A stretch of DNA of 64,000 nucleotides from Choristocarpus tenellus KU-1152 (GCA_964200185.2 CAXNAD020000002.1:19209-83208); one strand, 5' to 3'; positions 1 through 64,000 are shown, numbered from the stretch's first letter. Made by a program: numbers and translations. The notes: generated from the letters alone by a model not told the origin.

Positions 1-1026
1 ATCTTGAAATTCCCTGTCTCCCAACACCATATCCACCGGGGGAAAACTACATACTGAGAGGGGATTTTGGGCACTGTAGTAAGAAATCAGTAAAATGCTG
101 CCCCAGATTTTTATGGACAAGGGTGTTCCTTATCCCCTTGAAACACAGCTATATAGTAGTACCCACCACTTTAGTAGTGAGCACCATCACAAAGAGGGCT
201 ACTATATATCTCACCAACCACTGCATACCCTCACATCAAACCTTGGTCCCATTGTTCATTTTATATTGATCCCTAGATTACAAACCCCTGTGAGCTAGGT
301 AGTGTTCCATTATTTCATCCACTGGGTTGATTTGACGAATACAATTATGTTTGAAAAAAAAATGACAGATGGTTGTTTTAGGAGAGAGTCAATATATTTG
401 ACCCTTTATAGTACATGAACTGTACAATCAGAGATGTGTAAAAAAAATATGCAATTTCCATGTCACGTCATAACAGCAAACTCTTTAGGAGGAAAGGAAT
501 GCTGACATGTACTGGATAAGGATTGATCGGTGGTGCATGGGCCGCACGCGTTGAGCACCAAGCGACCTGGCAAGGTATTACATTCCGATTAACAAAATCT
601 GGTAAAACCGACACAATCAGACTCTTAGGAGACAAAAGTCAGGGGTATGCTCAAATGTCTTCACCCACTGGGAGTAATTTAGGTAAAGTATTTTAGGTAA
701 CGCGAAGGAGATCAGAAACAGAAGGGCACCTCCTCGGGTGGGGGCTCCAGCAAGGAACTATTAAAATGTGAAGAAGGAAACATTTAATAATTTCTCAAGG
801 TTGTAAACGTGGACGCTGGTCAACATAAGGACTCAAAAGTTGCTGGACCTTGGAGCATCTATAGCCCTACAATGGGTGTCCATGAAGTGGAGTAGTGGTC
901 GGTGGAGTGCATGAGATTAGTGGCGGTGACTGGAAAAGCTGTGCAAGAGGAAAGGGGGGGAAGTCCTTCCTACAAGATCGTAACTACGTGTTTAAAGAAA
1001 ACTATAAAGGATACGAAGCGACTCAC

Positions 1027-1529
1027 CAGGTTCAACCTGTCCGCAAACGCAGCACATGCACTCGCGCTGACAAAGCGTTGACGCACAATAGAAAGGTGTC
1101 CAGAAGATCGCTCTCGCGCGGAACTTGAATGAAAAAGCCACGAGGATACCGCCAGCTGTAGCACAGAGTCGCCAAGCCATTCAAGCTCGTCCATATGGCC
1201 TGTCCAAATCCGATAGCCAGGAAAAGGATTGCCAAGTGCCATTGACGGCTTCTCCTATTTTGCTACATTTAAAGTTCTGCATGGAATGTTAATTCAGTAG
1301 TCACAACTTTCTCTTGGACAAGGTATCGACCAACGAAGGCAAATCATCTAAAATTTGGTGAAAGCAAGGTTCCCCCGTATATGTTTGTCCCTTTCGTCAC
1401 CTTACCTCCAGCAAAGAGCTCCTCATTGCAAAATGATGAGTGTGTGAGAGCATTGAGGATAAAGTCCCTTTTCCTGAATCGATATCCTAGTGCATTCTCC
1501 ACGGATGATATTCTTCCCGAATCCTCCAT
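1027..1529 (-). CDS. Ribonuclease III-domain protein, first two exons (1401-1529, 1027-1254); 3' part unresolved, may run off the left edge
   Basis: Exon 1 ...VENALGYRFRKRDFILNALTHSSF matches the RNase III N-terminal LGY.F....L..ALTH.S motif. Exon 2 has DELEWLGDSVL (signature ERLEFLGD.VL) and GHLSIVRQRFVS. GT-AG phase-0 splicing joins them in frame. Confidence 0.85.
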
Positions 1530-1710
1530 GTCTTGTGATGATTGAACTTCTTAAGGAGGTGTGGTTTTGAATGACCAAACGAAAACGCCTACTTGTTCTT
1601 TCTGTGTTTAATAATTGTTACAAAGTAGGTGAGGAACCTTACAACTGTGCAGGAAGGTAGGTAGTCCCCACCACTTTTTAACATCCCAGCCACGTTACGC
1701 ACCGCTCAAC
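1530..1710. promoter_or_regulatory. Putative bidirectional promoter (RNase III / SRRM1)
   Basis: Divergent start codons at 1529 (-) and 1711 (+), 181 bp apart; flanks retain CpG. Confidence 0.6.
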
Positions 1711-4700
1711 ATGTCGAGTGGTTTTTTTCGTGGTACTAACACGGAACAGGACTCCAGATTTGGGGATTCTGACAAGAAACTGATGAAAAAGATGAAATTT
1801 TCCAAGATCCTGGATCAGAAGGTATGCGTAGGTGGACCTTGTAGTCAAGGTTGCCTACGGACGAGTGCAACATTATGTAAAAGAAAGGAAACATACTCTG
1901 CGATTCTTTGCTGTATCTCAATTTCAGGTAAATATGAAGAAGGTCAATACAGACGTGATGAAACGATGGATTGCTCAACGGATCACATCCCTTTTGGGCT
2001 TCGAGGACGACATTGTGGTGGGAACTTGCGTCAATTATCTCTCGGAGGAGGTGTGTCTCGGTGTACAATATTTCTTTATTGGGAATAGAAATCGATTGGT
2101 ATTTTTTTGTTAGAGTGTGAAGGCTGGGTGTGTACAAAACTTCTAGAGGAACCAACTTGATGCTCACCCTATATTTATTATGCTAGCCTTGGAATGGGAA
2201 ATCTTTCGTCGCTGCAATATCTTGTCCCCACTTATCCCATGGTTTTGCACTTAGTTTGGTAATCTACTCACAAGTTGTTCATGGGGGAGCATGAGTATTC
2301 CGTATGCATGCTTTGGTTTAAAGTGTCGTGTTCCTCTTCGGTGGGCATATCTAGGGTAATTTTCTGACTGGACAACGGCTTCGAATCGGAAAGGTTGTAT
2401 GTGTATTGACAGGACCACTCGCGGGAAAGTGACTTGGACAACAATTCACTCGGTAGAACTGTGGACTTCTTGCAGGGGAAGCTGGACCCCAAGAGGCTAC
2501 AGTTGCAGCTCACGGGATTCCTGGAGAAGTCAACAAGCACATTTATGGAAGAGCTGTGGGGTCTCCTGGTCGATGCGCAGAATAGCCTTGGGGGAATCCC
2601 CTCTGCCTTTCTTCAAGACAAGAAACAGGAGATGCTGAAAGCTAAGGCAAGTGAAGCAGGAAGGAAAGAGTGAAAACCAAAAGTTTTGTGGATGTATTTT
2701 TTGGACATCTGCGAGATAAAACTTAAGTGGGGGGATTGGATGATGTGGCTCTCTTTCTCATTAATTGGATGTCAAGGTGATGGTGTCTGCCTTTCTGTGT
2801 GTTACCGTTCTGGCCATGCAGAGGTTTCCAGATGGTCTTACCCTCAATCCTTTCCCAACAACAGGAGGAAGAGCACAGGCAGGAAGTTGAACTTCAGAAG
2901 AGGATGACTGAGCACCAGCAAGAGATGGAACATGCTGCTCTATTGGCTGAAGCTGCGAAGAGGTGACGAACTCAGATGGGCAACTAATAGACAATCTCCT
3001 TTTGTGGTGGTTGTACCATCTACCAGCGTAGGTTTTCTTTGAGAATAAACACTTTTGTACCCGTGTTCCTCAACACTGTATTTCATTGATTTTATTCATT
3101 TAGGCTTCTTTCTTCTAATGTATGCATCCTGAATTGAACCTAAACTGTGTGTGATAGGGTAGCTGCATCAACTACGGATCTCCCTCATTCTAGTGGTGGG
3201 GCCCGTGCGAGCCGCTGGGGTAAACCTGTTCAAGACCTTGATGCAAAGTTGATGCAACCAGAGTTGCTGAGCAGTTTGGAGCTAGCTCCTGCTGCAAACA
3301 GCAAAGAGGTATGTGTGATTCCTTTGAGTGGATTAAGATAAAAAGTCAATCTACGGAAGTGTGTTAATATCTATGAACCTGTTGTGCTTTTGACTGCATC
3401 TACAGGAGAATGAATCTGGCAAAGAGGCAGATGTTGGGTTTCACCCTACAAGCTCTGAGCAGGAGGTAAATGAAGGTCAGGAGGATACCACTGCAGAGTC
3501 AAGGAGCGAAGTTGACAAGAAGGAAAGCAGGTACCAGGGTGTATGGAATCATATTTATGAGAACATGAGTCAAGAGGTGGTGCATCTTCCTTGAAGGAAC
3601 ACAGAAGTCAAGATTTGAAGTGTGATCCATCTAATGCAACCCAGTTGTAACTGCAATGAAAGCAGCATACCATATGGTGTGGTCTGTGCCATGCAGCAGC
3701 TCACAATATATACCTGCTCTGAAGCTCGAGGACCAGGTTTACACCAGTATATTGAATTCACAAATCACAGATATTGGTCAGATGTGCTGTGCCCCGCATA
3801 GAGATTTCTATCATTACGACTACTCACTGACTACAACTTGCAGGGTGATGGTGGTGATGATGATGATGATGATAATGATGCCTATTACGTATGTTTTGAC
3901 TTCGCACCTTGGTACACTATTTTTGCCATGATCCATACAACTTGGGTTAAGGTAAGGTTTAGGGTTACAGCTCACTCAGACTAAACACCAGTGGGTCAAT
4001 GAGATTACCCCATAAAATTACCCCATGATAACCATACCCCATAATAACCATACACTCGCTCCTTAGTGTTAAAGTTTTTTCATGTCTCTCAATAGGATCA
4101 CTTTGTTCATTTGGTGTAGGCAGAGGGGATGCTGAGACCACAGAGTTTGATATTTTCCTTTTATTCTGGGGCAATCTTGGAAAACCAGGAAGAATGTGAG
4201 TGCAGAGGAATCAAGCGGGCATGCAGTGGACAGGTTGGATGATGAAAAGAGGGACAGATCTGAACAGTTACCCCAGCCACAGCGTGTGTTGACTCCCAAA
4301 AGAAAGAGGAGTGGAAGTGACCTCAGTCAGGATGATAAACAGAGCAAGAACAGAGATGGGGCTAAGGGCTATGGCAAAGGTCATGAGAAGAGCAAATCAC
4401 GCAAGCATGACCACAGGAGGCCCGATGAACAGAATAAAGATCGAAGGTCAAGGGAGGGGAGGCGGGAAAGTCCAATTATGAGGGGCAGAAGGGGCGGTGA
4501 TGCTTCAAGGAGTAGGGATAGGGCAAGGTACAGTGATGGGGAACGACGGCAGGAGGGAAGCAGGAAGCGAGACGGGGATAGGAGTCGGGAGAGGCGTTCT
4601 GAGAGGAACCAAGAAATAGACCTGGGGCTTGAGAAGAGAGGCAAGAGCAGGGGTAGTCCAAGGCGTGATGATCGTGAACGTAAGGCCAGGTATAATGGAA

Positions 4701-5563
4701 AGCAGCATGGTCGAGGAGATCTGCGCAGTAGCAGAGACAGGAGCAAGGAAAGTAACAAAACAAGTCGCCACAGGGCAAGCAGGAGGAGGACCGATGAGAG
4801 CAGCGAAGGAGATGATGCTGACAGAGCAAAGGAATACCTTAGCGAGAGTGATGAAGAAAATGGCCTGGGGTCTAGTACTGATGGTGCCAGTGATGCACAG
4901 GTGACTCTATTCTTATTAGAGACAGCCACCTTTACTATAGAATCAAAGAATGACACGTACTGTACTGGTAGGTGGGGTTGACTCTGTTGTCATACCAAAA
5001 TTGTCTTGAGAAGGGCAGTAGGTGTCTTGTGTGCTTTTTCCCATCTTCCCTTCATCAATTTGACAAACAAAAAGTAGCTCAGCAATGGTGATACAATATT
5101 CTATACCAGCACACAGAACGTCAAACAGAAGTAAATCTCTATGTTCAGAATGTATCCCCATGAGATTTTCTTCAGAAATGCTTCATCTCCAGTATTTGTA
5201 TTATATGTAGTGTTGCCTGCATTTTTTTGTACACAAAGTGACCCATGGTCCTATCCTCCGACCCCAGTGAAATTTTTAGGAGGTGAGACCCCAAGATCAC
5301 CCCCTCCTTTATTTCTTAGTCATAAACATATATATACACAATTTTTGAGTCTCCTGCTCAACATTCTTTGAGTGTTTCCTACAGTATGAGCCTGTCTGCC
5401 AGAGGTCTGGTAGTGATGTAGTTCCAGTGCAACTATGCATGAGTGACTTGAGACCATCTTTATGTTGACACTGACCCTGACGGTCCTTGAACAGGCTAGA
5501 CTGGAACGAGAGGACAACTTGCGCAAGATGGCACTAGCAGCTCTGGCTAGAAGGTCTAGTTGA
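1711..5563 (+). CDS. SRRM1: PWI-domain serine/arginine repetitive matrix protein (SRRM1/SRm160-like splicing factor), 8 exons
   Basis: Exons 1711-1821, 1928-2050, 2476-2646 (GC donor), 2865-2962, 3158-3308, 3406-3530, 4188-4900, 5495-5563 join in phase. N-terminus GFFRGT..QDSRF.D..KKL; PWI domain KVNMKKVN.DVMKRWI..RIT.LLGFEDDIV...DPK.LQ.QLTGFLE....FMEELW.LL..AQ....GIP; Arg/Ser-rich C-terminal half. Confidence 0.92.
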
Positions 5564-7237
5564 TTGTAAAGTGCACTTGTTACACTCATTGGCACTGGAA
5601 GAAGTGGGTGCTCTTGTCAGCCAGGCAAAAAAGGATTGGGAAGGAATTGCACTATGCACCATTGCTGAAGAGTGAAATATCCATGCAGAAAGACCATCTC
5701 CATGGAATATTTTGCCATCCGGGTTAGTCATCACCTCAGCTTGTTCCAGCCTCCCCAGTTATAGTGGCTTGACAGTCCTCAGGCCGACAAGAGTTGGCAG
5801 CAAAGCATATGCATATCCTGGTGGTGTCTAGAGGAACATATAATTATCATAATTGAGACAGACAACATCCACAGTTCTTAATGAACCCCATCTCATGGTA
5901 CCAGTGCTTTAGTTCAAATTGTGAAAATGCAGTAGTTTCCTAGCTTGACCCCGTGTACCCAATTTGTGGTATTTTAGAAGATTTTTTGAGATCTATGCTA
6001 ATTGAGCTTGAAAAGATCAAGCTCTATATTTTTGGCTAAAACAAAGCCAAAAGTTGATACTTCCTCGGATGCCTCACATTTCCAACAACCTGTATACAAT
6101 TGCCATTGCTCAGTGCATCTTCTGGGTGGAGAGCAGTTTTGGAGAGCACTCTGAGGCATGCAAACAATCGGAAATCCCTCATAATGTGAGACCCTGGCCA
6201 AATACCATACCTACACTAGCCAAAGCAAATTGTGATGGACTCAGAGCTATGGTGTGGAGTACACATCAAGTGTGGTGTCAAGGTCATTGTCAGGACACCT
6301 TCTAGACAATTCTGCAAGGGATCAGCATGATGTTAGCACCTTCGATGAAACATGGAATATATTTTTTCAAGTGTACTTCACTTGATGACCAGACTGAAAT
6401 GATCAAGTATAGGAATTTGAACTACATGTCATTTACTGAGGTGGAACAAACTAGCCATTTTGTAATTGTCTGGAAAAATGCAAAGCTTTGAAATCTCTTT
6501 CAGCCATTGGTTCTTGGTTGTAAGCAATTTTACCTACACTGATGCGCTTTGGGACAATGTAATTTTAATGTTCTAGATCTTTTTATTACTCTTGTGAAAA
6601 AAAGTTCTTGATGGAAAGTGATGCTGACCTTTTGCGAAAAATGGAATATTGTTTAGATATGCTCTACTTTGACACTATGAAACAGTCCTTGATTAGAAGC
6701 TCTACAGAAACTATCACAATACTGGCAGGCTGAGGAAGGAATGCAATAAGGGGATTGTATAGAGCGAGCTTTAGATTGCTGAACGTATTACTGTTCACAA
6801 TACAATCTCCTAAAATAAATTAAGATCTTGTGGAAGTACTTGAGAGGGTTTTGTTGGTATGTGTGCATACTGGCCATTGAGAACATTCAGGACAAGACCT
6901 GCATGTTGAGTGGTTCTGTTGCAGAGCACGTTGACCGCCCTCCTTCGTACACAAAGAAGACTATTGGAGAGATCTGACCCGTAAATTTGTACTCTTGGGA
7001 GGTCTATCCCCCCATCAAGACAACATCCACTCTGTGATAGGGTAGCTTTGGTCAATGCAAGCTGATTATGACGGAAGACCATGAAATAAGAAGAGTTTTT
7101 CTGTGGACCAGGTAAATGTGACAGCAATGGGTCAGGGGTTGGTCCAAGTGAATTTTGATCGGACCAGTCCAGAGTCGTCAGAGAGTATAACTGGATCAGA
7201 CTGTGGGCTGGCCCTGGTTAAATTTGCCTTGATAGGG

Positions 7238-7594
7238 CTTGAGTCTATCTCATATCTTTCACCTGGTAAGGGATTAAAATCTGCTCATTTTGATGAAGCT
7301 AGAAAGTGTGATGAGCAAAAATGGGCCACCAATTTTAAATTAATGAGTAAGCTTGGAACTGCTGAAATTTCAAGCTCTTATATACAAAATGATCGTTCTA
7401 GGAAATTAATATATAATGGTTCGAAGATTTCAGGCGGTGAATTATCTAATTTACTAAATGTTATTTGGCTTACTCCTCAGATGGAAAGTTTATTTTTAGG
7501 AGGTGCGTCAACTAGAAGAAAATTTCTTGATAGAATAGTTTATGGTTTTGATTCAAAACATGCAAAAAATATAGCAAAATATGATCATTATAAA
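7238..7594 (+). pseudogene. recF: Bacterial (Rickettsiales-like) recF internal fragment, nuclear insertion
   Basis: About 119 uninterrupted codons: LESISYLSPGKGLKSA...SKLGTAE...VIWLTPQMESLFLGGASTRRKFLDRIVYGFDSKHA. WLTPQM and RRKFLDR.V..FD..HA are alphaproteobacterial RecF motifs. About 30% GC (89 G+C of 300 nt counted in 7321-7620), no introns. Lacks the N-terminal Walker A and the C-terminal two thirds. Confidence 0.92.
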
Positions 7595-7750
7595 TTGTCG
7601 ACTCCTTTGAGTTTTTTAACTCCCTGTGGGAATTGACTAGTCTTTAACCGCTCAATCAAAAGAGATATTTTTAGTAAAAACTTCTTATTGAGTTTTTGCA
7701 GATCTTTTTTTAACATTTTTAGCTAATTCGATTTTATAGGTTCTAGACAA
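7588..7750 (-). pseudogene. relE: RelE/ParE-family type II toxin, 5' fragment (frameshifted, truncated)
   Basis: TTG start at 7750. Removing one A from the A7 run (7705-7711) gives MSRTYKIELAKNVKKDLQKLNKKFLLKISLLIERLKTSQFPQGVKKLKGVDNL, the typical RelE/StbE N-terminal pattern (Y.IE......KDL.KL......P.G.KKLKG..NL). It is truncated just before the YR.R.GDYR motif. Not in the ORF track. Confidence 0.85.
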
Positions 7751-7752
7751 GG

Positions 7753-7788
7753 TTAAATACCTAATTCTGATTTAACCTGATCCCAGGA
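7753..7788 (-). pseudogene. C-terminal 11 codons of the cognate antitoxin gene
   Basis: SWDQVKSELGI-stop ends 2 nt upstream of the toxin TTG. S/PW..VK.ELG[LI] is a common C-terminus of antitoxins preceding relE. An SD-like AGGT overlaps the last codons. Confidence 0.65.
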
Positions 7789-8106
7789 ATCGGGCTGAAA
7801 CGAAGCCATAACGATGGTAAACTTGTAAAAATGTGTTATTGCAGAGGCAGACCAGGGCCATTGAGATTGGAACTGGACTGAGTCACCGCCGCTCATCAAT
7901 ATCATTAGATAAAACACATTTAAGTTGGTAGATTATTCTTGAACCATACTTTACAATCTGCTGTTGAAAGTGGAGCTTTTCGAATTATATTTCCACCATA
8001 TTTGAGGTAGTCTCACAGGGCTACAAAATGAAAACATAAAATTTGATTTAACAGGGACATTCCAGGTCCATGAGGGATTATATCTGGACCTGACTGCAAA
8101 CCGACC

Positions 8107-8417
8107 CAGGTTAAACATTTCTAAACAGGACTGAACCAGAGTCATAGGGATAGTAAGCAGACTGGGCCTGTGAGCTGGTCTGGGTGAAATATGGCCTAAT
8201 AAGGGTGGAGTAGGTCCATCAAGACTGTACCCAGACCACGTGGTGGGTTGGACCATGGACCCGGCCCAGTCTGTCCAATTAGCTGCTGGTCTGGTCTGTC
8301 TACCTAATAAGGGTGGAGTGGGACCATCAAGACTGTACCCAGACCATGTGGTGGGTTGGGCCATAGACCCAGCCCAGTCTGTTTGTCCAATTAGCTGATG
8401 GTCTAGTCTAAGCCCTG
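8107..8417. mobile_element. Non-autonomous hAT-like element with an internal 108-bp tandem duplication
   Basis: Ends CAGGGTTAA...TAAGCCCTG form an imperfect TIR. Direct repeat units 8195-8302 and 8303-8410 are highly similar. Many GGACC/GGTCC/GGTCT subterminal motifs. No 8-bp TSD confirmed. Confidence 0.5.
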
Positions 8418-9529
8418 CACCAAGTCTCTAATACAAAAGAAAGCTATGTTTGGCTTTTCTGGACTAAATGAAAATGTTGCTTAGCACACCATCAGCATCA
8501 CATATTTCCAAGAATGCAACAGGGATGGAGAGCATGGAATACTTATTTTTGAAAGCTCTTCAATGCTATTGGTGGAAGTTCCCAAGGGGTGGAAGTTTTC
8601 TATATGTTACTGAAGAGGCGTCAATTCCAACCATGCTCTGTTTAGAGCACTGAGCACTTGAACTCTTGGGATATTTGTACTGATCATTGAGCTCTATACA
8701 GAAAGGTATCCACTCTAAAACAGAATTGCATCCCAACCTCCACACATTGTAGGAAGTATTACAGATCTCAGATCTACTGGTCCAACAGTAGCAATTCAAA
8801 ATCACTTAGAAAAATTGTGATAAGGCCCCAAGAACAGGATAAAAACCATTTTATTTCTCTTGTAAGTTTTGCTGTAAAATTGGAAGCAAAGCCGGGATCG
8901 CTTTTGCTATGTCAAGAACCTTTTTCACAATGAGGTTGAATACAGGACCTATGGCAGGATCTACAACATAAACAAGTTTATGTTGCTCCACCAACAGTAT
9001 AGTTCAGAATTATTTGTGATAAATAACTTACTATATTTTTTATTTTATACTGGTCCAGTCAAGAAAACTTAACAATTTTGTTCCTCCTCAAAATTGAATG
9101 CCACCAAATTAAAACACCAAATTAGTGTCTACCTCACCTTCGAAACTTGTTTCTGGCTGTAGCTGTCAGAACATATTACATGTAAACAAATACTGAGCAG
9201 TGGTGCAAGATACTTCTTCTAGGACTTCAACTTGATCTCAACTCAGAATGAAGCATTGTTTCAAGACTCTTGGTCACAGCCTTTGCTTTTCAGAATCATA
9301 CAATCCTTCTGTAAGTGTGATACAGTTGGGAGACAGGGAAGATAGTATGAGAGGCACTAATCTTTGTGTTAGATCAGACTGTGATACCAATGGGAACATT
9401 GTTTTATCCAAAGTCCTTGTTGATTGTTTCCAGGAATTACTAAAACTAAGTCGTAGTATCTATTCTTGAAGATGCCGCAGAAATGCAAGAAAGGTTGAAT
9501 ATTGCTCATGTCCAAGGTTTACCAATACT

Positions 9530-9640
9530 GAATCATTCTCATCAGGATAACTCTCCTGCGAACAATAGTCACCACACTCTCACCATCCAACAGTCTAGTT
9601 GTGTATGACATAACTTGGACCTTGGGCAACTGCAAGGTAA
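9530..9640 (-). mobile_element. Small LINE ORF2 C-terminal remnant
   Basis: QVMSYTTRLLDGESVVTIVRRRVIL resembles the LINE post-RT motif (MSY..AL....CES.ETT.RKRRL); short match. Confidence 0.3.
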
Positions 9641-12600
9641 AAGGTGCAATGTGTGACAACATGGCAAGTTTGTAATGCTCATCAGTCACATATTGTTGCA
9701 GGAAAGTTGTAGGGCATACATATTTGCACACGGACAAACATATCTGAATAACACTAAAAAACTGAAGCCTTCCATTATATCCATACACTCCAAAATAGGA
9801 CGTGTATATAAATATACAGATAATGATGGATATGTACATACGGTGTCCTGAATATTACTTTATATACATAAGCGCACACACCCACCATGCAACACACTGG
9901 TAACATGTCATTTTCTGAAGTTTTTTTCAAGTTTTGACAAAAGTCTTAGGATTGTTTTTAAAAGTTCTGTAATACGAGAAATACAAAAGTGCATGTACGT
10001 CCATATTTGCACAGAATTGAGGATTGTTCCAAACGTAAGATGCAAAATCTTCATGAAACAAAAGATTTAACAGATAAAATTCTTCAATAGATTTATCACT
10101 TCAAGTTGGTAACTCTATCACTCCCAATACAGAGAGCCGCACAAGGGTATCTCTCCCGTACATATATTATATCAATAACCACTATGCTAGCTTTTCTATG
10201 AGTAATCAAAGAACAGATCATGCCTGGTGTGGGATGAATACAACGGTGCGCTCTTCTGTTGGATTTCTTGTATCTACCACCTGCTACACTTGACCCAGGT
10301 CTCTCATGTCCCTTAGTGTGCAAGTCAAGAGTCAAACCTGGCATTGAAAGTTGTTCAAGACTATGAAAATGTGTCAGTAGCCTGCTTGATATCATAGTGT
10401 TGATCAGGTTCAGTAGCTACTTGTAAAAAAATTAAATCTGTTCTTGTATGTGTTGAGAATCAATAATGCATGAGATCCACCGAATTTAATTGTCCAGTAA
10501 AATTAAAGGTATCACAGTACACTGGAGGAGAAAAACAAGGGTGTTTCATTCTCCCATGTATGACATTTCTTAAGTACATGTCAGTTATCTTCAAGAGATA
10601 AAGTGCAAATGTCAACATGAGAAAATAAATTTGACCCCTTTGGAGTGGTTTGGATCACTTGTGTATGCATGCATACAAGGGTTATGCATGAGAATCAAGC
10701 CTGTGCGGCGTGGTTGGTGCGGGCTGTACCTTTTGTTGTATATGAATCCAACATCTCATATCATGGATGCTCTGCTGTTCCTTCTCTGCCACTGCAAGCA
10801 CTATGTGACCACTGGGATCCTTCAGTTGTGTCAATTGTACAACTTGCACTACTGTTCCGTACAAGAGCAAACTCAGATCATACCTGTGGAAAAATTGCAG
10901 GATATATTATCAAACACATGACACGTGAGATGGTGAGCAGACAAATGAGGAATAATGTGCTGACTAGTGCAGTCCCCAAGGGTCATCTAATGGTCCACTT
11001 GAGTAGGATGGCATGCATATCTGACTTGAGCACATGCATGAGACCTACAGTTGGTATTTGGTATTATGACATGAACCAATGAGGTTTGAGACAGAAAGTA
11101 GACATGTGTTATCGAGAAATGGCAATGATCACTGATTAATATGGCAAGCACCTGCAGCAGAGGAGTCGCCAGGTTTGTGAAAAAAAAACTATTAACCCAT
11201 GCCAAACCCAATCATGAACAAAAATAAAACACATTTGAAAGAGCATGTGTTTGCACACAAAGGCAAGAAGGGGAGGCAGGACTGGTAACATATGTCCAGG
11301 CATAGCTTTGTAGCCAAGATCATAGATTCCAAAGTGTAGAGTGGTGTCTGGAGTCATGTTAGGGGTGCCTAAGGAATATGAAGTAGAAAACAAAATAGTA
11401 CTTATATGTTGAACACCAGAATCAAAGCTGATTGATATACACTGCAATCCAACAAGTTGATTTAAAAAAATATTGTACAGGTCTTAGATCTCTGCTCTTA
11501 TAGTTTGTGTGTCAACTCTGTAAGTCATGGAGGAGACAGGAATATTGGCATGCAGGACCAACCAAAATTCTAGCCAGGTCAATCCTTACATGGTTACAGT
11601 ACAGTCCATGGAGTTTGAGGCAAAGGTGGTTTGGGATGTGGAATGGCGGTCAGATACCCAATGGTGGCACAGGTCATGAATCACTAGCCATTTCACAGGG
11701 CACACCCATCCTTCATTCCACCCCCTCTTGACTCATAGCAGGCAGTGGCACTTCACAATTCCAAGTTAGTCTCCCAACAAGGTTTCTATGCCCCTACCTG
11801 GTCAATGCACCAGTACTAACATTGAATGTGGATCAATACCTAGCCAACTACCACTAAAAGCAGGAACTCCTACAACTGTTCTGCTGTCTAGCTGGCACAC
11901 AGACTACTAAAAACATGATGCAGCAAGAAGGTATCATAGCAGGTAGGGGCTGGGGTAGTGAATAATAAGAGTGATACTTCAAACTAGAAGATCAGTTACA
12001 TAGTATTACACAACATATCATAGTAGGAGTACAAATATAATAGTGAAGTCAAACAGGCTATCAGGATCCTTACATCTGGCTGAAATTTAACCTGCAATAG
12101 GGTCATGTTTGGGCATATTTGACAACTATTCCATATCCAAAAGCAACTTGACGTTTTGAAACATCTTAAGATATGTCAGGTTGATAACCAAAAACGTGTC
12201 ATCCCTGAAGCTGTGCAAAATTTTAGAATACCTTCTCCAGGATAAATGAGTACACGAGGTGATGATAATTGGATTCCTCATCAAAAACGGGCTGGGTAGG
12301 ACCTTTTCAATAGTAGAAATCAGCCCAAGACAGCTTCACTCTCACTTAAAAAAAAAGACTAACCCTTCATGCCCCAGTCAACCATGACCACCCAATGTCC
12401 ATTCATGCTATGCATGACATGATTTTACTGATAACATGCAGCAATATCAACCTCTTGTCTTGCTATGAGTGAATTTTTTCAGTGATGGTCCATCATAGTG
12501 CCTGTAAGAGCACCTTTTATGGAAGGGGTGCATATTATGTTGGTACTATAAATAACTCAGTTTTAGACCACCGTCATTGAATACGAACCTCATAAAATGT

Positions 12601-15573
12601 ACTCAATCCTCCAAATATATAGTTCAACTCCATAGATCAATGGTGACAGTGTTTATGGTTGCCCTGGTTATTATCATGTTCACCCTCGGAACTTGATCAA
12701 TGATCAGAGGTCCTACAAACCTGAATACTTTCCACGCTAGCCTACTGTTGCACTCTGTTTATACCTTGCTTCTAGCACATTGAGCTCAACCATCCTGTTG
12801 CTGAAGTTCATGAGTGCACATTTGAGTTCAATAGACTGGTAAGACATAAACAGGGGGTTCCACACCTTGGCAGGCATTCAAGAGTATTTTACTTGGTATT
12901 TCTACATGTCGTAAGTGCTTCCATGCCTCCACAATTTACGTATTTGATCATAAGGACCCATGTGAGAACTACACCTGAATACATAATGCAGAGGACCAAG
13001 TTCTGGTTGATTTGTGAGTGGCAAGGATCTCTATTGAATTATTATACGAACTACTTTGTCCTGGTCGAGGTTGAGTTAGTCAAGGTAGTAAAAGGATGGG
13101 GAATGCTGAATCTGCCAAGGACTGTTCACTTTCCTGAGAACCTCTCTTAATATTTTATTGTGTACAGTGGACAAGTAATCTGGATTCAGCTTTTTGGTTG
13201 AATGTGGGGAAAGAGTGGAAGGGTTGCAACCCCCATTACTTGTGTCCTCATAGCTCTGTGGTTACAGGCCAGTGTTCTATTTCAGGAGTGGATGAATTGA
13301 AATCTTACCGATTCCAGATCTTTTGAGGGAAAATATGATTTTGATGATCTGAAGACTGTTGAAAGCGGCAGACTATACACCTGGACAATCCTGTTTGTGT
13401 ATCACAAGAAAACACAGAAAGCCAATAAAAGGTTGCAAGGGTGTGTTGTTGAGGAGCACTCAGCCAACTGATCATATGTCTGAAATATATACACAGAAAT
13501 GTGACAAAAACTGTACATGATGTATATTACATAGGTATGAAGGGTGACCTTGAATATTTAACATCTTACATTATATCCTCATTATCATGATTTTCTAGCA
13601 TGTTTTGATAATGTTTAAATTTAATCTGTACCCTTGACTTCATACATACTCTTTTACAATGGAATTGTAGGGAAATACCCTTGTAGAGACACATGTGTAG
13701 TTCCACCTCCGACAGTATTTTTTCGCAATGGAAGAGGCTATCTAAAGTCTTAATCACTGGCCATGGACCATCGTTTACCAATGGGTTTTCTTAGTGCTCC
13801 CCACCACCAACTACATTCTAGTCTTCCTGTTCTGCTGGATTCTACCTACTTGTGCACTATCCCATTCTAGGAGACTCCCTTGAGACCAAGCTTTCACTCA
13901 AACAGCCAGGTCCAACACTCCACACTCTATCCCATGGTCTGGTCTCAGCAAAAGATGTAACGTATTGCTAGATGCAAAAAGGAGATGTGTAAATACTGAG
14001 TTATTGCCCCCTCTCCCTTCTATCTGTTGTATATTCTATTTCATACTGCTTGTCTCCATGAAAAAAGCCTGGCGTCCAAGGGGTCAGACTCACAAAATTC
14101 ACTCAGGGAACAGCAAGGTAGTTAGTTCTGCACCTGACTCTATTCTGCCACAGCTACCTACACATATTTTGAGTTGGACGTAACTGCACACCCCCAAAAA
14201 CCAAAAGAAAAAAAGGCAGCACTCCATCCTACCCCAATATAATCCTAATACAGTTTAATATCCTTGTTCCACTCTACAATAAATTTAATCTTGAACTTTG
14301 TGTATCACAGTCATCAGTCTTCTCCTGTAAAAACTCTCCTCTCAGTGGTTTTGTAGTATGCATTACTTACTCGAAGCAGTTATCAAGACTGACCTTTGGT
14401 ATCTCAAGAAATACAAAGAATATCAACACCAACAACTTACGTATTACCTCCTGAAGCTGTGTCTACAGGGCATAAATCATTGACTAGATAGATAATACTC
14501 CATTTAGAGGTAGGAACAAAAAGATAAAGTCAGTGGCTACTGTGAAAGCCTGGCGTAAGGGGATACATTAGTTTAGAGGCACTAGGACAGGTAGACAATT
14601 CAAAGAATACATGTATGTAATTGCATGTATAGGCAGCAAATATTGTCTAACAAGCTACGTCAACACTCGATCGGGACTCAGGTATCAAGGGGGAGTGAAT
14701 ATAATTAGTCTTGTAATCTCCACAGAAGTGTTGCTTGCATGACCTGTGGTCCACACCTTCAGTCTTGACTGTATGTCTACCTGTGTTCAAGCACTGAACA
14801 GCAACTACAGTAAGTGCTTTAGGGTGTTTTCTTGGTTTCATTGTTATGTCCAAATCTAGGATAATTTCGTATCTTAGCCTGTTCCAAGGAGCCTGAATTG
14901 ATAAACTCAAATGGTACTTTCACATCTTTGCTGCAAGATTGAGGTCATGGACTGATGTGTGAAGTCCAATTGGCATCTCATTAATGTAGAGCAGTTTTGT
15001 TACCATAAGCTATTATATCAGTGCCACCATCACATGGCAAAGCACTTCTGATGGCTATGCACTTCTGAAGGTTATGCACCACTGATCACTTTGTTACCTG
15101 CCAATGGAATGGATTGGCAGTGAGATGAAGGGTGAGTCCTCCACAGGTGAGTAAGGACACTAACAGTGATTCACAACAAGAGGACAGCAGGGAGGGTTTC
15201 AAGTAACTAATGGCAAGAGATGGTAACCTTCAGGTACTGTTGACAGAGGAATGATCATCCTACTTACAAGGAAGTGAGCTACTGTTGTGAAAGCTCAAGT
15301 TGAACATCAACATAATATTTTCTTGGAGATGTCTAGTTTAGTCAATTTCCAAAGACTTCAAACAAATTGCACTCCCAACGAACAGCAATCAATCTACACC
15401 CTTGAGCTTCATACCTGGTCTGACCCTAGACACTAAAATGTGGATTTTCTTCCTCACAGAATACTTCCTTCATACAGCAAAGAGTGTAAGCATCAAGAGA
15501 CAGTTGACACGCCTGTACCACCGACAACCAACTCCCCTCCACAATTTAAATATCATTTCATAGACTACATAGC

Positions 15574-17977
15574 TCACCGCAATTCAACGCAGAGTCGGCT
15601 GATGAGATCTTGTCGAACTCGCTCCTGTGTTTGGTATGGGAGAAGTATTGCTATTATAATTATTATATATACTCAAGCCACGTGCAACACAACTTGAAAA
15701 ATGGAAGAGCATTATCTTGAGCAGAAAATTCGTAACATAGATCCCAACTCACCTTAGCACTCAAAATGAGCACCTGAATGATGTAGAATGTCTTACCTGA
15801 AGCTTGTCGACTTCCTCATTTGTCAGAGATCTACTCATGGAACGATATGTGATGCGGAAGCAGTTACTCTGCCTCTGAGTCTTGGGGTGTACAAAAGTAT
15901 CCACAAGCTGGACCTGTGATTCGATGGCAATACATTGAACAAACTCAGGATGCGAGTAACTCAACAATTGAGTCAACAGTTCTTCTATCATGCAGCTATA
16001 TCAAAGTGAGTGCTCACTAGGAGATCCAGCTTGCCTCGCCACCAACACCACTACACCATTAAGTCACATCTGTGCACAAAAAACAAAATGGCAAAGGAGC
16101 ACCTCCTCAACCAGGTCCCCTGCAACATCACGAACAACCTCAAACATATCATTGTTATGAAATGTTCTCTCAGCTTCTCTTGGTAGCCAAAAGCTCACAT
16201 CCTTGAAACATGGTGGATATTTGCTGTATGGTGTGAATTGAGATATTGTCCCTGCCTGCAGTACAAAGAGCCACAGTGAGAGGGTCAGACCAGCTCAATC
16301 ACAACATTATGCTCAAGCATTGAGATGTCATAAAATGTTGATAATATAGTGCAATAAACATTCAAATAAATAGTATCAAGTAGTGACAACAAAAGGCACC
16401 CTTGCTGTTGGACCACATTTTTCATGTGTACCTTAAATTGGCTGGTAAACCGTTCATCATCTGACCAGAACAAGCGAATATCTGGGATTGAAAACAATAC
16501 CATCGCTAGACGTTCCAGGCCCAAACCAAAGGCCCAGCCAGTTTCCTCTTGACGACCAGAATTTTGCATCACTTTTTCTTGAATGACTCCACAACCGAGC
16601 ACCTCCATCCAATCTCCCTGCCAATTAAATAGAAAGTAAGGAGTGGAACATTGCAGTTGATCTCAATCTTACACCTAGGCAACATAGGAACAGCTTAGTA
16701 AAAAATATGGCTATAGGCTATCACTATAGAAGGGAGGAAATGCTGAGGTTCAGGCAACAAAAGAATGAGATTGAAAATGATTTTTCCATACATTGCAGCA
16801 AATGGATGGAATATTTAGTGCAAGATCCAGTAACTCTAGAATCTGATGTGGTGTATGACATCGACAATAAGACTGCAGTTGAAGGCGACATCTCACCCTG
16901 AAAAGTATCTCCAGTTCTGCTGAGTGGTGAGTGAATGGAAAGTAGGCATCCACCCAACGCATTTCCACGTCACCAAAGAGGTGCCTTGCCAGGCCCTCCA
17001 GGGCATTCTTGAGGTCACTGCTCACAATTGCTACTCTCGCCTCTATGTCAGTGGTCGGCGGAACCTGAGAGGGGAAGGCGGAGACAAGGGTCAAGACGTA
17101 TCCAGACACCAACATGGTGATACATAGTTGGGTTTGTCGGCAGGCAACCTTTGAGGCAAGCGTGCCACTAAGGGTCTTGCAGGAGGTTTCTATCTCTAAC
17201 AGGACACCTTAATCAATACTGCAAGATGATATACATTCATTCAAAAACAATCTTGAGCATCTTTCCGACATTGCGTGTATCCAACGGAATTTGACAACGA
17301 TGGCAGGAAAGTGAGGGTATGTGCAGCCGCCCACGCCAATAAAAGAGTGTCCAGACTCACCTCGTCGTCGCGGAACACACGGACTCCCTCCATTTGGTGA
17401 AACACGGGGTAGTGACTTCGGTCGATCTCATCACGTCTGTACACATCTCCACACACTAGAAAGGAGTTCTGGCCCTGCATCAGAAGTGTTGTCTGGTGTG
17501 CGCTAGTGTGACACCTCAAGACTCTCGCTTCATCTACATAATAAGTATCAGTGGGCTGGCGGCTCACGTGATCCACAGGGATGAGAAGGGAATCAAAGTT
17601 GTCATACACTGATACCACAGGTGGAAGGTCATCGAACACCTGGAAGTTGGGTTGTCCAAGCAGAGTATTGGGCTCTTGAAAGTAAACCTCGATCCTGCAA
17701 CAAGTTGGGGAATATCGGTATAACATAATTTACGTCTCATGAGAGCTCAGGTCAACCACCCCTGCTTGTATCGCATTTTCAATCGGACTAACCTCTCCTT
17801 GATGATGTTCAGGGGATGCCCTACACGCAAGTGCAGGTTCTTCCCCACCTTCGCTGCCACTGATAGCGAAACGTTATTCGCCGGGTCATTGGTAATCACA
17901 CGAGTAGCTGTACACAGGGGCCTCAGCAATGAGTTTGGCAATGGTCGGACCTTTCCCACTACCTTCCACAACATCAT
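15574..17977 (-). CDS. FARS2: Organellar (mitochondrial-type, monomeric) phenylalanine--tRNA ligase, 7 exons
   Basis: Exons 17793-17977, 17361-17694, 16897-17064, 16432-16617, 16103-16255, 15797-15913, 15574-15624 are in phase. Motifs [79 protein letters not shown], and the C-terminal FDX-ACB domain (YSKYPPC.KDVSFW...[17 protein letters not shown]). Basic N-terminal transit-like peptide. Confidence 0.97.
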
Positions 17978-18146
17978 TCATGGTGGATGATAGATTAGGG
18001 GGGAAGATTACGTAGGGTTTTGGTAAAGAAGAAAACTCGAAGTACTTCTACCTCTACAACAAACTATATATATTGATTGTACTTGCCAAAATTTGAAAAT
18101 TTAGTTGAGTCTAACAAAAAAGGTCAAAGAGATCAAGAGGAACACG
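17978..18146. promoter_or_regulatory. Putative bidirectional promoter (FARS2 / TIP41)
   Basis: Divergent ATGs at 17977 (-) and 18147 (+), 169 bp apart; TATATATA at about 18066; CpG-rich flanks. Confidence 0.6.
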
Positions 18147-21100
18147 ATGAAGTATTTCCGAGCTAAAAGTTGGCACATTCGAGGGAATCATCTGCCTATT
18201 CTCAGCGAAGCCGAGCGCGATGAAGAGGGTGCATGGCTTACCAAAAGAGCAGGTGGTTGGGTTGATGGTCAGTCCTCTCGTTCTGTTCCTCTTAGGGTTA
18301 GTCCACAATCTTACACACCTTTTCACACAGTGTTCGTCTCTGTCATATAATTACGAACAACCACCTCGACCACGCTCTGCGTGACATGGCGCCTACTCTC
18401 CGTCTCAAATTTTGTGACTCAAGAACAGGTGGTAACCAAGAATCATCATTGGGTAATGTGGTGGTGAAGGATACCCAAATGCAAGTGAGATATCATGTAT
18501 ACTTGATGGCCATGTGATTCTCACTACTTGCTCCTCTCTTTAGCAATTAATATGACAAAGACTCAAAAAGGGATCAAGTTGCACAAGCGTTTTCATTGCA
18601 ATGCAAGGTTAGAGTGCTGTGACGTAGCCAGTTTTACATCTACCATGAAAAATTCGCAAAGGCTCATTGCGAACAACTTAACTCTTTTCCAGATGCCTGA
18701 GATTCTTTTTGGCAACAGCACCCTCCAGTTGCATGACGAGGAATCCAGTTTAGTGCTTCATTTTGATGCCCGTGGGGCACTTACACGATGGGTGGAGTTA
18801 TTCCTCACAGGAAAGTATGAGGCAAGTAAAAGGAGACTGTCCCTTCCCTTTACAAGTCGCCTGTCGAGGCACAACTTGGGTACTGTACTGTGTGCTGAAG
18901 CTGTCAGTGCAGTTTATTTTTTAGTGTATATTGATGTCAAAATTTCATTCCCCAGGTGATCAAGGTGCTAGAGGCAAAAGATTGGAGGGTCAGACACGGA
19001 GGTGGAGACAACATCAAGCTCCAGGAGTACGACTGGACATGGGCAACAGATTATGCAGGCTCTGTTGGTGTAATGAGTGGGAACACGCTGGAAGTGGTAA
19101 GCGCATTGTGTCTGATTTTTTTTTAAAGTAATGGGCTCATCGATCTCACGGTGTCAGTACCACATTCTATATTGCCCCACATCAGGGTATGATTTCAGTG
19201 ATAGGGCCCCATTTATACTCGAGTTCATCTTGGTGGACATAGCCCTGTCAGAGATGAGGACATAACCTATTTTTTGCAATTACCTAGGTATTATCCCGAG
19301 AGGTATCACCATAAAGAGTAAAGGCTTCATTTAATATCAGATTTTGCCTATGAGGCCTATTTTTTTTGTGTGAAAATCTATGTACTTCAAAGGTGTTTAT
19401 CAAATCCGAATCCCGCTTAAGATATTTACTTTAGGGCACAGGTCACTTGTGTTGTCTTAAAAAACCGACTGAACTGAACTAAACAGTTGCTCTTTTGTTA
19501 TTGTGGATAAGTTCCCATGTAGCAGTATCCTCGTGTGCAACTACTACTTTTTGTGAAGCACCACACAACTCTAGTCAATTTCATTTTTAGGTTTCATGGA
19601 GAAAGCTCTTTAGGGGTGTTTATGAGGGCTTGTTGTGACCAGCAATGGGGATGACCATAGCGCAATAATGCAACCTCTTGGTGCCACTGAACACTACATG
19701 TCATCCATCCAACTCAACTTCACTGGTTTTTTCCCATCCAAACAACATTAACCTGCCCAGCATTCACCAACCTCACTAGGAGCATGATGATGACTGTTAC
19801 TATGAAAAAATGTAGCAGTGAGTAACAGCTTACTGTTTCTTATGAAATATCTACCTACACCTAATACTGTTAATGATAGCTTTAATTACGATAGTACTAT
19901 ACAAGGAATACAAATCTCAAAAGTGTTTTCAAGATGTCTAGTCCTCAGGGTAGGTCTGACCAATGTCTCCAACTATGCCTCAAAAAATCCTGAACAGTTT
20001 GCTCAAAATTGCTGTTACAGTTTTTAATTACCCTGGTTCCTGCATTCTTGAGCATTTGAAAGACACATTTGGACCAATCCACCACTGAAAGTAGGAAACA
20101 AGGGGTATGTGACATGCAAGAGACACACTGTAACTAACAGTCCAGAGGTTGGCAAAATGGTTGATCAGATGGCCTACTTATGCAGAGGTATTAATAGTTG
20201 CTTACAGAGTGTTGAAATGCTTTATTTTAAAAATATGTGATAGTTTTGTGAAGAATGAACACTATATTCCTCTAGATATCTCTTATCTCCAACACAGTTC
20301 TTTTATTCAAACTCAAATTCAAGTATACTGTCTACTGTCTACTGTGTGGAGGAGAGTTCTTGGACAGGTTGGTGATCATCAACTGCCTGACTTGTGCACA
20401 CGAAGGACTTGCACACACCCTTCAGTACTCAACACAGTCAAACTCAGTACCCCATATATACCCCTAACAAACAGCTTCACCCACAGCCCTGTGGTTCACA
20501 AGTGGGAAGGGGAAAGGTTGATGCATCCAATAAAAGCTTGGTATTGATATTAAAATAGATCTAACCTACACAAAGAAAAAAAATAGTTCACGAAACTGCC
20601 GGGAAAACAGAACCTTCACATTCTAACTCTTGACTACTTCTACCAAAGACCACTTCTACAGTGATGTAGTCGTGTCAAGTTAGTTGGGGTTTAGTCAGTG
20701 GTAGAGTAGTGTGAGTGCAAAAGAAAGTGAAGATGGTATGAAAGATGCATCTTTTACTGCCATCAAAGTAACAAAGCTGCCATATCAACCCCCAACAATT
20801 AGTCGGCAAATATTTCCGATATTTGTCAAAATTGGCAGCCCATGCAATTTTGGTTATTTTTACACCCCTGCCACTTAGTATCATACCCTGATCTGGTCAG
20901 TTACCTGCATATTTCAAAGGCGCAGAATGGAGAGGAATCCTGACACGATGAAAATTCCAAACACATGATACTACCTCTATCTTTTTGAGTAGTATTAATA
21001 GCTGAGGTCGTACTTGAATTTTGAAAGTTCTGTAATGTCGCTGCCCAAAGTAATACTTTTTTTTTTCCTTGACTAATTGTTTAGGTGTCTCCAGGAGGTC

Positions 21101-22317
21101 TCTTGCCTTCTCCAGAGACAAAGGGATCTGCTGTAGCCTGGGTTTCTTGCCCTCCAGGTGGTATAGATCGCGTGCTACTTGAGGACCAGAGCATCCCCAT
21201 ACTATTCTATGATGAAGTGGTTCTTTATGAGGACTTCATTCATGACCACGGTGTTGTTCGCCTGTCAGTGAAGATTCGTGTGATGCCTCAATGTTGGTAT
21301 GTGCTCCTCCGATATTGGCTGCGTGTGGATGGTGTGGTGATGAAGGTTTGTTGGATGTTGGAATTACTAGTATTGCACTGCGCCATCTTCCCACATAATA
21401 CGTAAGTCATCTCATTTGCATCCCACATCTTAGTAAGAGGTGTGATATATGTCCAATTAAGCAACCTCTATATAGTGGTGTGCTTGCTGCTTTTGACTTG
21501 TGCAGGTGGAACATGCAGCTAATTGTTTGATCTTGTTTTGCAGTCACCTGTTTTGTTTGCCCATATGCCTTACCTCACGTGCTGTACCTCACAGGTTGTC
21601 AACAACACTGATTGTGTTTCTTATGGAGTTGTGTTGCAGTGCTCCAAACTTGAGATGAACATCAATTCATCAAATGGTCTCTCCCTTCTGAGTGTTGGGC
21701 AATGATTATTCAACGCATCGGTTTTGCCTTGTCCCATGCTAGGTGGTTGATACAAGAATCTTCCACAAGTTTGGGCAGCCTCATGTGTATCGGGAACGCA
21801 CAAAGAACTCAATCACCTTTGAAGAGCTCCGTGATCAAGGAATCTCTACAGCTGCAACATCTTTTGCAGAAGCCCACAACGCTATACCATTCCTTAGACC
21901 AACAGAAGGTAATTGACTTGTCAGCTTTCAGAGTTTACAATTTAGGACTTGTAGCCGGCAAAGGATTCTGATAGCAATTCCCATCCCAAGTCATACCCTC
22001 CATGATTGCATGTTGATTTTGTTCATTTAGACCATGTCTATAAATGTTAAATTTGTGCAACCTACTGGGTGCCTATGTGCAGTGTATACATTTTTCCTAC
22101 TATGCATTACTACTATACATGTCATTTAAATGAACATTTTGCCATCATGCCATACTTCCCAAGTCTTTGACTTACAACATCATCATGATGAGACATTGAT
22201 GATGGAAATGTATGTATGTGTGGACAACGTTGCTGTCCTCATGTGACCCTATCTCCCTACCCCCAATTTGTGGCAGATTGTCCCTGCCCTATCCATGACA
22301 TGGTGGTGTTATATTAG
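18147..22317 (+). CDS. TIPRL: TIP41-like protein (TOR signalling / PP2A regulator)
   Basis: [23 protein letters not shown] (first exon; its donor and the next acceptor are tentative). [11 protein letters not shown]...FDARGAL up to 18821 (GC donor). 18956-19096 [12 protein letters not shown]. 21085-21345 [19 protein letters not shown]...[23 protein letters not shown]. 21743-21908 DTRIFH.F. Last exon 22277-22317. Confidence 0.93.
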
Positions 22318-23024
22318 CTAGCTTCTAGGGTGGCTCCTGCATGAAGGCATCAATGCGCTCTTCCAGAACATATTCACCTGAATGGTTCATATTTTCAAGT
22401 CCCCACAAAAGCTTATTTCTTTTGGCCTGGAAGCTAACTAGGCCACTGCTTTAATAGTAGTTTTCACGTAACTGAATGATGAAGCCATAAAACCCACCAA
22501 ACCCCACAGACAATTTGTGCTCTGTACGCCTTGAATTCCAGATTAACCCAAAAAAAAAAAAGAAACCATCTATGGCATCATCTCCTCCAATTGGATCCGT
22601 TTCCATGTTCCTGTGGGACCAGATATGTTTATTTTGTGAGACCATGTAGCTTCGGAACAAAAAAATCATCAAGTTTAGAGTTGATGTAGCAAGCACAGAT
22701 CAAAGTTTGTTGGATTGCGTAGGAGCATAAAACTTGTACAAGAATGATGCACACACCTTGCTTTGCAACACCAAGCTGCATCTGTACATTGGAGACCTTG
22801 CGTGTTGATGCTTGGCCAGTGCTTGGTGTCCCCCTTGCTACACCAGTTCCACGTATATCAGCTCTTGTTGCATTGTGGAATATCATGGCTGGGGAGGGGG
22901 ACAGAGTTTTTGTATGAGTAGGATTCAATATCTCATCATTTGGGCTAAGTCACTGTTAAAGTATGCATACACTACTTTCATTCACCAAGAAATAATGAAA
23001 TTTTAATATTTTTTTTAGTTGATC

Positions 23025-23620
23025 AAAAATGGACTCCGGCAATGAGCGGACCAGAAGATGGTGTGGTACAGAAGACAAAGAACTGTGTCATCTGCTTAGA
23101 GTTTTGAACAAGCTGAAAAGACCCAATGAAATGGTGCCTGTCGTTCAAAGTAAATTGGTTGGTTGCTGCTGGCACCACTTCTTACCAATAGCATGAAAAA
23201 AACTCGTAACACTCCAAGGAAGAGAAACATATCAATGCATTGAGCGTGTGGTGGTCAACCGGTGAAACATACTTGATGTTAACAGCTTTTTTCTGATAAG
23301 GCACCAACTTGATACCTCAATACTCATAAATGGTATGTTCATCTGGAACAAGTGTATTCTTGATGACCTGTGGGCAAGGCACATTGAAATGCCATATGAT
23401 GCCCTGTAAAAGTCGTTTGTCTTCTTGACCGCCAAGTCCTGAGAGTGAAGATGCATGCCCAGTTGGATTAATTGGGTTGGGCCCAAAAACGACAATCACC
23501 TGGATCCACACTGAAGATGGAGTTTTCATCAAAGAAGATGCGGAATGAAGTAACTTCTTGATTAAAGATTGGGTTGATGATTGCTGGACCTGAGAACTGC
23601 ATCCCTTCTGAATTGGTGTC
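23025..23620 (+). mobile_element. Degenerate hAT-family transposase catalytic-core remnant
   Basis: Motifs in order across stops and frameshifts: MDSGN (D-N/S), LCHLLR (CxxH-like), KLVG...LVTLQ, VVNR*N/TYLML (hAT TRWNSTY.ML motif). The right boundary is approximate. Confidence 0.5.
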
Positions 23621-25965
23621 GTTGAAACCCTGCTTTGCTTGTTCAGTGGAAAGAGAATGGTGTGGTGTCAATAATATGCCTCATTGATTATCCTTCCTAC
23701 TCAAGTGCCATCCTTTGCTCTGTTGAATGCAATGTAATACTGTATGTTCCTCTCTCTAATCAGCTTTCAATACCCATATTTATTGTGCAGTTCATGACAT
23801 CTATGTCATCTACTTGTTGGGAAACATATTGGCAAATCTTGGCAAGTTCGGGGGAGCAACATCAACTTTAGTACCTCAACTGAACAGGAATGTCTTCACA
23901 CTCTGACTCTAGCAGTGATTGAATTAGTCATACATTATTGTAGAATGTTACTAGGGAGGTGTGCTCACAGCTCTTGATTGAATGACTATGTAATAAGCAC
24001 GCACCAAAATATACTGTAATATAGTCAATATTTGCTCAACTCTGATCCTAACCAAATATTAAAATTAATCGCATGTGAAGAGTCGCTCACACAAGAGATA
24101 CAAGCCATGCTGATAGCAAGACGAAATGTGTAACCATTACCAAATTAGAGAAACACAGCATAGTCAATACATGTTTCATGCACTCAAGAAGTGAGGACCC
24201 ATATAGTTGCATGGAGTCACATGCTGTTCCTTGTGTACAAGCGTTGTGGTTGTAAGCAACCTGGTTGTCCAGCAAGAGTTGTCTACTTTAGCACTTTTTA
24301 TATGTGCTGTCTTCAGGGCAGTGCAAAGATTCTTACAATTGTATTAAATGAAAAGATGCATTGTGTATGGTAGTAGGTAGTGCATGTTGCAGGCAAAGTA
24401 TATCCAGGGTGTATTCACTGACTCTATGTTCCATCCTACCTTGTACACTGTATATTTTGCCGGAGGGTTTGGCAGTAAGTATGTAAATGTGCTTTTGTTG
24501 TTGTTGGGAATGTTAATTTTTATGACATGTGCTTCTGCCTTCATACCCTTCAGTCTTGATATTACATAGAATTAAAGATCACTTCGTTGGAATGAATTAA
24601 TACTGTTCCAAATGTCAGTTCTAGATGTGGATGTACAAATTTTCAGTGTAGTACCAGTTGTAACTAAATTTTTCAGATTTAAGTCAAAATACTAAGGAAC
24701 CACTTGGGTATGCAAGTAGCTGCAACCAACGGTGTCCACGGATCAGGATTAAGCAACATACGTCTCTCCACCACCCCTAGGTTGACTGACTGCCCATAGG
24801 TGAAACACTCTTCGTATCATTTTCTGAAGTAGTGATTTGCCACCAGAAAAATCATATTTTTGAGTCCCTGCCTTACTGTGTTTGATTTACCATAATCTGT
24901 GGCACAGGTGGAAAAAGTCGAACTAAATATGATGTATATGAAATACATGTACATGTGACACAACCAGCCCTGTCAGTCACACTGGTAGATTGAGTGCTCT
25001 CTTTACAAAGTCATTTGAGATGTTTGGACACATTGGAGGTGTAGATGCGGTTTGAGGCAACAAAAGCACAGAGAGCCATGCAAGAGGTTTATACACCTCT
25101 TCCACATGGTTAAGAAACACCCTACAAATAACTTGCTAAGAGAGCCCTGCCCCCCCAGGCCTATAGGAATGAAATTGTGCATCTGGTCCTTCCTTTTGGT
25201 CTTTGGGGTTCCTTGCTCTAGCAAGCGTGAGTACACCTCTGCATTCTACTGTGATCCAAGAAATTGCATTATCTTGTGAAGTTATGGTCTTGATGAGATG
25301 AATTTGGTATAAATCTTGAGATGGGGGGTATAGTAACACAGGGTCCTTGGGCAAATCATTACCACCTCATACATGAGCCCCAAAAGGGTATCAGTCAACC
25401 TTTTATGAGCCATGGTTAACATCAATTCTGGGCTCATGCAGTGAGCAAGAACAGACTACATACTTACCTTTTCAAGGTCGGAGGGAACTCTAACATTACA
25501 CATTGCTGTTATAATAGAAATGTTGATGAAGTCTCTTTAGTACCATGACAGTGACTCTTTAGTGACATGACAGTGGGACACAAAAGTACACTTCAACTAT
25601 GTGACGGATGCTTTAAGAATAATTTCTATTGAGGAAAAAATGCTGATTTTGTTGAATAGACCAAATGCCGTGTTCCAGATATCAAAAATCAACAAATTGA
25701 CGTTAGTGCCTCTCTGCTCTTCATCACATTTAAAATTGTCAAATGATAAATTTTGATTGCAAACCTTTTTCTTCTTGTACTTGAAGGTTGAGTGGTTCTC
25801 TCTAAAGTGAAATTACAGGGTTTTCTTTGTAGAAGACTCAAAATATAGAGCCAAACATGATTGTTCATTGTTAAAAAGAGAGGCAGGCTTGAAAGTACCA
25901 TTGTAAAGCATTGAGATAACAATATTGGACCATGGCAGATAGCGGTGCAACTATTCACCCTGGTG

Positions 25966-26313
25966 GAATAGGGGTGTTTCAATATTTGACAAAATCAGAG
26001 GCTGGGAACCTACCCGGCATAATGAATGTGCCACCACCCCACTAACCACATACTTGCCCTGAGCAGTTATCTCAATCCTTGCATTCCTAGTGAGCCTGTT
26101 CCCTAGAACCCCTTCATATTCAATATTTATCCTCCCAATGAAAGGAGTTGGGGAAGTAGTCCAACCAGGATTCAATCCCATAAATGTTTGATTGATTTGC
26201 TAAGAATTGTAATATCACTACTCCTTTGCGGTAGATGGTTACCACACATTATCTTAGGCTTAGGGTTGGATCCCCAGCCTCTGATTTTGTAGATAATTGA
26301 GATATCACTGTTC
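25966..26313. mobile_element. MITE-like element with ~45-bp imperfect terminal inverted repeats
   Basis: Left end ...TCAATATTTGACAAAATCAGAGGCTGGGAACC and right end GGATCCCCAGCCTCTGATTTTGTAGATAATTGAGA... are reverse complements. The body is homologous to 43530-43720. Confidence 0.65.
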
Positions 26314-28335
26314 TAGTAGAAAGTCCCACGGCGATCTGTCCTTGCAAAGAGGAAATATCTCAATATCTTACAGGCAGTTTGAAGAAGATTAATTTTATTC
26401 ATACAAACCTAGATAGTTCTTTTTCCAGTTGCCTTTGCCAGTACTTGGTATTCCCTCATTGACCTAACCACCCTAATATGACCTTGTTTTAAGGAAATGA
26501 CTAAATTTTGCTCCCAAATGTATTCCATGACACACTAATCAACCTAACTGTCCACTAACATATTTTCATATTTTTGGCATAAAATAACCAACCAAATCAA
26601 GAACGAACTTTGCTGACATGGTACAGTATGCAGCTGGCAACCCTGCAAGTAGTGAATTTAAATCCCTCTTTTGGCAAAATATGTATGTGGTGTTCATCTC
26701 AAGTTAACAACAGACTAGGAGCTCAAGTGACATTTGATGGATGTACATTGTGTTTTATTTTACTTCAGCAATAACTTGTAAGGCCAGTCAGTATTCTGTG
26801 GACAAGGGGGTGCTACACATAGTTTCACAATAATTGGGGTCTGGCTATATGGGGGTAGGTAGGAAAGATTTTCTACGGCAGCACTCTGTAGTTTCTCCAA
26901 GGCAACAGCACACAGTGTGGCCGGAACAAAAACATGACAATGGAATACAGAGAGTACGCATTTTGATAAGCACTACAATACATCACACATGCACCACAAG
27001 AAAAAAGGGCAGGACTTATGATGGAGGGGTAGCAAGTCTCAGGTTTTCCTTGCTTGCTGCACAAGTTCCAGGCCAATTGAGTATTCCCCACACTGACCAA
27101 GTTGCCGCGACAAATATTTGAGGGTTCTTATCAAGGGAAAAACATACTGTCTGCTTTGAAAATACACAATAAGCTTTAAAGCATGGTGATGTGTTGTGTG
27201 GAATATGAACACTGTAGCATAGTGTAGCTGTACTAAATTGTACCACTACGAGAAGGATACACTGAAATGTACTCTCCACACTGCAGATGTAGCAATGCAG
27301 GAAATTTAAATTTCTTAACCATTTGAACACCTTGGATCACAATACCACCATCCTACCTAAAATCCATACATAGTGTGATACCCAATAAAATTCACAACGG
27401 ATTCTCGGGTGGATATTTGAGGTGAGGGTGTTGTACCTCACATACAGATTTAGACACTGCAGTGCAGTATTCCATGTTTGCTTAAGGGCAACCTGCCATA
27501 CAGTTTGGGGTAGGCCGAGGTGTCCAGCTGGCTGACAGGTTGAATCAAGGTCATAATAAGTACCTTATGTACAAGGTATAGTGCTGTCCACTATACTATA
27601 ATTGATCTGATGCAAATTAAAGAGTGGAGGTGCAAGCCTCACCGTGCACATTACTTTTTTCATATTTTGTCATCTCACATCATATCATGTCGTGTGATAT
27701 CATGTCCGGGGCAACCAGTTGTATGTGCCCCTTTACTCGTAAGGTGGTATCAGCCCAAGGCATACACAAAATGCAATGAGGGATATAACCAAATTTTTGC
27801 ACGGATTTTATTTTTTAATTCTTGGGCATGTTGTGTTAGACTTTCTCAGTGCCTCCAGAGAGCATATGAAGTATTGTGATTGTAAAAGGTAGGTCCCATT
27901 GGAAGAAGCCTGATAACCTTGCTCCAAAATAAAAGGGCAGCTACAGGGGAAGGTAGAATCTCCAACACTATTCTTATGAAATCAACACAAGCACTGTCTC
28001 CACAGCTACATAGTCCTACACACTTTAAGTCATGAGATTTATCTGATAACAACGTTGGTTGGCAATCAGTTTCAATTATAACCAGTGAGAGCTAGGGATT
28101 CATATTCATGATAACTTCTGGACAATTTATGGAGGAATAGGAGCTTGCAAAGTCAAGGGTAAACTTTGTTTTGGGTGTCCAGTACTAAAAGGTAACAGGG
28201 CAGATATCTTGGTAGTTTAAGGTAAAAAATATATGCAAAATTACTACTAAAACACATCAAATACTGACTAGTGTGTTAGACACAAACATTCCTACTCCCC
28301 AAAGTAGGTAGCATGTTGATGCTGCAGAACCTTAC

Positions 28336-31300
28336 CGTGAGAATAGGAATATCATCATCACTTTCCTCTTCCTCCTGTGAATTAGATAACTCCACCTCAT
28401 TACCCAACTCCAGGTGAGCCTCCCTAATTGTCAGAACATGATATGCAGAGTGGCATCCAAAAGACAACATAATTTTGTTATGGAGGAGAGGTCACATATT
28501 TTCAGAGCAAATAAAAGGGATATTCCTAACCTGTTACTAGCTACTTCTCCTACTCTCCTCACCCAGATAATAGCACAATGACGGCCCCTACTCGGAACTC
28601 GCGTGTCTGGATTGTCTCCCCTGTCATATAGATTATATTTCGTTGTGTTATTTGAGATATCCAGACACGATCTGCCTTGTCACTATGATGAGTAAGCATT
28701 GTCTCCGCCACCCGAGTAGCAGCTGTTTTCCAGATCTGTGACATAATGAGTAACATGTGAGGTAGAAGTCCTTTATCCCATCATGTTTGGGTCACCAGCA
28801 TATAGATGCAAGTGTTGTTGTAGCAGCATTTTGAATGTTTAGCAACCATTCTGCAAATGTTATGAGATAGGGCAATAGTGCATCATGTATCCATAGTAGA
28901 CGCCTAAGAAAAGATATCTGTGTTCCAATAGCATATATGAGATCCACCTGCGGCATGCTCTGGAGTGTAATTTGATCTTGCCAGCACGGACTCCTTCTAA
29001 TGTGGGATCTTCTTACCAAGTTTCGATACATCTGTACTCCCACAAGATATCTAATCTCAAACAAAAGTTGGAAGGTTGTTTCCTATTTTTATTCCTGCAT
29101 AGGTTTCAAAGAGAGTAGTGCAATGACAGGTATGTTATGCTTGCACTACATGTAATTTGACAGCTGGGCACAGGCGCCCTGAAATATTATTACTCGTGGC
29201 AATATTGAACAATTTACTACTCTTTATCTCACTGCGATCCAACCTTCTACTGGTGAAAAAAAGAATATCTAGCATACCAGGGAATCCCCTCTTTCTCTAG
29301 AGAGATCCAGGATTTGTCATCAGACAGTCAAATCGTATCTTCTCCCTCACAATTTAAACTAGCTACTGGATGAAACCGTCCAAGGACATCAGACCCCAAG
29401 ATACTTGCACCTAAATATTTGCTTGCCTTTTGATTCAGCTCTGGCCATTCTTCGACAATATTGTTGAGATCATCAGATGATATCTTGAATAGGACACAGG
29501 AGCTAGTGGTCTTGATACTGGCAAGAGGTGGCTGCTTAAGAGCCCATGAAACCTCCCCAAAGAATGAGCCAATTCCCAGCTCAGTAAGGGTGATCTCTGA
29601 ACCATTGTCGTCCTGCATCAGTGGAGAGTTATCAGTATCTCAAGCCTTCATCAAAGGGGTTTGTGTCTGGAAACACTTCCATTCACAAGAGCTATGCGCC
29701 TGAATAACCTTTTGGTGACTTGGGTGTATCGAGGATACAAAATGACTCTCTCTGCTTCCCATCTTCTTCTTCCTCTTGTGGATGACCATTCATACAAAGT
29801 TATTTGCCTTTGGTGGTCAACATGGCAAGTTCTTATTGTTGAGTTAAGAGATAGTCACCCCCAAAGGAAAAAGGTCATATAAGAGAGACAGGGAGGGAGA
29901 GGAAGAGAAATATAGGCATCTGACTTTTGTGGATGTTGCCGAAGCCTGTCTTGCAGTGCAAGACTGGTTCTATTCCTGTTGCTGCTGAATAAAATGCTCT
30001 AAATGCTCAGACTTTCTCCGCAGACGAGGTACCAGGTTCGTACCAGGTTGTCCATTTAGTTTCATTTCACCTCACCTTGCGGATGACCTTAACTGTCCCT
30101 CTTGCCAGTACATACACGCTCGTGTTGGCTTCATTCTGTTGTATCACATAGCAATTGCGTGGCATCAACATGTCTTCAAATAATCCAACGACCCTCTCCA
30201 TTTTATTATCATCTATGTTCTGCATCCATTCCACCTGCACATGGGTGGAGGGAAAAAACCTCACATGAAACATGTCTTGAATTGTCAAAAAATATTTATC
30301 TGGGGCGCATAATTTTTAACCATCCACTTCTTTATGAAAGACGCTGATGCTTCCGTGAAAAAAGGGGTGAGTGAGGTTCTAGATTTTGACATGTCTACAG
30401 AATCATGGATGGAAGTTGAGGCGCAGTGTGGTCAACCTGCTTGAGTAGTGTGATCTTGTCTGGCATGTCCAGGAGGGGAGGGTCAAAAATAAGGTGCTTC
30501 ATTTGTGTTTCCACAGCTGCTAGCATCTTCTCAGCTTCTTGTTTGTCAAGCATACCCTCGTGGTAAAGGTAGCTGATGGTCTTGTGCTGCTTGTTGAGCA
30601 CAGTCTAGGGCAACAAATATAAGCAAAGATTGCAAAGGTGCAGTTCAGCAAAGGATAACAAAGTGAGATGAATCGATTTGGCTTATCATGTACTTTGCAG
30701 CACTATGTACTACTACTTTAACTACAATTAATGATAGTGACAAAAGTGTTGGATACATTGTGTTTAGTAGTAGTTATTCAAATAGTGGGGGAAAATACTG
30801 CATGCATGGACAAATAGACCAGTATACTACTATGCTATTGGGATTAGACAACTTTGGACTGAGAGTAAAATTTCGTTGACAAGTGTACATAGCCAGGTTA
30901 GTATCTTTGCTATTTTTGAATAATTTTGTACTGCGCTACTCCCAAGTACTTCTACCCTCGACAGGCACAAGACATCAACATTAATATTTGTGTTGATCCT
31001 TTTTGTGAGGTGCTTCAAAAGTTGCTAAGAGACAAAGGTGTTCTCCCTATGTCACAAGAGGCGTTCATCCTGCTTGATCACAATAATAATTACAATCAAG
31101 ATGCATCTACCTTTGGGTAGCATAAATCAGTCATTATGTTTACAAGGAGTGTTACTCAAACACTGAAGGGGCTTTCCCCTTAGCAATTTTCAAAACAAAT
31201 TAAGACTTCTTTGATGCAACGTTTTATTTGTTTTGATTGACCCTCCTGCTCCCTCCACCAACCACAAACAAGCCATACCATAATCAAGTCAAACTAGTGA

Positions 31301-34300
31301 GGAGCAATGTAAGATCAGAGTGTACTTACTTCTTAGTACATATTTGACTTGACGTTTTAACTTGGGGTGAACACATGAGGTCCAGTGACAGAAAAATTCC
31401 AGGATTTTTTGGGATGAATCTTACCCAGCAGCATATTCAAAATTCACTTGTACTGCAGAAGCTTCAACAAAGAACTTTTCTCGAGAATTTTCAAGCACAT
31501 GGCATCAAAGTGAATCAGTAGCAAAATAATATCATTACTCAAGCCCACCATGATTACTAGCCACATGATATGTCTCATGGTGGTCATGGTCCCACAAGCA
31601 GTGAGTGCTGGTAGTGTGAACAATGTATATGGATGCACAAGATCTAATTTTTTCAATCCATCTGAGAGGTATCTGGCAACTATATATGGAAAGGTCCAAC
31701 TGAGAAACAATACATTGTCTACATGAGCACATCAAATGCCCCACAAAAGGCATGATCCCTTGTGTGCAATCATTTGATTGTTATATAATCATTATTTTAA
31801 TACAACCACATCTGGGATTCGAGGCATTTATCACTCCATGACCTATCGGAGGTATATCAGTGTCCATAATACAACAAAGGGTTTATTTGCAACAATCAAG
31901 AACCACTCTCTCAACTCGGAACTCTAGATATCAAGATAGCACACAATCTGAATTATCGTATCGGTGACATAAGTCAACTCCTCCACTCTCATAATTATGT
32001 GGTCCTTGATAGGCATGGTTTCCATGACCGAGATTAAATTTACATATCCATTCAATATTCACTCAATTGACCCAAACAATGTACCCCCTTGATCTGAACA
32101 GCTTTTGCAAAACCCTGTGATGTGTTACTACACCATAATATACTGGACTATAATACACTATTTTGTTACATCATTAATATAGTATTCATGATAGGAAAGC
32201 TACTGCACAAGATCAAAGGAACCAACAAACAAAAAACTGCAGTTGCACATCAACATCTATTAAAAAGGTGAACACCTCATGTGACTGTTGACCTTTTTAT
32301 TTACAGGAAATATAAGGTGATCCCTAGTCTGTAGGGATCAAGCCAGTTCTGTTGTGTGTATGCTTCTATGTTGTAGTTGGGATGGTGATCTTGCCATTAA
32401 TTGTGCTGCAAGTTGATCACATGGAATATCATCAAGTTAGGGGAGCCCATGATGGTGTGGATTGTAGGTAATGTATTGGGTCCTCTCAGGCTTGTTCCAA
32501 TCATCGTTCTCACCCCTAACCCTAACCAGTGGGAGGTATAAGAAAGAACTGTTCAGCCCATTCTTTCAGATTCACTTAGATACTTGCATTGAGGAATTTA
32601 AACACACATCACATCAACAACAGAAAGGACTTTGTTCAAGAATAGTGTCAACTCAACTCAGTAGTCACAATGTCACCTTCAACAAACAAACCAATGATGT
32701 GGTCTTCCTCTCTATATTCTTGTCCCCAACACACAAGGCAAAATTAGTTGGTTGCATTTGATCATATCTGGTGTCAGATCACACACTCACCAAATGTTAT
32801 GAAGAGGGGAAAAAAGAGGTGTTTGCTGATCAAATTTCAAGCCAAATGTGGTTCTCATTATTGATACAAGCATTTACTCTAATATATGCATTGGGTTTCT
32901 ATTTTGAGTAAGTAAAATCAGGCTGTTGAACATGCCCAGATGCCGTGTACCTTAAAAAAAAGAAAATTGTCGACAGCCAAATCATCAGATACTTGACTTG
33001 TTTTCTTGTGAACAATTTGGACTCACAGCAACAATCTACTACTCTATTTGGAGTGTGAGCTATCCATGGCTCCATTATCCAATTGTTGCAGGGTACTGAT
33101 ATTTGTTGGAAATGAGACATTGCTGCAAACCAAGTATAGTCTGATATCATCTTCATCAACTGGTAAGGGAGTCTGAGGTTTACCACTAATGCTGCATGCT
33201 AGACCCAACATACTGTTGACAGTTACTTTCAGTCATGATTGTACTATAGTGCTGACTACGCAGCAACCTTGATATTGTAGATGCAGAAAGATTTTAACAA
33301 TTTTGGTGTTGACTGGAAGGATGGTTTTATTTTCTTATCATACTATTGCCTGTATTTATTGAACATAGCAAGATAAAATTTGGTTTTAACATATTAGACA
33401 TGAAACCCCTCCAATGTTGGGGGACACGCAAATGACAGTATTGAAGAACCTACCCCCCTCCCAAGAGTGTTGACTGCTTGCTGTTGGCACTTTTTTGGGG
33501 GGGGGAAAGGAACACAGGACTTCCTTGTATCAATGCTCATGATACTCAATGCTGTACTGATGTCAATTTACTAATGTGAAAAAATCTGGGTTTGGTATTA
33601 TACTACAAAATGTTCAGCTCACTCTGTGATGTGTAAATGCATTCCAATTTTACTTGAGGTGTTGAGGTGTGAGATACATCTGTATGCAAGCGCACAAATA
33701 TTTGGTCAGACTACTCCTCCCCACCCCCCTTGCCAGAGGTCCAAATGGCACTTTGATGACATAAGCACTTCACATCAATTCATATGCCTGCTTGTGTATT
33801 TTGGAGCAAGTGGATTTACACCAAAATTGAATCCAACGCCTCATGATTGTGTCTGAAGGTGAACTTTAACTTGGGGCATATGCTCCCAGACAACACAATA
33901 TTCACAGCAAACCCACCCCTGACATATTAAAAAAATCAAAAGATTGGCGGTGTCATACACTTGTTCCAAGCTATCATTGGAAAGCTCCAACTCACCAACA
34001 CAAGATGATAGAAATCAAAATATACTCTGGTCCGTTTCCTTTGAATTTATTCTGACTGAAGCAATCTATTGTTGCTAGGAATTCATGTGGCTAACAATCA
34101 CTTGGAAGATAAATTTGAGTCCAAATTCATATCAACCTAGCCAAAACACAGGTCCACTTTTTTTTACAACTTTAAATTCCAAAAATTGACACAAAACACA
34201 CACACACACACAAAAAGTGGTTGTAGTCAATTTTAGAGGTTACTGGAGGGTCATTTTTTAGATTCAATGATGGGAAACTAGTCTATCAATTTCACAGTTG

Positions 34301-37300
34301 AATCGAATTTTTGATAGATAAAACTGACCGTAAGATAACATGTCTTTTTTTATTTACAAAGAAATTTATTTTTCTCAAGAAAATGAGGTCACTGTGACTG
34401 ACCCCTCTGAGCCGTTCTGGGTCGCTCAATAGTGATCTGAAGTAGCACCAATTGTCACACGAGGGCTTGATGCACTCTGCATGGTCCAGTGTGTACATCC
34501 TTAGAGCTGTGGTCCATTCATTAGAATATGGTCAACTACTACTGTTCATATATGTCAATTTATCTCTGGAGATAGGTGATGTTATTCAAATTCACCAAAG
34601 TATCGCAAGGGGCTCGGGACAAGCCTTGAGCATGTACCAAGTGGAATAGGCGTGGGGATTCATTGCTTATGCATCCTCCAATTGTCAAATTTAAACATGT
34701 TGGAGTACAATACTTCTGAATAATGTGCATGAACCAGGTTCAGGTTGTAGACCCCTCCATATTTCATCCTCTCAAAGAATTGTATTTCAGGATAAGAGGC
34801 GATTGGTTGTTATACAGTGTCCCCAGTCAATTTTTGATCGGAGTCTCTATAAAAAGGAAGGTGGGGACCAATGTGCATCATTTCCTCTCCTTCAGAAGGA
34901 GATACATGCCATTAAGAAGTGGATCCAAAGAGTCCTTCTCTGTCAGACAGGGTTTTACATATAAACCACAGCCCACATTTTCCGTTTGGAGGGAGGAGCA
35001 TAAAAAAACAAGGTGCAGCAGTCATAACCAAGACTGTCCATCTACATCAATCACTGTCCCCACTCAAAATTATTCTGAACATATTCATTGTGTTTTGACC
35101 ACTCGCACTAACTTGCTGTTGCAAAGGATAATTTTTTTTTTGACAATATGCATTTGGTTTTGACTTCAGAATACCATATATCTTCAGGAACTGACTTGTC
35201 TTCTCTCCAATCCAGTCCAGTCCCATCTGCTTTGCATGTCAGATATGTTCCTGATCCTTCAAGTTGCCATGTATAATAAATATGGGCATGTATAACCCTG
35301 ATTAATGGTTCATCTCTGCCTCTGGCTGATTTATTTTCCCTACACATAACCTTGCACTCCACAATATAATGGAAAGCAAACCAAAAGGTCAAGATTCCTC
35401 TCCTCGTACTTTCGCTCTAACAAGGAATTGCTTGCCAATGAGAATAAGGTATTCAAAGCATCATCACATATTAAATCTGAGATCTTAACCAGCTAATCGA
35501 ATATGAAATTTGAGGACTTCTCTCTTTTCCTGTATTCCATCTATACCAAATTGCATTGCATCAGTGATTTTTTGCAGTTGATTCAAGCTCAAGAGCAGTA
35601 TTATGGTAGCACAGACTCAGTCAAGATAACAGTGTGTTATGATCGACCAAAAGAGAGGAATAATGCTGTCAATCAGTGCAGCTACATGACTAGTCATGAC
35701 TGACATTCCTACTATACGTAATTCGATAAAATGAGGTCTGAGGGAGGAGTCAAGGAGCAGCAATGAGCAACCACAAAGGAGAATTCTAACTTATTTATTG
35801 TTGTTCCTCATCTAAGAGAGGATGACCCAGCTTTGAGATCAGCCATGAAATTTAGTCAACATTGCCTCTACTTTGAGATTAACCATGAAATTTAGTCAAC
35901 ATTGCCTCTACTTTGAAGGAACTATGAAATATTATTCCAAGCATTTGTTTAACTACATAAACAAGGGAAGACGTCCAGTAGTACATCATGCTAGCCTTCT
36001 AGCTTGAATTAGTTGATGCATGACAAAAGGGGACAAGGGCCCACCCATACATAGTATTATTACAACATTGTGGGTTTAATTGTGATCACCAGGGGCTTGA
36101 TGAAGTTGTAACACAGAAGATGCTCGAAAAACCAATTTTCACAGTCTCAGGGGTGCACAAAGCAGCATCAACTACCTATTCAACTAGTGTGGGATCATAG
36201 ATGTTTTTCAAGCAGTAACAAACACCAGAAGGAACAAAGCCAATGATCACCAATCAGACTGCAACACAAAAAGGCATTGGTTACAGCAAGCAATCTCAAG
36301 ATCTCTTTGTACACTATATGATCTATTTTCTGTTGTACCTTAGTGGTTCAATTAGTAGCACACTTGGTGGTGTGTGATCAACCCTTGAAAGGAATGCTGA
36401 GCACTCATGGTGGTGTTGCCATGTTTCGCTTGTGTTGTGGGTAATCAAATCGCGAGGTCCTCTAGACCCCCGCACTCCCAAAACACCTCAAAAGTACTGC
36501 ATCTGTACACTTGTTCTGAGCACTTACCTGTGCAGCCACAAATGTTGTCATGGAAGAAGCTATTTCCGGATACCTTTTTTGTATGGTCATCAAAATGTGT
36601 CTCACAACCTCAATATCCCTCTCAATCTGTGCTTACGAGACATCAACACGACAGGAAGAAATACCGATGTATGCAACAAGACATTGGGGGATAAGAAGTG
36701 TCAACTCATCTTTGATTTTGGAATTTCAAACTTTATAACAGAGTTATACAATATAGCCTTTGAAACCAAAACAAATGTAGAAATGTGGACCATGTCCAAC
36801 ATGGAAATGGGTACATCATATGTAAAGGGATCACAAACTAGACACCAACACAGAAACGTTCAATATAGGAAGGAGAGTTTAGAGGGGTTGGATACGAAGG
36901 TTCAAGTTGACAGATCACTGTTTCGGTTTTGAATCAGATAAGGATGTCAAACAGAGAAGGATGTCAAACAATCATGTTTTGGACACTGCTTCTCTTAGCC
37001 CAAAATAGCTGGGGATGCATCTATACCTGGTCAATTATGCTTTGGAACCGAGGGTTTTCTGTGAGGAACTCATGGAGTACTGCAAGTGATTCCTCCCGGG
37101 CTGTTAGGAACCCTGCAGCAATGTCATAACCCAGTCGAAGCTGGGGATACACTAGTCGGCGCTTGATCCTGAAAATTGACAAAGGAGTCCAATGGTTTGG
37201 TACTATGCAATAAGAGTTTGTGATAAAGTGTCTGTCAGCAATAGGTGGGTTGTACTGCAGGTATATGACATACCAATACAACATACACACAGACAAAGGC

Positions 37301-40300
37301 TTCTGGACTATTGAATGAGGTCAAGGGCTGGGTTGCGTCAATACTTCCAAAGCACACCAACCTCCTCTACAGCAAGCATTTTCATATTGTTTAAAGGGCA
37401 ACATATTCATTTAATTACTTGACAAGATAATCAAAATGATTGGAGATGGAGGGGCACATTATGTTGGTGAAAATAGTCCAAAATACTCTAGAGAAATATA
37501 TAAATAACAACTGCGTAACACCTGTACACCCATCACTTGATGGCCTTTGATAGATAGCCTTGATAGGCCTGCACTGTCCCAGTTACATTATTACAACATC
37601 CCGTATTAGAGTCAGTTACTGCTTTATTGTGAAGGCACTTTGAATTGAAACTAAAATACTAAGAAATGTTTCGAGTCAGTTGGATCACTCCACCACTTAC
37701 ATATTGTTGAGTACTATTTAGTAACACAAATTTCTACATATTGCTTTGTAGCATCAGCAGCACCCTCTGCAGCACTCTTCATTTTCACAGTAGTGATCTG
37801 TAGTGCCCAGGTTGTCACCACCTCATCACAATTTTTGCAGGCTTGCACTATGTGTGCTCCACAAATACATGAAAATGTTAGACCAAGGGCATCTCGTGGA
37901 TTTTTTTACCCTTCCCAAATGCATGAGATTTCTAATAATATATTTGATAAGAAGGGGGCTAGGTACACGATAATATGGAAAATATGGAGGAACCGTTATT
38001 GGTTACTTCAGTTTAGTTTTGACGTTCTCAGGTTTAGACATCAATATGATGACACTATCAACCATGCCAACATACACTGTAACTGGAAGAAGTTCAACGA
38101 TACAAGGGGATGCTTGGCTGGCCCACAGGTCAGTCTCCTTCCCATCAATGGGACACACATTGCTGCTTGAGTGATTAACACACAGTAACACCTGAAGGGT
38201 CTGAAGCATGACCTGATGAAATGCAAGGGATGATTGCAGGATCTTTGGCTAAAGGAAATATCAGCCTATAGAGAGTGTCAAGGATGATGCAGGTTGTGGC
38301 AAGGATTTCACTGACACTTGCAGGGCAAAGTTATCCAATTGGATACTGTGGTGGTGAAAGACAATTGACACGTGTTGTGTAGCCTCCTCATGTAGGCATT
38401 GGTGGGGGGTGTACTGTACTGTTGCAAACCTCTTTGGTTGACCGAGGACACTGCTGTCACAAGGACCTCTACATTCTACATTGGGTAACAGCGTAGTTTG
38501 TACCCTTCTAGGGGTTGGTGTAAGAACTTCAGTTAATATGGGAAACCCCAGTGATGCAAATCAGCCAGCAGGGAGATCAATGTGGGCATTTGCATCATCT
38601 TTGGGGAATAAAAGTCACCTTAGTAGTGGTCACAGAATAATAATACCACTTCTGACCAGTAGGTGTTGCTTTCACTATGTGATGACCATGTTTCTATTTC
38701 CATCACAGGCCAAACAGTTCCCAGTGGGTTGCCTCAGCACCCTATGTCTCAAATTTGATTCTGATCACATCAAAAAGTAAACCCATTGCATTACTCGCAA
38801 GTGAGTCGCATCGCATCAGAGAGGTTCACTGGACAAGTCACATGGAGGCAGTTTGCAGAGCTCTCTCTGTAAGTAAAGTAGACTACCCTCTCCTAATGTT
38901 GTACTATGAAGTATGCTGGAATATAGTGTTGGTTATACTTTGAAGTACAAATTTTGTTGGGTAGCATAGTTAATGGGCTTAATTTTTTGTTGCAAGAAAT
39001 TCAAATTTGATCCCTCAATGAAAGGAAGAGGAAATTTCTGTTAGAAAAATGCAATTACCAAGTATTGTCGATTTTCTGCCTCTGCAGTCTCTAGCATACT
39101 GTTTGTAAGGAGGGAGTAATGTTTGTAAGGAGACACTATTGTACCCTCAGGTTGCACTTGCACGCAATTTGCATTGGACAAATTAATTTTGTGAACATTT
39201 TCGTAAACTGACTACTGACAAAGTGAGAAAGAGCCTGGGAACCTCTTCCCTGTTCTCCGTGAATTACAAATCAAGCACAGTGACAAAATGCTCACTATTT
39301 TATTACAGGCACTGGGTAGTCAGGGAAAGGACCACCTGCAAATGCCATAGGGAAGTAGAGTCGGGTTAGATTGATGGAAACAGCAGCAAGAGTGAGGTGG
39401 AACCAGGTCTTATAGACAAGGGCAAGAAAACCACCAAGAGCAGGGGGATAATGAGAGCAGTTGGGACTGGGGGGCATATACCTGATCAAGAGAGCTAGAG
39501 GTGAAAGGGAGTTCTGCTGTGCTTGATGTTTGATGATGCCCACCTTAATCGGTATTTACCTGAGAATCCCTGTTGGTATAGGCCACAACAGTATTGAGTG
39601 GTCACCTAGTTGCAATTTGGTTGACAAATGCATTGTATTCCCCCCAATAAATTAACCTTAGCCGGTCACCATCCCACCTCCACCCTGCCTCACAAGATAA
39701 TACAGAGTATCTCATCAGTGAGAAGATCCTTAGCAACAGACTAAACAAGTACTCCGCAGTAAATAGTACTTTTATTTTATATGTACTTTTATTGAGAGTT
39801 TACACACTTTTATTAAGTTTATCCCTCCATGTTTGTTTTTTGATAAATGAGCACGAAATATATCATGAACCCATTGTTCTTGAAATGACCTTGCACAGTC
39901 TTCCACTATATATTTATTCCAATTTATTTGTAAATAGAAAATAGAAAATGTCGGTCATTAAATAAGTAGCACCCTTCAACCATCAATCTCTAATAAATAT
40001 TTTGATATTTAAATTTCTGCTGATGTCAAGTTGCTAACACACAAACTACCCATCAAATAGTACTTTTTGATATTAAGTAAGATTTAACCATGGGGTTTGG
40101 GTCAAGTGAAATACAATAATGTGCTGTGCTGATTTGTCTATGCTCATCAGGAACCGAATCATAGAGTAGACTGCACAAATGCCCTATGGTTAGTACGGCA
40201 CTACATTTTGTAGTCAAGGTAATATGTTGGGAACAGATAATCCCTGGTTGCCTCAGGGCACAACAGTCAACTTCAGGCCCTCAATGCACCATCATAGAAC

Positions 40301-43179
40301 TTGGAGTTCAAGCACAGCACTAAAAGAAGTTGACATGTCTTTCTTTGTCAATGAACACCTTGAGGCAACGCTGTTGTGGATGCTTGGTGCTTGACCTACA
40401 ACGAAAGTGCTCTATTCTTCCTCACATTTTGTTAAGTGACTGTCTTCTATGCGTAGTGAATGTGAATATAGAGACAGGAAGTATGTTCATTTCTTGTGGT
40501 CAGGACGGAATTCAGGACCCATGTAAGCTCACTCGCATGGAGGATCTGTTCCTTAAAAACGATTCATGGTTTCCAAACTTTCACATTGAGTACTTCACAA
40601 CAGGGATGGCAACAAAAAGAACATACAGTCATTATTTCAAATATGGGGTTTCACTTGCATCGCATGCTGAAAATAGGACTAGCTTCCACCAGAGTGGCAA
40701 TGTTGACTTGTCCAATTTTATATCTCACACAAAGTGTGAGGGAAAAAATGGGTGGATCAGGGTCTTGAATCTGGGATGTCCACATAATATCTCAGGGTTG
40801 TCACCTCTGATCAAGGAGAGTCATATAGCAATTGAAATGAGTTAGTTATTTTCTGTCTCTACATCCACACTGCATGTACTAGATGTACCACAAAAAGTGA
40901 AAAATACACAATTACACTATTTCTTTTAGACACTCACAACCTGGCACAGTTTAAAACATATCCTGGACGGCTGTAATGGCTTCACTGATATTGTCAAAGC
41001 TGAGCAAAGCAATTCACTGGCACAGTCTACACCAAGGAGGATGATGCTGGGAAAGTACCCATTCAGGCAGGGCAGGTGCAATGAATGCCACGCTGCCTTC
41101 CCGTACAATTTGTCCTTAGAAACACTCACTCAATGCAACCCGCCTCTACATCACTCACAGGTCAAAAGCAATTATAATTGTGGGTGATGAGCACCCCAGT
41201 TTAATTGACACACACCTTAAAAACAAAAAACCTCTCATTGTTTTTGTAGTCAAGGTGCCAAATATTGTACTTGGAATAAAAAGCTCCTGCCCAACCATGT
41301 ACTGTTGAAATAATTAAGTTACTGTTTATGCACAGTGATAAACACATGATGAAAAATATTCAACCGTATACTTTGGATCAAGCTACACAGCTTACTGGAT
41401 GAGGAGAAGCACACTGTAAAACATTGGACTGGACTCATCCTAAAGACACCTAAAATGAATGTCCCGCTCTGGACCTTCACTCGCTGGGGTTGCAATTTGA
41501 CTCATGGTGGTTGGTAAGTTGCAACATCAGCAATCTTTGTTTGAGAAAGCTGCAGGTATTTTTTAAGCTTCAATTCAATGATTAAAGTAAATAGTAAAAT
41601 TACAGTTCTATCCACGTACTACAGGATTATAATAGCATGGGATAAGCATCGATGCATTTCTATTTTGATGGAGAGCAGGGTGTATGCCAAATGCTGAACT
41701 GGATGGGGGTATCTAAGCTTCTGAGGCAATGCTCTTATATACTGACAAACAGCATTCAGTCCCCCATAGAAATCTGTTGTGACTCTCACCTGTCAACATG
41801 CTTTATCACCCATTGTCCCAAGGCTCCGCAGGGTGTTGCATCGATTTCATCTTTGTGGCCTACTGGGAGATCCTCATCTGAAATGGAAAATTCATCAGAG
41901 TCTCGGCCAGAGACCAATGGTAGACTAGTAGTGCTAATAAGCAAATTCCTTCCTAATCCCTGGCTTGAATCATCACTGGCAGGTTTTCTGCTTGATACAA
42001 ATAAAAACACAACAGGTGCATGGGAAAATGTAAACTATATGTCAGAGAGTTCGCCACTGGAGGTCAGGACAGTGCTTGGATAGAGTGGATTATTCTGACC
42101 TACAGCAGTAGTTCAAAGTATAACTATCAACTTACATGAGAGCGCTGTCCACCTTTCTCTATCTTGGAGCACCACAACCTACAGATAGACCTGGCAATTT
42201 GCTGCACCTCACTTTGGAATGAATGAGGTGAGACACCCAAACACAGGGGAATGCTGTTGACTGCATTATGGTGTGCACTTCCTTCTTGCTTGTGCAATGA
42301 GCTGCAGTCAATAGCTCCATGCAGCAGATGTATGACTATACTGAAGCTTACACACTAAAAAATCTCAGGACAACCTATTAATACAAGTTTTCTTTTCTTT
42401 CATTTTTTTATGAGACTTTTGAGTCCTATGGTGTAAGTTCTAGTCATGACAGGGTATTCAACAGAGAGACCCAGAGTTACCAGGCAAAGTTGCTGCTCGG
42501 TTTGTAGAGTTAGTTTAGCATGTGCTTCGAATGAAAAATTACAGGGAATAGCTGTCCTTTCTGACAAGATCTGCAACTCTGGCATGCCCCTGGATTCCTT
42601 TTCCCCCTCCGAGCAGGTATGGAATTGCTTCCTATTTAGCTGTTGACTATAAATCTTCTCAACACCAAGGACACTTCAACCTTCTACATTGATACTGAGG
42701 AATGCATATGGCCCACGTAGCCATTGCATAGAGATGGAAAGTACAATTACAAAGTGCATAATGGTGCTTTTTTCATCGAGGTGCACTCAAAAAGCACACT
42801 AGACTGGAAAGATCTTTGTAGAGGATTGCATAGCAACATAATCTGGAACAAGTAATATCTAGAGACGTTTATTACTATCAGCTAGGAAAGTTACTGTAGG
42901 AGTGGAATACCTGGTGTGTTTTCTACAGTGTCAATGCTTACCTTACATTATCTGAACATTTGGGGCTTAGGACTTGTGTGGTAGTACTGCGAGTACCCGC
43001 TGCTCTCAATATACCTAGAGTCTTGATCTTCACAGCAAGGCCTGGGACAGATGGAGTCTTTGAGAAATAGAAAGGAGGGGCTTGTGTCAGTATGCTCTAG
43101 AAAGCTCAAATACTGTGTTGGATATACCACTGCTTGATAAAAAAAGAATCAGTATCTTATTACACCCTCCTTCACACTA

Positions 43180-43210
<31 letters not shown>

Positions 43211-46200
43211 TATATTTGGTTGTCACAGGTACAGATAGAAAGCATGTGAAGGATAAGGTGTACATAAACATTTCTGTCTTGATTGACAATTGCCAACTAC
43301 AATACTAAAATTGTACATAAAAATAAAGTATGCTGAAAGCATTAAAATGATCAATACTACCTAAGATTCCTGTAACTTCTTGTATGTGTAGTTTGACTTG
43401 GACCATGGACCACATCCAGAGCCTCTATATATATACACATATTGTCAAATATTGAGATACCACTGTTCCTCTGGGGCAGACAGTTGCGTCACTATCTTCC
43501 CTGGTGAAACAGTGGAAGAGTATTTTTAAATTGACAAAATCAGAGGTTGGGTACTATCCAGCATAGTCCATGGACCATCATCCCCACTAATCACACACTT
43601 GCCCTAAGAAAATCATCTCAATATTTGTATCTTCCCTTGAACCCGTTCCTGGACCCCTCTCTCACCCCCTCTTTATTTTCCCACTGTTGGGAGGGAGCCC
43701 TAAAAGCAGTCCAACCAATGGAACAGTGATATCTCAATATTTGACATGTAGTAGTACACAAATTGAATGATCAGAGCTTGCAATATATTGTACAGTTTAG
43801 GAGCTCAGTGCTAGTATATTTGTAGTAAGAAGAGCTTCGAGATGGGAATCACTAATCTTGCTGTTCCTGACCAGGTGGTGATACTAAAATAGTTTTCCAG
43901 GGTATTTGATAGAAACTTGACTAAATAATTTTGCTATTTTTGCCCTACAGGCGATGATACAGTGAACATATGTTATGCAGGGTATGTATAAGTGTTCAGG
44001 TAATTGTCAGTACATAGTTATCTGCCATTCATTCCAAGAAGAGCAAACACCACCTCTAACTATACTACATGATGTGATCTATTTTAAATCATGTCACAAT
44101 AAACAAGTGCAGTAGATCCAACATTATCCAAAGGTGACGTTTCTTAGTGATAACCTTTATTTTTTTGAGTGACCTAGATCGACTACAGAGACACTCCAGA
44201 GGATTGAAATAATATTATCTTTGAAAAACCTAGATGCTACAATATCGTTCTTCAGACAGACCATCACACAATGGAAAGAGGTAATTTCACACAAAATAAA
44301 ATGTAGCAGTGGCAGTAGAGCCATCAACTCTGTGAGGTACCTACGCTGAATTGTTTTTTTTTCTTTGGTTAGCATTTCCAACAATTTTGTGTGAAGTGTT
44401 ATCTCTAGAACTTCAATTTGATCTGCCATCCCAAGCTTATCTGGTACCATAGTAATGAAAATGTAGGGATTTTCATGGACTGTATAAAAATGATAATTAC
44501 ACTTGGAATATTTTTCCACATTGGTCAACCTTGCCCAATGTGAGGTCAAACATCTAGCCTCACACTCAAATAATTTAAGCGGGAGTCAATCTTCACTATC
44601 AAGTTTACAAATACTGGTACAGTAGCACTAATTTTACACTTAGCTCATAATTGTTCTTCAAACTGCATGTTGACTTGCATTTTCTGCAGATTGGAGGTAG
44701 GGTACATATGGAAGTAAGCCTCTACACAATCAAACTCATACAGTGATCTTGTCTGCGTTTTTTATTTTGGTCAAAAATCTTTTTCAAAGTACTTTGGATT
44801 ACTATGTTTCAATCAGGTTTACAATACTGCGAATTACTCTCCTCAGTGTCTAGGAATGCAATTGACCCCATGGTATTGCTGTACATTTGATTATCTTCAA
44901 TTTAGTACCTAGAGGGTCGGTCCCCTGGAGGGCATCTGTTTTCCCATACTTTATTTCATTTGACTTTGCAGTTGAACCCAAAATAGTGAGGGATCAGGTA
45001 TCCTGTGTATGTGTAGACTAATCCAAGAAGCAAGCAAAGATAGGGTGAATGCCCATTTAGCATCCCTTGGACCCCACTATGCCAGACTCCACAAGATACT
45101 CCCTCCCACCCCCTACTCCACTTGATTGTGAGTGTGAGTGTGAGTGTGAGTGTGAATGTGAGTTTCCCTATGTCTTGAAGTATTGCGTTCAGATGCACAA
45201 ACACAAGTATAACAGTACATGATTTACGAGGATTGTTGGGGGTGAACCCTTTACAATTTGATCTCTGCATGTTTGTAGTTGCCCACCTTGATAGGAAGGT
45301 ATAAATACTGTAGGGTGCAGATTGCAATGTTATAGAGAGAATGAAACTTAGCATTCATCTGACTGGGAAAACATCCTGAAAACCTGTTGACCATGTGTAA
45401 TAATCCTTTCTTATTGCATCCATTGATACACCACAAGTACACTTGTTGACTAGCTCTTTTTCTGGGATCTTATCCGTGCTAGACTGGTGCAAACTATAGC
45501 TTAATTCTTTGCATTTGCTTCACTTTCAGGAGCAGACCTCTCGGAGAAGTCCTTCCATCAACTGAGTCTCAACAGACAATAAACAAAGGTGATATATTAG
45601 ATGCCAATACACACATAATTGGATTTTGACTTTTGACCCCGAGTGGTGCATCAGATGACATGGGTGATACGAGGAAATGAGACAGTGTCCTTCACATTTT
45701 AGGATAGTTCTCAAGAATGGTTAGTCGAATCACCTGTAGGCTTTGATGACAACTAACCCTCGGGAATGGTTTATATTGCACTAGATCCCTTCAAATTACC
45801 CAGTACATAACTAGGGTGGACACTGGGCTACCCTCAAGGCTTAGTATGGGCATGCAGTTCTATGCAACAACTGGGCCACTTGACCCCTGTCTAAGGGAGC
45901 AACTTCTTGGCACCCCATCAACCTCAACACAACTCATAGAAAACTTCAGGGTGGACTTTGTGGGGCTTGAGATCTTATCTTTGCCATTTTTCGTCCACAA
46001 TGTTGGGGTCTAAGCTGGAAGAAGTGGACCACCCACTTGCAATAGTTTTGACACAAAGACAAAAAACCATCCAATCAGGGAGGGATCTTTTCATTTTTAC
46101 CTCTTTGATTTGGCTATCTAGTCCAGTTATGATCTGTACTAATGTGTGTTTGTACCTACTGGGGTTGGGACTTACTCTCATCCATTCACCTGTAGAGCTT

Positions 46201-49200
46201 ATACCCATGGTGTGTACACCAACCTTACTCTCATCCAAACTAGAGTGTACAAATAGGAGTACCCTTACCTAACCCTAAACCTTAAGCAATTGGTGGAATC
46301 TATAATCACAACATCAACCAACCATCAGCGATCATGACTGAATGAAGACTTAATCTAAATCACTAATGTTTTGATCACAAGGTCGCACTGAACCACAGCC
46401 TTGGAGGTTTTAGACCTGGATGTGTTCTTCAATATTTTATGAGAACATGAATAAGAAAGATTATGAATTATTGAAGCATATCTACTTGCAATAGCTTTGT
46501 GCATGACAATCTCTTCCTAGCGTTTTCCTTGCATTCCACTCATTTCAATATAAAATTATCATGCACTCAGTACATCAGACATGAACAAACACAAAGTAAA
46601 AATATCACTGAGCTAGCTACAATGTAGATTGAAGCTCAGGGTACACTTGCACTGCCTGCTAAATCCAAGTTTAAAACACAAAATATGGGGAAACATATTA
46701 TGTGTGAGCCTCAACTGCAGGCTCAATGAGATCAGTTTGTAGTTCAACCTGGATGACCTTCAACTCTGTGTTGATCAATTCGCAGATGAAACAGAAATTT
46801 GCTTCCCCTTATCAGAAGCAATATGCTAAGTGTTTTGGCTTCAGTTCCAAATGAACTCACAAACGTTAGTGACAGACCTCTACATAATACAACTTAAGAG
46901 AGTGGAAAGGGGGGGAATTGTGATGTCACAAATCAACTATCAGATATCTCTGATCTCTGTACATGAATGTCAGAGCTGAAATGGTTGGAACATTTTTTCT
47001 TACCTCAGGGGAAACTTTGTTTCGGCTCACAACGGACTTTGTGGCATGCTTGTAGCGAGCAAGGTGAATGTCATGAAAGTGCAGCCCTTCTGTGTGTATG
47101 CGAACCTCTTGCACAAGATCCACAAAACGCACTACTCGTAGTAGCCAGACAAATGTTGCAAAACTCCTGGAAATTTACAAGGAGTGAAATTTTCACTGGT
47201 TAAAGCACATTCAAGTGGAACTTGATGTATGCCAGGTTGCTCAACATTAAGTATTCAGCATAATCTTCCACAGGTTGATGTAGAGAGATCACATCAGACA
47301 GAATTGAGTTGTGTATACCAGAATCTCTCTGACAAAAATTGTGTAACACATATACTGTTCAGACTCACCCAAGAGTGTTCCACCCTGATCCCAAAGTAAT
47401 GATGTTCAGCATCACCACCACCATATCAAGCACCGACATAGGATGAGTCATGAAGGCATGCAAGTCTCCTTCAAGCCATATACGCAGACATACCTCCACA
47501 GCAAAGACAATAGTCCAAAACCCCAGCCATGCCTGAAGGGTATGTCGTGCGCATCTGCAAGAGTTAAGAAGGTCCCTGGGTGATACTGGAACATGTGTTG
47601 TAGACAAATCAAATCATCTCCAGGCCTGACATTGTATTGTCAGAACAACCACACAGCACACACAACTAGGCAGCAACAGCACATGAAAAAATCGTAGTGC
47701 ATAAAAGGTGAGTATCTTACAAAGTTATTATAGGATACCACTTGGTACGGGGCCTGTGGTGGAGACAACCTGGAACAACCAATCCCACTTGCCTCATATA
47801 TCCAAGAATTGGGACCACTCAGATGTGCTAGAACAGGAGATAGGACACAGGCTGACAAAAGGCCAGCAAGCCACTGGGGAGAACGCAGCCCTGCAGCTAC
47901 CTGTGGTGGGATGGTGTGATACATGTGAACCATATGCAGTCATTCTGTGGGTCGGTCTATTGCTTCTTCATATTTGTACATGGAATCCAGAAAATTGAAT
48001 CATCTCTCTTCAACCTTGTCAGAGGTAAAAATTTGAGTCAAGGTATGTCGTATGTTACCTTGTCGCGCTGGCGGTCAATTGGAGAGTCCTGACTGTGGAG
48101 CCCTTCCACATGAAAATGTGATAATGTATGAGAGAGATGCTTCCATTCATCCAGGCTACACATATTGTCTATAGCCATGTCAGCCACATGCATCATTTGC
48201 TTTGCAGCTGCACGGCATAAAACTCCATTGCTGAACTGCTTCCAGTAGCTGGTACGTTTGGAAGAAGTTGGTAGTAGAGTGCAAGGAAGCAGTTGGTTAT
48301 CTAGTCCTGTTGGAAGATACATTGAATGTGTAAGGCTCTGACTCTGCTCTAAACCCGAGATAAATGCAGAATGTTACTACCTGTTCTTGCAGACCATGTG
48401 TACTCGTCTCCTCGCCTCCAGCTCCAACAGAGCCTCATTGGTCCTCATATCCATATTCGCAGGTATTTGCTTGACCTAGCAAGCATGGGTAGCAAGTAAA
48501 ACATTTTTCATGTTACCAAAAAGGAGGTGTGCAAGGATGATTTACTGCTGAACGCGGATTACTGATTTCATCAAGTCTCTACAATTGGATAGTACTACTC
48601 ACACACCTTTGGTGCAGGCACTTCCAGATAGTAGTGCCGAGCAACATCCCATACGGTACAGTCAAATAATCGGTTCTTGCGCAAGACTTCCTCCTGTTGC
48701 TTCCCAGAATCATTGAGTGTCCGCATGGCCTACACATACAGACACACACACACAAACATATACATACATTGAAAAGTTGGTTCAATGAGCAATTCAACAA
48801 CTTGGGTGACTTCGTTGCTCGTTGCTATGGGATTATGTTCTTGTATCTTAATCTGAAGTCAGCAATTGAAGTTGTTCAGTACATGCAAGTTTTTCAGGTT
48901 ATTTGTGCTTGCGACCTCAATTCGTTCAGAGCACACCTGGTTGAAAACAACAAGCCGTGAGGCAGGAACGGTGTCCAAACCAACCAGGACAAGGAGGTGG
49001 TGCATTGTTGTTCCATTCACTGCCAAGGTCAGGACCACAATGCCTGCTGTGTGAAACATGACCTGGTTGTGATGGCAAAGACATCTGGTTTTTGCAAGGT
49101 CTCCATCATAGGCAAAGAAGTTATAGGTCTATACCAGCAAAAAAAGTTAGTGCAGATCAACGTTTACAAGTAGTGATATCCACAGGTAACCCAAGTTGGT

Positions 49201-52200
49201 GCAGTGATTAAGGAGAGATTGTTGGGCGGTTACCTTGCTGGTGATAGTGCTGCAAATTGCCTCCTCTTGAAGAACAACCAGTGCCAGTGCCAAGCCCACA
49301 GCACCCCTCAGCCCTCCCCATACTCCCACCAAAGTATCACCCACTTCCACATCAATCTTCATGACCTACACGTTGTGTGTGTTGAGAGAGTAATGAATAA
49401 AGCAATAGTCTAGATCAGGCCCTGTAACTACTACAGAAATATTGTAGAACTGCAACAAAGCAACAAGATAACTACCTCATGCTAACCTTTCCCTAGTATA
49501 TAGAAGGTGTCACCTTGTTGGGATCTTGGACAAAGCCAACAGGAGGAAAAATAGCAAAGGAAGAAAAAGTACAAAGTTCTACTGAAAACATAAAACAAAA
49601 TGCAGAAGCTTCTAACCGTGATATGTATATATATATATATATATATTCCAGGTCACAGCAGTTCTATTGGTATGCTGGTCATTTGTATCTACACCACACC
49701 GTCATTTAAACGTCCACATACTCCTAAAATGCTGTTGATATTTTACTGATCTAGGTGACACTTGTGACAAGACAGTTGAAATGCAACCTTTGAAAAAACT
49801 GATCTGTACTGTTGAAATTGTCTAGTGAATGCCTGCCCCCCGAAACACTGGGAGCTACACCACGAAACAGTACAAACCATGTCTTTTTGTTCCTCTCAGG
49901 CTTAGTTTGGTTATTAAAGTCTATATCCTCAGCGAAAACACTATTTTTCCGTTGGATCTGTATCCTGGTTATGTTATCATTCCACAAAAGGAAATGACCG
50001 TTCTCAGGGTAACAACTTTCAATTATTCCAGTTTGAGGGGCTGACATCAATCATCCTAAAATATCCTGAGGTGGGCAGACTTTCACAGTTGGACACATTT
50101 TAGGACCAAACTAAGAATGTTTCCAGCATCATCTTGATTTCCTAGTGCAAGGTATAAATAACACTCCAGAGGCTTAATGTGTTCCAATTGATTTATATCA
50201 AGGGTAAATTCATTCTTGTGTTCCTCTTTCACTCAAGATTAGAGCTCACACAAGTCGTCAGGAGAATATAATATATAGTCGTGTAATGATGGTGTTCAGG
50301 TGGGTGATTGTACTTCCACGGTTCTTGGGAATGCATGAATGTTTTAATTAACATGAACAAGTCATTCTTGGTTGGGTTTTAGGCAAGCTTTTGGAAAGAG
50401 GTAGTATCATGTAAAATTCACAACACTCAGTGCTTGATTGTCTAGCAACAGATCTTCACATTTTCTCAATTTGCAGTGTTTCAGCACATAGTTGAGTTTA
50501 TTTCTCAAGCTTTTGCAATTTCCAAATGTTGTCAAGGTGCTAGCATGGATCAGTTGGAAACAAAAACCTCTACCAACACTTCTGGAGGTAATAGATGCCA
50601 AATCTACATGTGTTTCATAGCATGTTGGTACCAACATAAAACGTAAGTTCATAGCAGCAGAAGAGATTTTTGGAACAAGCCACAAACCCAAATATAGGTG
50701 TACGCACATTCCACAAAGTTGTATTGTAACCTCATCATCCAGGTATGAAAACAGGAGGTGGTAATAAACCCATGAAGATGAGGACAACAGTTTAGCAAGC
50801 TTATGTGGGGGGTTGAAAAGCTGGATGCTCTACAGTTGTCTTTAAGCCTCACCTACCCACCTTCTTCTTCCACATATGTGCGCTAAAGCACAGTATAACG
50901 CGGATCAGGTGAAGCACCACATACACCACAAATAAGATTAACACGTCAGTAGCACTGGATTGGGGCAGGTCAATCATGATAACCACACCAGCGATGACAA
51001 AAACCAGGGTGTTACCAAGAAATGCCAGGAGCTCCCAAAACTCCTCCAAAAAGTGCTCGACCTTGAAGTGTGGCAGCATCAAAATTTATAGGGCTACTGC
51101 CATTAAGCTCTTGGAAGTGAAACGTCAGGACAAAGGATACAGCCACCAGAGTGAATAGGAGTTGGTGACAAGAAATATGTCATTCCCTTCAAACATGTTG
51201 GTCATTTGGAATCCCAGGGCAATCTTGGTGCAAATCAGTCAGCTCAAGAACACTTGAGGCATGCAAACTTGAGGATCGTAACCCCCAAGCTATTCAATCC
51301 AGTGCTGCAATATAGTACTGTGTAGCGTAGTGCAGATCAGGGATTGGGTTCCTGAGTTTGCAGGCAAGCCAAGCTGCGTCGAATACAACCAGCCCTAAAT
51401 GGAGCAAGAGCTGAGGAGTCAACTGCAGGTTAGCATTTGAAACTCCTTTCAAATGAAAACTTAGATGAGGGTAGCTGCCGGCGAAGACTGAGCACAAGGC
51501 TGGGCTAAGTAAGTAGTTTATGCAGTAAATCATATAAATATCTATATGAGTACTGGTATTGTCAACAATGTTGTCACCCACAAGGGGTGTGACAAAGTCG
51601 ATTAAATAAAGGCCCACCTTGAACCACAGGGCAATTAGATTGACCCCTAGAATGCACACAAGATAATGTAGATGCTAGGGTCTGAATGAACGGTGCCAGT
51701 TTACCAAACTACAACGAAAACCCCAAAATGAAGGCTCCCATATGGTGTGTTTCATACTCTCATTTTCAATCAATGGTGACGTCTGATATTCTTATTATCT
51801 CTGGCTGGTCACAGTAACACACACAAAGAGAGTCACTTGGCAACCCAGTTTAGTAACTGACCCTTTCTATGCTTCAGCAAACCAACTATACCTTGTAATG
51901 ATCTACAAGCAAAGTAGCAACAGGATGGATGGTAAGTAGATCTATACTTCTCCAATAGAAATCAGGCTATACATTATCATTGGGAGGTGTGACTGTCCTC
52001 TTGCGTCACTTGAAGACAAACAACCGCTGAAGTAAGTACCTCTATGATGTTGAGATTTGATTGGACAGCAGGCAAGACAATGAGTGTTGGTTCTAACTCC
52101 TTCAACCCATGTTTAGTGGAGTAAATATCCTTACATAGTGGCAGGAGATTTGGAGCAGATTGCTTCACACTTGGAGAGGTTGTTAATCTACTTTCAAGTC

Positions 52201-55200
52201 ACTAACTCTTGCAGTAATCAAAAATTAATCACCATTTGACTATAGATAGATACTGCGAAGAAACATTGTGACTGATGGAGCGATATGTTGTATTTACAGA
52301 ATTATGAAGTGTGTGCAAAACAATGCTTTCTGGATGTAAACAGAAAATTGGTATTGCAAACAAAAAGCAACAAGCAACAAGTAACAAGCAACAAGTAACA
52401 AGCAACAAATGTATATTATAATCATCAAAAATATTATGAAACATGGGTATGCATGGTACAACTCTGCTATTGTAGTATCCAGAATATGGTAAGTTTGCCT
52501 GTGAAGCAAATTGGAGGATATAGTTTAGAATTGACCATACTGACTTGCCAAGCGACAGCACATTTGACCATTAGAATCCTAGCAGTCAGGAGTCCATTTT
52601 GGGCCTGTTAGGCCAATTTCCTCCTTTTAAAATCACCTTCCTCTTTTATCTCCCTGCCTGGGCCAAATCGAAAGGAAAATCACCCACAATACAGGAATCA
52701 AACTGGGGTGTCTTACAATAATCCATCAAGCCCTAAATGAATGGTCAGTACAAAACGCGCCCCTACTAGGATACTATGGTCCACTTGAGCAAAGTTTTAA
52801 CCACCTCTTCCGTTTTAATTGCATTGTACACAATACAGTTTGGTTGTTACAAACTAAGTAACACACTAACCTGAGGAGAAATCTTGGTTCGTCCCACTGA
52901 ACCCATGTACAATCCGAGTGCCACAACAGCCAGAACCCCAGACACTTCAAGGGGATCGGGAAGGACATCCACAGATGACAATCACAAGGGAAAAAATCAA
53001 CTGAATCAAGTGGTGGACCATCGTTGCAAGGAATATGATACACATATACAGACTCATGATCTTTGGACAAGATCTCTTATACAAATAACTGATAAATCAC
53101 CATACTGCCTTGCAAATTAATTGCGCAAGGTTGACCCATCAACTCACCTCCAATCACATTCTCAGCAACAAAAAAACATATGTATGTTCCAGCAATTGTT
53201 ATGGTGATTTCCACAAGAACATCATTGAAGACCAATCCCTGTTGAGAAGGAAACATGTTGCATCAAAAATTGGTCTGAGAGGCATATCAGTTGTTACTAA
53301 CTCAGGGGCAATGTAAGCACAACATAAGAAAATGTACCTTTTACTTGAAAGTGAGTATAAAATGTACGCGCTTTTTTGTTTTATTTTTTTTGGCCACCAG
53401 CATCTGTCGGTTGTGAGTTTTTTTTTTTTACTAGGAAGAAGCGGGAGAGGTCGGTCGGTTGTGGTGATCGTTAGATCACAATAGTTTGAATCAATCATTT
53501 GAATTGTCCTAGTGAACCCAGGTGGATCCATTTTGGTGTGTGGTTCCCCAGACCCTTGAAAAACATCAAAGCTGGGTCTCAGACGCGCAGAAATATCATT
53601 TAAAATGCATTTTAGTTTTAGGGGAGGCTTTATAGAGTTCTTGCAAATTGCCTCACCAGCCAGAAAGTAGAAGCTGCACCAACACAGAGACCCAAGATTA
53701 TACCCCCAATCGACATTTTAAGAAATGTCAACAGGATTTGTGTGGGCGATTCAGATTCTTCTCCTGATACACTGGAGAGGATAGTCACAAAGATAACCAA
53801 TGCTGTGCCATCATTTAGCAGTGATTCCCCTGCAACGATATTTCAGGCAAGTGCATGCTGTATCAGATGACAAAGAGAGGATCACACATCCATCCACAGA
53901 ATAAGCACAAAGTGCTGCCCTGACTCTGGAAGGTTGCGGAGTGAACATAGTGAAGGAAGGAGTGCTAATTCTAGCATTGCCCCCAACTACAGACAAGTGT
54001 GCTTATATTTGAGGAAGGGTATGTTTATGTTAAATTTTCTGTCTAGCTTTCTACGGACCAGTATAGTATTTGCAATATGATATACATCTTCAAAAAGTTA
54101 ATACAAAGTAATCTGGAATAGAAAGGTTCAAGACATTGAAATTCCCCATCCCTTTTCTTATCCTACACCTTGCCTTGATATTAGTTCATTCATGGAAATA
54201 GAATTCTGCAATGAGTAGTTAAGTCCACCATTCGAGCAACACAGCCCAGTGCCCCACCTTCTATTGAAATGGAAAGATCTGCCTTGACACCCAGCTCCTT
54301 GAGCAGAGCAACAACAGCAACTGGATCAGTAGCGCTGAGTATACACCCAAGCAAGAAGCCATCCATATTGACCCATTTTCCACCCTCACAATGCTCAAAC
54401 TCAGCGGACTCCATCCCCTTTGTCAAGGTAGGATGTGTTTCATTTATTACAGAGTGGATGTTGCAGCGAGCTTCATGTAAAAAAAAAATCATTGTATTTT
54501 CAACATACTTGGAGTGTCCTCCTGATAAAGTATGCTTGTCCAAGCAGACACTCGAGTATAATTGGCATATTTCTTCCAGAATATAGTTGCGCTGGGTCAA
54601 CACATGTACACTAAGTACCTGGATCATGACATTGATGACAACACCAACAGCAGCTGTGCCAAAGAGAAGACCTGGCACAGCCATGAAAAGTACCGTCCAC
54701 TTCACCTATGGGAAATGCAAGATCATTTGAAACATGACATCTTCAAGAGAATTGCAATGTGAAGTAAACACAGCAGGCATGATTGTGGGGTATTGCAAAT
54801 CAAGGCATCAGTTCTGTTCTTCAAAATATCTCTGTTGGAAGAAAAGTTCTCTCTGAAAATTCCAATGAATCTCACCTTATTGAAAATGTTCCACTCAATG
54901 GCGAAGGCCGACTCAAATATGAGTGGTGGCAAGAAAACATGCAACAGTAGATGCGGATCAATGGACCCAAGCATTTGAACACTGATTCCAAGGACTTCAG
55001 TTTCCTCTCCCCAACCCATTCTGATTATCATCACACAAAGGAAAGGTCGAGTTTGAATCATAAGTTGGCAGTCAAGGTCATGATATTTTGTGCTTTCATG
55101 GCAAGGGCTACCTTGGAGAGTGCATCAAGTGTATTTTCTTGGAATACTGCAATCAGCTGTATGGGATAGAATAGACTAAGGCAAATGCAATGTACAAAGA

Positions 55201-55982
55201 CAAATACAAATGGTCAAAAATATATTTATAAGATACCATATCATGCACAGCAAGTTAGAAGTATTATGACAAAGTGGTTCATTAATCATTCTTGTGTCTT
55301 CATTCTTCAATACATGACATCCCCACCCATTACCGTCCACACCTTTGAAAAAGCACACCTCACCCCATTTCCTTCAAAGTGTTATGATTAACCAAATGTT
55401 GGCTTAACCTTTCACCCACTCTGGAGGAAAACTATTACGATCAACCCTTCCCTATAGCCGTCCTGTTCAGCACAGTGCCCAATTGATCAATATCCCTGCC
55501 TGTTGCTCCATAGATTTTGACAATTGCTACAAACTTAAGAGATACACTTTCGTTGTCACTTTTGGCAAGACTCGAAATGATGTGCTTGAGTCTATGCGTT
55601 AGGTCACCTTGCAAAGTACCCCATTATTCCTCCAGAGAAGAGCAGAAGTACAGTGTATGGAACAGGTATTTGTCGACATGTATGCCGGATGAAAGCACCA
55701 ATGATGAGCACAATGAATGGAGCTAGGATGGCATTCTGCAAAACGTTGAGAAGTTCCATGATACAGACAAGGGGTAACACATTTGTTGTTTAGCGTTCGC
55801 TCTCTTGATCTATCTTTGTAACATAAGATTGAAGATCCTACCTTACGGTTGGGTGAAGAGCGATGAGAAGAGGGGAAGGGGGCACTGACTCGTGTAGAAG
55901 GTACGCAAGCAAGATTTGTGCATTATTGTCTCACATGTGCACTTTGGTGTGAGGTCTCGTTGGTGTCGGTGGAACCCGACAT
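28336..55982 (-). CDS. Na+/H+ exchanger of SOS1/SLC9C type with voltage-sensor domain and cyclic-nucleotide-binding domain; at least 25 exons, extreme 3' end unresolved
   Basis: Exons 55935-55982 (tentative start), 55608-55735, 54876-55020, 54619-54705, 54258-54417, 53657-53829, 53148-53238, 52871-52944, 50861-51061, 49234-49365, 48937-49062, 48607-48729, 48381-48475, 48059-48248, 47793-47900, 47369-47532, 47004-47166, [tentative linker exons near 42942-43014, 42482-42631, 41790-41990], 37027-37168, 36528-36626, 30437-30604, 30076-30234, 29427-29612, 28563-28735, 28336-28423. CPA1 motifs: PYTVLLL, IDPHLLLHVFLPPLIFESAF, LSATDPVAVVALLKELG, IEGESLLNDG, VSGVLAVV, FWELLAFLGNT, WGGLRGAVGLALAL, LTLAVNGTT. 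Cytosolic motifs: SYWKQF, LGYDIAAGF, YPEIA. Confidence 0.93.
29427..30234 (-). other. Cyclic-nucleotide-binding (homology) domain of the exchanger
   Basis: YVIQQNEANTSVYVLARGTVKVIRK-DDNGSEITLTELGIGSFFGEVSWALKQPPLASIKTTSSCVLFKISSDDL is the cNMP-binding fold pattern. Confidence 0.88.
35831..35916. repeat. Tandem duplication, 40-bp unit x2
   Basis: CTTTGAGATYARCCATGAAATTTAGTCAACATTGCCTCTA at 35831 and 35871. Confidence 0.9.
43443..43746. mobile_element. MITE-like element, same family as 25966-26313
   Basis: TGTCAAATATTGAGATACCACTGTTCC (43443-43469) and GGAACAGTGATATCTCAATATTTGACA (43720-43746) are 27-bp inverted repeats with one mismatch. The internal TTGACAAAATCAGAGG...CCCCACTAA.CACA.ACTTGCCCT is shared with the other copy. 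Confidence 0.7.
47100..47900 (-). other. Voltage-sensor-like domain (S1-S4) of the exchanger
   Basis: S1 WLAGLLSACVLSPVLA; S2 FWTIVFAVEVCLRIW (F..E...R/K); S3 PMSVLDMVVVMLNII (conserved D); S4 FATFVWLLRVVRFVD. Confidence 0.8.
52365..52408. repeat. 7-bp minisatellite (AAGYAAC)n
   Basis: aagcaac aagcaac aagtaac aagcaac aagtaac aagcaac. Confidence 0.85.
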
Positions 55983-56364
55983 CGACACCGTAAGTTGCTG
56001 TTGCCACAACCTCTACCTCAACAAGCCTAGCTGCACCAAGCCGAAGGCTGTCTGTTTGCGCAGTTTCCCCATGGCGGCAATAATCTCAACACTATCTCAT
56101 TCGATTCATTTGCATTAGTACAATATTGACAACCTGTTGTGGGTAGGGGGTCCAAGGGTACTGGAAAGACGAGGGTGGGCTTCTGTCGTTTTTTGACGTT
56201 TCACTTTATGTTTTCCCCGAACCACTAAGGACACCTCATCCGTATGTACTTGTATACTCCATGTGATTATAGTAGTAAAATATTTAGACGCTGACACGTC
56301 TAAATTATTCCAGAACGGAGTGTGGAGGATGAAGGTTGTCGTACGCTGCTGGGAAATTGCTTAC

Positions 56365-57720
56365 AACAGGAGAACATTACTATATGAGGAAAAATCAGGT
56401 TTCCAGCTCCGAATCTCCACTGTGGATATGATGTACACCAGACACGCCTTCAAGAGCTTGGCGAGGAAAAGCTTGTACCGCTCTGCTCATGTGTTTTATT
56501 TACCAATGTAAAGCGAATGACCCTGTTGATGGATATCTCTCAAGGGTTGTACATCCCAAAAAAGTTTGGAATGCCTGAGAAGATTATATCAGTAATCTGG
56601 CAATTCCATGAAGGAATGTGGGCATGGGTACTCACCGATGATGAATAATGTACAGTTTAATTTGGGATTGGATACGCCCTTTCAACAAAGGTTGCTCTCG
56701 ATCCCGTACTCTTCAAAATATTCTTACCTGCAGTGCATGATGCAGCAGTTAAATAGTTTATCTCTTACCCGGGCAACTCCAAAGACCTTGTCATCAAGGG
56801 ATATGCCTCAAACAACCAGATCCGAAGGAGAGGAACAAGAGTGGGGTAACACTTGAGTCACTCCTGTGCGATACACTTTAGACCTATGGTGTGAGCATTG
56901 TCTCTACGACAGAGGTAAGTCTGACCAGGATGATGACAGCGATTGTGAAGGTGGCCAAGTGATTTTCCTGAACATGCCAGAGTTGAAGCCCGAGACCATG
57001 TCCCTTCGACGTCCAAATAACGGCACAGACATTGCATAGACCTGGGCGCTGGGGTAATACTACAAGCAGACGAAAAAAATTATTTTCCTTGGAGGCACCA
57101 TCAGCGGTGAAGCCGGTATCACTACCAAGATCAGTCAAAGGGTTCAAAAGCTTGGGTTTTTTCCGCAAGAACCGCCAAGGGCTTCATGGCAGGACCACAA
57201 GTGTATCACTTGAACTTGATATTCAGATGCTCAAGGCTGAAGTAGTTGAGGTTCTGTTACATAGTTATGTGACAAGGACAATCCGCCAGGTCCACTCTAT
57301 GAAGCTTTGCTCTCACCACCGATTCTTCCTATGCTGCATGGGATGTGCAAACAGGAATCTATTGATCACACACTATCCCACAAAGTTATCTCGATGAAGA
57401 TTGCATTGTTACATTATCAAGGCAACTTTGCAAAATCGGAGACTTCCATTTTCAGGTTTAGTTGCATGCAAGGGGGATGAGCAACTTCAAAGGTGCTGAA
57501 GTTCAGGGAGCTTGCAGATTGAAAATGGAAGCAAGGTGGGCAAGACAAGCTGGTGGATGTCCCTGCAAGACGACTTCAAGAAGTTTGGGATCACAGTTGA
57601 GGGGGATGCACAAGGGGAAGCAACCAACCAACATATAGAAACTTCATGGCATTGTGGCATTCTAAGGAAGCTGTGATAGCTGATGTATATCATGGAAAAG
57701 CAGCAGCTAAGGCAGTTAAA
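56365..57720 (+). mobile_element. 5'-truncated, degenerate non-LTR retrotransposon (LINE, RTE-like) reverse transcriptase
   Basis: Collinear RT motifs across stops and frameshifts: EEKSGF..STVDMM, RLQELG, MCFI..KA.DPVD, FGMPEKIISVIWQFHEGM, LDPVLFKIF, a decayed YADD region (YGVSIVS...LTRMMTAIV), K.ETM, YKQT..IIFLGGTIS, MLKAEVVEVLL, and a C-terminal ..ELAD..KQGGQ..SLQDDFKKFGI. Confidence 0.9.
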
Positions 57721-58499
57721 GGAACCATCACCATGACCACATATATACTGAAAGCTGCCTTCTGATTGCCTTTTGGGGGTGGTTGATTATTCTTTCATCC
57801 CTCTTTCCCATTTTCCGTTGCGAGATATGTTATGAGTAGTGTTTTCAAATTGTACTGTTTTTTTTTTCTGTTTATTCTCTTTCCTTTTCTTCTTTTATCT
57901 TGCTTTCTACTCCAGTAATTTTTTCTTCTGTAGTTTTTGTACCTCTCAAGCAGTGTGCATTGCTTTCTACAGATTTCCTTTCGACCTCAGGTCTGGAACC
58001 CCGTCAGGTTAATGGGAGTAGTGATAATAGGAGGTGGCCTTTTGAGGGTGAAATGAAGGAGCAATTTGTTTTGGATTAAGACTTTTTTATGTGAGATCAT
58101 AGAGCCCTCAAACAAATCATTGCAGGTAGGCAAGTTGGTAGGTAGAGAACCCTCTGGAATGCATGGGAGGCTCTAATTTGTACAAGAGCAACCTGTGTGA
58201 TCAATTCCCTTTTTTGCTATACTACTCAGATGCATCATTTGGGATACTTACCTTCACTTGTATCTGATGTCAAATGTAGGAGAATAGAAATATCCCTCAG
58301 GAATATGACATTGTTTGCTCCCTACTTTAAGAGACTATTTTTTTTTACCAGCCTGGTACTGTTTGTCCCTCTGTTTGCTTTCATTTTTCCCAGTGCAATG
58401 AATTCCCTTGTAACATGGATTTGTAGGTAATCATACCAATGAAAACTGTATTTGTAAACTCCTTCCTGCTACTCAAAATGGGTGAGGTAAGTTTACTGT

Positions 58500-60050
58500 T
58501 CAAAGTCTGTGCAGGCGCAATGGGGTAAGGACATCCTTCATCAGACTTCCTGATATGTGGAATGTGTTGGTGATTGGAGCTGCAGGGCCGAGGGGTTGAT
58601 GTGGGAGTGTGGCCTGTTCTCCATTTGTGTTGCTACAGCTGTGTCTGTATCTGTGCCTTAGTCTTGTGTGTGATGAACAAGTTCTTTCTTTATCTGGGTG
58701 TCCCTCAAAACATCCTGTGTGCTTGGTCGCAGCACCTCACACTGCAGACTATTGCTCTATAGTTTGTCAACAGAATTACATCTGTCTTGAGAATTACATG
58801 CACTCAGACGAACCCATTGCGACAATGCTGTGGAGCAATAATCCTGTTGTGAAGCACTCGTGTCTCTCAAGTGCAAGGACGTAATGGTACACACGCAAAC
58901 CTTTGTGGAGAAGATGGGGTACTACAGGGCCTAATGCTGTGGGTGGGTTACAGGGGGGCTGTGATGTTGGGGTAAAGAGGAGGTGAAGCTCCATCAGTTG
59001 GTATACACTGTGTTGGAGGAGTCCCAACTGGAGGAAAATATTAGTAGGGGACATGTGCGGGAGCTTGTAGGGCCTCTTCTAGGGGAAGAGGAGGAGAATA
59101 TCCACCACTGAGCATCTATAATGCTGGAGCAGCAGCAAGGGGAAATGGACAGTGTGACTGTGTGGTGTATCCAAGAGTGTATACCCAGGTAAGGCTGTGG
59201 GGACTGTGCTCTGGGGGGAAAGAGGAGAACATCTGCCACTAAGCAGCCACAGTCCTTAAGCAGCACCAGGATAAAAGGCATAGGGTGTATGTCTGTGCGG
59301 TTCTAATCTGGGAGAAAGAAGGAGGGGAAAATCCTCCAGTTAGCAGATTTTGTGCTCCAGCTGCACCAAGGGGAATGGCACAGGGGAAGGCTGTGTCTGG
59401 TTACGTAGCAGAGGATTATACCAGCGGGGTGGTCTGTGCGTGCCTGTTAAAAAAATGCTGATTGAGTCAATCATGCATGTGTAGGTGTGTGAGTCTTTGC
59501 TTAATTTTGGCCTCCAAAGTGATCAACAGGGGGTTCTACACAAATGGTGAAGTTATCACAGGCCAGGCCCCTGCCAGAGAGCAGAAGAACAGATCAATCT
59601 TCTGACCAATGATTCCCCCAATCTACATCAATAAAAACATTAAGACTACAGGTAGAACCACCCATTGGCAGTCTGTTTGGGTTTGGATGTTCTACATTAC
59701 TTTGTTGTAGATGTGTTATTGTGTCCCCTTCACAAGATTGGCAAGGAGATGTGATTGGCGCAGTACGTCCAATTTTGGACGATGTTCTCTGCCACTTTGT
59801 ATTCCAAATACTCATCACTCTGTATCTTTTCATCTCTCTCTTGAAAGGGATCAGGATGCAATACTTCCTGATAATGTACCAGTATATATTGGTGGGCAAG
59901 GGCATATCGTTCTTGAAGGGAGATGAGCCTCAGGAACATGGTTGGAATGGTATCGTGTAGATTGAGCCTCACGTATTCTCCAATCAGGTTGGGAAAGACT
60001 TGATGCCAATACACTATCACCTTGTACATCCATGAACACGAAAGCTATCT
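58500..60050 (-). mobile_element. Possible highly degenerate Ty1/copia gag-protease remnant
   Basis: ORF 59730-60029 resembles a UBN2-type gag helix bundle (PTMFLRL...LEYKVAENIVQN). It is followed by a Pro/Ser-rich spacer and QWV.....LTNYR...VRC, like the copia protease start. No intact CCHC or DSG motif. Confidence 0.3.
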
Positions 60051-62738
60051 AAATGAATCGGTGGGCCTACTCTTTGCCATGTTCTCTTCTGTTTCTATAG
60101 TATGTTTCAGTCTCCATCAGTCCATGTTGAGCGTGTCATATAGACAACCCATGACTCCATTTCTTTCACAACATAGGACGACATTACTTACACACACACT
60201 CCTATCCTCACATCTAATGCACTTCCCAAGACCTATTGAGTGAGGGGCATGGCGAAGAATAGGAACATGGGTGACCTGCCTAATGCCCCAAGCATGAACG
60301 ATGAGGAAGAGGAACTGCCATTATATACAAACATACAAAAATGCTTGTAGAAGAAGGATCCATCTTAAAGAAGTGCTTATCAAAGGGGTTTTGTTAGAAG
60401 CTGTAGTGCAAATTGTGGAGGAACTGAAACAGAAGGATAAAGTTGTAGGAAATGCACAGGTAAATAGCAGTCAACAGGGCAAGAGTGCTAAAAAGGAGAA
60501 GGTGTCTTCCTATGTCCTACCAACAAAAATACAACTCCAAGTACTCTGTTTCATACTCCTGCATAGTATTATTCTATCTGTAAATGCTTTTTTAACATTC
60601 ACACTCACTTTTATTGTGTGTAAATGAAACTAGCATGTGAAATATATCGTTCCAAAATTTAGAAAAAAAAGTCAAGTAGAATTTTCTCCTCAGGGATGTG
60701 CATGATGGCGATGTCTTCCTCAAAATAATCAAGTACTCCAAGGGTGTCGGACTCATTGATAGGACAGCCAATTCAGTCCTTCTAGGTTAAGGTTTCCACC
60801 TACCATTTTCTGCATTCCATTGCGTTCAATTGAGCCCTACCATTTTAAAAGGGGGGGTGGGGTTGCCCAGTGTGTCCTTCCAGGGATTCAAATAGTGTAG
60901 CAAACACCACATTTCCAAGCACTTTTTTGCATGTGCTGTGTTCCGGATTTTGTCAAATGTGTATGAACAGCCAAGATACAAAACTGGTATTTTGGAGTGT
61001 GTTGTCATGTACACACACTAATGATGAACCACATATTTTGAAAAAGTATCTTAACCAGAATTTGTAATGTAGACATGAAGGAAGTCACGGTACAAAAGTA
61101 AAGTGCACCAAAGAGAAAATGGTTTATGAGAGACTAAGGCAAGACTAAGACGCACAAAGAACTGAAGAGACATATCTGATCACAACATCTGCACCATGAG
61201 AAAAATAATGAAATTTCTGAGTCATACCATCTTACAGAGGGGCCCAGGCATCCGTTTGGAGTTCTTATTTCAATCTTGTGATTTTGATGTAATTTTAGCA
61301 AACATGTAAACTGAGCATGTATAGACATTCTTACTCTGAACACACTAACCATACTCATTCCCTTTCTATGGTTTCTACTTATAAACAGTGTTTGAGTGTA
61401 ATTCTGTGTGTGTTTGTACTAGTTGAACGAGAACCATGACACACTTGCTCCCCCAAAATGTATTTTATTGCAACTTGTTCAGTTCATGTAGCTGATGAAC
61501 TTCCTTGAGAGGAGATGATAAGGGGGAGCCCAAATGGAGCACAGGATGAAGACATGAAGTAGGAGGAGATTTATGCCGAACGGAACCAATATCTCTTGTG
61601 GATACCTTCATCAGAGGCAGTGTATGAAGAAACGTTTGGTTGATTATTTGTTCCTGTGAGGAACTATGGATCAAATGATAGAATGTAAATTTTAAAACTC
61701 CAGTTGACTCTTGATTTACTGAGAAAACAGTCGGCATAGTAGATCAAGGGTTTACCAGAGCTCTGACAGTAAATTGACAGAAATATTATGTGCATTAAAA
61801 AAAGTACAAAATTGTAGTGCTCTCTACTTCTAATACAGAATATGGTCCAACAATCAATACCTATATCCTCTCTCAATAAGAAGAATGAGATATGCCCATT
61901 TCCTGACACAAAAAATACAAAACTTCAGCCAATTCCGATACATAGCGAAATTCGAAAAACACAGAGAAAAGATATATGCCTATATCATTATTTCCTCACA
62001 TTTTATTAATACTGTGAACAGAAACACCTAAGGGTATCTAAATTTGTATATATTCTACGAACAGCTTCCAATTTTCATGAAGAAGAGGCTAATGAGAGTG
62101 AAATTCATTCCTCATCAGTGTTTGTCAAAACAAATCATCTTTGTATTCCAAAATGGCCCACACAGTTTTGTTGGGTCGTTTTGGAGTACAAAGATGATTA
62201 GTTCTCCAACAGGCACTGATAAAGATACAAACACAAGCAACCAAACTTCTCCAACATGTAATGAAGTCCCTAAGGTGACTCGAGCCAATAGACTACCCAA
62301 GGCAAAACCTTCATTATATCTCTTCCACACTTGCCTTCTCCTTTAAGAAATTAGGCTTCAAATTGTAAAGAACACCAACACTTGAATATCTTGTATACAC
62401 AACTTGGCCCATAGTACTTTAAAGTGGAAGGAGCGGGGATTAGCCCAGGTCATCCTTTGGGACCTTGATCGCATGTTATAAAATTTCCAGTTTGATGCCA
62501 TTTTCATGGCTGATTTTCCTCCTATTTGGTGAAAATCTAGAATAGGGGATGGTTAAGGCAGATATCTGTCTAACCTTTGGGATTGGAATGGAGGTGTTGA
62601 AATGGAGGTGAAGTAAGTCAAGGGTACACTGTGGAGTATTTTTTAGGCTGTCTTGTGTGCATTGTGATGTTTCTATTTGAAGAAAAAGAGTTTGGAAATA
62701 AGACTTGCAAATTAATTGTCCATAGATAGAGCATGTGA

Positions 62739-62770
62739 TCCTAACCCTAACCCTAAACCCTAATCCTAAC
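62739..62770. repeat. Interstitial telomere-like (CCCTAA)n repeat
   Basis: cctaaccctaaccctaaaccctaatcctaacc; shorter tracts at about 3945-3966, 32514-32527 and 46262-46282. Confidence 0.8.
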
Positions 62771-63290
62771 CATGTGATATACACCCCTTCACACCAACGA
62801 ATTCTGACATTCATGAAACAAACAATACAAAAGAAACATCCCAATCAAAACCTCTCCAAGACGCCAGGGAACAGCCGCTCTGGAATATCAGTGCAACATC
62901 AAAGATGGTGCATTAAAGACCACCCTACAAGGTAAGATGCAGAATGTATCACACCGTGATGTCTATATAACTACAACAGAACAAAACTCCCATTCAAAAC
63001 ACACTTAGAAATAAAATACCGAAATTTAGGATACATAACCTCAAAAGAAATTATGACCAAGGAGTAAACATGACATTTTGTATGTATAATAAAGACACGG
63101 ATACTTAGGAGAATAAGAGAAACAAACCATTAACACACATCTGCTAAAAAATAATATAATTTTCAAGAAATCAATGTAATTTATGCAAAATACCTCTACA
63201 CCAATCATGTCCAACTTGTTTAACATATATAATATTTAAATATTTATAAGAAGAACGAAAAAAAATCGCCACACAGGAGAAGAAATATGA

Positions 63291-64000
63291 CTAGTAGACC
63301 ATCTCTTGCTGCCCCGCTTCTGCCTCACCATCATGGGGGACTTGTGCAGAACCTGATATGTTGATATCTGGACAAAGTGTCTTGTATGCATTAGTCGTCC
63401 CATCAAAAGTACAAGACCCTGTCCTTACCTTCGCTCTGGCGTGGAGATTTCTCTGGTCCAACTTGGGCACAACCTTCAAGGCTGGTTCTAGGAGGGTGTA
63501 CCGCTCAATGTACTTTTTATTTTCCTCCCTATGCTTCACCTGGTGAGATCCATCTCCATATGGGGTTGTATGTCGCGTTCAGCTGTGAGTTGATTGGACT
63601 TCCTCTTTTCCTTTTCTCATACCTGCGCAATGCCCTCAACCTTTTCCTCTGAAATGTTGGATCGCGTAGCCTAGGTGGCAAGGGGCTCTCACCATCCTCT
63701 TCCCTGTAACCCACAGAGTAAACAAGTGCCTCGGAATCATTAACATCTACAACTTCTGTGCCATAAGTTTGTGCCTCAAAATATGAGGACTCGCCGAGCG
63801 AGAACGACGCCGAATCGGACGATAACCCCACAGAATGAAATCAGGTCAGTAACCTCAGCTTTCAGAAAAGGTTGGGATCGAGGATTATTAGGTACAAACT
63901 CGAGGTGCTTCAAGCCATCAAAGTAGGGGTCTTTTGGGGTGATTTTGAGACCAGAACAGGGCACATCGAGGGTCAGAACGACGGCATAGCAACCCCCCCA
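63291..64000 (-). pseudogene. 3' end of an intronless unknown ORF entering from the right edge, broken by two +1 homopolymer frameshifts
   Basis: Three abutting ORFs (63776-64000, 63529-63831, 63291-63539) merge into one frame of about 235 aa if one base is removed from each of two 4-nt homopolymers (near 63826-63829 and 63562-63565). CpG-rich. Confidence 0.5.

Follow-up and report, generated by a model that had tools for sequence, protein, structure and literature searches.

A putative Na+/H+ exchanger of the SOS1/SLC9C clade with an in-line S1-S4 module in a brown-algal-type genome

Can an exchanger carrying a voltage-sensor domain be encoded outside the animals? SLC9C1 is the only known transporter regulated by such a domain (Yeo et al. 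2023), and voltage-sensor exchangers have been described as occurring 'exclusively in Metazoa', with none in any non-metazoan surveyed and the proviso that non-metazoan carriers might yet turn up (Romero and Nishigaki 2019). The locus considered here lies within a 64,000-nucleotide stretch of DNA (the window), for which an original prediction had proposed an SLC9C-like exchanger with a voltage sensor plus a domain for cyclic-nucleotide binding (CNBD) in a non-animal genome. On balance, we lean towards reading it as one gene for an exchanger of about 1076 residues belonging to the SOS1/SLC9C clade, with S1-S4 helices in line and possible voltage control.

The genome contains at least 63 matches to fucoxanthin-chlorophyll proteins (FCP), one of which is approximately 91% identical to a giant-kelp FCP, and as such is that of a fucoxanthin-containing alga of the brown-algal type and not of an animal, as had been anticipated. 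An animal contaminant contig was ruled out, as the composition resembles that of FCP-bearing contigs and the exons do not resemble SLC9C1 more than they do plant SOS1. In a second sample, independent contigs agree with the assembly of the locus, showing no differences, whereas reads of a third run, from another organism, did not map to it. The sequencing runs covering the locus are of DNA type only and derive from one study. No paralogue was observed in the genome, where the gene itself is the only match.

A 22-exon model was constructed on the minus strand with our own exon-chaining script, which relies on consensus splice sites and reading frames. The predicted coding sequence of 3228 nt (1076 codons) is stop-free over the 22 joined exons, and the introns are GT-AG throughout, except for two GC-AG introns at the donors of exons 13 and 20.

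28276-55759, minus strand: whole coding span of the 22-exon model
55501-56750, no strand assigned: CpG island, likely promoter (CpG observed/expected 0.65-0.72, against a window median of 0.26)
37141-47003, minus strand: intron 15, 9863 nt, holding two old dispersed repeats at approximately 39794-40187 and 43439-43697 (genome-wide DNA search)

The ATG at 55759 is the first usable start, because no AG separates this codon from the in-frame stop at 55792-55790, while the last codon, at 28279, is followed by a TAA at 28278-28276. The extent of 28336-55982 originally predicted denotes the same gene, with its coding ends revised to 55759 and 28279; position 28336 is an alternative donor within the last exon of the model. 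The 3′ end is uncertain, as the best-scoring exon chains agree on exons 21-22 but diverge in the last exon, and in the model used exon 22 is read through to the TAA. The exon 4 acceptor (54417) is weak. The sequence features named beforehand all occur, though on the minus strand (SYWKQF at 48233-48250, LGYDIAAGF at 37108-37134 and YPEIA at 36558-36572). The gene's 5′ CpG island is the sole one in 37 kb, none being found between 18500 and 55500, and other islands of the window lie at the 5′ ends of two gene pairs, RNase III/PWI and PheRS/TIP41. Pfam comparison of the seven longest open frames of intron 15 yielded no match and no detectable gene, and internal repeats were not found in this intron. 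An optional exon proposed by the script at 38212-38076 was set aside, as it shows no homology and the frame needs none. A pseudogene was likewise ruled out, given 22 exons without stop or frameshift and a pN far below pS.

The first twelve exons encode the transporter domain and the helices that follow it.

48937-55759, minus strand: exons 1-10, Na+/H+ exchanger transporter domain, model residues 1-447 (Pfam and PDB phmmer)
55759-55608, 55020-54876, 54705-54619, 54417-54258 and 53829-53657, minus strand: exons 1-5, transporter
53238-53148, 52944-52871, 51061-50861, 49365-49234 and 49062-48937, minus strand: exons 6-10, transporter
48059-48729, minus strand: exons 11-12 (48729-48607 and 48343-48059), helices ahead of the voltage sensor, with the SYWKQF motif and a phase-0 acceptor at 48343

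The transporter domain comprises approximately 12-13 hydrophobic helices. In single-exon scans, positions 30 to 350 of the Pfam Na_H_Exchanger profile are matched collinearly in five exons, from 55124 to 49150. Among solved structures, phmmer matched the transporter exons to SOS1 and SLC9C1 only, and by their scores they are about equally far from both: exon 5 matches SOS1 with an e-value of 2.3e-8 vs 6e-5 for SLC9C1, and exon 8 matches SLC9C1 with an e-value of 5.5e-5 vs 1.3e-4 for SOS1. The transport residues are intact, with D158 in SATDP, N188-D189 in LLNDG and R381 in GGLRGAV, and the electroneutral ND motif on a CPA1/NhaA-fold transporter is thus present; the equivalent residues of SLC9C1 (ND motif, TM5 aspartate and TM12 arginine) are named in Yeo et al. 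2023. The exon 12 segment has residues 587-621 of SLC9C1 as its sole PDB match (phmmer; e-value: 0.007-0.009), SOS1 not being found. The notion of an algal member bridging SOS1 and SLC9C fits these scores, with one transporter exon nearer SOS1, one equal, and the cytosolic helices nearer SLC9C1.

The stretch at 47004-47900, where voltage-sensor exons had been placed, indeed resolves into three of them.

47900-47793, minus strand: exon 13, S1 helix, phase 0 in and out, GC donor, hydrophobic segment at residues 594-612
47532-47369, minus strand: exon 14, S2-S3 (Pfam Ion_trans, PDB match and language-model search)
47166-47004, minus strand: exon 15, S4 and 32 cytosolic residues, ending in phase 0 (read from sequence and hydropathy)

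Hydropathy analysis of the predicted protein places four hydrophobic segments at residues 594-692 and none further on. Positions 37-85 of the Ion_trans profile match 47613-47368 in a single exon (e-value: 1.9e-6; 27.7 bits; cut-off: 25), the PDB matches of exon 14 are repeats I, III and IV of CaV1.1 and S2-S3 of NavAb (best e-value: 2.3e-4), and 27 of its 30 nearest clusters in the language-model search carry Ion_trans. The S2 motif F629-x-x-E632-x-x-x-R636 and D655 in S3 provide the residues of a charge-transfer centre, of which F629, E632 and D655 align with their CaV1.1 and NavAb equivalents and are kept in a related organism (contig L001). The S4 helix, LLRVVRFVDLVQEVR (47144-47100), has arginines at every-third positions only at R684 and R687, which are followed by D690, Q693 and R696. 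No series of basic gating charges is seen, with two arginines vs K1-K6 in SpSLC9C1, and S1 is without an acidic counter-charge, the E698/N691 partners of SpSLC9C1 being absent. Since S4 has an aspartate in third place after only two arginines, its voltage dependence would be shallow, if any. Two database results also count against the preferred reading: exon 14 shows no PDB match at E < 1 to the sensor of SLC9C1 itself, and the S4 exon, like the S1 exon, has neither a PDB nor a Pfam match.

L001 retains the exons for S1 and S2-S3 as well as the beginning of that for S4, and its introns agree in position and phase. For S1, the AG acceptor lies at the same place and the donor is GT (GC here), and the conserved first part of the S4 exon, which takes in R-x-x-R, shares its split-codon phase. 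Across the 102 codons compared, amino acid identity is 72%, with a pN of 0.18 vs a pS of 0.79, which shows strong purifying selection on the S1-S4 exons. Since 22 exons join in frame and the sensor exons are conserved in a second organism, a chance pattern is excluded. When the S2-S3 exon was compared against 1.8 billion representative proteins, a search in which about 35 bits were needed for a match and distant orthologs would escape, one true relative was found, P0001 (an 80 amino acid fragment, forming a singleton cluster), along with two spurious repeat proteins; that only one related fragment was retrieved was counted against the preferred reading. Exon 14 shares 76% identity with P0001/L001, and a metagenome scan with the S2-S3 alignment revealed no relative.

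Downstream of S4, two introns, of 9.9 kb and 5.9 kb, lie between the S4 exon and the 3′ half of the model, which was counted against the preferred reading.

36528-37140, minus strand: exons 16-17, helices between S4 and the CNBD linker (from frames and splice sites, assigned by position only)
37140-37027, minus strand: exon 16, with the LGYDIAAGF motif
36626-36528, minus strand: exon 17, with the YPEIA motif
30437-30604, minus strand: exon 18, ICH7-like helix with K835, then the proline-containing linker DPPLLDMP (PDB phmmer)
29427-30234, minus strand: exons 19-20 (30234-30076 and 29612-29427), cyclic-nucleotide-binding fold (Pfam cNMP_binding)
28279-28735, minus strand: exons 21-22 (28735-28563 and 28423-28279), C-terminal region comprising a beta-rich segment and an acidic tail (best-scoring chains)

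Exons 16-17 have no PDB or Pfam match. Exon 18 matches residues 904-964 of SLC9C1 (PDB phmmer; e-value: 6-7e-4) and SOS1 only with an e-value of 1.3, and contains an ICH7-like helix with the conserved basic residue and the proline linker; in the alignment, K835 lies opposite Lys939 of SpSLC9C1, provided that the chain index equals the residue number. Lys939 is a conserved autoinhibitory contact in SLC9C1 and is followed by a proline-rich stretch (Yeo et al. 2023). S4 R2 and the ICH7 lysine are 151 residues apart in the model vs 136 in SpSLC9C1, and the predicted S1-S4 module has the same placement and spacing as in animal SLC9C1.

Positions 5-32 of the cNMP_binding profile match 30315-30070 and positions 34-87 match 29639-29331 in single-exon scans (e-value: 8.4e-8; 32.5 bits; cut-off: 27.5), and in the PDB the CNBD exon matches the CNBDs of HCN channels best (SpIH, HCN1-4; e-values: 1e-5 to 1e-4). 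The phosphate-binding cassette, FGEVSWALKQPPLAS, is located at 29561-29517, where the RR of the HCN sequence RGRRTAS aligns with PP, so that the phosphate-binding arginine of the cassette is replaced by proline. Canonical control by cAMP or cGMP is unlikely for a CNBD without this arginine, and the domain probably serves as a dimerising, stabilising scaffold. Exon 20 has a GC donor and is hence less certain.

Exon by exon, Pfam thus returned Na_H_Exchanger, Ion_trans and cNMP_binding in order, the latter two above the curated cut-off, and the predicted succession of exchanger domain, cytosolic helices, S1-S4, helices and CNBD holds up and runs collinearly with sea-urchin SLC9C1 according to Pfam and PDB phmmer. 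From the sequence we judge it likely that transporter, S1-S4 and CNBD fold form a single tripartite protein; granted such a protein, the prospects of genuine voltage control appear even or slightly better. The protein would be an electroneutral Na+(K+)/H+ exchanger, inactive while the ICH7-like helix (K835) rests on the transporter. Movement of S4 would act on the clamped cytosolic helices and so release the transporter, as proposed for SLC9C1.

Several of the above observations would also suit a tripartite protein in which S1-S4 is a non-sensing structural module that lost, or never had, voltage sensing. S4 has aspartate and glutamine at the positions following its two arginines, S1 is devoid of the acidic or asparagine counter-residue that SpSLC9C1 has in E698/N691, the S4 exon is unmatched in Pfam and the PDB, the ligand-binding arginine of the CNBD has also been lost, as for a scaffold-only tail, and one transporter exon is nearer SOS1. 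Such a module might be a membrane anchor or a lipid or ligand sensor, with SOS1-like control through C-terminal autoinhibition and phosphorylation. However, the charge-transfer centre and R-x-x-R are conserved although synonymous sites are saturated, and the gene retains the ICH7 lysine and proline linker, through which SLC9C1 couples S4 to its transporter. We regard a non-sensing module as rather unlikely.

It is improbable that the main product is instead a SOS1-like exchanger without a sensor, exons 13-15 representing an alternative cassette or a nested sensor-only gene. The cassette is 435 nt in length with phase 0 at both sides, so that skipping it keeps the frame and exon 12 joins exon 16; furthermore, exon 13 has a GC donor and an in-frame ATG just upstream in this genome, read-through of the exon 15 donor leads to a stop after 28 codons, and no protein holding exons 13-15 is found in public protein sets. 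In L001, nevertheless, the conserved stretch begins precisely at the S1 exon's AG acceptor, with no upstream in-frame ATG seen, no CpG island or other promoter-like feature occurs near the cassette, all six junctions have strong splice sites, and the sensor lies exactly at the position of that of SLC9C1. Still less probable are two genes on the same strand, a 5′ exchanger with voltage sensor ending at approximately 47000 and a 3′ helical/CNBD gene starting at approximately 37300. These would account for the 9.9-kb gap after the S4 exon, the exons 16-17 without database match and an in-frame methionine upstream of exon 16, but the gap is without a CpG island, yet every other gene 5′ end checked in the window has one, and it holds no Pfam-detectable gene. 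In addition, the perfect donor of exon 15 and the good acceptor of exon 16 are both in phase 0, and the 3′ exons match residues 904-964 of SLC9C1 at the spacing expected past S4.

With the single exchanger with in-line S1-S4 as the preferred reading, an algal gene of this tripartite layout would be the missing non-metazoan case. We consider it fairly probable that the coupling of sensor and exchanger is not an animal invention, having either a second origin in the brown-algal lineage or an origin in early eukaryotes, and whichever origin applies, the published Metazoa-only view would be overturned. Possibly, a three-exon, phase-0/phase-0 channel-type cassette was shuffled into a SOS1-like gene, in the same loop as in animals; alternatively, plant SOS1 may be the form that lost the sensor, and the locus raises the question of whether SOS1 is such a derived, sensor-less form. 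The origin of the sensor-transporter chimaera, whether by one origin with losses, by transfer or by convergence, becomes testable. As a shorter natural variant with a minimal, two-arginine S4 and a ligand-blind CNBD, the protein may also be of experimental use for the electromechanical coupling of S4 to an elevator transporter. For algal biology, it hints at putative pH signalling that would be fast and under electrical control, perhaps in flagellated gametes or zoospores.

Compared with the CNBDs of HCN and CNG channels, the predicted domain keeps the G-E of the phosphate-binding cassette, whereas Pro-Leu takes the place of the Arg-Thr by which the cyclic phosphate is bound. The likeness to the voltage sensors of CaV, NaV and NavAb (Pfam Ion_trans) lies in the S2-S3 sequence, the F-x-x-E-x-x-x-R motif of S2, the S3 aspartate and the R-x-x-R of S4; unlike these channels, the predicted protein lacks S5-S6 pore helices, carries the module within a transporter and has few charges in S4.

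SOS1/NHX7 (7Y3E, 8JD9, 8IWO), the plant plasma-membrane Na+/H+ antiporter, shares the transporter, whose exons score equal or better against it than against SLC9C1, and the scaffold of cytosolic helices with a CNBD-like domain after it. This SOS1 domain is not known to require cyclic nucleotides. In contrast to SOS1, the algal gene carries a three-exon S1-S4 cassette in frame between the helices, plant SOS1 being without S1-S4, as the original prediction held and in agreement with Romero and Nishigaki 2019. The cytosolic-helix exons are also closer to SLC9C1 (7e-4 vs 1.3, and no SOS1 match for the SYWKQF exon). The cytosolic domains of SLC9C1 and SOS1 are structurally alike (Kalienkova et al. 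2023).

SLC9C1/sNHE (sea-urchin structures 8OTQ, 8PCZ, 8U6Z) is the animal Na+/H+ exchanger that is specific to sperm and gated by voltage and cAMP. The predicted algal protein differs from it in its host, in being approximately 250 residues shorter with a much shorter ICH4-to-S1 linker, in an S2-S3 that resembles CaV/NavAb and in the proline that replaces the phosphate-binding arginine of the CNBD. It also differs in having two S4 arginines where SpSLC9C1 has the basic K1-K6, for which about 3 e0 were measured, and an S1 without acidic or asparagine partners; mammalian SLC9C1 is likewise without several S4 charges (Windler et al. 2018). Common to SLC9C1 and the model are the order of NhaA-fold transporter, helices, S1-S4, helices, CNBD and a further C-terminal beta region, the ND motif with the TM5 aspartate and TM12 arginine, the aromatic/Glu/Asp charge-transfer centre, and the SYWKQF helix (587-621) and ICH7-like helix (904-964) with its conserved lysine and proline linker.

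The exchanger gene is located on the minus strand of the window, where the three peptide motifs named in the original prediction were all found (SYWKQF, 48233-48250; LGYDIAAGF, 37108-37134; YPEIA, 36558-36572), and it therefore runs from approximately 55.8 kb to approximately 28.3 kb. The gene was modelled between homology-supported anchors by means of an exon-chaining script, with splice sites and codon usage scored and in-frame stops forbidden. Exon chaining yielded a stop-free model of 22 exons (3228 nt; 1076 codons), which extends from an ATG at 55759 to a TAA after 28279, with introns that are GT-AG throughout, except for two GC-AG introns. The stretch from the upstream in-frame stop to the ATG contains no AG, making 55759 the first usable start. 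Three points of the model are less certain: the weak exon 4 acceptor (54417), the donor of exon 20, which is GC, and the final exon. By hydropathy, the transporter helices occupy residues 6-445 and are followed by a hydrophilic stretch, after which there are exactly four hydrophobic segments (594-612, 621-639, 651-669 and 674-692) and none downstream.

The minus-strand stop-free segments were scanned exon by exon against Pfam, and the resulting matches are given below together with the voltage-sensor exons, the neighbouring genes and the CpG islands.

Features of the window
973-1254, minus strand: RNase III domain gene (Pfam)
2410-2670, plus strand: PWI-domain gene, then an arginine/serine-rich frame (Pfam)
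16288-17729, minus strand: class II phenylalanyl-tRNA synthetase (PheRS) core (Pfam)
21085-21402, plus strand: TIP41-like gene (Pfam)
Between 55124 and 49150, minus strand: Na_H_Exchanger, collinear matches to Pfam profile positions 30-70, 105-143, 138-194, 249-306 and 315-350
47900-47793, minus strand: exon 13, S1
47613-47368, minus strand: Ion_trans (S2-S3), profile positions 37-85 (E 1.9e-6; 27.7 bits against a cut-off of 25)
47532-47369, minus strand: exon 14, S2-S3
47166-47004, minus strand: exon 15, S4
30315-30070, minus strand: cNMP_binding, first part, profile positions 5-32
29639-29331, minus strand: cNMP_binding, second part, profile positions 34-87 (E 8.4e-8; 32.5 bits against a cut-off of 27.5)
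501-2500, 7251-8000, 9751-10250, 15501-16000, 17001-18500, 55501-56750 and 63501-64000: CpG islands

These single-exon matches show the predicted order of exchanger, ion transport and cyclic nucleotide-binding domains to be real and collinear along the gene.

The exon junctions are predicted, and several lines of sequence evidence favour a single transcription unit. The genome is strongly depleted in CpG (the window has a median observed/expected of 0.26), and the 5′ ends of genes carry CpG islands, one being common to the RNase III/PWI pair and another to the PheRS/TIP41 pair. The island at 55501-56750 covers the ATG of the exchanger gene, while a second island, sought between 18500 and 55500, is not present. 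The neighbouring genes form two divergent pairs, each with one common island, and the TIP41-like gene is convergent with the exchanger gene. The two long introns of the model (9863 and 5923 nt) contain no gene recognizable by Pfam and no internal repeats, and in the longer intron two short, old dispersed repeats were found and nothing else. These repeat families (39794-40187 and 43439-43697) occur at approximately fifty similar places on other contigs, with copies 65-86% alike and a few short matches of up to 100%, and resemble old SINE- or MITE-like elements. The junction following the sensor joins a phase 0 donor in exon 15 (GAG|gtaaga) to a phase 0 acceptor in exon 16 (atccccag|). An assembly join was rejected, since independent contigs of a second sample span the sensor and adjoining exons with zero differences.

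Judged from its sequence, the genome belongs to a brown alga or to a closely related sister lineage and not to an animal. In the assembly (164 Mb; 27310 contigs), the chlorophyll a/b-binding family is matched at least 63 times, and the matches include one intact gene for a fucoxanthin chlorophyll a/c protein (FCP; L004:1005-2031). The latter is approximately 91% identical (363 bits) to FCP17 of PDB 9YGV, the photosystem I-FCP of the giant kelp Macrocystis pyrifera, with the best diatom FCP scoring 208 bits. The tetranucleotide make-up of the FCP-bearing contigs agrees with that of the window (r 0.90-0.94). At L004:1005-2031, an upstream open reading frame in a different, overlapping frame carries an AQAF-type signal motif, as in the bipartite plastid-targeting signals of red-lineage algae, and the overlap points to a short intron or a shift of frame around L004 1486-1568. 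The CpG depletion and islands of the window point to CpG methylation, which would be unexpected in most brown algae. The depletion might indicate an early-branching or sister lineage.

The voltage-sensor cassette (exons 13-15) is 435 nt in length and in phase 0 on both sides, a pattern typical of a shuffled module, and skipping of these exons would consequently keep the frame. The S2-S3 exon matches S2-S3 of the CaV1.1 repeats and NavAb in the PDB (best E 2.3e-4), whereas the SLC9C1 sensor is not matched at E <1. In a language-model feature search with this exon, 27 of the 30 nearest clusters were Ion_trans. With F-A-V-E-V-C-L-R in S2 and V-L-D-M in S3, the aromatic/Glu/Asp charge-transfer centre is intact. 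The S4 sequence (L-L-R-V-V-R-F-V-D-L-V-Q-E-V-R) has two arginines in register, followed by Asp, Gln and Arg. S1 offers neither an acidic residue nor an asparagine as partner. Neither the S1 nor the S4 exon has a match of its own in Pfam or the PDB.

Comparison of the S2-S3 exon against 1.8 billion representative proteins identified one true relative, P0001, an 80 amino acid open frame on the Logan contig L001 (1006 bp; 54.5% GC), which shows no CpG depletion (0.96) and does not share the tetranucleotide make-up of the window. L001 contains the exons for S1 and S2-S3, together with 13 codons from the start of the S4 exon, and its AG acceptors and GT donors coincide in position and phase with the splice sites of the window. 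The introns between these exons are unalignable and differ in length (198 and 147 nt; 260 and 202 nt in the window). Over 102 codons the two share 72% amino acid and 67% nucleotide identity (pN 0.18; pS 0.79, saturated), and the F-x-x-E, S3 Asp and R-x-x-R are kept. The shared exons and phases, and a pN far below pS, mean that in two distant lineages the sensor exons have been coding and under selection. One frame of L001, at L001:128-184 and thus upstream of S1, is weakly similar to the last part of exon 12 (I..WCS....H..FHV), at about the distance that the corresponding intron of the window spans; its score is low and the similarity may be due to chance.

The cyclic nucleotide-binding domain (CNBD) fold is supported, with HCN CNBDs as the best PDB relatives. 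The FGE of HCN is retained, but HCN 'RGRRTAS' reads 'KQPPLAS' in the alga. The Arg that binds the cyclic phosphate is thereby replaced by Pro and the next Thr by Leu, such that canonical cNMP binding is unlikely, and cNMP control of the exchanger is improbable.

The algal protein would be an electroneutral exchanger clamped by an ICH7-like helix, a clamp that S4 movement, relayed via the cytosolic helices, would release, as proposed for SLC9C1. At the plasma membrane, in sea water, Na+ import and H+ extrusion would be expected, and activation would thus alkalinise the cytosol. With two arginines in S4, any voltage dependence should be shallow; alternatively, the sensor may be no more than a structural remnant. 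The exchanger may plausibly act in flagellated gametes or zoospores. The CatSper auxiliary-subunit families had no match in the genome, which is uninformative, as the controls likewise went unmatched.

The features named in the original prediction are confirmed, and its interpretation is supported in part. Most probably the gene is a true counterpart, outside the animals, of the SLC9C architecture, in which S4 carries few charges and the CNBD is blind to ligand. According to Yeo et al. (2023), no known transporter other than SLC9C1 is regulated by voltage-sensing domains, and no report of a voltage-sensor exchanger in algae, stramenopiles or other protists was found in the full-text literature, for which journal coverage is incomplete.

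When compared with all PDB chains, the transporter exons hit SOS1 and SLC9C1 alone, with exon 5 scoring better against SOS1 (2.3e-8; SLC9C1: 6e-5) and exon 8 against SLC9C1 (5.5e-5; SOS1: 1.3e-4). The transport residues named by Yeo et al. (2023) are kept, namely the TM5 Asp (D158), the ND motif (N188-D189) and the TM12 Arg (R381). The SYWKQF exon has SLC9C1 residues 587-621 as its sole match among all PDB chains, while exon 18 matches SLC9C1 904-964 (E ~7e-4; SOS1: 1.3). The sensor of sea-urchin SpSLC9C1 falls between these two regions (S1 around E698; S4 K800-K815), placing the algal S1-S4 at the same position. Furthermore, with the PDB chain index taken as the residue number, K835 of exon 18 aligns with Lys939, the strictly conserved contact by which ICH7 blocks the transporter (Yeo et al. 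2023); a linker containing prolines comes next, as a proline-rich stretch does after Lys939. The spacing is similar too, the first S4 arginine lying 151 residues from this lysine, as compared to 136 between R803 and K939 in SpSLC9C1. The proposal of a bridge between SOS1 and SLC9C fits the PDB exon scores: the transporter is about equally related to both, and the coupling helices are closer to those of SLC9C1.
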